A stretch of 64,000 bases of DNA from an uncultured Chloroflexia bacterium. GTDB taxonomy: Bacteria; Chloroflexota; Anaerolineae; Anaerolineales; Villigracilaceae. Location of the stretch: positions 8,083 to 72,082 of the forward strand of contig CAVVPC010000008.1 of the NCBI GenBank assembly GCA_963750005.1, in the 5' to 3' direction. The notes below the pieces were generated by a model. That model was given only the letters and a program-made list of their open reading frames with translations, had not been told where the DNA came from and ran no database searches. Made by a program: the position numbers and the translations under genes. Below, piece by piece: positions 1-64,000 of the stretch (positions are counted from its first letter, which is position 1; the number at the start of each line of letters is the position of its first letter).

Positions 1-265
1 ATTATGCTGAGGCCTTTGGAAAGACCGCCCTGCCCGAAGCCTATGAGCGTCTCCTGCTGGACACGATGATGGGCGACCCCTCCCTGTTCACCCGGGCCGA
101 TGAGGTGGAGACAGCCTGGGGGATCATCGATCCGATCATCAAGGCCTGGGATGCACAGAAGCAGCCGCTCGCCTTCTACAAGCCCGGCACCTGGGGACCC
201 AAAGATGCAGATGATCTTCTGGCCGGATGGGCGCTGCTGGTCCATGTGGGACGGAAGAATAGAAT
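1..265 (+). CDS. zwf: Glucose-6-phosphate 1-dehydrogenase, C-terminal part (truncated by window edge; 3' end approximate, probable frameshift)
   Basis: Translates ...ALPEAYERLLLDTMMGDPSLFTRADEVETAWGIIDPI...YKPGTWGPKDAD, the characteristic G6PD C-terminus. Confidence 0.9.
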
Positions 266-271
266 GAAAGA

Positions 272-298
272 TCAGCCCGGTCAATTGACCGGGCTGGT
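272..298. terminator. GC-rich hairpin after zwf (possible terminator)
   Basis: cagcccggtcaa / ttgaccgggctg perfect inverted repeat right after the gene. Confidence 0.5.
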
Positions 299-300
299 CA

Positions 301-558
301 TTTAAACTTTTTCTACCACAATCCAGGTGATGGATTCTTCATGAAGATCCTTGTGTTTGCAGGAGGGAACAGCAATGCGATCTGCCTGGTGATGCGAAAT
401 GCCTTCTCATCAATAGGAGATTCTCAGCGATTACGATTAAACTGTACAGAAGATATGCAACTATCCGGTTCCTCGATCACTCGCAGTCCACCCGGTTTGA
501 GCACCCGCAGCATTTCACAGGCTGTGGCAGCCTGGTCCACGACAGGGTGAAGGGGCAT
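301..558 (-). pseudogene. Remnant of a class I SAM-dependent methyltransferase C-terminus
   Basis: Minus strand reads LHPVVDQAATACEMLRVLKPGGLRVIEEPD (RVLKPGG motif) with stops downstream and no N-terminal half. Confidence 0.45.
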
Positions 559-1127
559 TACTGCCCAACCGTAATCAGATCCTTGAGACGCTCGTAGGAG
601 GCGGGACCAATCCCGGATACATTAATGAGATCCTCGGTGCTGACAAAAGGCCCATTCGTGGTGCGATAATCGATGATCTTTTGGGCGGTGGTAGGGCCTA
701 TTCCCGGGAGTGAATCCAGCTCGGCCGCCGAGGCCGTATTGATGTTGATCAATTCAGTTGTGGTGGCGACAACCTCTGGTAGCGGTGTGGCAATGACGGG
801 AGATCCCCCTTCGATATACGGAATATCGAGTTTTTCACCGTCATCGAGAGACTGGGCCAGGTTGATGTTTGCCTTGTCTGCTTCGGCCAGAAAACCACCT
901 GCGGCCGAGATGCCATCCTGTATGCGCGCACCCTGGGGAAGGGCGTATACGCCCGGGCGGGGGACTGCGCCTGTGATGTGGACAACGATCGGTTTTTCAG
1001 TTGGGACGGGACGCAGCGTCACCGCTTCTCCGCTGGGCGTGCGGGCAACCACCCAGACCAGGGCGGCAAGGAACAGCCCCAATAGTATGCCGGCAACCAT
1101 ATAGAGGATCGATTTTAAGCTTTGCAT
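558..1127 (-). CDS. comEA: ComEA family DNA-binding competence protein (TM + SLBB + HhH)
   Basis: VHITGAVPRPGVYAL SLBB motif and ININTASAAELDSLPGIGPTTAQKII HhH motif. Confidence 0.93.
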   Translation of the reverse strand: MQSLKSILYMVAGILLGLFLAALVWVVARTPSGEAVTLRPVPTEKPIVVHITGAVPRPGVYALPQGARIQDGISAAGGFLAEADKANINLAQSLDDGEKLDIPYIEGGSPVIATPLPEVVATTTELININTASAAELDSLPGIGPTTAQKIIDYRTTNGPFVSTEDLINVSGIGPASYERLKDLITVGQ

Positions 1128-1137
1128 TGGCTGTATT

Positions 1138-1587
1138 TTACTGCAACTTCATCACAGACAGGCCATCTGCTTCGTCCAGCCTGGCGACTGTTTTGAAAAC
1201 ACCTGCCAGTTTGCTGATCCGCTGGTAGTAGCGCGGCATCTCGTCGTAGGAGATCGCCTGGAATCCCCACTTTTGGTAAAAAGGCTCCAGGCGTGAGCGG
1301 CAGGTGAGATACAACGGACGAGGACTGTCCTTCAATAGTTGCTCTATGATTGCACGTGCAAGACCTTCGCCTCGATGCTCAGGCACAACGGCAATCGAGG
1401 CCAGCTCCAGGATGTCTCCTTTATGTGGCTTGACCTGGCCGGCAGCGATCACCTGGTCCTGTTCATCCACAGCGACGACGAAACGCCTCCAGTCCAGATC
1501 CATGGGATTGATCCCGACATTTCGGATGAGAAGTTTGATGGCGGCGGCATCGGTCTCACGTGCGGGACGAAGGGTATAACTGGTCAT
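1138..1587 (-). CDS. GNAT family N-acetyltransferase
   Basis: ELASIAVVPEHRGEGLARAII acetyl-CoA motif A; FYQKWGF. Confidence 0.88.
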   Translation of the reverse strand: MTSYTLRPARETDAAAIKLLIRNVGINPMDLDWRRFVVAVDEQDQVIAAGQVKPHKGDILELASIAVVPEHRGEGLARAIIEQLLKDSPRPLYLTCRSRLEPFYQKWGFQAISYDEMPRYYQRISKLAGVFKTVARLDEADGLSVMKLQ

Positions 1588-1608
1588 CTACTCTCTGCTC
1601 CCTACTCA

Positions 1609-2223
1609 CTATATCAACCCTGCTGCGACGATGATTATAAAAGTTGCCATAAACCAGTGGATCAAAAAGGGCCAGACGAAAGATTTCGTACGGAAGGCGA
1701 TCCAGCCAAAGGCAAAACCACCAAAGATCGTAGTAAGCGTTTCCACTTCGGGCTTGCCGATATGGGCCAAAGCAAATGGAACAGCCTGCAGCCACAACGC
1801 CTCCGGTCCGAACTTGCGCGCATAGCCAAACAGGATCCAGCCCCGAAAGAAAAACTCCCAGCCGATCAGGTCCAAAAAGGTTGTCCATGGCAGGCCGGCG
1901 GCATAAGGCTTGTAATAGTCCTGCATGGATGTGCTGCCATGACCAAGGAAATAGATGATGGGAGCCATGATCAGAATGCCGATGGCGGTGATCAACAGGC
2001 CCACCTTCCAGTCACCAAAGGTGAAGCCGTATTCCTTTGGGTTTTCACGAAAGATCAGGATAATAATGAGTAGGGGGATAATCAGGTAAAGAATAATGCG
2101 GTCCCAGTACTTGTGGGCAGTCAGCTTGTGATAGTAATCCACCATCAGCAGCAGGGTTGAGACGATGGTAATGGTCACAACCTTCCAGTCAAAGTGGAGT
2201 TTTTCGCCGAGGAGATATTTCAT
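1609..2223 (-). CDS. CPBP (CAAX/Abi) intramembrane metalloprotease
   Basis: WEFFFRG, FALAH and HW motifs; several TM segments. Confidence 0.85.
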   Translation of the reverse strand: MKYLLGEKLHFDWKVVTITIVSTLLLMVDYYHKLTAHKYWDRIILYLIIPLLIIILIFRENPKEYGFTFGDWKVGLLITAIGILIMAPIIYFLGHGSTSMQDYYKPYAAGLPWTTFLDLIGWEFFFRGWILFGYARKFGPEALWLQAVPFALAHIGKPEVETLTTIFGGFAFGWIAFRTKSFVWPFLIHWFMATFIIIVAAGLI

Positions 2224-2237
2224 GGGAGAATCGATTG

Positions 2238-3697
2238 TCAGTAGGGGAAGTAGGTTTGGTTTCCGTTCGGCCCCAGCAGTTGGGATATTTTATCCGCATC
2301 GCGGGCGAGCTCAAAGCCCCAGTTTACGATCAACAGAAATGCGCACAGGATCGCGATCGTTACAATGACTTTTCCCGCCCGGGATTCCTGCCAGCGCAGC
2401 CTGAATGGGGCAAGCCCGTTGACCCAGACTTGTGCGGCAAGGATGGCCAGGTATGGCAGGATGGCCAGATGGAACCGGTCTTCAGAGAGGATCAACACAT
2501 GGGGGAGAAGATAACCAGTCAACAGGAACACGAGCAAGATATGTTCCGGTTTGTTGTGGAGGAAGACCAGTCCCAGCGCGGCGGAAAGGGAAACAAAGAC
2601 AAAAGGTAGGAGCAAAACCGCGGAGATGGCCAACAGGGAAGGGCGTGGGACATGGCCAAGCAGGTTGTTCGAGTAGAAATACATCAGCACCCTTTTTTCC
2701 AGTCCGAAGAAGAACCCGAGCCTGTTAATGGCCAGCGGGAGAAACCTTTCCGGCTGGGCCTCGATAAAGCCGATCGCTTTTTCAGTCCCGATCCTGGTCG
2801 CGCTGGGCATCGTCCAGGATGGTCAGCAGGTCGAGCGAGGGACCAAATACGAAGGATCCATTTCCCCTGGGGTGATAGCCGAGGTACAGGTTATAGCCCA
2901 TGGATGTTTCAATGCCGGTCAGCTTATGATGCAGCATTGAATTGCGGACGACCCAGGGCGTGATGACGAGAAAAAAGGAAAGTATGAAAATAAGAGCGCG
3001 TTTACGGTGGAGGAAAAACAGGAGGCCGAAGGCAGCAACGGCGAATGGCAGAATCACAGAGCGGGTGAGGGCGGTGAGACCGAGAAAGAGGCCGGAAAGC
3101 AGAAGGCGGGAGGCAGAAGGCTGTTGGATGGATTGGAGCAGAAAGAGGAAGGCGGCCAGGAGCAGGACGAAGAAGGGATTTTCCGTTCCCAGGCCGAGGG
3201 GATAGACGAGGAGCATGGGATAGCAGGCGATCACCCAGGCAGAGATGCGGGCGGACCCTCTCCCCCGGCCCCTCCCCTGAAAGGGAAGGGGGGAAAAGTC
3301 TTTTTGAAACCAAATACGTTAAAGGGGCGAGAGGTGCGCCTAGAAAGATTGCCTGGGCAAGGCGGGCGGCGAAGAAACGTGAAGAGCCTGATCCAACCAG
3401 GAAATAAACCAGCGCAAGAAACGAGGGATAGAACGGGGCGCGGAAGGAAGTGGGAACCCCATGGATGGGGTCATAGTCTACGGAGGAGAGATCGAATTTT
3501 ACGTAGGGGGCGAGCTGGTTCAGATCCTGCTGGGCGTACCAGCGGAAGCCGTTACCGGCGGCGAGGCTGCGCGCCAGCATGTCGTACTGGAACATGTCAT
3601 CCAGGCCGATCCCCAGGCCGCGCGCCAGCAGTACGGGGATCAATCGCAGCACCAGGGCAACGATGTAGATACGAAAAGCAAAGGATCTGCCGCTCAT
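2238..3697 (-). CDS. GT-C fold (PMT/ArnT-like, GT39) glycosyltransferase, split by two frameshifts
   Basis: Three overlapping ORFs (3002-3697, 2782-3234, 2238-2810) give DDMFQYDMLARSLAAGNGF, RAPFYP, TENPFF, LTALTR, PWVVRN, DRFHL. Confidence 0.8.
3256..3296. repeat. REP-like palindrome (CCCCTCCCC..GGGAAGGGG type) inside the glycosyltransferase CDS
   Basis: ccctctcccccggcccctcccctgaaagggaagggggg; translated as FPPSLSGEGPGERV; same family as 42956-43025. Confidence 0.55.
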
Positions 3698-3836
3698 CTC
3701 AGTCGGGAGTTAACTTTTCGCAGGGATGACAGGTTGAATATAGAAAATGAGGACAAAACAATTATAAACACGGATTGCGCTGATTGTACCTGCAATCCGT
3801 GTCCTGTTGTTTCGTGGCCGCATGGTGCGGCTCCGA

Positions 3837-4367
3837 TTATGCGCCTGTTTTTACTTTGGCTTTGAGCGCTTCGATACGCCTGGCCAGATACGGCGTGAAG
3901 TAGCCGTCATATTTCTCCCACAATTCGGGCCGTGACCAATCGCTGCCCTTGACCTGCCCGCGGCAATTCTCACTCCCGCAGTAGCAGTCAAATTCGTCGT
4001 ATACGGATCCATCGCACATGGCGTAATCAAAGGTAATTTCCTCGCCTGCGTGAATATCGCGCATGGCGACCAGTCCAATCTGACCCGTAAAACCGGAGTT
4101 CGGCGCGCAGGAGTGGTTAAAACAATCGCTGGGTTCCAACGGGTAAGGAGTTTCCAGATAATAGCCTTCCTCGACCTGAAGGATACGCTGGGTGAAGAAC
4201 TGCATGTTGTGGTCGAGCTCACTCGCTGCCACGATCCGCCCCCCCCACAGGCAGAGCAGCTCGCCTTTCTGGATCGGCTCGCGGGCGAAGACGCCGCAAC
4301 CGCCTTTTTCTTCGAACTCGCCCGAGCTACATTTCGGGTTTAGATGGGAATAAAACTGACCGGTCAT
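3837..4367 (-). CDS. SET domain-containing protein (lysine N-methyltransferase family) with post-SET cysteines
   Basis: GCGVFAREPI, FNHSCAPN, RDIHAGEEITFDY, CYCGSENCRG. Confidence 0.92.
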   Translation of the reverse strand: MTGQFYSHLNPKCSSGEFEEKGGCGVFAREPIQKGELLCLWGGRIVAASELDHNMQFFTQRILQVEEGYYLETPYPLEPSDCFNHSCAPNSGFTGQIGLVAMRDIHAGEEITFDYAMCDGSVYDEFDCYCGSENCRGQVKGSDWSRPELWEKYDGYFTPYLARRIEALKAKVKTGA

Positions 4368-4729
4368 TCTTTCCTTTCATATTGGTGAAGGCATTTTGCC
4401 CAAATGATTCTTCGGCATCGAGCACCGAAGCGACGATACAAAACAGACTTCGGAGGTCTTTATGGATCAGGCACGTTCGTTTCATGGAAAAAGACTCCCA
4501 AAGTCTTCTTTTGCGTTGCAAACAAAAACAGTCAAAGCACAACAGCTCTGAACCACTTGTGTTGACTGCGTTTGAGTTAAGCAGTCCCGCCGCCTCACCA
4601 AGTCCGAGTTGGAGGGCGGCGGAAGCCAGATTTTATTCGTGGCGTATATTAGAAAGCGGGCACAAGTATCTCTTCATTCAACTCGTGCGATTCTTGCGAT
4701 AGGAATCTCCTTTGAGAATATGAAAAACA

Positions 4730-4757
4730 ATTGTAAACGGTTACCCCATGATGTCAA
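4730..4757 (-). promoter_or_regulatory. Sigma70-like promoter for the SET gene with a LacI-type palindrome overlapping the spacer
   Basis: Minus strand TTGACA-N16-TACAAT; the spacer and -10 contain ggtaaccgtttaca. Confidence 0.6.
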
Positions 4758-4891
4758 TCTTTTTGGATGAGAATTTTAATAGATTTAATGACAGAGATGA
4801 AGAAAATTGCATGCAGCCTGAGAGTGCACTGCTGGCAGAACATTATACAGTTCCGGCGGCAGTTGTACTGCCGCCGGTTATTGTCATCGTT

Positions 4892-5726
4892 TTACTTACT
4901 CCCTCCTTCGGAATCTGAATTTCCGGCGACAATGCGCTGGGCGATGATGATCGGCAGAGCGGTAATCAGGACCACCAGCAGCGCAGTCACATTGGTGATG
5001 GGGCGGTTGCGCGGCTTGAGCATCTGCGAAAAGATCCAGATGGGCAGGGTCTGCTGGTTGCCGGCCGTAAAGGTGGTGACGATCACTTCGTCAAACGAGA
5101 GCGAGAAGGCCAGGATGGCGCCGGCCAGCAGGGCGGAGCTCATGTTGGGCAGCACAACGTGCCAGAAGGTTTGAAAGGAATTGGCGCCCAGGTCCATGGA
5201 GGCTTCGATCACCGAATTGCTCGAACGCCTGAAAGCGGGCGACCACGTTGTTATAGACCACCACCACGCAGAAAGTGGCATGCCCGATGATGATCGTCCA
5301 GAAGGAGAAGGGAATATGCAGCAGGCTGATTGCCGAGCGCATGGCGATGCCTGTGACGATGCCGGGCAGGGCCAGCGGCAGGATCAGGATGAACGAGATT
5401 GCTTCCCTGCCAAAAAAGTTGAAGCGATAGACTGCCGCGGCTGCCAGCGTTCCAAGAATTAATGCCACGATGGTTGCCAAAACGGCAACCCGCAGGGTCA
5501 GGAATAACGCCTGCTGCAAGGCAACGTTGGCGACGGCCTGTGGGAACCACTTCAACGTCAGCCCGGGAGGGGGGAAGGTGTAGGCAGCCTGGTCAGTGGT
5601 AAAGGCGTAGAGAAAGATCAGCAGCAGAGGGATGTGCAAAAAGAGCAGCCCTGCCACCGCGCCGAAGGTAACAAACCAGGGGGAGCGTTCGCCACCGGCT
5701 TCCGTAGTTGACTTTTTAGAGCGCAT
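4892..5726 (-). CDS. potC: Polyamine (Pot/Ydc-type) ABC transporter permease, PotC/YdcV-like, one frameshift
   Basis: ORFs 5091-5726 and 4892-5281 join; EASMDLGA (EAA loop) and [10 protein letters not shown]. Confidence 0.85.
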
Positions 5727-6631
5727 CGAAAGCTCCCAGTCTGCGGGCGATCAGCAGGTAGACGATCATGATCACGATGGGTCCCATGGTAAACGCGGCG
5801 GCCAGCGGAATATTCCCGGACGTGCCCTGATAGGTCAGGACGGCCTTGCCGATATAAAAGCTGGAGGTTCCAAAGAGCTGCGGGACAATGAAGTCGCCGA
5901 GGGTCAGTGAGAACGTAAAAATGGAACCGGCGACGACTCCCGGGAAGGAAAGCGGCAGGATCACATTGCGGAAGGTCTGGGATGGATTGGCGCCCAGGTC
6001 GGAGGACGCATCGAGCAGGGACTTTGGCACCCGCTCCAGCGCGGTCTGGATCGGGATGATCATGTAGGGCAGCCAGATATAAACAAAGACAAGAAAGATT
6101 CCGGTCGCTGAAACGGACAACGACGGCCCGCCGACGACATTATTGCTCAAGTACAATTTGAGCAGGCCATCCACGTGCAATATTTGCGCAAGCCACGAAA
6201 TGATGCCCTCCTGTGCCAGGATCAATTTCCAGGAATACACCCGGACCACGTAGCTGGTCCACAGCGGCAGGGTCACAGCCAGGTACAGCCAGGTCTTCCA
6301 GCGCGGGGAGGCGAACCGGGCGATATAGTAAGCGATGGGAAAGGCAATGATGACACATGCGATCGTCACCAGGATGGCCATGAACGTTGTGCGGAAGAAG
6401 ATCTGCAGGTTGGTGGGTAATAATAATTTTTCATAGGTCCGCAAAGTGAACTCGCGGACGACCTGCCCGGTGAATCCATCCAGATAGAAGAAGCTGTTGA
6501 TCAGCAGGGTGATCAGCGAGCCGATGTAGACCGCCAAAAACCAGACCAACGGCGGCACCAGGAACAGCGCCAGACACCAGCTTGGGACGCAAATAAAAGT
6601 AGGTGGAGATACGGTTCAGCATGCTAATCAC
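5716..6631 (-). CDS. potB: Polyamine ABC transporter permease, PotB/YdcU-like, frameshift near the N-terminus
   Basis: LPLWTSYVVRVYSW, DASSDLGA, FSLTLGDFIVP. Confidence 0.87.
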
Positions 6632-7652
6632 TCACGTAGCTGACGTGCTCTTTCTTCCAGAGCAGGCGCACTCTGCGGTCCTTGGCCTGGGTGACATCCA
6701 TGGAGGTTGTCTTCAGGTTTTGCTCGACCACCACCAGGTCACTGCCATCGTCCAGCTCCACCAGGTAACGGGTGAAGAGACCCACGTAGACGATATCGCG
6801 CACCCTGCCATCGGCGCAAAACATGTCGTCTTCGATCTTGTCATCGACATTGGCAAGATGGATCTTTTCAGGACGCACCGAGAAGCGCCTGGGTGAACCG
6901 GTGATCCGCTGGGCGACTTCTCCCGAAACGAGATTGGATGTCCCGACGAAACCGGCGACGAACGGCGTGGACGGGTGCTCGTAGACATCGGCCGGATTGC
7001 CCACCTGCTCGATCTTGCCCTCACTGAAGACTGCGATCCGGTCGCTCATGGTCAGGGCCTCCTCCTGGTCGTGGGTGACGAAGATAAAGGTGATGCCTAC
7101 TTCACGCTGGATGTTCTTGAGCTCCACCTGCATTTGCTGGCGCAGCTTCAGATCCAATGCGCCGAGAGGCTCATCGAGCAGCAAAACCTTGGGGTGATTG
7201 ATCAAGGCCCGGGCCAGGGCGACGCGCTGGCGCTGTCCGCCGGAGAGCTGGGAGGGCTTCCGGTATCCAAACCCTGGCAGGCGGACGAGATCGAGGATCT
7301 CATCCACACGCTTTGCCCGTTCAGCCTTGGGAACACCCTTGATCATCAATCCATAGCCGATGTTCTCATCCACCGTCATGTGCGGGAAGAGCGCGTAATC
7401 CTGAAAGACCGTATTGACCGGGCGCTCATAGGGAGGCAGGTTGGAAACATCCTGCCCATACAGCAGGATCTGGCCGGAGGTAGGCCGGTCGAAACCGGCG
7501 ATCATCCGCAGGCAGGTCGTTTTGCCGGACCCCGAAGGTCCGAGCATCGAAAAGAATTCCCCATCCCTGATCTCAAGCTCAATATTATCCACCGCCTTGA
7601 CTTCCCCAAAATAGCGGCTCACATTCTTAAACAGGATCGCTGATTTGCTCAT
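6624..7652 (-). CDS. potA: Polyamine ABC transporter ATP-binding protein (PotA/YdcT-like)
   Basis: GPSGSGKT, LSGGQRQRVALARAL, LLLDEPLGALDLKLR; C-terminal TOBE-like region. Confidence 0.92.
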   Translation of the reverse strand: MSKSAILFKNVSRYFGEVKAVDNIELEIRDGEFFSMLGPSGSGKTTCLRMIAGFDRPTSGQILLYGQDVSNLPPYERPVNTVFQDYALFPHMTVDENIGYGLMIKGVPKAERAKRVDEILDLVRLPGFGYRKPSQLSGGQRQRVALARALINHPKVLLLDEPLGALDLKLRQQMQVELKNIQREVGITFIFVTHDQEEALTMSDRIAVFSEGKIEQVGNPADVYEHPSTPFVAGFVGTSNLVSGEVAQRITGSPRRFSVRPEKIHLANVDDKIEDDMFCADGRVRDIVYVGLFTRYLVELDDGSDLVVVEQNLKTTSMDVTQAKDRRVRLLWKKEHVSYVSD

Positions 7653-7671
7653 ACCGCGCCCTCGCCCATGG

Positions 7672-7703
7672 AATAGGGACACGGCTCAGGCCGTGTCCCT
7701 ATT
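7672..7703. terminator. Intercistronic hairpin between the SBP and ATPase genes
   Basis: aatagggacacggc-tcag-gccgtgtccctatt perfect 14-bp stem. Confidence 0.55.
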
Positions 7704-7718
7704 ATCATACTTGGAACT

Positions 7719-9000
7719 CTATTGTCCTACAATAGCCGTAAACTCTTCGGTCCAGCGATCGTAGGTGACGCAGTCGGAGCTGCCGTTGCCGCAGTCGGCG
7801 ACCGGGGTCTTCCAGAAGTAAAGCTTGTCAAAGGTACTATAGTTGGTGGCATCGCAGCCGCCGTAGGCATCATACGTCTCGCTGACACCCTTGTCACAGG
7901 CTGCTGGCACCGACGGGTTGGAGCCGAACCAGGAGGCCACATCCGCCTGGACCTTGGGCTGGATGGAATGCTCCATCCAGAGATAGGCACACTCGGGATG
8001 AGGGGCATTGGCAGCCATCATGGTAGTGTCAGCCCAGCCGGTGGCGCCTTCACTTGGAATCACACTGTCAATTGGCTGGTTATCAGACTTGAGCAGGTTG
8101 ACCTGGAGCGGCCAGGAGGAGGAAGCCACAAAGCCTTCACTGGTGAAGTCTTCCACCTGGATCAGGTAATCGCCCCAGTACTTGGGAACGATCTGGCGCT
8201 GCTGCTTGAGCAGGTCGACAGCCGCAGCGAACTGTTCTTCGTTCAGCTCATACGGATCCTGTGATGCCCAGCTCAGGTTTGGTTGCCTTGAGGTACAAAG
8301 CGGCATCTGCAATGTAAATCGGGCCGGAGTAGGCCTGGACACGATCCTTGTTGGACTTGCCATCCGGCAGATTCTGTTCTTCAAAGACAACCTTCCAGGA
8401 AGTCGGGGCTGTGCCGCCAAACGCCTCGGTGTTGTACATGAGGACGTTAGGTCCCCATTGGTATGGCACGCCATAGTGTACGTCTTTCACTGTATTCCAG
8501 GGGGCATTCTGGAGGCGTTCATCCACTGTGTTATAGGAAGGGATTTTGGTGATGTCGATGGGCTGGACGATCTTGCCGTAGACCATGCGCAGGCTGGAAT
8601 CGCCGGAGGCAGTGACCAGATCATACCCACCGGAGGACATCAAGGACACCATTTCATCGGATGTGGCCGCATCCTTTACATTGACCTTGCAGCCGGTTTC
8701 TTTTTCGAAGGCAGTCACCCAGTCGTAGGCGGGATCGTTGGCGCCCCGCTCGATATATCCGGGCCACGCTACGATGTCTACTTCCCCTTCATTGGCGCCG
8801 CTGGCTGCTGGAGCTTCTGTAGCGGAAGATGCTTCGGTAGCAGGAGCTTCCGTGGCAGCATTGGCTTCGGTTGCCGCAGGGGCGCTGGTCGCTGGCATTT
8901 CGGTAGCTGCAGGGGCCTGGGTAGCCTGGGGAGCGCATGCCGAAAGTACGATCCCCACCATCGCAAGCGCAGAAATTAAAACAAACCACTTCGATTTCAT
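7719..9000 (-). CDS. Polyamine ABC transporter substrate-binding lipoprotein (YdcS/PotD-like), one frameshift
   Basis: Lipobox LSAC, ATEAPA low-complexity linker, VAWPGYIERG, YDLVTASGD, EGATGWADT. Confidence 0.88.
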
Positions 9001-9097
9001 TTCTCTCTCCTTGGGAAATTTACGGTTGGTCGGAAAAAAAGATTGTTGGGAAACTTTAAATCGCTTTGAGTAAGGCCACCTCCTTCACTTTGATGAA

Positions 9098-9127
9098 CAG
9101 TATACCGATAAGTTCAATTGTATACGG
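9098..9127. promoter_or_regulatory. Paired GTATAC palindromes upstream of the ABC operon (possible GntR-type operator)
   Basis: cagtatac...ttgtatacgg, just downstream of a minus-strand TATAAT (~9140-9145). Confidence 0.4.
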
Positions 9128-9354
9128 TAAATCCGGGCATATTATACGGAATTTTAGTAGCGGAATGCAATCCCTAAATTTCCGATACGGATAAAAAGAG
9201 GCCCTCTCCTCTGCCGATCTGGACAAAAAAGAATGCCTTCCATTCCTTTTGAGCAATTGCCTTCTGGAAGGAATGCCTAGGTCCAGGAACGGGAAGGACT
9301 GCGAAGAAGAAACGGGCCATTGCATGACAAGGGATCGCCGCTCGCGAAAATCGG

Positions 9355-9770
9355 CGGGCTAAAGCCCTGCCTGAGTACTTGAAAGTCCTTCGGACTAAGA
9401 AACCAAGCCCTGAAAGGGCTTCCATGAACTGAGTAAGGGCTTCAGCCCGAAACGGATCCAAATGCGGTTGCCGACCCACACTATGCTCGGCGAGGGTCTC
9501 CGACCCCGCCGAGAGTTCTGACCGAAGGTCTAAGAACACCCGCCCCCGATTTGAAAGGTGACAATCACCCCCACCCCCGCCGCCCCCGAAACAGGGGCGG
9601 AGCTTTTGTTCTCTGGATCGCTGACAGCTTTACGGACCATGCTGGCCAAAGGAAACGTATTTCCCCTCCCCCTCGGCTGAGCGGAGCCGACGTAAGTTGG
9701 AGGCGTAGACGAAGCGGGTGGGAGCGGGTGGGGTAAAAAAAGCCCGCCGAGCGCGCTCGACGGGCGGTTC
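9355..9770. repeat. Cluster of different REP-like palindromes at the left edge of the accessory region
   Basis: gggctaaagccc..agccctgaaagggct..gggcttcagccc; gctcggcgagggtctccgaccccgccgag..gaccgaaggtct (9485-9531); cgcccccgaaacaggggcg; cccgccgagcgcgctcgacggg. Confidence 0.65.
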
Positions 9771-9796
9771 CCAAAATAAAAGGCTGCACTCCACCG

Positions 9797-10326
9797 GCTA
9801 CTCTTCCAACTCGATCGTGGACCTGGTTGCCCGGGAGGTCCCAGGCGGAGGCCGAGACCTTGCCTTCGAGCCTGCGGGACGTATTCCCACCAGTCCTTCT
9901 GCTGTCTGGCTGGCGTCGCCCACTTCCAGAAGCTTGCCCTGCTCATCGTGGACGGTCACTTTCACGCCCGCCACCATGATCTCGTCCCAGGCATTGACCA
10001 GGATGCGCCCATCCTTGCGCAGGACCTGGTGGATGACCGGCGGGTGGGCAGCATCCTAGATCGCCATGTTGTAGGCGGTGATCATGGGCCGCTCGGCTGC
10101 CAGCTGGGCGTAGATCGGGTATTCATGCTGGGCCCACTTGGCCCACTGGGTCCGGTCCTTGAAGGTCCCGTTGCGGTACGCCTTCTGGCGCAGGCGTGCC
10201 CTTCTTCTTCTTGCGGGTCGGGGCCCGGCTGACGACGGTGCTGCCATCCGGCATGAGGCGGAAGACCAGACCGCCGACCTTGCCGCGCAGACCTTTCAGT
10301 AGTTCGTTCTTTTTGAGTTTCGCCAT
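9797..10326 (-). pseudogene. Hypothetical protein (MAKLKKNELLKGLRGKVGGLVFR...), disrupted by frameshifts and an in-frame TAG
   Basis: Protein-like sequence continues across ORFs 10123-10326 and 10056-10247, then past the TAG as DAAHPPVIHQVLRKDGRILVNAWDEIMVAGVKVTV; RBS aaagga. Confidence 0.55.
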
Positions 10327-10844
10327 GGCATAGTGTTCCTTTCAAGTGAGCGATGGAGGCAGATGGGAGCAGACAGGGAGGGACAGAAGAGAACAGTCAC
10401 TGAGTATAAGGTGGTGATAAGCTGGTACTAGGCCGGTGATAAGCTTTTGGGTGTTTATGGGAGCTATCAACAGGGCCGTAACGATTTCCCCCGTCAGGAT
10501 GCCTTTGTAACGTGCAACCCCAGTGGGTTCAATGGGGGCAGTATAATCCCGCTTTTTGCCGGTTGACTTTACAAATTGCTTTCACCTGGGGGGAAAAGTT
10601 TCGTGTAGGGAAGTGGATGGATCAAGAGATGACAATCCTTCGGGCTTGCTGGGGCGCTTGCAATCGAAGGGATTCTCACATCAGGAGACTGACTGCAGGA
10701 AGAACCCGTACCCAGCCTACCCCGGAGCGGGGGAGAAGCTTGTGCTCATGGAAGAGTGCCACTCCATGCCAGCCAGGAATATGGCACAATTAGATTAGGC
10801 GTATAATAAAACTGGCGACACAGATTATTAGAGCGGAGTTAACG

Positions 10845-13800
10845 ATGCCACAGAAAGACCCAAAGAGCGAGCGCAGTTTAGGCGCAGGTTTGCTTCAGCA
10901 AAGCCGTGCTTTCTTCACGGGGCGCGAAGAAGAAAAAAGACTATTTCGTGACGCTCTCCAAACTCTCAAAAGGACAGATGAAGCAATTGGCACAAGGGTG
11001 TTCAATATTTACGGCCAGGGAGGAATGGGAAAAACCACCTTACTGTTCGAATACAGACACATCTGTGAAGAAGAGCAAATTTCGTATATCTATATTGATG
11101 CAAAGCGTGAAAGTGGGGAAAGCATCGTTGACTTGTTCGACCTGATGCGAAGTATACGATCCCATGTATCCCAATTAGGTCTTCGTAAATTCCCCCACAT
11201 ACATCCTTTTTCAGAATTTGATAAAGCGTACAAACGATATAGAGGGTTGCAAGAAAAGGTCCGTCAAAAAGAAGAAAAAGAAACCTCTCCCCAGTCTTCA
11301 CGTGGCCTTGCAAAAATTGTTGCTGGTGTTGTTCAGGAAAGCTCCAAGTTGCTTCCTGGTGGACAAATCATTTCTGGAATTGCTGGCAATGAGAGAATGC
11401 AAGAGGGCATTGGAGAATTGGCAGGCTCAACCGCTTCAACCTTAAAAGAATGGTATCTTAACGCTTTTGGTAACGCAGATGATGCTGAGTTCTTTCAAAG
11501 GCCGGAGCCGCGATTGACCGAGAAGTTATCTGATGCGTTGGAAAAAATCTTTGGAAACGAGGTTTTCGTTTTGTTATTAGATACATACGAAGAGCTCAAT
11601 AATTTTGATCCAATGATACGGGAGCAATTCCTTGCCAACTTGAACATAAGGTTGGTGGCAGTACTATCTGGTCGTTACTCCCTCGATGACCGGTGCGAAG
11701 TGGCCTGGCGGGACAGTATTCACTTTATCGAGATGAAGCCTTTTAATCAGAGTGAAGTAGTTGATTTTCTCAAGAGACAATCATGGGACAATAGAGAATT
11801 GAGTATAAGGATTTATGAATTTACTCAGGGATTGCCATTAGCTGTTGGCTTGGCATTCGAAACCCTGAAATTAATAGGCGATGTATCTCTAGCCATTAAA
11901 GCTTTTGAAGTCGACAGTGCAGACCTCCCTGTTTCTTTACAGGAAAAAAGAATGAAAATTATTGATAAGGCGGTTGATATATTTTTGAGCCAGGTTCCCG
12001 AAAATCAACGCCGCTATGTTTGGTCTGCTGCAGTTTTGTACGGTTTAATGAAGAATGTTTGTCTGCTATAAACAAGGAAATCGAATTCAATAAAAAATTG
12101 TATAACCAATTAGTTCATTTCTCGTTCGTTATTGAACTGGGGGACGGGTACCTCGTGCACGATTTGGTGCGCAACTTTATGTTGTTAAAATCTGCAACAT
12201 CGCCATTCAACGGAATTCTTTTCCTTGCACGGCCGGGCAGCTGAGTATTATTTAGCTCGGCGTGAAAAACTCGAAGCTGTAAGTCCCGATTCCACAGGCA
12301 GCGTGGAATGGCGGGCCTTAACTTTGGAGTATATATATCATATCCTGCAAGTGGATCATCAATCTGGGGGGAATATCTTATTTCAGTTTCTCGCCGATGC
12401 GCTATATGAGCAGGAGTATATCTATGCTCATCAGTTAACCGAAATCCTTAAGCGTCCTCCACAGATTACAGAATTAGATTTGCGGAATTTACGCAAATGC
12501 TGCATTTCCCTGGAAAATGGTGATGACGCGCATGCTTGTACCATATTGGAGGGCAGATCTTGCTGCCATCGATATTCCTGCTTACCAACAGTACATAGCA
12601 GCGATGACATTAGGGAACCTGCGCATAGGATGGCCTTTTAATGATTACCACAAGGCTCTCACACACTATACTCATGCATATGCTGCGGCTCTGAAAATCC
12701 CTGCTGCTGATCGAGCCTCACTGGCACTTGCCATGCAGGGAGAATGTCATGGGTATCTTCAAAAGTGGGACCTTGCGGCTGACGAGATACAAACAGCGCT
12801 TGACCTTGCGAAGGAATCTGGAGATCAGCTTGCGGTGATAAAATGCCAAATTCGCCTTGGAAAGGTCTTCCGTGGACAAGGTAAGTTAGAGGAGGCAAAG
12901 AAGCTGTTTGTTGTAGAATTGCCTCAGGGAATGAAGAACCGTACACAAATAAAAATACAGATCCTGGAGGAATTGGGATTAACCCTGGAGGCGCAAGAAA
13001 AATATCAGGAAGCAATTACTCAGTTTGAAGAGAGTCTCAATCTGGCTCGAAAACTCTCTCTAAATGAAAAATTGGCATCGACATGGCAAATGCTGGGCGT
13101 GGCCTACCAACTATGGGGGAAACTGGATAAGGCTCTTCAATGTTATACCGAAGCTCTCAAAGTAAATGAAAAAATCATAACGAGGGTTTTTCGGCTAATG
13201 TGCTTAAGAACATTGGTTATCTTTACCAAAGAAAAGGCGAATTGGCCAAGGCAGTCTCCTATCTTGAGCAAAGCCGTGAGAAATACTTAGCATTAGAATA
13301 TTTTTCAGCAGTAGCCAGTCTATGCGGTGACCTGGGATATACGTATCTTCAACAAAGCCGGTTCGATGATGCGATCCGCTGTTTGAGGATGCACGTGAGC
13401 GATACATAGCACTCGGGCAGACTGCGGAATTAGCAGAGACCCTAGGCGGTTTGGGATGGGCGTATGAGGAACGGGGAGACTATGCTCGTGCAATCAAATA
13501 CCTGGAGCAGAGTAAAGAAGTATATACCCAACTAGATCGCCCTGCAGATGTGGCAAATATGTGGCGTCAATTGGGGGAATTTTATCGTCGGTGGGGAAAG
13601 TTTGAGATAGCGATAAATTGTTATGAAGAAGCGCGCGAGCGTTATACGACGCTCGGGCAGGCAGCGGAGATAGCAAGATCACTCCGAGGCCTGGGAGCGA
13701 CGTATCGGACGCGCGGAGACTATGACTGTGCGCTTGAGCATCTCGAGAGGAGTAAAGAACTATACAGTCAATTAGACCGTCCTGAAGGTGTTGCGTTCCT

Positions 13801-14792
13801 TTGTTGGTGGATTGCAACTGTTTATATTGGCGAGGGGAAACTCGATGATGCGATCCGATGTTATGAGGATGCATGTGAACGATATATGATAATTGGGCGG
13901 CCTGCGGAAAAAGCAGGCATCCTATTGGGGTTGGGATGGGTGTATCAACTACATGGGGATTATGCCCGTGCAGTTAAATATCTGGAGCAGGGTAAAGAGT
14001 TATTTGTCCAGCTAGATCGTCCTGCAAATGTTGCGAACATGTGGCGTCAATTGGGAACAGTCTACCGTAATTGGGGAAAGTTTAATGAAGCGATTCAGTG
14101 TTATGAAGAAACGCACAAACAGTATACTGCTCTCGATGACACAGAGGGACTAGCCTACGCCTTGGCAGATTTAGGTCGGACCTATCAAGAAAGTGAAAAA
14201 TACACCTATGCTACAGAGTATTTTAATCTAAGCAAAGAATTGTATTTTCGAATTGGTCGAACTATTGATATCGCTAGGATTTGGAGCCTGACTGGTGAAT
14301 TTGAAATATTAAGAGAAAATTACCAACAATCATTGGAATGTTTCTGTAAAGCATTGGAAGTTGCTGAAAAGTATGAACTCATCTGGCACAAAGCCTGGGC
14401 GCTTTCTGGTATTGGAGATAGCCTACAACAATTAGGAAAATATCGGGAAGCCGGTCAAAAGTATATTGATGCCCTGAATATATTGAATATGGTCGATGCG
14501 CCCATACAGCTTTCCAAGATACAAATCGGTATAAGCCGACTGCTCTGGCACGCAGGCAAACGCCAGGAAGCGGGATTGAAAATTGGGGAAACCATTCGGA
14601 TGTTGGAGCAGCGCAATCAAATTCTGAGAGAAGGCTCTGGTATTGCGTGATTTGGGAAAGTTCTTCCTAAAATTTGGAGAAACGAAACCAGCACGCGAAT
14701 GCTTCCACTCAGCGCTAGAGATATTCATATTGCACACGAATGAGTATGAAGCCCAGAAAATAAAGGAAATATTAAGTGGAATAGATTGCTAA
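10845..14792 (+). CDS. STAND-type P-loop ATPase with a long TPR array (several frameshifts)
   Basis: FTGREEE, Walker A GQGGMGKT, Walker B LLLDTYE, GLPLAV, HDLVR; ORFs 12517-14650 are TPRs; AT-richer than the flanks. Confidence 0.85.
13211..14200 (+). repeat. Tandem 240-nt (two-TPR) coding repeats
   Basis: ttgggatgggcgtat..cctgcagatgtggcaaatatgtggcgtcaattggg at 13451 recurs at 13931 (480 nt later), with a related unit at 13691. Confidence 0.75.
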
Positions 14793-14814
14793 GCCTGTGA
14801 CACCTTACTCAATA

Positions 14815-14895
14815 TGTCATTGCGAGCCGCCGTTCTCCGGCGGCGAAGCAATCTCCTCATACCGTAGGATTGTTCTCCGTAGACTCACAATGACA
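14815..14895. repeat. GTCATTGCGAG...CAATGAC-type REP-like palindrome
   Basis: tgtcattgcgag..cgaagcaatctc..ggattgtt..ctcacaatgaca. Confidence 0.7.
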
Positions 14896-14972
14896 GAGCA
14901 ATAACAATCCATCTCTCCCTCCTCAATCCATACTATAATTCCCACATCTAAACAACTACGGGACCTCACTTC

Positions 14973-17900
14973 ATGACCCCCAACAACTTCCGAGAAAAAG
15001 CAAACTTTATCTGGCAGGTGGCGGACGATATCCTGCGCGGCACGTTCAAGGCCCACGAGTACGGCGATGTGATCCTGCCGTTCGTCGTCCTCCGCCGTCT
15101 GGACCTGGTGCTCGAGCCGAAAAAAGACGATGTCATCAAGCAGTACGAGCAGTTCAAGGCCTCGCTCGACGAAGAGCGGCTGACGCCGATCCTGCGGCAG
15201 GCAGCGGGAGGGACCAATTTCTACAATCACTCCTTCTATGACCTGCGCCGGCTGGCCCAGGATTTCGAAGAATATCGAGCTCAATTTCAATAACTACCTG
15301 AATGGCTATTCCAGGAACGTGCGGGAGATCATCGAGAACTTCCAGCTCGAAAAGATCATCACGAAACTGGTGAAGAATGACCTGCTCTACCAACTGGTGG
15401 AGATGTTCACCGAAGTGGACCTCAGTCCCAACAATGTGACCAACCACGAGATGGGCTATATCTTCGAAGAACTGCTGCGGCGCTTCTCGGAAATGTCGAA
15501 TGAGACGGCGGGAGAGCATTACACGCCGCGTGAAGTCATCCGCCTGATGGTCAGTTTGATATTTGCAGAGCACAAGGACGAATTGAAAGGCAAGGGGATC
15601 ATTCGTACAGTGTTCGACCCCGCTTGTGGTGCGCCACGAGGCGCTATCAAACAATACCAGAAAGGAAAGGAGGCAATCCGTAAGGTCAGCAGTATGCCTC
15701 AATACTGCTGAGGCTGATCCGGCAGGCAGGGGAAAACAAGTCAGAACCTGTCTGAAGCCCGGAGAACACGCGGGAAGGGTCGGAACTCCATCACGAACCC
15801 CAGACCGCAAGCCTGAGCCGAAGCAAGGTTACGCAAGAAATCTCTGTCAGAAGCGCCCAGAGGGTCAACATCCTGGAAACGATGGAGATGGGATGGAAGT
15901 CATCGGGTAACTGTTGTGTCGCATGGAAAACAGTGAAAAGTCCAACTGCTGAGACGAACCGACAATGGCTCATGAGGTATAAGCCAGCGGACGATGACGA
16001 CGATGTCAGGCGACATCGGACGGGCGTACAGGAGAAACCTAAACTTCGGTGTAAAGGGTTTGGTAGCGAACGTGGGAGACCCAACCACCCGCCCTGCATA
16101 AGGGCTGGATCGGCTGTGATTGATGTGGTGGAAGGGAGTCGGAGCAGCCATAGTAGTCAGAGATGGAGAAGAGCCATCACGTGGCGAAGGGCTGCAAGGA
16201 TTGGAGAGGAACTTGCGTGTGCGAACTCTGCTGGGACAATCCCAAAGGAACATTCTGTAGACGTATGGATGATATTCGCAAGACACAAGAGAGTTTCGCC
16301 CGAAAAGCGCAAACACAACCGGAACACCGGTTCGGGGATCTGTACCATTTAATCTGTCGTGAAGATTGGCTAAGAAATGCTTTGGAAAAGGTATTGAGTA
16401 ATCCGGGCAGCCGCACTGCGGGAATAGATAAGATCACCCGAAAAGACCTCAAAGAAGAAGAGCAGAAAACAGCGTTCATTCAAGCACTCCGAACCGAACT
16501 CAAAGATGGGACATATCGCCCTCAGCCAGTAAAACGGCGCTGGATACCGAAAGCGAACGGGAAACAACGTCCGCTGGGTATCCCGACCATGAAAGACCGG
16601 GCGGTACAAATGGCGCTCAAACTGTTGCTTGAACCCATCTGGGAGAGTGACTTTCTGGACTGCTCAAACGGCTTTCGTCCTGGACGGCGTACGATGGACA
16701 ATATTCGGGTTTGCCAAAGTCGGATCACCACCCAAAATAAATACCTATGGGTTGTGGAAGGAGATATTACAGGATGTTTTGACCATGTACAACATGCCAT
16801 CCTGCTGAAACTGGTTGCAAAGCGAGTAAAAGATAAACGCATCCTGACACTGATCGAAGCGATGCTCAAAGCCGGGATCATGGAGAACGGGCTGTTCCAG
16901 CACACGGAAGAAGGCACACCGCAAGGCGGCATTCTGTCACCCTTACTCGCCAATATCTACCTGCACCAGTTTGACCTGTGGTGGTGGGAGAAATATGGCA
17001 AACTTCCGCCATATGAGAAAGCCAAGCGGCGCAAGGCTAAAATGGGAAACTATATCCTGACCCGCTATGCCGATGATTTTATTCTGCTCTGCAACGGGAC
17101 AAAAGCCGAAGCGGAAAAGATAAGAGAAGAAGCCCGGCAGGTACTATGGAATAAACTCCAACTGGAGCTTTCGTTGGAGAAAACCCACCTCACCCATGCC
17201 ACCGATGGCTTTGACTTTCTGGGTTACCATCTGGAATGGAAATTGCCACGCAACCAGAAACCCTGGCTCAGGGTCACTCCCAACCAGAAGAGTATCGAAC
17301 GGTTCAAACGTACCCTCAAGGAACAAACCCGCAGAAACACCTTCTACCAGTCCCCTTTGGAAAAAGTGCGCGGCCTCAACCGGGTTATGCAGGGCTGGAA
17401 CCGATACTACGAATACGTCAATGCCACACAGGATGCCAGCAAACTCACCTTCTGGGCGAACGACCGTCTTTTCCTCTGGCTCAAGAAGCGCCACAAGAAA
17501 GGAGCGCATTGGATCATCCAACACTACCGTCAGAGAGAAAAGAAAGGCACATTCAACCGTTGGAACTTGGGGGTGCAAGATGAAAACGGGCAAACCATCT
17601 TTCTCTACCAGATGTCCGACTTACACCGCCGCATTTACTACCCTCACAAGCATCCCCACCCATACTTGACACAACCAGAGACAAACACCTTCCCTGAAAC
17701 CGCTTTTCCGCTATACTGGGAAGGTACAACTACACCCGAAAAGGCCGACTGGGCTGAAATCCGGCTGGCTGTTCTGCAACGGGATGATTACCACTGCGTC
17801 GAATGTGGCAGCCCCAACCATCTTCATGTACATCATATCCGCTCCCGCAAAAAGGGCGGAACCACTCAAATGGACAACCTGCAAACTCTGTGTGAAAGTT

Positions 17901-19152
17901 GCCATGCGAAAACCCCTTCCTGGGGCAGACCCAAAGGGACTTCGGGTAGTACCCAATCTCGGAGAGCCGGATGAAGGGAAACTTTCATGTCCGGTTCGGT
18001 GAGAGGGGTGGAGAAACACGCTGGTTGCAAAACCAGAAGGTGCGCTCTGCCCCTACTCTACGGACAGGCGGTATGCTCGTCGCTGCCAAAGAATACATCC
18101 ACGATGAGATCAACGCGGATGTGGAAGTGGTGATGTACGGGCAGGAACTCAACGAGCAGACGTATGCCATCGCCAAATCGGACGTGCTCATCATGGGCGA
18201 GAATGCCGAGAATATCCGGGACCAATCGAGCTTCAGCAAAGATCAGTTCAAGGGACAGCGCTTCAGTTATATGCTGAGCAACCCGCCGTTCGGGGTGAGC
18301 TGGGTCAAGGAAGAAAACTTCATCAAGAACGAAGCCAACGACCCGCATGGACGGTTCAGTGCAGGAACACCGCGCACCAGTGACGGCGCGCTGCTCTTCC
18401 TGCAGCACATGATCTCGAAGATGGAAGCCGGCGGGAGCCGTATTGCGATCATCTTCAACGGCTCGCCGCTGTTTACAGGTGACGCGGGTGGAGGCGAGAG
18501 TAATATTCGCAAATGGATCATCGAAAACGACTGGCTTGAAGCCGTGATTGCCATGCCAACCGAAATGTTCTACAACACAGGCATTGCCACATATGTTTGG
18601 ATTGTGACCAATCGCAAGCCTGCTCACCGCAAAGGCAAGGTGCAGCTCATCAACGCCGTGGACTTTGCCGCGCCGATGCGCAAGAGCCTGGGAAACAAAC
18701 GGCAGTATTTTACGGATGACCACATTCAACAAATCACCAAGATTTATACAGACTTTGCCGAGAGCAAGATAAGCAAGATTTTTGACAATGAAGATTTCGG
18801 GTATACCAAAGTGACGGTAGAACGACCGCCAGCAGAACAGACCCTAAAGGTCTCACGGGAAGACTCTAAAACCAAAAAAGCGGCGAAGACCTTTAGGGTC
18901 TCTGACGCCAGTTTGCGTGATTACGAAAAGATCCCGTTGAAAGCTGACATTGATGTCTACTTCGAACGCGAAGTGAAGCCGCACGTGCCCGATGCCTGGA
19001 TGGACAGAAGCAAGGACAAAGTTGGTTATGAAATCAGCTTCACCAAGTATTTCTATGAATATCAACCTTTGCGTTCACTGGCAGAAATCAAAGCCGATAT
19101 ATTGAAATTAGAAGCCGAGACCGAAGGCTTGCTGGGGGAGATTCTGGACTGA
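14973..19152 (+). CDS. hsdM: Type I restriction-modification methyltransferase HsdM, split by a group II intron (exons 14973-15628 and 18062-19152; one frameshift ~15265)
   Basis: ANFIWQVADDILRG, MGYIFEELLRRF, AGEHYTPREVI; spliced motif I DPACG|TGGML; motif IV NPPFG. Confidence 0.93.
15629..18061 (+). mobile_element. Group II intron (full length, with RT/maturase/HNH ORF)
   Basis: 5' GTGCG at 15629; domain V gagccggatgaagggaaactttcatgtccggttc (~17964-17997); domain VI hairpin ending ctctAC at 18061; removal restores the hsdM frame. Confidence 0.93.
16265..17974 (+). CDS. ltrA: Group II intron-encoded reverse transcriptase/maturase with C-terminal HNH endonuclease
   Basis: RPLGIPTMKDR, GTPQGGILSPLLANIYL, RYADD, GFDFLG, domain X, CVECG..HHI...NLQTLCESCH; likely start ATG 16265. 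Confidence 0.94.
   Translation: MDDIRKTQESFARKAQTQPEHRFGDLYHLICREDWLRNALEKVLSNPGSRTAGIDKITRKDLKEEEQKTAFIQALRTELKDGTYRPQPVKRRWIPKANGKQRPLGIPTMKDRAVQMALKLLLEPIWESDFLDCSNGFRPGRRTMDNIRVCQSRITTQNKYLWVVEGDITGCFDHVQHAILLKLVAKRVKDKRILTLIEAMLKAGIMENGLFQHTEEGTPQGGILSPLLANIYLHQFDLWWWEKYGKLPPYEKAKRRKAKMGNYILTRYADDFILLCNGTKAEAEKIREEARQVLWNKLQLELSLEKTHLTHATDGFDFLGYHLEWKLPRNQKPWLRVTPNQKSIERFKRTLKEQTRRNTFYQSPLEKVRGLNRVMQGWNRYYEYVNATQDASKLTFWANDRLFLWLKKRHKKGAHWIIQHYRQREKKGTFNRWNLGVQDENGQTIFLYQMSDLHRRIYYPHKHPHPYLTQPETNTFPETAFPLYWEGTTTPEKADWAEIRLAVLQRDDYHCVECGSPNHLHVHHIRSRKKGGTTQMDNLQTLCESCHAKTPSWGRPKGTSGSTQSRRAG
18839..18901. repeat. 15-bp perfect inverted repeat inside hsdM exon 2
   Basis: agaccctaaaggtct (18839-18853) / agacctttagggtct (18887-18901). 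Confidence 0.7.
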
Positions 19153-20483
19153 TGAAAGCCTATCCAGCATATAAGGAATCCAATGTTGAATGGTTCGGAA
19201 CCATCCCATCACATTGGGGAACAGTTCCTCTCAAGTATGTCTGTTACATGAAGGGGAGAATTGGTTGGCAGGGACTTACACAATCAGAGTTTATTGATGA
19301 AGGTCCTTATTTGATTACTGGAATGAACTTCAAAAATGGGACGATGAATTGGGATGAGTGTTATCACATCAGCAAAGAGCGATACGTAGAGGCTCCCGAA
19401 ATCCATGTTCGTGAAGGTGATGTCTTAATCACAAAAGATGGCACGATTGGTAAATTGCTTTTCATGGATCATCTTCCTGGACCAACTTCGCTCAATAGCC
19501 ACCTATTAATACTCCGCCCTCGTAATGATGAATTTACCCCAAAATATTTGTATTATCTTCTCCACTCTGATGCTTTTCTGCGATTTGTTGATAACGTAAA
19601 GACTGGAACGACTTTCTATGGAATTACCCAAGCATCAATGGGTGATTTTAGGATGCTGATATTCGATAAAGCCGAACAACAAGCCATTGCGGACTTCCTG
19701 GACTGTAAAACCGTACAGATTGATACGCTGATCGAAAAGAAACAGCGCCAGATTGACCTACTCCAAGAACAGCGGACAGCGCTCATCAATCACGCCGTTA
19801 CGAAGGGATTGAATCCCAAAGTGCCGATGAAAGATTCGGGTGTGGAGTGGCTAGGGCAGATTCCGAGTCATTGGGAAGTTGAAGAGTTACGACGACATTG
19901 GAAAATAATTGATTGTAAGCATCGCACTGCTACTTACGTTGATGGTGAAGGTATCCCTATTGTAAGCACCACTGAAATAAAACCAGGTCGTTTATCTCTT
20001 GAAAAAACCCGATTGACAACTCGTGAAGATTATTTGGATTTAGCCGAAGGAGAAAGGAGGCCAAAGAGAGGAGACATTATTTATAGTCGTAATGCTTCTC
20101 TGGGTTCAGCCGCATTCGTGGATACCGACCAAGAATTTTGCATGGGACAAGATGTATGTTTGATTACATCCGACAATCAAAGTCAACTATTCTTATCATA
20201 TCAAGTTAATAACCCTTTAGTTTTGCGACAACTTGAATCAATGGTTGTAGGGGCGACGTTCAAGCGAATAAACATAGGACAAATCCTCTTGTTTGCTGTG
20301 TTGCGACCACCAGTAGAAGAGCAGGTTGAAATAGCCCGTTATTTAGATTTGATGACCACAAAGATTGATAATTTGATTTGAATAATTCAACGCGTGATTG
20401 AATTTCAAAAGGAATATCGAACGGCGCTCATCTCCGAAGCCGTGACAGGCAAGATCGATGTGAGAAAGACCGTCCACGAATAG
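19152..20483 (+). CDS. hsdS: Type I RM specificity subunit HsdS (in-frame TGA at 20379-20381 before the last ~33 codons)
   Basis: Two TRDs separated by EQQAIADFLD..AVTKGLNPKVPMKDSGVEWLGQIP; after the TGA the frame continues IIQRVIEFQKEYRTALISEAVTGKIDV. Confidence 0.92.
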
Positions 20484-21062
20484 GGCCACGAATGCACGAA
20501 TAGTGACGGGTACATTCGTTTATTGGTGCAGAATTCGTGGATGGTTTTTACAGGATCACCGACACTATAATAGAGACGACATGCCCCTCGTAGTTGACCC
20601 AACTGGAAACGACCTCACCTATCGGCTCATCGGCTTGGCGATGGAAGTCCATAATGAGATTGGTCATGGCTTCAAAGAGGAAGTTTACGAGAAAGCGATG
20701 GAAGTGAAACTCAACCATGCTGGCATCGAGCCGAACCGTCAATATGAAGTGTTTGTTGATTTTGAGGGCGAGCGGGTGGCAACTTTCTATCTGGATTTTT
20801 TTGTGGAGAAGCAGGTGGTCGTGGAGGTCAAGGCGTTTAGTCATCAACTCACTAATGACGAACTAGCGCAAGTCATCAATTATCTAAAAGCCACAGGCGC
20901 GCCAGTGGGTCTGCTTTTCAACTTTGGGCGTAGAAAACTGGAATATCGGCGGGTCTTTCCCGGCAAGGACGTCAAACCCGTTCAGCGTATTGGGCGCGAC
21001 AACGTCATCAAAAAGTGACCACCGTCTGGCGGAGCATTCGTGCATTCGTGAAAAATTCGTGG
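20474..21062. mobile_element. GxxExxY cassette bounded by CACGAAT/ATTCGTG inverted repeats
   Basis: ccacgaatagggccacgaatgcacgaat (20474-20501) is nearly the reverse complement of attcgtgcattcgtgaaaaattcgtgg (21036-21062). Confidence 0.6.
20581..21018 (+). CDS. GxxExxY protein (PD-(D/E)XK nuclease-like)
   Basis: AMEVHNEIGHGFKEEVYEKA, D..VVEVKA, QVINYLKATG..GLLFNFG. Confidence 0.92.
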   Translation: MPLVVDPTGNDLTYRLIGLAMEVHNEIGHGFKEEVYEKAMEVKLNHAGIEPNRQYEVFVDFEGERVATFYLDFFVEKQVVVEVKAFSHQLTNDELAQVINYLKATGAPVGLLFNFGRRKLEYRRVFPGKDVKPVQRIGRDNVIKK

Positions 21063-21083
21063 ACGGTTTGTCTGGAGTAAACC

Positions 21084-24050
21084 ATGGCATCCAACTACAA
21101 AGAGATCAACTTCGAAGAACATATCGAAGCGCACCTGTTGAACTCCGGGTATCGCAGGCGCGTCACCGAAGAGTACGACAAGTCTCTTTGTTTGATCCCC
21201 GATGAAGTCATCCAATTCATCCAGGTCACACAACCCAAAGCCTTTGACCAATTAGGAAGCAATACGGAGCCGAAACCGCTCAAAAACTCCTCGAGCGCAT
21301 TGCGCGTGAAGTCAGCAAGTATGGCGTGTTGGATGTCCTGCGCAAAGGGGTCACAGATCGAGGCGCGAAGTTCAAGCTGGCATATTTCAAGCCCTCCAGC
21401 GGCATGAACCCCGAGCACCAAACGCTCTATCAGGGCAATCGTTTCAGCCTCGTGCGTCAACTCAAGTACAGCCAGAAGAACGAGAACTCCATCGATATAG
21501 CGCTCTTCCTCAACGGTCTGCCCATCGTCACGGTCGAGTTGAAGAACTCGCTCACGGGTCAAATGCTCGAGAACGCCGAGAAGCAATACAAGCAGGACAG
21601 GCTGCCCAGGGCGAGCCGCTGCTGGCCTTCAAGCGCTGTCTCGTCCATTTTGCCATCGGCAACGAGCGCGCCTCCATGACCACCCACTTGCAGGGCGAGA
21701 AGACCCGCTTCTTCCCCTTCAACAAGGACAGCGAGAATCCCGTCAACCCGAACGGGCACAAGACCCATTATTTGTGGGAGGACATCTGGCAGGCGGACAC
21801 GCTGCTGGAGTTGATCCATAACTACCTGCATGTGCAGCAGATCCCGGAGCGGTCTTACGACCCGCAGGCTGGTGCCGTTATCGAAAAGACGACCGAAGCC
21901 TTTATCTTTCCCCGCTATCACCAGTTGGACGTGGTCCGACATATCTTGAAACTTGTCCGGGCCGACGGCGTGGGCAAGAACTATCTGGTGCAGCATTCGG
22001 CGGGCTCGGGCAAATCCAACTCCATCGCCTGGCTGGCCCACCAACTGGCTTCGTTCTACCAGAAAGCCGACGACACCGAGCGCCTGTTCGATTCCATTGT
22101 CGTGGTCACCGACCGGCGCGTGCTCGACCGTCAGCTTCAGAACACGATCAAACAGTTCGAGCAGACCGAAGGCGTGGTCAAGAAGATCGACAAGGACTTC
22201 CGCTCAATTGCGGGATGCCTTGAAGACGGGCAAAGCCATCATCGTCACCACCCTGCAAAAGTTCCCCGTCATCTCGGCCAGCATGACCGAGCTCAAAGGC
22301 AAGCGCTTCGCCGTCATCATCGACGAAGCCCACTCCAGCCAGTCGGGCGAGTCCGCCAAACATCTCAAGAAGACTTCTCTGTCAACCTGGAGCAAGCTGA
22401 AGCCGAAGACCAGACTGGCGACGATCTGGAAGACGAGATCATCCGTGAGATCCACGCCCGCGGGCGGCAGGGCCACATCTCTTATTTTGCCTTCACCGCC
22501 ACACCCAAGAACAAGACACTTGAGTTATTCGGGATCAAAGACGCAAACGGGCAATTTGTCGCCCACCATGTGTATTCCATGCGCCAGGCAATCGAAGAGA
22601 ACTTCATCCTGGATGTGCTCAAGAATTACACCACCTTCAAGCGTTACTTCAAGCTGGTGAAGACCATCCCCACCGACAACGAATACGAAAAGAAGAAAGC
22701 CATCCGCCTGCTCACCTCCGACGTGGACCTGACCTCGCACGCCATCGAGCAAAAGACCCGCATCATGCTCGACCACTTTTTGGAAAAGACCCTACATACC
22801 ATTCAGGGGAAGGGCAGGGCGATGGTGGTCACCCGCTCGCGCTTGCACGCCGTCAAGTTTTACCTGGCTTTCCGCAAAGTGATGGAAGAGAAGAACCTGC
22901 CCTTCAAGCCACTGGTGGCATTCTCCGGAGAAGTCACCGATCCCGACACCGGCGGGAAACACACCGAGAACAGCCTGAACCATCTGCCGCCGCGCGTGGC
23001 CATCGAAGACGCCTTCAAGACTCCCGAGTATCGCATCCTGGTGGTGGCGAACAAATATCAAACAGGCTTTGACGAGCCCCTGCTGCACACCATGTACGTG
23101 GATAAAAAGCTGGATGGCGTCCAGGCGGTCCAGACCCTCAGCCGCCTTAACCGCAAACGCGTGAAGGCAAGAAGATTGCTGGTGCTGGATTTCGTCAACG
23201 AAACCGAGGATATCCAAGCCGCTTTCCAGCCCTATTATCAGACCACCCTGCTCGAAGAAGAGACCGACCCGAACAAGCTCTATGACCACCAAACCGAGTT
23301 GAAAGGCTACGAAGTCTTCACCGACGCGGATGTGAACGAATTTGCCGAAGTATTCTTCACGCCGAATATCCCGCTCGAAAAACTTCAACCCGTGCTTGAT
23401 CGGGTAGTCATCATATGGGAATACAAACCTGAACAGGAACGCGAAGACTTCCGCTCCACGTTGCAGAAGTTCATCCGCTTATACGGCTTCATCTCCCAGA
23501 TCATCACCTTTGAAGACGTGGACCTGGAAAAGCTCTACGTCTTTGCCAAAGCCCTCAACCGCAAACTCCCCCGCCGCCAGGTGCGCCTGCCCCTACGAAA
23601 TCCGTGACGGCGGTGGACTTGGATTCCTTCCGCCTGCAGGAAACCTACTCCGGCAGCATCGAGCTGGAAAAGGAACAGGGCATCGTCCCAGGCTTTGGCG
23701 ATGGCTCCGTTATACAACACCGAAGACGAGAAAGACCTGCTCTCCCACATCATCACCACCCTCAACGAAACCTACGGCATCAACCTGACCGATGAAGACA
23801 AGGTAGATATCCAGCATATCCGCACCAAGCTGAGAAGCGGATGAATCGCTTCATGACGTGCTGAATGCTGATAATCCCCGGGATGCAAAGGTCTATAAAT
23901 TCAACCAGGTGCTTGACCGGTTGCTGCTGGAATTCGTTCACACGAAGCTGGATCTTGTATAAGAAGCTAACCGAACCAAAGGTCAATGAGATGTTGAAGC
24001 GTCAGTGGTTTGAAGGTATCGGCAAGCGGCATATCGGATCAGGATGCTAT
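21084..24050 (+). CDS. hsdR: Type I RM restriction subunit HsdR (several frameshifts; 3' end approximate)
   Basis: NGLPIVTVELKN, PRYHQL, QHSAGSGKS, IIDEAHSSQ, FAFTATPK, QTGFDEP, VQTLSRLNR. Confidence 0.92.
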
Positions 24051-24085
24051 GCAAAGAGGGTGAAAACGGTTGGCCATGCCTGTGA

Positions 24086-24126
24086 ATTGATCGCTCTCAC
24101 TGAGTGTATGAAGACCTTCGCCGAGC
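24086..24126 (+). repeat. Module-boundary palindromic element, truncated copy 1
   Basis: attgatcgctctcactgag..agaccttcgccgagc; the last 15 nt are identical to the 3' end of the 44935-45040 copy. Confidence 0.5.
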
Positions 24127-24226
24127 TGAGGACCTTTGCTCTGCCTTTCGGCAGACGTATAAATCTTGCTCAAGTTCTATTTGCAAAAGGAATTACTTAT
24201 GTCATAATAAGTCAACTAGGGAGGCA

Positions 24227-27200
24227 AATTGATCGTCCACCCACCGGTACAGTTACGTTCCTTTTTACAGATATCGAAGGCAGCACGACGGCTGGCGCGG
24301 AGTACCCGGACACATGGGAGAGGCGCGGGCACGGCACCATGAGATTTTGCGCGATGCGATCGAATCCAACCATGGATTTGTCTTCCAGATCATCGGTGAC
24401 GCCTTTTGCGCTGCATTCCACCGGCAGGCGACGCGGTCAATGCAGCGCCTCGGCGCAGCAGGCTTCAGGAGGAGACCTGGGGGAAATACCGATTCGTGTC
24501 CGCATGGGCATCCACACCGGCGAAGCGGAATTCGATGGGACGGATTATCGTGGCTATGCCACGCTGAGCTTGGTCCAGCGATTGATGTCTGCCGGGCATG
24601 GCGGGCAGATCCTGGTTTCGGGAGCAACTGAAAATCTTCTGCAGGAGTCAGCTTCCCGGAGAGTCAGCCTGCGGGATATGGGCAGAGCATCATTTCAAGG
24701 ATGTACCCCAACCGTACGCATTTTCCAGGTGATTGCACCCGACCTGCCCAGGCGAATTTCCCCCCTGCGCACCATGACCATCTTCCCAACAACCTCCCAC
24801 CCCAGCTCACCAGCTTCGTGGGCCGGGAAAAGGAAGCTGGCAGACATGGAAAACGGCTCTTCGCAGATACTCATATGCTCACGCTCATCGGCCCGGGCGG
24901 GACAGGCAAAACCCGCCTTTCCATCCAGGCGGCAGTGAAATGCTGGATCGGCTTTCCCGACGGCCTCTGGCTCGTGGAGCTGGCGCCCATCCTGGACCCG
25001 CTGCTGGTCCCACGCACCACCGCCGATGACCATCGGCCTGCGTGACGAGCCGCAGCGCCCCGTCATCGACATGCTGTGCGATTATCTGCACGAGCGGAAG
25101 ATGCTGCATCATTCTCGATAACTGCGAGCACCTGGTGGATGCCTGCGCCAGGCTGGCCGACCATCCTGCACGCTGCCCATATGTCCGCATCCTGGCCAGC
25201 AGCCGCGAGGCCCTGGGGATCGGCGGCGAGGTGACCTATCGCGTCCCTCCCTGGGCCTGCCGGATATCGGCCATCTGCCCGCCGTCGAACCGCTGGGCCA
25301 GTATGAAGCGCGTGCAGCTGTTCATCGACCGCGCCACGCGCGGCCGTCCCATCCTTTACCGTGACGAAGAGAATGCTCCCGCCGTCGCCCAGGTCTGCCA
25401 CCGCCTGGACGGCATTCCCCTGGCGATCGAGCTGGCCGCCGCAAAAGTCCGCGTGCTGAGCGTGGAGCAGATCGCCAAACGGCTGGACGACCGCTTCCGC
25501 CTGCTGACCGGCGGCAGCCGCACCGCCCTGGAGCGCCACCAGACCCTGCGGGCGGCCATCGACTGGAGCTACAACCTGCTCCCCGCCGCCGAACAGGTCC
25601 TGTTCCGCAGGTTGTCGGTCTTCGTCGGCGGGTGGACCTGGAAGCGGCCGAGTCGATCGTGCGGCGACGGAATGGAAGAGGATATTTTCGATCTGCTGGA
25701 GCAGCTGGTCAACAAATCGCTGGTCATGCTGAGACGGGGGCAGGAGACCCGCTATCGCATGCTGGAGACCATCCGGCAATATGCCAGTGAGAAATTGCTG
25801 GATGCAGGAGGATCAAAAGATCCGCGGATAAGCACCTGGCTTATTTTGTAGAACTGGCTTGGACAGGCCGAGCCGGAGCTCTATCGTTCCAATCAAGTGT
25901 TCTGGTTCAATAAACTGGATGATGAGCTCGATAATTTCCGCGCGGCTTCGGATTGGGCATTGGCGACAAATGTCGAATCCGGTCTGCGAATTGTTTCGGT
26001 CCCCTGGCGATTTTGGCAAAGGCACGATTATCCGGAGGCAGGAAATTGGCTGCGGCAGCTTTTGGAGCGCTATCCCAAGGATGACTTTTTGCGGGCGCAG
26101 GCGCTGACTGTACATGCCATCTATATTCGGCTGTATGGCGATTTTGGCGGGGCCGGCAAACAGGCCGAACAGGGTTTGAAGCTGGCACGCGCACTGTCGG
26201 ACCGGCAAAATAGGCATTTAGCCTGTTATTCCTGGGATCCATTATGGGTGGCGGTTATACCCGTGAGGGGTACTCCCTGATTGAGCAAAGCCTGCTCATT
26301 TATCGAAGTTTGGGGTGATGAGATTGGGCAGGCCACAGCAGCAAGCTGGATAGCAGGAGGCCGGAACCGAACGTTCGAGACCTGTTTTATTGGAAAGTTT
26401 GAAGTTCCATCGTGACTTGGGCGATCTTTCCGGGATGGCGAATTGCTTATCCATTCTGGCAATTGAAGCGATCTGGTCGGGAGATTTTTCTTCGGCTCTT
26501 CCCTGGCTGGAAGAAGCAGAGACGCTTTATCGTGAGCTTGGAGATCAGGCTGGGGAAGCGGATACTCTACTCAACCTGGGAATGCTGGCTTATTGGCAGA
26601 GTGATTATCGACAGGCATGTTTCCATTATCAACAAGCGATGGCTATGTATGAGAAGCTTGGAGGTTTCGTGGCCATCCTGGGTACGCATTAATATGGCTT
26701 ACGCTTTCGTGAGGGCAGGGTGAACTTGCGCAGGCAAAAGAGTTGTTCGAAATTGCATTGCAAAAACGTAAAGATATAGGCGCTTTGAGTGGCTTGATCT
26801 ATGCGATAGAAGGCCTGGCAAGTCTCCATGTTCACCAGGAACAATTTAAAACGGCCACGCGACTATTCGCATGGGCGGATGCCACCCGTGAACAGATCGG
26901 CGATTCTCGTCCGCCTGTTGAAACAAAATTCTGTGGATCGTGACCTGTCGCTCATCCATGCCGGGGTTGAAAAGGCTGAATTTGACAGGTTGTCAAAAGA
27001 AGCGCAAGCCATGACGGAGGAACAGGCAGTCACACTTGCCTTTGAGCCGGTGGGGGAGGATATTCCTATGGTGAGCAACGCTTACCCAGCCCCTCTTCCT
27101 GCGCCTCGTGAAACAAGGAAACAAAAGACTGGAGCTTTGACCGAAAGGGAACGAGAGGTAGCCATCCGTATTGCGCAGGGTAAATCCAACCAGGTGATCG

Positions 27201-27364
27201 CCGCGGATCTATTTCTGAGTTTGAAAACCGTGGAAGTACATGTAACGCGGATATTGTCCAAACTGGGTTTCTCCTCCCGGGCCCAGATTGCTGCCTGGGC
27301 AGTAGCAAAGGGCCTGGCCGAAGCACCGCAGGAGCTGAAGACGCCTGGCGGGAATGGGCAGTAA
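24227..27364 (+). CDS. Class III nucleotide cyclase - STAND ATPase - TPR - LuxR HTH regulator (Rv0386-like architecture), frameshifted
   Basis: LFTDIEGST, IIGDAF, VRMGIHTGE; NNLPPQLTSFVGRE, GPGGTGKT, LDNCEHL, RLDGIPLAIELAAA; LTEREREVAIRIAQGKSN..KTVEVHV. Confidence 0.88.
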
Positions 27365-27365
27365 G

Positions 27366-27426
27366 CGACGAGGGGATTGACTGAAGGTTCACAGATCCCA
27401 AGGAGAGCTTTGATCCGCCTTTCGGG
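27366..27426 (+). repeat. Module-boundary palindromic element, copy 2
   Basis: cgacgaggggattgactgaaggttcacagatcccaaggagag. Confidence 0.6.
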
Positions 27427-27765
27427 ATAAGGTGATCACCTATTAACGGAGACCGAAGAGAAGATATCTGGTCCATCCGTTGTGGAAATATTTCTTTCAA
27501 CCTTGTTATAAAACAGAAAATACTATCGCTGGCCGGTTGAACGTTAGCTTTCAACGCTTCCCTTCACTCTATGTATTTTGCAGAAGACATATTCACGCCC
27601 ACAGGGAAGAACCTTCAAAATGGAGTAAATTTGTCGTAAAATAAGCCTCAACTTTCCACTCACCGGAAGTTATATGTTATGCAGGCGTAGATACGCCGTA
27701 AATTCAAGAGTTTTCTGGACTCACAGGAGTATCTACCAAAACCATTCGTAACTCGCAAGGTTATA

Positions 27766-28338
27766 TTGCATATCAATAAATCTATCTGGATACGGATTTT
27801 TATCACCTTTATCATTCTCGTCACTGCATTATCACTGGATATTTTTTTCGAAACTCGCCCCAAGCTTGCACTGGGGCAAGCGCCACTCAAAGATATCCAA
27901 AACATTGAAACATTGCGCACACAATTTAATAGTGATGTTGGCAAGACACGTCTCATTATTCTGGTTTCTCCTACCTGAAGTACTTGTCTTGCTGGCGCCC
28001 GTTGGGTGCAGTCACAACTATTAGCCCAAAATACGTCCTCAGAGTTACGAGTATATGCCGTTTGGTTACCCATGCGAAGAGGCGATGCTCGGGAAGCGTG
28101 GAATGGAAACATCATGCCAGATGATCGCGTAATCCATTTCTGGGATGGTGAGACTGAAGTCGGCCAATGGTTCGCAAAAGAGGTTGACGGATACCAGGGT
28201 ACTGCCTGGGATGCCTACTACCTGTATGGTCCAGAGGCAGCCTGGGACGATATGCCGTCGCCGCTCATCAGATCGGGTGCAATCATTTATGATGAACGTG
28301 AGGCTATCGCAAGGCGGGTTAGCAGCTTAACAAAGTAA
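27766..28338 (+). CDS. Thioredoxin-fold putative selenoprotein (UxxC), N-terminal TM/signal segment
   Basis: ORFs 27766-27978 and 28006-28338 are in the same frame and joined by one TGA: RLIILVSPT-U-STCLAGARWVQ; stem-loop 27984-28017 just 3' of the TGA. Confidence 0.75.
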
Positions 28339-28363
28339 ATTTGGGCACCGCCTGCATATTTTT

Positions 28364-28580
28364 CCAGCTCATCGAGGGTCTTTGCGACACTTCCCGGGAC
28401 CCCGATCGGGCCGGGAGCCCGACGCCCTATCAGGATGCTTTGCGAGGGCGAAACGGCCGACCAGCCGGGGGTGCAGGTGAGCGCCCCTGTAGCGTAACGG
28501 AGGGGGTTGACCCCGACGAGATGACTGACCGGAAGTCTCACAGATCGCGTGGAGAACTGCGGTCCACGTTTCGGCCAGGG
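28364..28580 (+). repeat. Module-boundary palindromic element, copy 3 (with internal insertion)
   Basis: ccagctcatcgagggtcttt...tgaccccgacgagatgactgaccggaagtctcacagatcgcgtggaga..ggtcca..tttcggc. Confidence 0.7.
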
Positions 28581-28687
28581 TGATCTTTACCCTCTAATGA
28601 GGCCCGCACCAGGGTGCTCCGCAGCGTGCGGCAGGGTGCGGTACTGGGCGTGGGTCACCCTGGTGAATTGTTACACAAATCACAAGA

Positions 28688-28715
28688 TTGACTTTTGGGT
28701 TGAAATGTTTATACT
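28688..28715 (+). promoter_or_regulatory. Sigma70-like promoter upstream of the WD40 lipoprotein gene
   Basis: TTGACT-N16-TATACT. Confidence 0.5.
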
Positions 28716-28899
28716 GAGTAAGGGTCGGAATTGCCTTCGTCTAGCTCTCCCTATCATCGTTGATTTGGAAGGCTCCGGGTCCTTACCGGTAGGTCGACGG
28801 CGGGTGGCAACCGGTAGAACAGTCGCTGCTAATGAAGCATTGTTCGCATGGCGTCTAACCAATATCGAGCGCATTGCGCCGGACGGAGGAGAAGGGACG

Positions 28900-30570
28900 A
28901 TGAAACTTCTGAATTACAAACGGGTTGTTCAACTTCAGTCCCTACTCCTGATCATTCTTCTGGTCGGCTGTAAGTGACCGGACCGGCAGCCTTCCATCAT
29001 TCCGCCAACAATCCAGGATGTTGAGCAAGCAACAAGTACGTCTTCCCCGTCGTCGCGCGAATCATGAGAAGAAACGATTCCATCTACTTCTACAAACCCT
29101 CCAGTTGTACAAGCAATTGTTACATCTTCTCCTGTCGTTCCTCTTGTTCCTTCTGTTACAGAACCAGGCAATCCATCTACTTCTACTAGCCCTCCAGTTA
29201 TAGAAACAATTGTTACATCATCTCCTGCTCTTCCCTTGCGTGCAGGAGCAACAGCTACGTTTACACCTATCGCTCCTCCCCCGCCAGCGGCAACACCGGA
29301 GCCATTTTGGGTTGATCCGGTAAGTTCCCCAACGGATCAACGAAACCAAGTGATTATCGTCCATATCGGAAATGGAGAAGAGGTAATAGTAACTACAGAG
29401 TCTGGGCAAGTTCAAAGTGGAAGGCAATTTTGATACCTACAACAACCCGGCGAAAGTCGAAATAACCCTGCTACCCAACACTGTGAACCATCTTGAAGTG
29501 ACTGCAAAAGTAAGAACAATCGATGCTGGAAACGGTTATACGTACGGTGGCTATACCCTTGAAACCACAAGAGACAAAGTAGGTGCACCCCTGACAATTG
29601 TACAGGGAGAACCAGTACCACAACATGCGACGAGTATCATCACGGTGGATAATGCTTCACGCCTGGAGCAATTAACCTCCTTTTCACCGGATGCGTGCCT
29701 GGTCACAGATTTTGTATTCAGTAATCAACATGAGATGATAAGTGTGGGATTCGATAGCAACATTTCTGTGTGGAGCACAGATACAGGAAAGGAAGTCCGT
29801 CAAATCGGCAGCACCCGCGGAGCTGCCCTAGCGTCACGACAAACTCTGACAACTCATGGATCGCTACTGGCGGCACAGCTTCCGACCCAAGCGTCCGCCT
29901 ATGGAACACGCAAACCGGGGAAATCAAAGAACTTGGAAGTGATCAATCCTATCTGAATAGCATTGCGTTTAACCCTAATGGCACAAGACTCGCGAGTGGC
30001 GGTAACGATGATACAGTTATCGTTTGGGATGTAGACAGCGGGCAATCACTCACTACCTTTAAGGGTGATGTACCGGGCAGATTTCAATCGTTTAATCACC
30101 TTTTTTGGATCGATAATGACATTCTCGTCGCAGGTGGCTCCGACGCGATTTACTGGTGGGATACCAATACTGGTGCTCTGCTAAAGCGTCTGGCAAAACC
30201 GGATGCGGCCGCTTTTTTTGTCGACACAGCCGTCAGCCAGGCCGGCGACCGTGTGGCTGCCGCTGCGCAGGATGCTTATGTTTATTTCTGGGACCAGGCA
30301 GATAATCAGTGGTCGCGCTGGCCAGCAGTATCTGATCGTATTGTTACCCAGGTTAGTTTTAGCCCAGATGGGCAACTGTTGGTGGGCGGAACCGATACAG
30401 GCCAGATGTTGATCTGGGATGTTGAGACTCGCAGCAGCTGGCACAATATTCCAATTCAAATTCATCCCCTGCCAACTATTAAAATTTAGTTCAGATGGAT
30501 TTTATATTGCTTTCGCAGGGTAATGGGGATGGTCCAATTCGATTATGGGGAATCCCTTTACTCGATAAAC
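28900..30570 (+). pseudogene. Lipoprotein with Pro/Thr/Ser linker, Ig-like segment and WD40 propeller; two in-frame TGA stops plus frameshifts
   Basis: Lipobox LVGC; TGA at 28975 and 29065 in frame; SIAFNPNGTRLASGGNDDTVIVWD, VSFSPDGQLLVGG; linker direct repeat at 29080 and 29173. Confidence 0.7.
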
Positions 30571-30714
30571 ACAAATCGGCTCACCAAATTGATGAAAAGC
30601 AGGGCCAAAGAGTTGTGCAAGCCGCCGTTCACCTCCCCTGGCCTGGAGCAGATTTTCCAAAAGTACATTCCGACTTTTACTTCGCAGCGATAAAAGTTGG
30701 AGAAGGAGCAGAGC

Positions 30715-31190
30715 ATGCCAAACAAAAGAAAAAAACAGCAGGCGGAATTCAGATTGGCGGCGGCGTCAGCGTAACGAATGGAGACATCGTTGCAGGTGAC
30801 AAGACCATCAATGTCGATAACGGCGGTGTCTATGCAGGGGGTGATATTCAGAGCAGCACCATCGTCAACAGGTGATGGAAACCGGGTGGGCAATCAGGAA
30901 GCGGTGCGGGATGAGCTATTCAATGCGCTGATCGCTAGGATCGATGTAGCGGCCCAACACATCTTCTGAGGATCGTGAAAGATCTCAAGGCAAATGTCAC
31001 CGAGATCAAGGATGAAACCAAGAAAGGTAATAAAGCCGATGCGTCCTTTCTTTCTCGACGCTTACGGAATATCCAGATGATTGCGCCAGATATTGCCGAG
31101 GTGATCTGGAACACTTGCCAACCCTGCGGCTGGGTTTGCGGCCGTCGTTGGAAGATTGCCCGGCAGGCTCAGAAAGTGTCTGCCGCATGA
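30715..31190 (+). CDS. Small protein with N-terminal Gly/Val/Ile/Asp beta-repeat motif and a helical C-terminal domain (frameshifted)
   Basis: RBS aggag; MPKQKKKTAGGIQIGGGVSVTNGDIVAGDKTINVDNGGVYAGGDIQSSTIV..GDGNRVG, then DLKANVTEIKDE..FLSRRLRNIQMIAPDIAEV. Confidence 0.65.
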
Positions 31191-31206
31191 TTTGAAATTT
31201 ATCCCG

Positions 31207-32680
31207 ATGGGGTAAAAGAAATCTTCAGCGTACATTAGCCTGTGTATTTAGGGGGATGTCAAAATTACCGGCGGTGCTTTTGTCGCCGGTGATAACGTCA
31301 CCAGGGCGGGGGGTGAAGGCGCTTCCCGAAAAGAGGCAAATCGCATAGTTGGAGACCAGGATACAAACCTCCTACGCAAAGGACCTGGATCTGCAGCAGG
31401 CCTGGAAGCTAGTGGGGGAGATGTTGTCTTTGGCGATAGATCATCAAATTTTTTCTCAAGATAATTTGAACATTTACGTATTTAAGGATATCAAACAACT
31501 GGCCTTTTTTTTGATCTTTATCCTCTTCTTATCGGGTGGGATAAGTGGAGCCTACTGGTACGCAAAGCAGCCACCCAAGCTGACCGAAGACTACAATATG
31601 CCATCGTGCAATTCGGTGAGATTGAACCAGATGGGACGATGGAACCTTCAGACACCGCTGAAAAGATTAAGAAGCGACTTGTTCGATTATCTTGACAGTG
31701 AGTATGCTTCTTCAAGTTTTGGATTCAAGGTGCAAGTAGAACAGAAAAATATGCCCCTGATTTCCAAAATTCCCAGGCAGAGGATCTTGCTCACAAGGTA
31801 AATGCAGACATTGTGATTTATGGCAATATTTTTGTGCAAAATGATAGAGCCGAATTTTCTGCGCGTTTAGATGTATCTGAACATCCCGATACAAAGGAAT
31901 TGACGGGTCAAAATGAATTAGCCTTGCCCATTCCCTTTTTTATTTCCGAGCTTTATTCTCAAAATCCGGTTAACACTGAATTTAGAGCTCGAACACAGAT
32001 TTTGCTAAACTTCACCGAAGGCACTGATCAATTTCTCACAGAATAAACTGGGTGCAGCAGAAAATGCCTTACAAGCCGCGATCATTGAGTTTGAGACAAC
32101 CTCACAACCCTTTGCTGGACGGGAAGTGATTTACCTGCTGGGAGCTCAAATACAAACCAAGGAGGAAAATTTTGAAGCGGCGAATAATTTTCTTGATAAA
32201 TCGCTCTTGATCAACCCTGAGTATGCTAGGGCTCATCTTGCCCGTGGGAATATCTATTATTCCCAGGCACTCAAATTGAATTTTGACCCTGAAAGCTGCT
32301 AGGCTGCCCTCCATGAATATGAGCTGGCAGAACTTAATGGGTGGGATTATGGATGGGGCTAATATACCGATTAAGGCACATACAGCCATAGGGAATATCC
32401 AGGTCGTGCAGGCGCAACAGGGTAATGACCCGGATTTGTTCATGAAAGCAGCGAGAATTATGAATATGTCATAGAGCAATATCGAACAAAGCAGGGGATC
32501 CATGGTTCCAAGACTTATCCATCGCGATTACTAATCAGATTGAATCGGATCCGCCTATGAAAGACAGGGAAAGGTGAGGAAGCGATTCAGGCTTATCAAA
32601 CGCGAAGTGACCTTACAAAATGATGGCAGGGCTAGAGACGCACATTAAACCACAATCAACACTCTTCAGGGCCGGATAGA
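31207..32680 (+). pseudogene. Single-pass membrane TPR protein, heavily frameshifted (ends approximate)
   Basis: TM LAFFLIFILFLSGGISGAYWY; NADIVIYG; TPR FLDKSLLINPEYARAHLARGNIYY. Confidence 0.55.
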
Positions 32681-32787
32681 TCCCAAGGTTGAAGTAACAG
32701 GAAAATTCTATGGAAATAAAACTCATATCATAAATTAAGGCCCGGGCCTCCGCCGGCTCTATGTCGCCTCCTTTTCAGTCTAGATCT

Positions 32788-32893
32788 CTAGATCGTCGAA
32801 GGTTTGTAACCTCAATGAGATGACAACAAAGTCGACAGACCGCATGGAGACCTTTGTCCGACCTTTCAGCCTGGTCGTAGACCTTCGCTTAGC
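32788..32893 (+). repeat. Module-boundary palindromic element, copy 4
   Basis: ctagatcgtcgaaggt..gagatgac..acagaccgcatggagacc..ctttcagcctggtcgtagaccttcgcttagc. Confidence 0.7.
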
Positions 32894-33138
32894 TATACCG
32901 TTGGGATGATCGCCTTTTGAAAAAGTAAACCGGCTGTAAGGTGGGCTTCCCGCTGTTTGAAGTATATTATGTATAATGGGTAGGATATTTTACTTTCATG
33001 TGGGGCCAGGGTTGCGACGATATAACAGCAGTCCGGCCGCAGCGTCAAAACAGGGGACGCATTCAGGCGGCCTTTCCATTTCTCTTTACAAAAAGGAGTA
33101 TTTACATTCATAATATCCATCCACAAAGGATGGGCTTT

Positions 33139-35930
33139 ATGCTTCCAGACCGACCGGTACCGTCAAAGCTTTCTCTTCACCATATCTGAGGGCAACACGG
33201 GCCTGGCCCAGCACATCCTGGCGCCATGGCGGCGCTGTTGAAGCGGCACCACCAGATCCTGCAGGGGGCCATCGAAGGCCACCACGGGGTGGTCTTCCAG
33301 ATCATCGGGGAATGCCTTTGTGCGAGCCTCTCTTTTACAGCGGGAAGCGCTCGAGGTCGGCCGCAGCCAAGCGGGCGCTGTGTGCGGAGGACTGGAGCCT
33401 GCACCGGTTCGCGTGCGGTTGGGGGATTGCATACCGGTGAGCGGAGACTGTGAAGAGCGGGCGGAGGCTACAGCGGTTACCTGACGCTGACCCGTGTCCA
33501 GAGGTCATGTCGCTGGCGCACGGCGGGCAGATCCCTGCTCTCGCAGGCGGCCGCTGAGCTGGTGCGCACATCCGGACCCGTAGACGTTTCGCTGCGTGAC
33601 CTCGGCGAGCAGCGCCTCAAGGGACTGGCTACGTCGCGGCAACCACCTCTGGCAGGTGGAGGGCAGCTGGCCTGCCCGGCGACTCCCCGCCGCTGCGCTC
33701 GCTGCAGACCATCCCCAACAACCTGCCGGCCCAGCTGACCAGCTTCATTGGCCGGGAGAGGGAGCTCGCCGAGGTGCGTGACACGCTCAGGCGGCACCGC
33801 CTGGTCACGCTCGACCGGCTCGGCGGCGCCGGCAAGTCCCGCCTGTCGCTGCAGGTGGCGGCGGAGATGCTGGACCAGTTCGCCGGCGGGGTCTGGTCCG
33901 TGGAGCTGACCCCCTGGCGGGGAGGGCGGTCTGATCCCACAGTCCATCCTGGCGTCTGCCCCAGGGGTAGGGGTCCGACAGGGCGGGACGGCACTGCAAA
34001 GCCTGGCCGAATTCCTGCAGGAAAAGACCTGCCTGTTGATCCTGGATAACTGCGAGCACCTGGTCGAAGACTGCGCCTGGTCGGCCGGACCCTGCTGCGT
34101 CCGCCCGGGCTTGAAGATCCTGGCCTCCAGCCGGGAGGCATTGGGGGTCGGCGGGGAGCAGGCCTGGCATGTGCCCTCCCTGTGCCCGGACCCGCGCATT
34201 TAACGGCTGTCGAGCAGCTCACCGGCTATGAAGCATGGTCTGTTCACCGAACGGGCCTGCCTGGTGCAGCCGCACTTTCAGGTGACGGACGGGAATGCCC
34301 TGGCCGTTGCCCAGGTCTGCCGGTGCTGGAGCGGGATCCCATTGGCGATCGAGCTGGCCGCAGCCGCCGGCGAGCCTGGCGGTGGACAAGATCGGTGCCC
34401 GCCTCGCGACGGCTTCCGCTGCTCACCGGGCACCCACGGCCGCCCCTTCGCGCAATAGACGCCGTAGGCCCGTCACTGGGTCTGTACTCTGATCTGCTTC
34501 GGAAAACAACGCACCTGTCAGGCGGCTTGGTCTTTTCAGGCGCTGCCTGGAAATCGCGACGAGATCCGCAGCACAGGGAATCTTGGAAGTGGAGGTGTCA
34601 TCGATCTCCTGTTGGACCAACCTGGTGGATAAAATCCCTGGTGGTGGTGAAGGAGGAGCAAGCCGCGGAACGGCGCTATTCCCTGCTGGGGGAAGATGGC
34701 TTCCGCCAGTATGCCCGCGGAAAGTTTAGCCAATGTGGAGAGAGCACGGGCTACCCAGGGCCTGGCACCTGGCGTATTTTCTGGACTGGGTCAAGGCGCT
34801 CGAGCCTGACCTCCGCGGGCCGCACCAGGGAGAGCTGTTGAAGAGGGTGGAAGCTGAGATCGATAACCGGCGGGCCGCCATGGAATGGTCACGCCAGTCG
34901 ATCCGGAGGCTGGCATGGAATGGGCTTTGCCGGCTGAAAATGGTTCTGGCATTTATGCGGTCTGTTTGAGGAGGGCGAGCGCTGGCTCAAGGGCCTGCTG
35001 GCAGCCGCACCAAAAGCAGGCATTTCCCTGGAAACTTTGTTCCGGGCGGTCAGTCTGGGCTTTCCTGGATGGCGATCTGGTCGGATGATAAGGGGCTCGT
35101 CTGCCGTCGACTACCTGCAGGAAAGCAAGGCGCTTGTTGAAAAAACAGAGAGGAATCTGTTGCGGTTTTGATCCGGGCCGACAACCTGTATATTGCCGGC
35201 ATCCTGGCGCTGGCGAGGTAGAAATGTATTACAGCCAGGCAGAGCTGCTCGGACGGCAATGCCTGGAGGCCTACCGGGCCTGGCGGCAGCCGGTTTTAGG
35301 GATGGCAGAAGCGTGCATCGGATTATACGGGGGGAGCATCCAGTAAAGGCTACCTGGAAGCAGCCCGTTTTGGAACGAGACCGCCATTGCACTGCGCAAA
35401 GAGGTTGGCGATAAGGATGGCCTGGCCTTCGATCTGACGATGGGTTCCCTCGTCCCCCTTATCCTGGGCGATTACCAGGGCGCCAAACGGATCCTGGGCC
35501 AGGCGTCTGGAGGCCGGAAAAGAGACACGCTTTAAATGCGACCTGGAATGGCCCTGTGGTTTTGGGGAATGATTGCCCTGTCCAAAGGCGCCTGGGCCCG
35601 GCCCTGGATTTTTTCTCGCAGCAGGCCGCGCTGGCCGGCGATGCGAGCGATGCCATGGACAAAACCTTTACCATCTATTGCCTGATTCTGTTGCTCCTGA
35701 AGCTGGGCCAATACCGTCCGGGCCTGCAGCTCAGCGGCGGCGCTCGAAGCATCCAACCGGTATGAGGCTGTTATGCTCTATGAGAAACCCGGTGACCCAT
35801 GCTGCCTTCGTGAAGTACCGCTGGAGGCCCGGGAGGCGTAGGCGAAGCAGAGTATAACGCCGCCTATGCCGAAGGCCGCCTGCTGTCCCTCAACAGGCGG
35901 TTAGGGTTGGACTTGAACAGGCGGAGGCCG
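33139..35930 (+). pseudogene. Second cyclase - STAND ATPase - TPR gene, highly disrupted
   Basis: Fragments RHHQILQGAIEGHHGVVFQIIG, NNLPAQLTSFIGRERE, GGAGKSRL, LILDNCEHL, IPLAIELAAA, paralogous to 24227-27364. Confidence 0.75.
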
Positions 35931-35987
35931 CCTGGGCTCCTAGCTCGTCGGGGGTCTTCTGAGCACCGCCCGTGATTTGAATTGCTA

Positions 35988-36920
35988 AGAAGGCTATCCG
36001 TAAAATAGCCGGACCTTAACAAAAAATAGACACTCCTAAGGCAGAATAGTAGGTGCGAACCAAAACAATCTGCAAGGAGTGTCCAATGAGTTATACCACG
36101 CTGGGGAAATTCCCGACGAACTTTGGGAAAAGATCGAACCGTTGTTGCCCGCGGAAAAACCGGCCGGGAGTGTTGGGCGACCGGCGTTGCCGAACCGCCG
36201 AGTGTTGAATGGAATTCTGTTTGTGCTGCGCACGGGTTGCCAATGGAAAGGCTTGAAGAAAGAATGGTTTGGGGCGAGCAGCAGCCTGCATGCTCGCTTT
36301 CAAGCCTGGCAAGAAGCAGGCATCTGGAAGAAAATCTATCGAGAAATGGTGAAGTACTATCATCAGAAACGCCGTATTCAGTGGAGGTGGCAAGCGGTGG
36401 ACAGTAAGCTGGTGCCGGCGCCGCTGGGCGGGGAGCAGACCGGTCCCAACCCGACAGATCGACGCAAAATGGGCTCGAAACGCCATCTCTGGGTGGATCA
36501 GCGGGGTGCACCGTTGGCCCTGCTGCTGAGTTCGGCCAATACTAACGATCACCTGGTGGTAATGGATTTGTTCGAGCAACTGATTGTGCCCCGTCCCAAA
36601 ACCAAGTATCGAGTGCATCATGTTTGTGCCGATAAAGCCTATAAACTCGGAGCCTCTCCGAAACCAGTTACGCCAACAGAACTTCCGACCGCATTTTCGC
36701 AAGCGAGAGTTTCATGGCCCTTCCCTACCACCGCTCGAACCTCACCGTTACCCAGCCAGACGCTGGGTGGTGGAACGCACCTTGTCCTGGCAAAATGATT
36801 TCCGTTCTTTGCGTGTCCGTTGGGCCAAGAAGCCCAGCAATTGGTTAGCGCTCCTCTACTTCGCCTCTGCTCTCATCCTCTGGCGCATGGCCTCGCACAC
36901 CTGATTTACGGATAGGCTCT
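35988..36920 (+). mobile_element. IS5-family insertion sequence
   Basis: Terminal IRs agaaggctatccgtaaa / tttacggataggctct; TA on both sides (35986-87, 36921-22). Confidence 0.85.
36079..36904 (+). CDS. IS5-family DDE transposase (frameshift ~36645)
   Basis: IPDELWEKIEPLLP, NGILFVLRTGCQW, AVDSK, GSKRHLWVD, ADKAY, RWVVERT. Confidence 0.9.
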
Positions 36921-37036
36921 TAGCAATTCAAAAATCAGGCAGGAGGTGAGGACACCTGATGAGGTTCGACCCTCGCCCCGGTGCAGCGTTTTGGTGAAAA
37001 CCTTTTGAGACACTAAACCGGATGTAAAGTAGATTT

Positions 37037-37105
37037 CCCGGCGCGATGATTAACCGCGGTCTCACAGATCGCATGGAAAGCTCTGATCCTCGTTTCTGTC
37101 CGGTG
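37037..37105 (+). repeat. Module-boundary palindromic element, copy 5 (left part at 35940-35968, separated by the IS5)
   Basis: cccggcgcgatgattaaccgcggtctcacagatcgcatgga; ctagctcgtcgggggtctt..gagcacc at 35940. Confidence 0.65.
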
Positions 37106-37803
37106 AACCTAACCGCCTGGGCCTGCGATACTGTTAACAAGGTGCTCTGCGGGAGTGCTACGCACACTGGTTGGCGCCGGAGGAGACCGTTTAAGGTTGC
37201 GGCGGAGTGGGCGCAGGACCGGTCTGGAAGAGCCGTGTGTTTGTCTCCGCAGGGTGGAGCGCCGGCGTTTCCGTTGGAGCAGGTTGAATAGCCGCTGGGA
37301 GGGAGGCAACCCCGGACCTAACGGCATTTATTTTTGTGAATACCGCCTCCCTGGGGGATAAGATCTACATTTGCTGCCCGATCTACACGGCCCCCAGAAC
37401 CAGGATTGCGTCAAGATCAGGTGCCAGGACAGGACCGTGCAATTCCTGCAAACTCGCCGGAACTGGATGGATCGGGATAATTGGATAAAATGTGGACATG
37501 GCATACTTCTTTTCTGGTGAAACGATTAGTGTTTTGTAAGAACTAACCGAATTGTCCCAGAGGTCGTTATTCACAGTCGTACTGCCCGCCGTAGGCAGTG
37601 AAACACTAAATAGACAACTATAGGCAGTATGTTTCCAGGTATGAAAGTGCTATACTCGGAACAATTTATTCTACGAGTTGAGTAGTTTTAGTTTTTACAT
37701 GGTGCCGCATAATTCCTTTACTTTTTGTTACATGATCGACTACATATCGGATTTGACAAATAAAGCTGATGAGGAAACGAGCGTAGAAGTAGTGGAGGAC
37801 AGC

Positions 37804-40800
37804 ATGCTCAATTCGTCTCCTGGGCCAGTTTGATGTTCGGCTGGATGGAAAGCGCCTCCTGCTCCGTGGAGCCGCCCAATCCATGCTGGCATACTTTGCA
37901 ATGACGGCGGGGATCCCCACCGCCGGGAAAAACTGGCCGGCACCTTTTGGCCCGATACCTCGTAGGAGAACGCTCGCAAGAATTTGCGCCATGAGTCTGG
38001 CGGATCCGCAAGGCGACCTCTTCCCAGCCGTCAGAGGGGACTGACTATCTTCAGGCAAACGATCTCACCATTACTTCAATCCCCAGGCAAACTACTGGCT
38101 GGATGTTTCCCACTTTGAACAGCCTGCTGCCGAAGTCGAACCGCTGTTGTCGGGTCTGGCTTTATACCAGGGCGAGCTTTTGCCGGGTTTCTATGAGGAA
38201 TGGCTGCTGCTGGAACGGGAACGCCTGCGTTCCTGTTCGACAACAAAATGGAGCAATTGCTGGCCCTCCTGATCGCGGCCGAGCGCTGGACAACTGCCCA
38301 GGAACAGGCCGAGCGCTGGCTGGCGATGGGCAGCAGCGTGGAACCGGCCTACCGCGCCCTGATGCTGGTCTATGGAGCCCGCGGCGATATGGCCAGGGTA
38401 AGCTGGATCTATCAGCAGTGCATCGCTGCCCTGGACGAACAATTAGGTTCGAGCCCTCTGCCGAAACCCGGGCCCTGTATGACGGACTGCTGAAGGGCGC
38501 AAATTCCGTCCCGCCCGGCCAGGTGCGAACTCGGGGACGGTGACTTTTCTCTTCACCGATATCGAGGGTTCGACGAACCTGCTCGATCAAATGGGAGAGC
38601 GGTATGCCACGGCGCTGGCCGACCACCACGAGATCCTGCGCGGCGCCATCCAGAAATGGAACGGGCACGAAGTGGATACCCAGGGCGATGCCTTCTTCGT
38701 CACCTTCGCCCGTTCCATGGATGCCATCCAGTGCGCCGCCGAGGCCCAGCGCCTCCTGGCTTCCCATTCCTGGCCACAGAACCAACCCTTGCGGGTGCGT
38801 ATGGGGCTGCACTCCGGCGAGCCCCTGATTGCCTCGACCGGGTATGTCGGGATGGATGTTCATCGCGCCGCCCGGATCGGCGACGCTGCCCACGGGGGAC
38901 AGGTGCTCCTGTCGCATACCACCCGTGAGTTGGTCATGCACGACCTGCCCCAGGGCTGAGCGTCCGGGACCCTGGGCGAGCACCGCCTCAAGGATCTGAA
39001 ATATCCCACCCCGATCTACCAGTTGGTTGTGGGGGCTTTGCCCCAGGATTTCCCGCCGCTGCGCACCAGGTTCGCTGGCACCGAAGCCCCGGTACCGGGC
39101 GTGCCTCCGTTCAAGGGATTACAGTATTTCGAGGAAGCCGATTCAGAGCTGTTCTTCGGCCGTGAGCTGCTGACTGCCAAACTGGTGGACCGGCTGCGCC
39201 AGACCCAGTTCCTGTCGGTCATCATTGGCGCTTCGGGCAGCGGCAAATCCTCGCTGGTGCGGGCCGGGTTGATCCCTGCCCTCAAAAAGGGAGGGCCCTT
39301 CCAGTGGGCGCCAGGCCGCCGGAGGGCAGCCAGACTGGCAGATCTATATGACCACGCCGACCGCCCGTCCGCTCGAAGCACTGGCCATCGAGCTGACTCG
39401 CAGCTCGGAATCGGTCACAGCCGCGGCGACCCTGATGGACGACATCTTCAGGATCCGCGCAGTCTCTTCCTGTATCTGACCCGCCTGCATCCCAAAGGGC
39501 ATGCGCTGCTGGTGCTGGACAGTTCGAAGAGCTGTTCACGCTCTGCCGGGATGAGTTCGAGCGCGAAGCCTTCATCGACAACCTGCTGACCGCCCTCCAG
39601 CAGGGCGGGGACTGCATCACACTGGTCATTACATTACGGGCCGACTTTTATGCCCACCTGGCCCAATATCCCGAGCTGCGCGAGGCCGTGGCCCAACAGC
39701 AGGAATATATCGGTCCCATGACGATGGAGGAGCTGCGCCGGGCGATCGAGGAGCCGGCCCGCCGTGCCGACTGGGAGTTCGAGCCCGGTCTGGTCGACCT
39801 GATCCTGCGCGATATCGGCGATGAGCCGGGCGCGCTGCCGCTGCTCTCGCATGCCCTGCTTGAGACCTGGAAGCGGCGGGCCGGTCACACACTGACCCTC
39901 AAGGGCTATGCCGATGCAGGCGGTGTGCGCGGCGCCATTGCCCACACGGCCGAGACACTCTATCAGAGTTTCTCCCTGGAGGAACAGGCGATCGCCCGGG
40001 ATATCTTCCTGCGCCTGACCGAATTGGGGGAGGGGACGAAGACACCCGCCGGCGGGCCTCCTTCGCAGAGCTGGTCTCTCACAGCGACCGGCCGGAGGAA
40101 GTCCGCGCCGTACTGAACGCCCTGGCGGATGCCCGCCTGGTGACCCTCGGTGAAGATACGGCCGAGGTGGCACACGAGGCCCTGATCCGGGAATGGCCGA
40201 CCCTGCGCGAATGGCTCAACCAGGACCGGGAAAGCCTGAAGCTGCACCGCCACCTGACCGAAGCTGCCCAGGAATGGGAGCTGCTCGAGCAGGATTCCGG
40301 CCTGCTCTACCGCGGCGCCCGCCTGGCCCAGGCCCGGGAATGGGCTGTTTTACATCCGAACAGATTGAATGCCTCCGAGCATTCATTCCTCGAGGCTTCC
40401 ATCGAGCAGAACCAACGCGAGATACGCGAGAAGGAGGAACAGCAGGACACGGGAGTTGGCGCAGGCCCGCAAACTGGCCGAGACCGAAAAGGCGAGAGCC
40501 GAGGAACAGACTCACGCTGCGAACCGATTGAGGCTTCGCAACCGGATCATCACCGGGGTTGGTATTGTTGCCGTGGTACTGACAATCGTCGCCGTCCTGT
40601 TTGGCCAGCAGTCGAGTACCAATGCGGCAATAGCACAAACGAACCTGGAGGTCGCCAACCAGCAGCGGGCAACGGCCGAATCCAACTTCCAGCAGGCCGA
40701 AAGCCAGCGCTTGGGCGCCGAGGGCCTGGCCCTGGCACAAAGCTCGAGCGGCAATCCGGAGCTGGCCGCCCTGCTTGCAATTCGCGGCTTACAAACGGTC

Positions 40801-42727
40801 TACTCGCCGCAGGCGGACGCGGCGCTGCAGCTGGCTCTGCCCCGGCTGTATACCGGGCGTGTTTTGGATCGACCAGGGAGAACTGGTCCTTTGTACAGCA
40901 TCGCCATTACCCCGGATGGGAAGACGCTCTTCACCAGCGACCTGGTGCTGCACGATGCCGAAACCGGCAAGGTCTCCAGTAATTTTCTGGTCTATGATTG
41001 GGGTACCCACGTCGCATTCTCGCCGGATGGTCAAAGGGCTTTGGCCGGCATGTATGGGGATCATACTGCCCGAATGTGGGATGTTAAGACGGGCAAGGAG
41101 GTGCAGGTCTTCAAGGGTCACAATGATCGTGTTATGGAAGGCGCTTTCTCTCCGGATGGCAAATGGGTGGTCACTGGCAGTGCCGATCATACCGCCCGGT
41201 TATGGGATGCGGCCACAGGTAAGGAAGTGCGCGTGTTCACTGGGCATACAGATCAGGTACAGTCCGTGGCTTTCTCGCCCGACGGCAAACAAGTGCTGAC
41301 CGGCAGCAGCGATCTAACGGCCCGTTTGTGGGATGTCGCCACCGGCCGGACACTTCGCATTTTCAAAGGGGATGATAGTTACCTCCTGCTGGCAGAGATC
41401 TTTTCGGTGCGCTTCTCAACGGATGGCAGATGGATCCTTGCCAGCGGCGGAAACAAGACCGCCTGGCTGTGGGATGCCGAAACCGGTGAGATGCTGCGCC
41501 AGTTCAAAGGGCATGGAGGGCCGGTCCGTTCGGCGGTCTTTTCGCCCGATGGCAGCCAGGTGCTGACGTCCAGCGACGACATGACCGCCCGGCTATGGGA
41601 TGCCAGGACCGGTGAATTGCTGCGGGTCTTCGTGGGCCACACCGATTCTGTTGGCAAGGCGATCTTTTCACCCGATGGTCGATCTGTGTTCACCGCCAGT
41701 TGGGATGACACCATCCGCCAGTGGAACCTGGGGCAGGATGAGCGCCTGTTTCCTCTACCGGTCATGACGAGTGCCGGACGCTTTGCTTCCGGAGGGGACT
41801 CCGTATTGATCGTAGGCTATGATGATAAGGTAGCCTGGCTGATGGATGCCCGGACGGGTCGTAAGTTGGGTCACTTCAGCGGTCATACGGACAGGCTCAG
41901 CTCTGTGGAAGTCTCAAAAGATAGAAAGTATGTGCTTACAGGCAGTTATGATGGCACAGCCCGTCTCTGGGATGCGGCGACAGGCAAGGAACTGCGCACC
42001 TTGCACGGCCATAACGATTATGTCAATGCCAGTTTCTCGGCTGACGGAAAATACATCCTGACCTCGGGCAGGGATAAGACGGTCAGAGTATGGTCGTCTG
42101 CCACCGGGGAGCAACTGCGCGTTTCTTTCATTTACCACTTCGACCGATATGCCTTCTGCAGTGGCAATCTCACCGGATGACAGCTCGGTGCTGGTCAATG
42201 TGCCGGACGATCCCTATTTTCGTCAGTGGGATATCCGGAGCGGCAAGCTCCTGGATATCTGGCCCAAAGGGGATGGGGCCGTCATCTCGAGCCTTTCCTT
42301 TTCACCAGACAGCAAGTATATTCTCGCCGGCGACAACAATGGAATAGTGCAGATATGGGAGGCTCACTCCTATCGGCCAGTGCAGACCTTCAACCATCCA
42401 GGCATGGTATATCTTGCTTCCTACTCGCCGGATGGAAAGTTCATCTGGACCAGCTGCTCAGATGGAAAAGTCAGGCAATGGGATGCTGCGACAGGGCAGT
42501 TGGTGCGTGTCTTCGATGGCCCGCGCGGGATTAGCTGGATCGACGATATTTCCCCGGATGGCAGGCAAATTCTGATCGAGTACGATGACCAATTGGTCCA
42601 CCTGTTCGAAGTGGACTACCACGACATGATCCGCTACGCCTGCTCGCGCCTGGTGCGCGATCTGACAACAGACGAGCAGAATGCTTATGGCATTACGGCT
42701 GCCGCGCCAACCTGCCCCAAGCCTTGA
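37804..42727 (+). CDS. SARP/BTAD - class III cyclase - nSTAND1-type ATPase - TM - WD40 repeat protein (frameshifted)
   Basis: RLLGQFDVRLDG, HRREKLAG, YQGELLPGFYEEW; LFTDIEGST, TQGDAFF; PFKGLQYF, GASGSGKSSLVRAGL, PGALPLL, HEALIREW; repeated GH..FSPDG..ARLWD. Confidence 0.88.
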
Positions 42728-42863
42728 GCCAGGAACTTCTTAAGTTATCCCAGCTCGTCGCAGGACATTCTCAAAGTCGAAACGTGTTCCAGTTCCATTG
42801 GTAGCTGAACCGCTAAGAGCGCCACGCCTGCTCCGGCGGGCGGTGCTAAAACTTTGTAAAGTC

Positions 42864-43085
42864 CTAGCTCGTCGAGGGCCTTTGCGGAGCACCCTGATAA
42901 GCGCTGACCCCGACGAGATGATTGACCGTGAGTCTCACAGATCGCAGGGAGACCTAACCCCCAGCCCCTTCCCAAATGGGAAGGGGAGCCTGCTCCCTCC
43001 CCGTTCGGGGAGGGTTGGGGAGGGGTTGAATGCATCCCACAGGTCGCAGGGAGACCCTCCGACCATCTTTCGGCTCGGTCGGCTC
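42864..43085 (+). repeat. Module-boundary palindromic element, copy 6, with a nested CCCCTTCCC..GGGGAGGG hairpin
   Basis: ctagctcgtcgagggcc..tgaccccgacgagatgattgaccgtgagtctcacagatcgcagggagacc; 19-nt near-identical direct repeat at 42936-42954 and 43038-43056 around the insert. Confidence 0.75.
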
Positions 43086-43269
43086 TTACCCCCTAACGGG
43101 GATCTTCGGCAGGGTATTCCGCGAAAACCTACACCGAGCGCAGAGCGCACCATGTTTGCTGCCCGCTGCTCCCGGAACGGTGGAGCGACCCATGCCGCAC
43201 GCTGAGCAACATCCCCGCGGGCCGGGGACGCTGCTCATGCGCTCGATACTCGTCGGACGCCGTCCTCGG

Positions 43270-44379
43270 TTAGTTGCTCGGCGCGAGGGAGCCGAAAAGG
43301 CCGTCCGCTTCGTCGTTGGGGCCGGCCGTAAAGTAGACCTTGTCCGCATCGCCACCATTGCCGCCGTTCCCAACAATCAGCGCCCATAGCCCGTCAATCG
43401 TGATGAAACGGTTATGGGAATCTCTGAGCTGGTCGATGAATTCGCCGGTGACGGGATCGACGATGTTGATCCGGCCATCCCCGAAGTTGCCGACCAGCAG
43501 GTCGCCTGCGAACGCCCCAAAGCTCGGCGGCGCAAACGCCAGGCCCCACGGGGAGTTGAGCCGGCCGCGAGTCGCCAGGCGCTGGAGCAGGTTGCCATCG
43601 GTATCGAAGATATCGACGTAGCCATTCGCAGGACCTGCCACATCGTCTTCGCCGTCGGCGTCCTGCTTGGCGTAGGTCACGTAGAGTTTGCCGCCGAGAT
43701 TCTGGATGTTGAAGGGCGCAAATCCACGATGGATGTTCGGGTCGCTGAACGACCCGGCCAGCTGCACCTGGTGAAAGTCTTTGTCGAAGACATCGATCGT
43801 GCCGCCGTGGAAGTTCGCGGCATAGAGGAAGTTGCCGGACGCGTTGGCGCCGATGGCGAGCCCTTTGTAGATCGCCTCGGAGGCAGAGTTATCGGCGCCC
43901 AGAATGGCATGGGTGGGATCCACCGTTGGGTTCCAGCCCGAGATGGTGCCGTCTTCGGTGGCGAAGATGAAGCGGCTTGGCGCAGAGATGGTACCGTTTG
44001 TGACCGCGAAATCCGTGGTGCCGTTGAAGACCTGGCCCGTGGGCTTGGCCGTCGTACCTGACGGACTGCCGGCGGGCGGCGGGATCGTGACGACCAGCGC
44101 CTGCTTCGTGCCGGCACCGTTGTAAAGCGTGGAGACGCCCGTACCGTTGTCGGAGACCCAGAAGGGGCTGGTGGCGCTATGCGAGATGCCCCACGCATTC
44201 ACCAGGTCCGGATCCGTGTGGAGCGCCAGACCGGGAATGTTCGAGACCAGATTGACTTGTTGGAACGTAGTTGATTTGGCCTGAGCCGGCAGGGTGACCA
44301 CAGTGAAGCTGAACACTGCCAACATCAGGGCAATGGCGATCCTGCTTGACAGTTGCCCGATTCTAAATATGCTTTTCAT
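43270..44379 (-). CDS. TIGR03118 family exported protein
   Basis: Signal peptide; DPDLVNAWGI, FWVSDNGTG, PTGQVFN, FIFATEDGTISGW, LNSPWGLA, LLVGNFGDG, GLFGSL. Confidence 0.9.
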   Translation of the reverse strand: MKSIFRIGQLSSRIAIALMLAVFSFTVVTLPAQAKSTTFQQVNLVSNIPGLALHTDPDLVNAWGISHSATSPFWVSDNGTGVSTLYNGAGTKQALVVTIPPPAGSPSGTTAKPTGQVFNGTTDFAVTNGTISAPSRFIFATEDGTISGWNPTVDPTHAILGADNSASEAIYKGLAIGANASGNFLYAANFHGGTIDVFDKDFHQVQLAGSFSDPNIHRGFAPFNIQNLGGKLYVTYAKQDADGEDDVAGPANGYVDIFDTDGNLLQRLATRGRLNSPWGLAFAPPSFGAFAGDLLVGNFGDGRINIVDPVTGEFIDQLRDSHNRFITIDGLWALIVGNGGNGGDADKVYFTAGPNDEADGLFGSLAPSN

Positions 44380-44934
44380 GGAAAAACCTCCTTTGTGTTT
44401 TCCTCATCTGAACAGCTATTCTTGCTGTCATCAGATGTAGCGGGGTGGGATCCCTTCAACCACTGACTGCTCCTGCTCGCTGGTTCCGCAGAGCGAGATG
44501 ACCATCCTCTCCTCGGGTCTCTACGAAACAGTCACTGCCGATGGCAAAAACAGCCAGACAATTATTGATAGCGATGTTGATGGCTTCTGGCCATCTAAAG
44601 GGGGTTGATATACGAATCTGATCCAGCGCAAGGGTTCAGAATTTATATATATTAATTATACGTTTGTACAGTGCAGATTGGATTTATTACTTGATACCTG
44701 GACGCCTTGACCCATCACTTCTCTTTCGTTCTTCCCGCGGATAGATACTTTGCTTACGATAACCCTGAAGACCACGCTGCCGAGAAAAAAAGTATGTCAG
44801 CCAGGGATAGGGATACATTTGACACTAAAACAACCCTTGCCGTTAGTTCAATGGAGTAGTGCAGTCGTCTACATTGTGAAGGCTAAATTATGGGGAAATA
44901 TCAAGAGAAAAATGTACTGCTTATTGTCCATAAC

Positions 44935-45040
44935 GTGCTGATGAGGGTTGCCCCAGGCGGGATGATTGACCGTGAGTCTCACAGGTCGGATGGAGACCCT
45001 CGGTCCAGCTTTCGGCTCGGTCGCAGACCTTCGCCGAGCA
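44935..45040 (+). repeat. Module-boundary palindromic element, copy 7 (right edge of the accessory region)
   Basis: gatgattgaccgtgagtctcacaggtcggatggagaccctcggtccagctttcggctcggtcgcagaccttcgccgagca. Confidence 0.75.
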
Positions 45041-45098
45041 GAGTTCGGTGCAGTGAAGGTGAGAACTCTGGATGAGCCGGTCCCAGTTATGGGTCACA

Positions 45099-45921
45099 TT
45101 ATCCCATGGCGAGCGTCACCATCGATCGGAATGCGCTGTACGCCACGATCATCTCTGGTGCGGTAAAGGAGACACGGGTGCCTTCCCGTTCGGTGAATGG
45201 GATCAGGGCCGCCCGGTCCGCCATGTCGGACGAGAAAAATTCGACTGTGACGCGTACCGGGGTTTCCAGGACGAAAGGATTGGGTACCTCATGTTCGGCC
45301 AGGCGTTCCACGGCGCGGGAGGCGGCTGCATGGATCAGCTCCTGGGTGACCTGGGGCGACAGGCATTCGGCAGCGAAACGTCCGCTGGCCTGTTTGACGA
45401 TGGCCGTTTCGAGATTGCCCAGCAGCTCGCTCATCTGTCTGCAGGCCGTCTGGTCGCCGGAGGCCATGATGACCGGGGACCCCGAAATGTCCGGCGACTG
45501 CCGCATTCAATCCATATTCGCCCGTTAAAAGTTCGTTCAGCCAGACGTTGGCCACTGTCCGGGAGGACCAGGTGTGGTCGAGGATGGCGTTCTCCGAGCC
45601 GTTGCGGGCGTGGTAACCGACGAAGAAGACGGCCTCCACACTTTCGTCGATGCCCTGCATCATCGAGAATGGGGAAGGGGAGCCGCTATTGAGGCGGGCG
45701 CGCCGGTCCAGCTCCTCGATTAGGATGTTCGAGCCGTGCGAGTGTCCATCCGCCACGATGACCTCCGTGGCGCCTGCATCAAAGGCCCCGCGGATGGCCG
45801 CATTGACATCCTCAGTCATGAGCTTCCGGAAGCGAAGGTACTCGGCATGCTTGGTATCCACCTGGTCCCAGGTGGTCACACCGGTGATGCCTTCCATGTC
45901 TGTAGCGATCAGGATTTTCAT
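45099..45921 (-). CDS. dppA: M55 family D-aminopeptidase (one frameshift)
   Basis: MKILIATDMEGITGV, VADGH, FVGYHA, HT, GEYGLN, SGD. Confidence 0.9.
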
Positions 45922-45968
45922 GAGTTCTCCTCTGTGGAGTCAAGCGGCGCCGCTCCCGGACTTCCAAA

Positions 45969-46883
45969 TTATGATTTTGCCAGCCTTTTTTCAACCAGGT
46001 TCCCGATAATGGGATAATGGTAATCGTCCCCCTTAAGCACGCGGTATCCCGCCCACTGGCCAAGGATATGGAAGAGTGGGATTGCCAGAATGATGACCGC
46101 TGCGATGAGAAGCGATCCGAAAAATACGATGATGGAGAAAATACCGCCAGGAGCAGTCCGCGCTTGCCCTCTCGAGAGCATCATGACCGCGAATATCACA
46201 ACAAGTCCCGAAAAGTACAGGCCGCCTGCGCCCAGAAAGAGGAGATTGACAACCGCCTGATACACTGTGGTTTGAATGGATTGGAATTTCAAAAAGGCGC
46301 TGCGTTTGCCCTGCAGTACCCAGGTGGTGACCGGCGCAATCAGGCCCCAGATCGCGATGATGACGCTGAAATGCCCCATGGACGCAACCCAGCGTTCCTC
46401 GTGCGCTTGCTTCAGTGAAGCAGCCTCCCCTGTTTCATCAGAAGATCCGTACCCCAAATATCTGGCCAGCCGCCTCCCCAGGATCGGATAACGAAAATCC
46501 TTGCCGAGGCCGCAGGCGATTGCGGCGATGACCGGAAGCAGCAGATAAACGGCGATCAGGCCAAGGAAGAAAAAGACAAATACTCCCGACCAGAGTATAT
46601 TCACTGTCCCACTGGAAGATCCGTTCTTTTCTCCGAAGAAGGATACGATGACAAGCACGAAAAGACACAGGATGATCAGCAGAATGTACGTCAACAGCCA
46701 GATCGTATATCCCAGCGACTGGTAGCCCAAGGCCTGCAGGCATTGGAAGGAGGCATACTTCGACTTGCTCCGCTGCTCCGACCAGCCAATGATGGGGAGC
46801 ATAATGCCCATGCCAAAGGCAAGTGCGGAAAGATGCGAAAAGACGGCCCAGATGCGTTCTTCAGTGGTGGGGGATGGATTCAT
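45969..46883 (-). CDS. Membrane protein with tandem DUF4870-like domains
   Basis: EERIWAVFSHLS..QALGYQ..DFRYPILG repeated as EERWVASMGHFS..QTTVYQ..DYHYPIIG. Confidence 0.8.
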   Translation of the reverse strand: MNPSPTTEERIWAVFSHLSALAFGMGIMLPIIGWSEQRSKSKYASFQCLQALGYQSLGYTIWLLTYILLIILCLFVLVIVSFFGEKNGSSSGTVNILWSGVFVFFFLGLIAVYLLLPVIAAIACGLGKDFRYPILGRRLARYLGYGSSDETGEAASLKQAHEERWVASMGHFSVIIAIWGLIAPVTTWVLQGKRSAFLKFQSIQTTVYQAVVNLLFLGAGGLYFSGLVVIFAVMMLSRGQARTAPGGIFSIIVFFGSLLIAAVIILAIPLFHILGQWAGYRVLKGDDYHYPIIGNLVEKRLAKS

Positions 46884-46999
46884 AGTTGATTGCCATGCAG
46901 CCTGCCAGATGCTACTGATGCTACTACTGGCAGGCTTCGTTTATTTTATCAGAGTGAAATATAACGTATAATCCCCAAAGATCACCAACCGGAGGACGA

Positions 47000-48169
47000 A
47001 TGTCTGATCTTGCCATGTTTTCCCTGAGCGAAGAGCATAAGATGATCCGTGATGCGGCGCGTGACTTTGCCCAAAAGGAGATCGTTCCGATTGCGGCGGA
47101 GTTCGATGAGAGCGGAGAATTTCCGCATGCCACGATCAAAAAGATGGGCGGGATGGGCTTCATGGGGATCGAGGTCCCCGAGGAATACGGCGGGGCAGGT
47201 ATGGATACGCTCTCCTATGTCCTGGCGCTGGAGGAGATCTGCAAGGCGGATGCATCCCACGGTGTGATCATGTCGGTCAACAATTCCCTGTACTGCCACG
47301 GCATCATGAAGTTTGGGACGGAGGCGCAGAAGCGGAAGTTTGTCACGCCGGTCGCCTCAGGACAGGCGGTGGGCGCCTACTCGCTGACGGAGCCTCAAAG
47401 CGGTTCAGACGCCGGGACAATGCGCAGCCGCGCCACGCGCGAGGGCGACTCGTACGTGTTGAACGGCCGCAAATCCTGGGTGACGAGCGGTCCCGTGGCC
47501 GATTTTTATGTAGTATTCATGGTGACAGCGCCTGAAAAGAAACAAAAAGGGGTCAGCGCATTTTTAGTGGAGGCGGGTACACCGGGCCTGACGCGCGGCA
47601 GGAAGGAGCCCAAGCTGGGCATCCGCGCCTCGGCGACCAGTGAGCTGATCTTTGAGAACTGCAGAATTCCCGCCGAGAGTTTGCTGGGCAAGGAGGGCGA
47701 AGGCTTCAAGATCGCCATGACCGTGCTGGACGCCGGCCGCATCGGGATCGCCACCCAGGCGCTCGGGATCGCTGAGGCAGCCTACGAAGCCGCGCGCCGG
47801 TACGCAGTCGAGCGGGAGGCGTTCGGCCAGCCGATCGGTGCCTTCCAGGGGACGGGATTCAAGATCGCCGACATGAAGACCCGCATCGAAGCTTCCCGCC
47901 TGTTGATCTATAACGCGGCCATGGCCAAGGAAAAATCCAAAAAGGGTGGCAGCCGGTACTCGTTGGAAGCTTCCATGGCCAAGCTATTCGCCTCGGAAAC
48001 TGCAATGTATGTGACACACCAGGCAGTCCAAATCCATGGTGGAATGGGGTATAGCAAGGAGCTGCCCGTGGAGCGGTATTTCCGTGATGCGAAGATCACC
48101 GAAATTTATGAAGGGACCAGCGAAATTCAAAGGCTTGTAATTTCGAGGAGTGAGCTGGGATTGAAGTAA
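47000..48169 (+). CDS. Acyl-CoA dehydrogenase (short/branched-chain type)
   Basis: YSLTEPQSGSDA, KLGIRAS, GRIGIATQALG, QIHGGMGY, IYEGTSEIQR. Confidence 0.95.
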   Translation: MSDLAMFSLSEEHKMIRDAARDFAQKEIVPIAAEFDESGEFPHATIKKMGGMGFMGIEVPEEYGGAGMDTLSYVLALEEICKADASHGVIMSVNNSLYCHGIMKFGTEAQKRKFVTPVASGQAVGAYSLTEPQSGSDAGTMRSRATREGDSYVLNGRKSWVTSGPVADFYVVFMVTAPEKKQKGVSAFLVEAGTPGLTRGRKEPKLGIRASATSELIFENCRIPAESLLGKEGEGFKIAMTVLDAGRIGIATQALGIAEAAYEAARRYAVEREAFGQPIGAFQGTGFKIADMKTRIEASRLLIYNAAMAKEKSKKGGSRYSLEASMAKLFASETAMYVTHQAVQIHGGMGYSKELPVERYFRDAKITEIYEGTSEIQRLVISRSELGLK

Positions 48170-48239
48170 TCACGCTTTCAGACAGTGTTCCAAAACCGGC
48201 AAACTGATCTCGTGAAGTCGAAAGGCAATACCAAAAAGT

Positions 48240-50783
48240 ATGACAATGAAGGAAACATCGCAAAGCAAAGAGATGGGTGAGCCTGACCGACAGCAAGTCA
48301 CTGTCTTCGTCCAGCCGGGGACAAAGGTGAAAATTTCTGTCGAGGTGGGGGAAACGAATGCACAAGGGAAAGTTCCACTCACGGTTCATATCGACCCGGT
48401 GGCGGAAGAGGTGGTCAACGATGGGGGTCAATTTATCGAAACAACGCAACCAGCAGCCGGACAGGTGCATGATCCCCGTAGTACAACTGGCAGGTTGAGA
48501 CCAGCATACGAGGCGGTGAAAAATCATCTGGAAACCCGCAATCTTGCAACATGGCTCTTCATTTTCGCCATCGCAATTTATCTGATCACGCGCCTGACTG
48601 GTCTGACACACTTCCCCATATATTTCTTTACCGATGAAGCCATCCAATCCCAATCGATGCTTGACCTGATCAAGAACGGATATCGGGATTCGATCGGCGG
48701 GTGGTTCCCTGCCTATTTCAGGAATGGTGAGTATTACAACCTGAGTTTAAGCGTATATCTCCAGTGGCTGCCGGCCCTTCTTTTTGGAAAATCAGCTGTT
48801 GTGACGCGGGCCACGTCCGTCTTTGTGACTCTGATCGCGGCGGTCTCGACAGGGATCATTCTGCGCGAAGTGTTTAAATTGAAATACTGGTGGGCTGGCA
48901 TTTTGTTTCTCTCCATCACACCCGCCTGGTTCCTGCATTCGCGAACGGCATTCGAGACGGCGGAATTTGTTGCTTTTTATGCGGGTATGTTATGTGCCTA
49001 TTTACTGTATAGATATAGATCAGCCCGCTTTTTCTATCTTGCAATTTTTCTGGGTGCGCTTTCCTTCTATACATACAGTCCGGGACAATTCATCGTACCG
49101 CTGACTGCACTGGGATTGCTCATCTCGGACTGGCGCTATCATTGGGAGAACCGCCGGACAGTGCTGATTGGACTGGGTCTGATTCTTGTCCTGGCCCTGC
49201 CCTACATTCGCTACAATATTAATAACCGCAATGTTCCTTTTGCCCATCTGCACACTCTCTATTCATACTGGTTTGAAAACATACCGGTCTTTGAGAAGAT
49301 TAAACGATACTTCACAGAGTTTGGCTTTGGTCTCAGCCCCTGGTATTGGTACGTGCCAAATGACCGCGACCTTTCCCGTCACCTGATGAAAGGCTACGGG
49401 AACATTATGATCGTCACTTTGCCATTTGCACTGATCGGCATGACCTATATTTTGCGTAATCTTCGAGAATCAGCCTGCCGGGCAATTCTGATTTCCTTAT
49501 TGGTTTCTCCGGTCGCAGGGGCGCTTGTGCAGATCAGTATTACTCGAGTGTTGATATTTGTCATCCCTGTCGCAATCCTGACTACGATTGGACTCGAACA
49601 ATTTCTGATATGGATTGAAGAACCGGCGAAACGCATTGCCGAAGGCAGTCAGGGTCCAGGGTTTTCTTCGAGACGGATTGCAGCAGCCCTGCTCATTCTC
49701 CTGATCGGTATTCCCCTTGCTTTCATTTCCCAAAAAACTGTCAACCAGGTTGCTCTATCTGCTCTAGTGATCCTGCTTGCCTTGCAGGTCTCCGGTGTCT
49801 TTGAATGGTTGGCCCAGTCCTTCCAGCATAGCGATATTTCCAGAAGGTTGAAATTTTGGAAAATCCCACAGGCGATCCTGGCATTTCTGGCTTTTATGAT
49901 CCTGGCCGGTGCGAACGTATATATGTTGAATGATGCCCTGCGCAATGGTCCCCTTTGGTACCGGGACTATGGCCTGGGCGGAATGCAGTATGGGGCCTTC
50001 CAGATATTCGATATCGTCAAGCAGTATGTTGAACAACATCCAGATGCAAGGATCATCCTATCCCCGGACTGGGCAAACGGCGCAGATGTGGTGGCGCGGT
50101 TCTTCCTGGGCGATTCCTCGTCCATTCAAATCGGAAGTGTCCGGGGGCATATCACCCAAAAGCTGCCTCTGGATGATGAAACGTTGTTCATCATGACGCC
50201 GCAGGAATATGCGATTGTGAAGAGCAGTGACAAGCTCACCGGCATCCGTGTGGAGGAAGTCATTCCCTACCCCGATGGCAAGCCCGGTTTCTATTTCATC
50301 CATCTGCGCTATGTGGATAACATCGATAATATCTTCGCGGCGGAGAAAGCGGCACGCTCTGCTTTAAGGGAAACTGTTGTGAAAATTGATGGACAGGATG
50401 TGAAAGTCCGCTATTCCTACCTGGATACCGATTTTCAAGCTGAATCGATGGCACTGGTTTTCGATAACGATCCTTACACTGTGGCAAAAACCTTTGAAAG
50501 CAATCCATTTGTTATCGAAATGAGCTTCCCTGCAGCCCGTACCCTGAATGGATTTTCGATCATCATTGGTTCGGCAAAAGTGCAGATCACGTTAAAGTGC
50601 TATCCCACCCCGGGCGGGCAGCCTGTGATTTACACATTTGAGGGGCAGGGTACAAGAAACCAGCCGGAGCTGTCCTTCGATCTCCCCAAGCCAGCTCAGA
50701 TACAGGTCTTGCAGATGGAAGTGCTTGACCCGCTCTCTCCTGAACAGGCAAAAGTCCATATTTGGGAACTTCACCTGCGCTGA
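48240..50783 (+). CDS. GT-C fold (ArnT/GT39-like) membrane glycosyltransferase
   Basis: RLTGLTHFPIYFFTDEA, PAWFLHSRTAFE, LSFYTY; many TM segments. Confidence 0.78.
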   Translation: MTMKETSQSKEMGEPDRQQVTVFVQPGTKVKISVEVGETNAQGKVPLTVHIDPVAEEVVNDGGQFIETTQPAAGQVHDPRSTTGRLRPAYEAVKNHLETRNLATWLFIFAIAIYLITRLTGLTHFPIYFFTDEAIQSQSMLDLIKNGYRDSIGGWFPAYFRNGEYYNLSLSVYLQWLPALLFGKSAVVTRATSVFVTLIAAVSTGIILREVFKLKYWWAGILFLSITPAWFLHSRTAFETAEFVAFYAGMLCAYLLYRYRSARFFYLAIFLGALSFYTYSPGQFIVPLTALGLLISDWRYHWENRRTVLIGLGLILVLALPYIRYNINNRNVPFAHLHTLYSYWFENIPVFEKIKRYFTEFGFGLSPWYWYVPNDRDLSRHLMKGYGNIMIVTLPFALIGMTYILRNLRESACRAILISLLVSPVAGALVQISITRVLIFVIPVAILTTIGLEQFLIWIEEPAKRIAEGSQGPGFSSRRIAAALLILLIGIPLAFISQKTVNQVALSALVILLALQVSGVFEWLAQSFQHSDISRRLKFWKIPQAILAFLAFMILAGANVYMLNDALRNGPLWYRDYGLGGMQYGAFQIFDIVKQYVEQHPDARIILSPDWANGADVVARFFLGDSSSIQIGSVRGHITQKLPLDDETLFIMTPQEYAIVKSSDKLTGIRVEEVIPYPDGKPGFYFIHLRYVDNIDNIFAAEKAARSALRETVVKIDGQDVKVRYSYLDTDFQAESMALVFDNDPYTVAKTFESNPFVIEMSFPAARTLNGFSIIIGSAKVQITLKCYPTPGGQPVIYTFEGQGTRNQPELSFDLPKPAQIQVLQMEVLDPLSPEQAKVHIWELHLR

Positions 50784-50966
50784 CGGCACATTAATCTGCA
50801 CACCAGATCTTCCACCGTTTGTCAGATTCGTCTTACGTGGAATGCTCATATCCGGGTGAGACGCATTGAGTACTGCTGCCACAGCAGTTCGGAGGGAGGT
50901 TTGCATGCCGTAATCCAATATTGCGCAGAGAAGCGGAATCTCCCCTAATAAGTTAGAATCATCTCC

Positions 50967-52017
50967 ATGAAAGCTGTTCTTTTTCGCCAGCACGGCGGAC
51001 CTGAAGTGTTGGAGTATACAAATTTTCCCGCGCCTGATCCGAAGCCGGGCGAAGTTCTGGTCCGCTTGCGGGCCGCGGCGCTCAACCGCATGGATGTGAT
51101 GGTCCGCAATGGATGGCCCGGTCTCAAGCTGGAGCTGCCGCACATCAACGGCGCGGATGGCGCTGGGGAGGTCGCTGCCATTAATTCGCCAGACCCAGTG
51201 GGAGATGGGACAGGGCTCAGGGTGGGGGACCGGGTTGTCATCAATCCCAATCTTGGGATGCGGGCAATGCGAATTTTGTATGGCGGGCAGGGATAACCTC
51301 TGCGTCAACTGGCATTTGCTGGGTGAAACGGTACGGGGAACCTACGCACAATATGTGACGGTCCCCGCCCGGCAACTATATAAACTCCCGGCAGAGTTCG
51401 ATTTTCACCAGGCTGCCGCGGCCGCACTTGTCTACCAAACCGCCTGGCATTCCCTCAAGGTGCGTGGCAGCCTGCAGCAGAATGAAACAGTCCTGATCGT
51501 GGGAGCAGGAGGCGGGGTCAATACTGCCAGCCTGCAGATCGCCAAATATATGGGTGCCAGGGTCCTGGTGGTCGGGTCGAATGCGGATAAACTGGAGCGG
51601 GCAAGCGCTCTCGGCGCGGATATCCTGATCGATCGCTCTCAGGAGGCGGACTGGTCAAAGTCCGTTTTTCTTGCCACAGACAAACGAGGCGTGGACGTGG
51701 TGGTGGATAATGTCGGCACCACATTTATGCAGAGCCTGCGCGCCCTGCGGAAGGGTGGACGTCTGCTCACCGTGGGGAACAGCGCTGGTCCCAGGTTCGA
51801 GATCGATAATCGTTATATCTTCGCCAAACACCTGAGCATCATCGGCTCGACCATGAGCACGCTTGCCGAATTCAAGGAAGTCATGGATCTGATCGTGAGG
51901 GGAAAGCTCAAGCCTGTCCTTGATAAAACTTATCCTCTAAAAGATGCCGCGGCCGCACAGGAACGGTTGTGGAGGAATGAAAATTTCGGAAAGATCACAT
52001 TGGAAATCCCATCATGA
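50967..52017 (+). CDS. Zinc-binding alcohol dehydrogenase / MDR family oxidoreductase (one frameshift)
   Basis: HGGPEVLEY, GADGAGEV, CGQCEFC..C, GAGGGVN, FGKITL. Confidence 0.9.
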
Positions 52018-54069
52018 AACGTCTTGACTGGTTTGAAATTCTCCTGATCGTTGTTGTCCTGTTTGTCAGCCTGTATGCAGCCTTCGCGGATGGACAGAAC
52101 TTTTCCTGGCGCTGGTTTACACGTGATGACGCCTATTACTATTTCAAAGTGGCCCAAAATATCAGTGAGGGACATGGCAGCACCTTTGACGGGATCAACA
52201 AAACAAATGGCTATCATCCGCTTTGGATGCTGATCTGCATCCCGATTTTCGCCCTCGCCCGATTTGACCTGGTCCTTCCGCTGCGGCTCCTGTTCCTGGT
52301 GATGAGCGGGCTCTCTGTCGCAACCGGGATTTTGCTTTACAGGCTGATCGGCAGGGTATTTGCCCCCGCCGTTGGCGCGTTCGCCGCACTATACTGGGTG
52401 TTCAGTGAGACTGTTTTGACCCGGATGTACAAACAGGGCCTCGAGACGGGAATTGCTGCTTTCCTGATAGTCCTCCTGGTTTACAGGCTGTCTGATTTTG
52501 AAAGGTCCTGGCGCGGCAGACCCGTTACTAAAAAGGATTTAATCCTTCTGGGTGCGATCAGTGCTCTGGTGATCTTCGGTCGATTGGATCTTATTTTCCT
52601 GGTGGCCTTTACCGGTTTGTGGGTGGTGTTCAGGAACAGTCCGATCCGGTATCTTATGCCGCTCGATATAATATCTTTTGCCTTCTCCGTTTTGCTGGCA
52701 TTTGTAATCAAGACCGGTATGCCTGAGTATTACGCACTGGAAACTGTGGCGGTAACCACCCTGGCTGTGAGTCTGCTGATAAAGATTCCGCTGGCCTACC
52801 TGTTCGGATCTATACCTGCGTGAAAGGATCACACGGATCAGTACCCTGATCCTGACAGTGTCCCTGTTCACCGTTACAAGTTCAGCAATCCTTGGGATTG
52901 TCATGGTGGTGTTGTCCAGGCGATTATCCTTCGTCAGTTTTCCGAGGATCACCCTGGTATACGATGCCATTGCCACATTTGTCCTTGTGCTGCTGATCAG
53001 GCTTTTGGTCAATGGTTTGAAGGCTATAGACTCGCCTTCAGAGAAAGAATCACCCATTCCATACTTTGCCAGGAACTGGAAGCAATGGCTGGCCGATGGA
53101 ATTGTATATTTCGCGGTCTCATTCGGACCGCTGGTGATCTACATGTTCTGGAGCAAGTTCGCTTTTGGCACGACTTCCCCCGTCAGCGGACAGATCAAAA
53201 GCTGGTGGGGGTCTCTTTCCGGACGGGTCTACGGTGGCTCCGCAAGGACCTTCGAGGATTTTTTCGGGATCGGATATTCGGGTGATGCGAACGCCTGGCA
53301 CCCGGTTTCTACCCAGCTTGGATTCCTGGCGGAGCGCTGGCGGGGTACCTACATGCAGGATGTGTGGCGCTACGCCATTCTCCTTGTCGTATTTGCACTG
53401 GTTTTTTACGGCCTGATGTTCATCAATAAAAACAAGGCCAGGACGGCCCTTGCCCGCTTGAGCATCATTCCCCTGTTGTGCGGGGGGATGTTCCAGGTTT
53501 TTTACTATCACATGCTGGGCTATTCGGCCTACAAGGAATGGTACTGGGTGGTCCAACTGGTTCTGATCGTCCTTGTAGTCAGCCTGATGATCGGCATGCT
53601 CTATACTGCTTTCCGCAGGTGGCGACTGGTCCGAAGTGTGGCCTGGGGACTTGTGGCTGTCTATGGCCTGTATCTGGGTACAATGTATTGGTCATACCTG
53701 CAGAGTAATATGACCCATGGAGAATGGGCTGCGGATGCGCCCTACATGGATATTTCCGCCTTTCTGGAGCAGCATACCGAGCCGGGCAGCATCATCGGCA
53801 TGACCGGCGGTGGAAATGCAGCTTACTTTATCCGGGACCGTACCATCGTTAATATGGATGGGTTAATCAATAGCTACCAATATTTCCAGCTGTTAAAGGA
53901 AAAAGAGGCAGGGAAATACCTGGCCGACATGGGGATGGACTACGTTCTGGCCAATATCGGGATCCTCAACAGTCTGCCTTACCGTGGACAATACCAGCAA
54001 TACCTGCAGCCGACAGGGTTGCGCTACGGCGGAAAGGAACTGTCCCGTTATTATGCATCCCAGCCGTGA
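52014..54069 (+). CDS. Polytopic membrane protein, GT-C-like (frameshift ~52820)
   Basis: DDAYYYFKVAQNI..STFDG..TNGYHPLW, GLET, GRLD, VNMDGLINS. Confidence 0.7.
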
Positions 54070-54129
54070 GAAAAAACGCGTGTACACACAACTAAAATCA
54101 TATTCGACCGCGGGTAGAGATCAAATTCG

Positions 54130-54571
54130 ATGCCTCAAAAACGCCCGTTTGGTGTAACCCTGTTCCTTTGGATGGTGTTATGTCTATCAGCATGGGGCTT
54201 GCTCCGTCTCCTGGCCGCGCTGCGCTGGTGGGATGTGCTGGTCCAATTTAGCGCACGACTCAGCCCAGCTTATCTGGCCATCACGGGAGCATGGCTGGAT
54301 TGTCGCCGGAGCCGTGCTCCTGTGGAGTATCTGGACAGGGAAGCGCTGGGCGTACCTGGCGATTCCCATCGCTATTTTCATCTGGCTGGCGGAGTACTGG
54401 CTGGAACGGATCCTCTTCCAGGACCCGCGGGCAAACCTGACGTTTATGAGCGCCGTTACGATTGGAATATCAGCGCTTACTTTACTTATTACATTCAACC
54501 GAAAGACAAGGGACTTCCTATTAAAAAGCGAGGAACATGAACAATCAGACCAAGATCCAACATCTGCGTGA
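54130..54571 (+). CDS. Hypothetical membrane protein (frameshifted)
   Basis: [11 protein letters not shown] plus four hydrophobic segments across ORFs 54130 and 54233. Confidence 0.6.
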
Positions 54572-56088
54572 TCAGAAGGCAAAATCCCGCCTGGGCGGTG
54601 GACCGGAGCGTATCGACGCACAGCACAAAAAGGGACGCCTGACCGCCCGTGAGCGTATTGACATCCTGCTCGATAAAGGCTCCTTCCGCGAAATGGATGC
54701 ATTCATCCAGCACCGTACCCATGATTTCAAGCTGGACAGCCAAAAATTTATGAGCGATTCGGTTGTGACCGGCTGGGGCACGGTGGAAGGACGGCTTGTT
54801 TACGTGTTCTCCCAGGATTTCACCGTCTTTGGCGGCAGCCTCGGAGAGGTGCATGCCGAAAAGATCTGCAAGGTCATGGACATGGCCATGAAGAACGGCG
54901 CGCCGGTGATCGGTCTGAACGATTCGGGCGGAGCGCGCATCCAGGAGGGGTGGTGGCCCTGGGCGGATATGCCGATATCTTTTTGCGCAATACCACTGGC
55001 TTCCGGCGTCATCCCTCAGATCTCTGCCATCATGGGACCATGCGCCGGCGGGGCAGTCTATTCACCTGCCCTGACCGATTTTATTTTTATGACGTCGCAA
55101 TACCTCCTATATGTTTGTCACCGGACCGGATGTGGTCAAGGCAGTAACCCACGAGGAGGTATCCTTTGAAGAGTTGGGCGGCGCCAGCGTCCACTCGGAG
55201 AAGTCCGGGGTCTGTCATGTCGCCGCGGACAGCGAAGGGGATACGCTCTACCTGATCCGCAAGCTGCTCGGTTACCTGCCACAGAACAATATGGAGGACC
55301 CGCCCTTCCTGTCCATTGGGGATGACCCACTGCGCATGGATGAAGGCCTGGATACCATAATTCCCGAAGAACCTGGAAAACCATACGATATCAAGGATGT
55401 CATCCGCATGATCGTGGATGGCGGCCAGTTCTTTGAGATCCATGAGGGGTTTGCGCAGAACATCGTCGTTGGATTTGCCCGCCTCGGCGGACACTCCGTG
55501 GGCATCATCGCCAACCAGCCTGCGGTTTTGGCCGGCGTGCTGGATATCGATGCCAGCGAAAAAGGGGCCCGCTTCGTCCGCTTTTGTGATTCGTTCAATG
55601 TTCCCATCATCACGTTCGAGGATGTACCGGGCTTTTTGCCGGGCACCTACCAGGAACATCACGGCATCATCCGCGCCGGCGCAAAGTTGCTGTATGCCTA
55701 TTGTGAGGCGACCGTTCCCAAGTTGACGGTGATCACGCGCAAAGCCTATGGCGGAGCATACTGCGTGATGTCGTCCAAGCATATCCGCAGCGACCTGAAT
55801 CTTGCCTGGCCCTCGGCTGAGATCGCGGTCATGGGTCCCGACGGAGCCGTCAATATTATTTTCCGCAAGGAGCTCGAAAAGGCAAAGGACCCGGTCCAGA
55901 AAAAAGCGGAGCTGGTCGCGGAATACCGTGAGAAGTTTGCCAGTCCGTATGTGGCGGCCGAACGCGGCTATATCGACGATGTGATCGAGCCCAAGGAAAC
56001 CCGCCCGCGCTTGATCAACGCCCTCGAGATGTTGAGCAACAAACGAGATTCGAATCCCGCCAAGAAGCACGGGAATATCCCATTGTGA
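54537..56088 (+). CDS. pccB: Acyl-CoA (propionyl/methylmalonyl-CoA) carboxyltransferase subunit (frameshifted)
   Basis: [63 protein letters not shown]. Confidence 0.93.
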
Positions 56089-56162
56089 GGTTCAAGGGAC
56101 AGGGGCTAAGGGTAAGGGATCATACCGTCTGCCCCCTAACCCTTAGCCCTTATAGAGGTGCC

Positions 56163-57673
56163 ATGTTCAAGAAAGTGTTAATCGCCAATCGAGGGGAGAT
56201 CGCAGTCCGCATCATCCGCGCTTGCCGCGAGCTGGGAATCGATACCGTTGCCGTGTACTCGGAGGCCGACCGGCGGGCGCTGCACGTCCGTTATGCGGAT
56301 GAAGCTTATCTTCTCGGACCCGCGCCATCGCGCGAGTCCTATCTGCGCGCCGACAAGATCATAGATATTGCCCGCAAATGCGGGGCGGATGCGGTCCATC
56401 CCGGCTATGGATTTCTGGCCGAACGCGAGGATTTTGCCGCGGCCTGTGCGGATGCCGGGATCACCTTCATTGGACCCCGGCCAACATCCATCGCGGCCAT
56501 GGGAGATAAGGCGGAGGCGCGTGCGACGGTGATCAAGGCCGGTGTGCCGGTTGTCCCGGGCACGGAAGATGTGGGCAACATGACTGATGAGGAGCTGCTT
56601 GCCAAGGCGCCGCAGATCGGCTTTCCACTGTTGATCAAGGCCACTGCCGGCGGCGGCGGAAAAGGCATGCGGGAGGTCAAAAGCCTGGAGGACATGCCCA
56701 CCCTGCTCCAGTCCGCGCGGCGCGAGGCCGAATCTGCATTCGGCGATGGGAACGTCTACCTGGAAAAGCTGCTCGAAAATGCCCGGCACATCGAGATCCA
56801 GATCCTGGCCGATACCCACGGCAATGTGATCCACCTGGGCGAGCGCGAATGTTCCATCCAGCGCCGGCATCAGAAGCTGCTGGAGGAGGCGCCCTCCGCC
56901 GCATTGGACAGTGAACTGCGCGAGAAGATGGGCAGTGTGGCTGTCAAGGCCGCCCAGGCCGTCGATTATGCCAACGCCGGGACGATCGAATTTCTTCTCG
57001 ACCGGGACAACAATTTTTACTTCCTCGAGATGAACACCCGCCTGCAGGTGGAGCATCCGGTCACGGAAATGGTCACGGGCATCGATATCGTCAAGGAGCA
57101 GATCCGTGTGGCCCGCGGCAGGGTGCTGAGCTACACACAGAAGGATGTGCAGATCAACGGTCATGCCATCGAATGCCGCATCAATGCCGAGGATCCGTAC
57201 GATAACTTCCTGCCATCCACCGGACGGATCACGCACAGCATGATGCCCACGGGTCCCGGCGTCCGTATGGATACGGGCGTCTATCCAGGATTTGAAATCA
57301 CGCCTTTTTATGATCCGATGATCGCCAAGCTGATCGTCTGGGGTGAGACGCGTGCCCAGGCGATCCTGCGCATGAGACGTGCACTCGAGGAATACCGGAT
57401 CGTCGGCGTGCGGACCAATATTCCCTTCCACCAGACGCTGATGGATTCCCACCGCTTCATGGGCGGCCAGTATGATACCGCGCTTCGTGGAGGAGCGGTT
57501 TTCCATGGAGACCGCCAGTGAGACGCGCGAGAGACGATACCGAGATCGCGGCCATCCTTGCCACGCTGGTGGCCCACCAGGAGACGGAACGCTCTGCCAA
57601 TATCGTCAACCGCAATGAGCGTGATGCAAGCAACTGGAAGTGGGTGGGGCGTTGGGAAAGGATGCACAGGTAG
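56163..57673 (+). CDS. accC: Biotin carboxylase subunit (frameshifted near the C-terminus)
   Basis: [60 protein letters not shown]. Confidence 0.94.
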
Positions 57674-57680
57674 ACGCGTC

Positions 57681-58179
57681 ATGAAATATATTACAACCAT
57701 TGATGATAAGCAGTTTACTGTTGAGATCATCGACGAAAAACATGTCAGCGTGGATGGCAAGGTCTACGAGATCGATTTTGAATCGGTCGCCGGGCAGCCG
57801 GTCTACTCGTTGATCGTGGATGGGCGCTCACACGAATCCTATATCTACCAGGGGGATGACAACTGGCAGGTGCTTGATGCGCGGCCGGCTGTACCCGGTC
57901 CAGGTGGAGGATGAGCGCGAGAAGCGGCTGCGCGCCGCGGCAGGCGGAGGCGTGGCGGAGACCGGCGAATTTCATCTGCGCGCACCCATGCCCGGGCTGG
58001 TGGTCACGATCCCGGTCACGGAAGGGCAGGCGGTCAAAAGGGGGCAGGTGATCCTGATCCTCGAATCGATGAAAATGCAGAACGAGCTCAAGGCGCCGCG
58101 GGATGGGACGATCGGCCGCATCCGCGTCCGGCCGGGGGAAACTGTCGAGCAAAAGCAGACTTTGCTGAGCATGATATAG
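57681..58179 (+). CDS. Biotin carboxyl carrier protein (one frameshift)
   Basis: APMPGLV and the ESMKMQNE biotinylation motif. Confidence 0.9.
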
Positions 58180-58795
58180 ATGTCGAATAAAGGGCAGGAA
58201 ACGGAGGCCAAGTTCTATCTGCTCCATCTGGACAGTGCGGCCGCGCGTCTGGATGCATTGCAGGCGCGCCTGGTCCAGCCGCGTGTACTGGAGACCAATC
58301 TGCGCTTCGACCTCCCCGACGGCAGTCTCACATCGACCGGACGCGTCCTGCGCCTGAGGCGCGATACGCAGGCCCGGCTGACGTATAAAGGCGCCGGCCA
58401 AAATAAAAGTGGTGTTCTCGATCGCCAGGAGATAGAGTTTATCGTCGAGGACGATCAAAAAGCACGACAATTTTTGGAAGCGCTCGGCTACCGAAAATCG
58501 ATGTACTACGAGAAATACCGCACCACCTATGAATTGGAAGAGGCCTTGATCATGCTCGATGAGCTGCCCTATGGAAGCTTTTTGGAAATCGAGGGCGGAA
58601 GCAGTTGACCAGATCCAGGCTGTCTCTACAAGACTTCATCTCAACTGGAGCGCTGCAATCCCCTCCAGCTATACGGCTCTATTTGAAAACGTCCGCCGGA
58701 AGCTGCAATTGCCCTTCCAGGATCTTTCCTTCGAAAACTTCCTGGGCATACGAGTGACACCTGCTGATTTGAATGTGCAGCCGGCAGACGAATAG
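58180..58795 (+). CDS. CYTH domain protein (class IV adenylate cyclase-like), one frameshift
   Basis: ETEAKF, LRLRR, LTYKG, YEKYRTTY, FLEIEG. Confidence 0.88.
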
Positions 58796-58837
58796 ACATC
58801 CACCTGCGGGTTCTTAACCACTTCTCTTAAAGGACTA

Positions 58838-58866
58838 TTGAAAATCGTTTCAAAAGAACGTATACT
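58838..58866 (+). promoter_or_regulatory. Sigma70-like promoter with an overlapping palindrome
   Basis: TTGAAA-N17-TATACT; ttgaaaatcgtttcaa overlaps the -35. Confidence 0.55.
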
Positions 58867-58910
58867 GATTATTGCTTATTCAGAATCTCACAATCGAAAG
58901 GATTATTTTT

Positions 58911-60064
58911 ATGCACAGGCATTCCCCCATGAACTGCATTGTTCCACCATTCATGCTGAAGAACATAGCAACTCACGGTACTGATACTCAGCAGGCAACC
59001 GCCATTAGATACCCTGAAAACCTCCGCTCAATTACGCGGCCAGCGTAATGCTCTAACCGATTTCAATGCCGCCGCGATCCGTGTGGCCTGCTGGCACAAA
59101 AGATCGGATTGTTTATGACGCCAAAAATGGATCCAGCCTGCCCGGCACGGTTGTACGCAGGGAAAATGATCCCCCGAGTTCAGATGTGGCTGTCAACGAA
59201 GCGTTCGATGGAAGCGGCGTAACGTATGATCTTTACTACAATGTCTATAATCGGAATTCGATTGATGGCAACGGGATGAGACTGGATTCAACCGTCCATT
59301 ACCAGAAGGGATATGATAATGCCTTCTGGAACGGCGAACAGATGGTTTATGGCGATGGCGACGAGGACCTGCCGGTGAAGGATCGCATCTTCAACCGGTT
59401 TACCATTTCGATCGATGTCATTGGTCATGAACTGACCCATGGGGTAACGCAGTATACAGCAAAGCTTGCCTATTCATTCCAGTCCGGCGCATTGAACGAA
59501 TCCATGTCTGATGTGTTTGGCTCGCTGGTCAAGCAATATAGTTTGAAGCAGACTGCAGCCCAGGCCGATTGGATCATCGGCGCCGGATTGCTCACGTCGA
59601 ATGTGAACGGCGTCGGCATCCGCTCGATGAAGGCCCCCGGTACCGCCTATGATGACCCTGTCCTCGGCAAGGATCCCCAGCCTGCCCATATGAAGGATTA
59701 TGTCAATACGGTCAGCGATAATGGCGGTGTCCATATCAATTCCGGGATTCCCAATCACGCCTTTTACATCATAGCTACGGAGATCGGCGGGTATGCCTGG
59801 GAGAAAGCCGGCCAGATCTGGTACGTGACATTGAAAGACAAGCTCACTTCCAGTTCCAATTTCCAGAATTGTGCCGACCAGACATACCAGGCAGCAGCCG
59901 ACTTGTATGGCTCCGGAAGCCTTGAACAGCAGGCCGTGAAAAAAGGCTGGGCGGAAGTTGGGATCACTGTGGCTGGAGGAGGGACAACTCCACCGCCTCC
60001 CAGCGACGGCTGTCTCGGATCGCTCCTGCGTGCCGTGGGTGCAGCTCCCGCAAAGACAGGATAG
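58911..60064 (+). CDS. Protealysin-like M4 metalloprotease (frameshifts in the propeptide region)
   Basis: Short propeptide CIVPPFML; NAFWNG, HELTH, GALNES, GGVHINSG. Confidence 0.92.
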
Positions 60065-60073
60065 GAGGCAAAA

Positions 60074-60385
60074 ATGGAAGTCCAGCGGATCAAGTATGAG
60101 CGTACGGGAGGATTTACCGGCATACGTTTCCACGCAGATTTTGCGCCGGGCGAGCTGCCAGAGGATCAGTCCCGTCCCTTACTCGATCTGCTCGATAAAA
60201 TGGACTTTGACGGACTGCCGGAAAACTCTACCGGGACTGCGACCCTTCCGGATCAATTTACGTACACAATCACTGTTCAAACCAGCCAGGGCGAGCGCAC
60301 CATGATCATGGGGGATACCTCCGCACCGGATGAGATGCAGGAACTGCTCAGGATGCTGGATCGAATTGCCAGAAGACGGCAGTAG
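60074..60385 (+). CDS. Protealysin inhibitor emfourin
   Basis: RTGGFTG and PDQFTYTITV motifs; directly downstream of the M4 gene. Confidence 0.88.
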   Translation: MEVQRIKYERTGGFTGIRFHADFAPGELPEDQSRPLLDLLDKMDFDGLPENSTGTATLPDQFTYTITVQTSQGERTMIMGDTSAPDEMQELLRMLDRIARRRQ

Positions 60386-60396
60386 TTTTTATGATG

Positions 60397-60437
60397 AAAA
60401 GAATGCCTCCGTGATGATAACGGAGGCATTCTTTTTT
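60397..60437. terminator. Bidirectional intrinsic terminator
   Basis: aaaagaatgcctccgt..acggaggcattctttttt between convergent genes. Confidence 0.8.
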
Positions 60438-60460
60438 AATACTTGTACTGGAAGGGATCT

Positions 60461-61237
60461 TTATTGCGGCTGCGGCCAGGGAATCTCGACCGGGTCTGAA
60501 AACCCATGCTTCTCAACCGTATAGAGCTTGCCGGAGGATGGCTGGGCACAGCCCGGTTCATCCTTGACCTCATAGCTGGTGGAGTATTGGTCGGGATAGG
60601 AGTCCGTCCACCACTTATAGAAGGTGTCCTGGCAGACGAACAGTTCGAGCAGATAGCCGCGGTCCTTGTCCTTGGTCATCTTCACCTGTTCCCAGCTGAT
60701 AAGAACTTCGTTGCCGTTGCGTACTGCGGTCACACCTTTGGGCGGCCCATACATGTTGCTGCCAATGGACTGCAGATTGAGCTCCTTGTAACCAACCGTT
60801 TTCACATCCCCGACCACATCCACAACGGAGGGCGCGACCCAGCAGAAATAGTTAAGCTTGTCGAATTTCACATACAGCCAGTTACTGTAGATATATCTTC
60901 CACGCACAGTTCCGGCATCGCCCGGATAAAGGTCCGCGGCATGCAGATACGCCACGGATGGACCATAGCGCAGTGAGCCTGCTTGTTGACGGTCACAGCA
61001 GGGGAAGTTAAATGTTGGTGTGGCTGTAATCGTTGGAGTTGGCGTAATCGTAGGTGTAAATGTACTGGTAGGAACGGTTGTTTCTGTTGGCGTAAACGTC
61101 ATCGTCGGGATCGATGTTTCCGTCGAGAGTGCGACCGTGGGTGAGGGCAGGCTCGCGGTGGTAGTTGCCTGTTGCCCCGAATCTGGTGAGCAGGCGCTTG
61201 CGAGCAGCAGGACGAGTAAAATCATTTTCAATCTCAT
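60461..61237 (-). CDS. Lipoprotein with Thr/Pro-rich linker and SH3-like domain
   Basis: LASAC lipobox, TPTITPTPT linker, RYGPSVAY..W..CWV; short apparent compensating frameshift near 60990. Confidence 0.7.
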   Translation of the reverse strand: MRLKMILLVLLLASACSPDSGQQATTTASLPSPTVALSTETSIPTMTFTPTETTVPTSTFTPTITPTPTITATPTFNFPCCDRQQAGSLRYGPSVAYLHAADLYPGDAGTVRGRYIYSNWLYVKFDKLNYFCWVAPSVVDVVGDVKTVGYKELNLQSIGSNMYGPPKGVTAVRNGNEVLISWEQVKMTKDKDRGYLLELFVCQDTFYKWWTDSYPDQYSTSYEVKDEPGCAQPSSGKLYTVEKHGFSDPVEIPWPQPQ

Positions 61238-62257
61238 TTCATTTCTCCTAGAAAACGAAGGACATTCCTTCCCAGCACCTCGTTGGCATAGCCTCCCTCC
61301 ATTACAACGACAGTGGGCAGTTTGAGGGATGCGATCCTTTTTCCGATCTCTCCGATCCCATCCGTGCTGACCTTGATCGTGCCGAGCGGGTCATCGGCAT
61401 AAATATCCATTCCTGCAGAGACGACCATGTACTTTGGCTCAAAGCTGCGGATGAGAAGTCAGCGCCTCATCCAAGGCCGACAGGTAGCGCGCGTCATCGG
61501 TACCTTTCGCCAGCGGCAGGTTTTTGTGGAAACCGTAGCCTGCGCCTGTTCCCGTTTCATCGGCATAGCCCCAGAAATGCGGGTACTCGAAGTTCGGGTC
61601 GGCATGGATCGAGATTGTCAGGACATCGCTGCGCTCATAAAAAATATCCTGTGTGCCGTTGCCGCAGTGGTAATCGATATCGAGCAGGGCAACCTCTCCA
61701 AGGGAGGAAAGCCAGTTTGCCGCGACCGAGGCATTGTTGATAAAGCAGTAACCGCCGGCATAATCCTTCCCTGCATGGTGACCGGGTGGGCGGCACAAGG
61801 CAAAAGCGGTGCGCTCACCTCCTGCGACGGCTTCCGCCGCGCTCAGGGCACAGTTTGCAGAAGCAAGTGCAGCAGCATATGTTCCCTCCACGATGCAGGC
61901 ACTTAAGTCCATCAGGTGATAGCCGGCACGCCCGAGCAGCCCGGTCGGCTTTTGGGGATGGCGCCGGAGCGCGAAGGTGGCCGGCAAAAGCACGGATTTA
62001 TCCGCGGCCTCGGAAGCCTGCCACTCGGTCCAGCAGGAGGCGAGGAAATCGATGTAATCCCGGTCATGCACCGCCTGGACCGGGCTGAGGCCAAAGTCCT
62101 TCGGTTCACAAATCTCCACCCAGTCCACGGGACGCAAGGATTGCAGGATGCGGTCCATGCGGTCGGCGTTCTCCAGGTAGGGAGTACGCAGCCCGCCGTC
62201 GAACACTTCGAATGGCGGCTCATGTTTGCGGTGCTCCTCGGAATAAAAGACTTTCAT
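61234..62257 (-). CDS. Histone deacetylase family / acetylpolyamine amidohydrolase-like protein (frameshift ~61445)
   Basis: RPPGHHA, GYCFINN, LDIDYHCGNGTQ, EGGY. Confidence 0.92.
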
Positions 62258-62310
62258 CGAGCCCTCCGTAAGAATTATTTGTATAATTGTATCAAGACAA
62301 CGGAGGGCAC

Positions 62311-62868
62311 ATGGAACTGTTCGAAGCCATACATAACCGACATTCAATCGGGCGGGTGAAACCGGAACCGGTGGCACGTGAAATCATCGAGAAACTCCTG
62401 GATGCTGGCGCACAGGCTCCCAACCACTATAAGGTGCGACCCTGGCGCTTCGTCGTATTGACCGGCGAAGCACGGCACCGGCTTGGGGAAGTCATGGCAG
62501 CTTCCACAGCCGAATACCATCCCGAATATCCCCCGGAGGCCCTCGATAAATGCCGGGCCACGCCTCTTCGGTCGCCGGTCGTAATCGCGATCGGCGTGGA
62601 CAAGCCGGCTGAGCCCAAAGTGCTGGAGATCGAGAATATCGCGGCCGCTTCAGCGGCGACTCAAAACATTCTGCTTGCCGCCCACGCGCTCGGGCTTGGC
62701 GCAAAATGGCGAACCGGCGAATGGGCCCGCGATGCAAAGGTGAAGGAGTTTCTGGGCTTCGCGCCAGATCAGCATTTGATCGGGTTTATTTACCTCGGTT
62801 ATCCGGAATTCGTCGCTGAATATCCTGCCCGCCCATCGTTTGAAGATCGAACGGTTTGGATGGAGTAG
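62311..62868 (+). CDS. Nitroreductase family protein (YdjA-like)
   Basis: RHSIG, APNHYKVRPWRF, QNILLAAHALGLGAKWRTG. Confidence 0.9.
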   Translation: MELFEAIHNRHSIGRVKPEPVAREIIEKLLDAGAQAPNHYKVRPWRFVVLTGEARHRLGEVMAASTAEYHPEYPPEALDKCRATPLRSPVVIAIGVDKPAEPKVLEIENIAAASAATQNILLAAHALGLGAKWRTGEWARDAKVKEFLGFAPDQHLIGFIYLGYPEFVAEYPARPSFEDRTVWME

Positions 62869-62873
62869 AACGG

Positions 62874-62920
62874 AAAGCAAAAGAGCGCTGGGCTGTCAGG
62901 CTCAGCGCTCTTTTGCTTTT
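62874..62920. terminator. Bidirectional intrinsic terminator
   Basis: aaagcaaaaagagcgctgggc..gctcagcgctctttttgcttt. Confidence 0.8.
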
Positions 62921-62959
62921 GTGTACGTGTTTATCTGCGTCCCTATAGACTGGCTTCCT

Positions 62960-63469
62960 TTAGAAGCGAAGGTAGCGGGCAGTCGCCATGAAGCATACGG
63001 CCAATAGAAGAGAATAGGTATTGACGGGGACGACCCAGGCCTGTTGTTTGCGGATCGCGCCAAGCTGCGCAGCCTGTTCGTTTGTCGGTTTACCCTGGAT
63101 TTGAGCCCCAATCCTTCCCATAGCTTTATTGTTGTTCCCATTCATAATGCCTGTAACGAGACCCACCAGCGCGAACATCGCTCCGATGGCGAATCCTATG
63201 CCCGGGCCAGATGATTGCCATGCGGATGAAAACCAGTTCGAATCGTTCCCATAAAGGAGAAACCCTGCTATGACTGTAACCATTGCACCGCCGGTCATAG
63301 CTGCGGTAAAGCGTGTCCTGCCCATAAGATAACCTGCAACCTGCTTTCCCGAATCTCCGGTTGCGCCGATGGTGGGACCGAAGAAGATGTTCATTGCCAG
63401 GGCGCCGCCCACCCAAAATACACCACCCAGAATGTGAAGCAGCCGAAGAATGATTACCAGCGTATACAT
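62960..63469 (-). CDS. Hypothetical four-TM membrane protein
   Basis: LRLLHILGGVFWVGG start; four hydrophobic helices. Confidence 0.75.
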   Translation of the reverse strand: MYTLVIILRLLHILGGVFWVGGALAMNIFFGPTIGATGDSGKQVAGYLMGRTRFTAAMTGGAMVTVIAGFLLYGNDSNWFSSAWQSSGPGIGFAIGAMFALVGLVTGIMNGNNNKAMGRIGAQIQGKPTNEQAAQLGAIRKQQAWVVPVNTYSLLLAVCFMATARYLRF

Positions 63470-63728
63470 AATCTACTCCTCTGAATGAAAGATTTGTATT
63501 CAAACAACACCTCGCACCGAAATGGGATGCGAGAATAATAAATCATGGCAAAAAATGCAGCTTTTAGTCTCCAGATCTGGCGGATTCTCGATCAAGTCAG
63601 GATGGGAGAGGAGAATATGTATGACAATCTTCACTTGCTTCCTCCACTCACGGCTCGTATATTGAAATTCCACGGCCTATATTTATAGGACGTCCATCTT
63701 TCCAAACATGATAAAGAAAGGATAGTTT

Positions 63729-64000
63729 ATGAAGCGCAGTGTGTTTTTTGTTTCCTTGCTTGTTGCGCTAAGTCTTGTGCTGACCGCCTGCGGGAGTACA
63801 TCCGCAGCAAATCACCTCGAAGCGATCAAGCAGGCTAAGGTGATCAAAGTTGGAACATCTGCCGATTATCCGCCCTTTGAATCGGTGGATTCAAATGGCA
63901 ACAAGGTCGGTTTCGATATCGAGCTGATGAATGAGGTTGCCAATCGGCTGGGCGTGAAGGTGGAATGGGTGGATATGCCGTTCGACAGCCTGATCGCGGC
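63729..64000 (+). CDS. Polar amino-acid ABC transporter substrate-binding lipoprotein (partial)
   Basis: LTAC lipobox; VGTSADYPPFE, GFDIEL, MPFDSLIA. Confidence 0.88.
   Translation, partial: MKRSVFFVSLLVALSLVLTACGSTSAANHLEAIKQAKVIKVGTSADYPPFESVDSNGNKVGFDIELMNEVANRLGVKVEWVDMPFDSLIA

What the first reader, a model, noticed from the sequence alone, without database searches (positions are those of the whole stretch)
24086..45040. Integrase-less cassette-like array: one palindromic element recurs, in one orientation, at each accessory module boundary
Seen: a ~110-nt imperfect palindrome (left arm gctcgtcgagggtct..gaccccgacgagatgattgaccg..gtctc; loop acagatcgcatg; right arm gagacc..ggtc..tttcggc.cggtcg.agaccttcgccgagc) occurs at about 24086, 27366, 28364, 32788, 35940/37037, 42864 and 44935. 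The asymmetric loop reads the same way in every copy. Copies follow hsdR, the cyclase-STAND-LuxR gene (just after its stop), the UxxC gene, the WD40/TPR block, the second cyclase gene and the SARP-cyclase-WD40 gene, and one closes the TIGR03118 module. I saw none in the core flanks (1-9.3 kb, 45.1-64 kb). Knowledge: integron attC sites and REP/RAYT palindromes are folded single-strand substrates for recombinases. I see no canonical attC core (RYYYAAC..GTTRRRY) and no intI or RAYT gene in the window. Inference: this may be an undescribed gene-capture array built by a trans-acting enzyme that collects signalling/defence modules.
Basis: partly seen in the sequence, partly recalled or inferred. 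Interest (0 to 1): 0.8.

Follow-up and report, generated by a model that had tools for sequence, protein, structure and literature searches.

The report
RAYT hairpin doublets marking accessory island
The repeated palindrome is a pair of short hairpin repeats of the kind that flank a single-strand transposase gene elsewhere in this genome; its same-direction copies likely piled up between the genes of an old variable island, and capture of genes at these repeats remains untested, while a second, unrelated repeat seen here does frame gene cassettes shared between species.

Summary
Observation mostly confirmed. Seven decayed, co-oriented copies lie at 24.1-45.0 kb, plus a missed single unit at 9485-9532. 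The element is not attC. It is an asymmetric doublet (REPIN/BIME-like) of a ~50-nt two-hairpin REP that occurs on 12 of 49 contigs and flanks an intact RAYT (NF047646; subclass 2.6-like) on another contig. 9 of 10 close RAYT homologs carry it, 0 of 5 distant ones. The copies fill 7 of 9 gene gaps in the right part of a 36-kb island at a variable potD-like/dppA junction, and all doublets with this linker sit in two clusters. Cassette capture is not shown. No REP-framed cargo module was shared end to end between genomes (3 of 38 shared, all the RAYT gene), and relatives also carry doublets beside housekeeping genes. This scan found similar REPIN-framed slots before on other DNA. Side finding: window 44816-44931 is a stray copy of a different repeat, an att-like copy of the mvaD 5' end. 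It forms recombinase-free tandem arrays in many relatives, with cassettes shared at 83-91% identity (9 of 44). That system deserves its own follow-up.

The parts
9485..9532 (-).
   Evidence: (I1)
8248..9000 (-). 5' part of a potD/YdcS-like substrate-binding protein gene; left core flank of the island
   Evidence: adjoins dppA directly in 12 of 25 relatives
10845..14650 (+). AAA-TPR (STAND-like) gene, frameshifted in the assembly; island cargo without the element; GC 0.44
14973..24084 (+). Type I RM operon (hsdM with a group II intron, RT 16163-17974 and Rfam RF00029 at 17962-18061; hsdS; GxxExxY; hsdR); no element inside
24086..24128 (+). Doublet 1, internally deleted: inner end of arm A, decayed linker, outer end of arm B
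24200..27364 (+). Cyclase-NB-ARC-TPR-LuxR gene (frameshifted in the assembly)
27365..27425 (+). Doublet 2, both outer ends lost, starts at the stop codon
27691..28338 (+). Thioredoxin-like gene with an in-frame TGA (UxxC; selenocysteine inferred, as the same TGA is in the G055 homolog); GC 0.45
28364..28585 (+). Doublet 3, with about 120 nt inserted in the loop of arm A
   Evidence: 87% over 92 nt to the C15:148.7 kb copy
28950..32600 (+). Lipoprotein-WD40, small ORF and TPR block; two internal gaps without the element
32788..32893 (+). Doublet 4, short-loop form, most diverged
33150..35942 (+). Second cyclase-NB-ARC-TPR gene. Its likely stop codon is the TAG in the foot of the next element; its homolog in G022 is followed by a same-orientation doublet
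35940..37140 (+). Doublet 5, composite: arm A split by IS5, plus a 55-nt stub of the sequence that follows doublet 4, then inner arm A, linker and decayed arm B
35979..36929 (+). IS5-family insertion sequence inside the loop insert of arm A
   Evidence: (DUF4096, DDE_Tnp_1)
37790..42727 (+). SARP-like-cyclase-nSTAND1-WD40 gene (frameshifted); paralogs on C17 and C18
42864..43140 (+). Doublet 6: long-loop arm A, a nested 75-nt palindrome with a duplicated linker, then arm B; an extra arm-A foot at about 42752
43270..44379 (-). TIGR03118 family gene; not found in 81 other genus genomes at E<=1e-40
44816..44931 (+). Stray copy of a second repeat family: att-like junction (conserved arm plus a variant of the mvaD 5'-end segment), abutting doublet 7
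44935..45040 (+). Doublet 7, arm B nearly intact; about 58 nt from the dppA stop; right island border
45099..45921 (-). dppA D-aminopeptidase gene; right core flank

Best explanation
The element is an asymmetric REP doublet (REPIN/BIME-like) whose unit flanks a RAYT gene on another contig, and its co-oriented copies likely accumulated in this old accessory island by RAYT-driven insertion beside existing copies and recombination between them, marking module borders without being shown to capture them. Shown: two-hairpin unit, RAYT flanking, clustering, co-orientation, island borders, decay. Inferred: the RAYT nicks single-stranded units in trans and joins excised doublets at or near resident REPs, always on the same strand, so siblings end up co-oriented. 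Only copies between genes survive, so they look like cassette borders. Later recombination between copies likely deleted or duplicated short stretches.
For: Intact 183-aa RAYT at C3:393347-393895 between inverted units. NF047646 scores 87.4 bits against a cutoff of 80, and HLH, WQ and YxxxNP motifs align to 4ER8. A second, interrupted copy on C29 has the same flanks, and homology between the two ends at the outer foot of the right unit. 9 of 10 RAYT genes at >=59% identity have the unit beside them, 0 of 5 at 35-39%. The four other RAYT-family loci in this genome show different palindromes by eye. The large hairpin has compensatory changes in 8 of 12 pairs across 42 units, 0 of 500 shuffles reaching 28 cells (relatedness not controlled). 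Doublets sit beside housekeeping genes in G090. A lone doublet with no cargo lies at the same potD-like/dppA junction in G090. No cargo module was shared end to end, while the same test found 9 of 44 for the mvaD-att arrays. Most REP feet with a homologous protein hit lie near natural gene ends. PMC3333891 (passages) proposes integration at targets already carrying a REP/BIME, and PMC8266576 (passages) reports REPs multiplied near their origin.
Against: Occupancy is extreme: 7 of 9 gene gaps hold one composite element each, against about 25-30 loci in 4.6 Mb. Seven of seven are co-oriented (2 x 0.5^7 = 0.016 if independent). The C8 and C15 clusters share sub-lineages of copies and a module leader. 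Module GC varies from 0.44 to 0.62. A UxxC homolog is framed by co-oriented doublets also in G055 (1 of 6 homolog loci). RHS gene fragments adjoin a REP foot in 4 loci. A strand bias from replication could not be shown (GC skew agreed in 8 of 12).
Confidence: 0.55

Rival explanations
1. The array is built by gene capture. The RAYT would excise single-stranded circles made of cargo plus one doublet and join them at a resident doublet, adding one co-oriented copy per module, an HUH analogue of an integron.
For: Co-orientation, one linker lineage per cluster and near one-per-gap occupancy here and in small clusters of G067, G095, G057 and G055. The empty site with a lone doublet in G090 and different cargo beside a REP at the same junction in G077 and G083. 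RHS fragments at REP feet. TnpA-REP cleaves far from its REP and transfers strands in vitro, and the authors propose sequestration of neighbouring genes (PMC3333891, passages).
Against: 3 of 38 REP-framed modules from 11 genomes were shared, all three the RAYT gene itself. Homolog loci mostly lack the element: 1 of 6 UxxC, 0 of 3 WD40, 0 of 4 SARP and 0 of 5 cyclase loci (some cut by contig ends), and 1 of 26 short cyclase loci. In G055 the framed segment includes what reads as the tail of an unrelated upstream gene. Gene orientation relative to the arms is not fixed: the A arm faces a gene start in 10 of 14 doublets of relatives but a gene end in 6 of 7 here. Only 5 of 100 feet passed the truncation filter, most unconvincing.
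Confidence: 0.25
2. The island was assembled by other routes (att-site accretion such as the mvaD-type system, IS5, homologous recombination), and the doublets served only as short portable homology for RecA-type exchange once present.
For: The TIGR03118 module ends in an mvaD-type att copy, oriented as cargo is in those arrays. The same cyclase-STAND and SARP gene types appear in mvaD arrays (read from translations). Doublet 5 holds a stub of the leader that follows doublet 4. REP units also sit next to att copies in G007, G059 and G124.
Against: Only one att copy was found in the window. Copies are 55-79% identical, poor homology for RecA today. This route does not by itself explain co-orientation.
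Confidence: 0.13
3. The copies are kept because they act on RNA, as terminators or stabilisers at gene ends, and the order reflects transcription direction.
For: Six of seven copies follow a gene's 3' end closely, two overlapping or abutting the stop codon. REPs are mostly downstream of genes (PMC3733652, abstract passage).
Against: No U-run follows the hairpins in the printed sequences. The copy after the minus-strand TIGR03118 module keeps the same orientation. The copies are decaying and take nested inserts.
Confidence: 0.05
4. The array is a CALIN, integron attC sites whose integrase is missing.
For: Co-oriented imperfect palindromes between unrelated genes.
Against: No copy has paired RYYYAAC/GTTRRRY ends (0 of 7 right cores; one left match lies in the upstream gene). 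No whole-element hairpin. No IntI over cutoff in the genome (best 60.7 against 265 bits; genome 63% complete). The unit flanks a RAYT.
Confidence: 0.02

Closest known systems
REPIN-RAYT / REPtron-BIME systems (Bertels & Rainey 2011 PMC3116915; Ton-Hoang 2012 PMC3333891; Corneloup 2021 PMC8266576; passages read)
   Same: Inverted REP doublet with a variable linker; same units flank a single HUH Y1 transposase gene; singles and doublets in intergenic DNA; nested insertions and clusters; heterodimeric doublets are common (PMC3733652, passages).
   Different: No GTAG foot; the unit has two hairpins; low copy number (about 30 loci); the doublet does not fold as one long hairpin; one linker lineage is packed into kb-spaced co-oriented clusters around accessory genes.
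TnpA-Y1 subclass 2.6 / RAYT group 5 (Quentin 2018 PMC6006769, passages and supplement search; Bertels 2017 PMC5581495, passages)
   Same: Length 183 aa (median 179), WQ, YxHxNP, C-terminal SS, HuH-to-Y spacing about 80 (median 82), flanked by atypical non-GTAG structures.
   Different: Described mostly from Bacteroidetes; here likely Anaerolineales (titles and names). THLH in place of NH[LIV]H. The unit's conserved 8-mer was not found in the paper's two supplementary files. Assignment is by motif, not by their HMMs or tree.
Integrons / CALINs
   Same: Co-oriented folded sites between unrelated, mostly co-directional genes.
   Different: No attC cores, no IntI, multi-kb modules with their own leaders, no shared cassettes shown.
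Prochlorosin-TnpA-REP association (bioRxiv 10.1101/2020.03.09.984088; first of two parts of the text read)
   Same: Proposal that TnpA-REP diversifies accessory gene clusters.
   Different: Subclass 2.1 enzymes interspersed with the cargo; the authors' own note finds no strong evidence for causality.
For the side finding: tandem site-specific islands and cis-mobilizable accretion, such as Dehalococcoides ssrA islands (McMurdie 2011 PMC3146451, passages)
   Same: Tandem islands bounded by partial copies of the target gene, some without an integration module.
   Different: The target is the 5' end of a protein-coding gene (mvaD), with a replacement start supplied. Units are small cassettes. No tyrosine or large serine recombinase was found at the arrays checked, whereas 16 ssrA islands carry one.

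Membership tests
REPIN-RAYT / REPtron | HUH Y1 transposase of the TnpA-REP class in the genome | tested here: met
   NF047646 over cutoff; 4ER8 match E 0.0014; Pfam Y1_Tnp did not hit
REPIN-RAYT / REPtron | The same repeat flanks the transposase gene in inverted orientation | tested here: met
   9 of 10 close homologs, 8 on both sides; 0 of 5 distant
REPIN-RAYT / REPtron | Repeat dispersed in intergenic DNA as singles and inverted doublets | tested here: met
REPIN-RAYT / REPtron | Conserved hairpin with a bulge in each unit | tested here: met
REPIN (groups 2 and 3, strict) | GTAG/GTGG tetranucleotide at the hairpin foot | tested here: not met
   alignment A2 of 42 units; expected for subclass 2.6 per PMC6006769
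REPIN (strict) | Doublet folds as one long hairpin | tested here: not met
   z 0 to -1.2 for three decayed window doublets; fresher doublets of relatives were not folded
REPIN-RAYT / REPtron | Transposase cleaves and transfers the single-stranded repeat | not testable with these tools
   needs an in vitro assay
TnpA-Y1 subclass 2.6 | Length, WQ, YIH[QN]NP-like motif, SS extension, HuH-Y spacing about 82 | tested here: met
   (motif comparison by hand)
TnpA-Y1 subclass 2.6 | Placement in the 2.6 clade or best score to its HMM | not tested
   reference HMMs and alignment not at hand
Integron / CALIN | attC with RYYYAAC and GTTRRRY ends | tested here: not met
Integron / CALIN | IntI integrase in the genome | tested here: not met
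   TIGR02249 best 60.7 of 265 bits; genome 63% complete
Gene-cassette array (any enzyme) | Same module found site to site in other genomes with other neighbours | tested here: not met
   no cargo module among 38 REP-framed segments; the positive control gave 9 of 44; small, decayed sample
Gene-cassette array (any enzyme) | Excised circles or strain-level shuffling at the site | tested here: inconclusive
   four runs of contigs, patchy cover, no joint at an element among those listed
pdif / Xer modules | dif-like sites at module borders | tested here: not met
   recalled XerC/D motifs, none at the elements
Tandem accretion islands (side finding, mvaD att) | Direct repeats that copy part of the target gene, framing units shared between genomes | tested here: met
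Tandem accretion islands (side finding, mvaD att) | Cognate integrase identified | tested here: inconclusive
   none at the arrays; the enzyme is unknown

The most novel reading that the evidence does not exclude
Subclass-2.6 RAYTs of Anaerolineales act as integron-like recombinases in trans, adding foreign signalling and defence genes one by one at REP doublets. This window is a decayed array of that kind, and it has taken up a cassette from a second recombinase-free array system that grows at the start of mvaD.
Probability: 0.2. Interest if true: 0.82.

Novelty: new member of a known kind. Interest (0 to 1): 0.44.

Why it matters
What RAYTs do for their hosts is open (PMC5581495, passages). 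This locus gives a defined enzyme and substrate pair for a subclass with no biochemistry that I saw: an intact RAYT, a two-hairpin non-GTAG REP and natural co-oriented doublets around genes. Gene capture can therefore be tested directly. If capture is real, a 'domesticated' transposase would be a gene-acquisition tool. If not, the case warns that co-oriented REPINs mimic integron arrays. The mvaD-att arrays found on the way look like a widespread cassette-exchange system of this group, rich in NLR-like and regulatory genes, with an unknown recombinase. Two literature searches found no description of them.

Tried and rejected
Rfam gave only the group II intron, and there are no tRNA or tmRNA genes. 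Pfam PF01797 missed the RAYT; NCBIfam found it. attC, IntI and dif tests were negative. A replication-strand explanation of co-orientation was inconclusive, as skew is weak and agreed in 8 of 12. The systematic truncation test at 100 REP feet first gave 0 of 100 through an identifier-parsing fault, then 5 of 100, mostly unconvincing, on a small protein set. Public runs held at most 0.17 of the words. Laying four of them on 30000-49500 gave patchy cover and no listed joint at an element, which is no evidence either way. The linker pattern gave 2 metagenome loci, both single doublets after gene ends. Viral contigs held neither repeat. TIGR03118 had no homolog in 81 genus genomes, so that module could not be compared. 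No att remnants were found at the other six window borders. Recombinase searches near mvaD arrays were empty in G000, five relatives, G243 and G124 (serine families were not searched in G243 and G124). Literature searches for RAYT with cargo, REP with integron-like cassettes and Anaerolineae REPs gave nothing on point. Frameshifts also occur in core genes, so they are likely assembly errors and I did not call any module a pseudogene. IntegronFinder is not available.

Full report
Observation. The listed positions hold related sequence in one orientation. A position-weight scan resolves each copy into two inverted units joined by a 12-nt linker. A linker-centred HMM finds the family only in this window and twice at C15:147-149 kb. 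The copies are old: the cores are 55-79% identical to each other, while two metagenome copies with the same linker are 84-90% identical to the C15 copy. Several carry nested inserts, one an IS5. A single unit at 9485-9532 was missed.

The unit. It is about 50 nt: a 4-bp hairpin, a spacer and a 12-bp bulged hairpin. Across 42 units chosen from this genome and relatives (intact short-loop units only), 8 of the 12 large-stem pairs show changes on both sides. None of 500 shuffles reach the observed 28 cells, and slid controls give at most 9 (relatedness is not controlled by the shuffle). Whole window doublets fold no better than shuffles. There is no GTAG foot, no attC core pair and no IntI in the 63%-complete genome. 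Doublets are asymmetric, a type A arm and a type B arm, which is why an orientation can be read.

The enzyme. The unit occurs on 12 of 49 contigs, on both strands. Two units flank, inverted, an intact 183-aa gene at C3:393347-393895 that passes NF047646, REP-associated tyrosine transposase, and matches E. coli TnpA-REP 4ER8 weakly. An interrupted copy on C29 has the same flanks, and the two share homology up to the outer foot of the right unit. Of 15 RAYT hits in 82 genus genomes, 9 of 10 at >=59% identity have the unit beside them and 0 of 5 at 35-39% (with for the C29 right flank). The family is large, 1174 proteins at E<=1e-20. Length, motifs and spacing fit subclass 2.6 of PMC6006769 (passages). 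The unit's conserved 8-mer was not in its two supplementary files. A doublet has the layout of this REPtron with the gene replaced by the linker, as expected of a non-autonomous derivative (inference).

The island. In 25 relatives with dppA, the potD-like gene adjoins it in 12, the pot operon is missing in 6, other cargo lies there in 5, and 2 end at the contig edge. The window thus carries about 36 kb of inserted DNA, with module GC from 0.44 to 0.62. A REP lies within 100 nt of the dppA stop in 3 of 25: a lone doublet without cargo in G090, and a doublet or single arm beside different cargo in G083 and G077. In the window the doublets fill 7 of 9 gene gaps between hsdR and dppA, and none of the gaps from 10 to 24 kb.

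For capture. Co-orientation holds in every multi-doublet cluster I saw (window, C15, G067:C414, G067:C430, G095:C14, G055:C81), and neighbouring copies tend to share a linker. C8 and C15 copies are interleaved in similarity, and the clusters share a 270-nt module leader. Doublet 5 holds a stub of the sequence following doublet 4, a sign of rearrangement between copies. The second cyclase gene's homolog in G022 is followed by a same-orientation doublet and a different gene. A UxxC homolog in G055 is framed on both sides. RHS fragments adjoin REP feet in four loci, two of them at the foot itself. PMC3333891 shows strand transfer in vitro and proposes sequestration of neighbouring genes (passages).

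Against capture. In G090 doublets with differing linkers are scattered beside proB/proA, near mutY and after pyruvate kinase. Cargo homologs mostly lack the unit: 1 of 6 UxxC, 0 of 3 WD40, 0 of 4 SARP and 0 of 5 cyclase loci, some cut by contig ends, and 1 of 26 short cyclase loci. In an all-against-all test, 3 of 38 REP-framed segments from 11 genomes were shared over 60% of both lengths, all three being the RAYT gene. The same test gave 9 of 44 for the mvaD-att segments from 18 genomes. Gene direction relative to the arms is not fixed. Most feet with a protein hit lie near natural gene ends. The sample is small and no same-species genome exists in the collection, so capture is not excluded.

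Mechanism committed to. The RAYT likely nicks single-stranded units and rejoins excised doublets at or near resident REPs on the same strand. A tolerant island fills up with co-oriented siblings, only intergenic ones persist, and recombination between copies trims or duplicates pieces (0.55). Capture of cargo by the same chemistry is the main rival (0.25). The identity of the element as a RAYT-linked REP doublet is far more secure, about 0.9, than either account of the array.

Side finding. Window 44816-44931 matched a second repeat family. On C4:110.9-130.9 kb eight co-oriented junction copies follow mvaD (mvaD named from the G090 ortholog by TIGR01240). Most consist of a conserved arm plus a copy of the promoter and first 17 or so codons of mvaD. 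52 of 82 genus genomes match the query, many only through mvaD itself, and up to 12 matches occur per genome. Of 20 loci fetched, 19 show two or more copies. The repeat also occurs in another genus and another family. Units between copies are shared: one 3.5-kb cassette of this genome is about 91% identical in G007, G012, G067 and G124, with homology ending at the att, while the pot operon is 65-73% and mvaD 64-79% identical in the relatives compared. Neighbours differ between genomes. No tyrosine or serine recombinase lay at the arrays checked. This resembles tandem accretion as at Dehalococcoides ssrA (PMC3146451, passages) but targets a protein gene's start. Two searches found no description. 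It is the better-supported recombinase-free cassette array, and only one stray copy lies in this window.

Earlier scan notes report similar REPIN-framed slots in other genomes; they are leads only. Look-ups by sequence, place and mvaD words gave nothing. Papers seen: passages of PMC6006769 (plus a supplement search), PMC3116915, PMC5581495, PMC3333891, PMC8266576, PMC3733652 and PMC3146451, and the first half of bioRxiv 2020.03.09.984088, whose supplements are closed. Gene names not tied to a family call are my reading of translations.

Verdict. A new member of a known kind: a non-GTAG, two-hairpin REPIN family with its RAYT, clustered in an accessory hotspot. Gene capture is unproven. Interest 0.44, raised by testability and by the mvaD-att lead.

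Noticed in passing
G000:C4:107843-130946 (L232, L233); stray copy at window 44816-44931; L234, L237, L272-L290, L331, L334: Recombinase-free tandem arrays of cassettes framed by co-oriented copies of the mvaD 5' end plus a conserved arm. Cassettes are shared at 83-91% between species and genera and carry NLR-like, regulatory and small-enzyme genes.
   Followed up: partly
L004:7912-9217; L201; L138; L126: RHS C-terminal fragments adjoin REP feet in four genomes, beginning or ending at the foot in G000:C3 and G077; large RHS-like genes also lie beside REP clusters in L123 and L125.
   Followed up: partly
L026 (G012:C112): The REPtron is flanked by an approximately 85-nt direct duplication of the upstream gene's end and terminator, hinting at long target duplication on insertion.
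   Followed up: no
window 9800-10330 minus; C3:392.5-392.9 kb; C29:105.0-105.4 kb; L122; L123: A small unannotated protein family (about 100-190 aa, basic N-terminus) recurs next to RAYT genes and REP units.
   Followed up: no
window 15900-18061: Group II intron with RT, maturase and HNH domains inserted in hsdM.
   Followed up: no
window 27691-28338: In-frame TGA at a UxxC motif, conserved in G055, where a second small TGA-containing Cys-rich ORF follows. In four other relatives the gene lies in or near a MerR-type metal operon.
   Followed up: partly
G000:C15:146-149 kb (L005) and C2 (L007): A second co-oriented cluster frames a thermonuclease-like gene and an orphan; co-oriented single units frame an ars operon and a cyclase gene on C2.
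   Followed up: partly
G000:C15:211.5 kb, C3:153.7 kb, C48:167 kb, C22:18.2 kb: Four further RAYT-family genes, each with its own distinct flanking palindrome; one is GTAG-footed.
   Followed up: no
G000:C17 and C18: About 94-95% identical multi-kb segments, including a REP unit and SARP-nSTAND-WD40 paralogs; a recent duplication or mixed strains in the bin.
   Followed up: no
whole window: Many frameshifts, also in core genes, likely uncorrected long-read errors.
   Followed up: no
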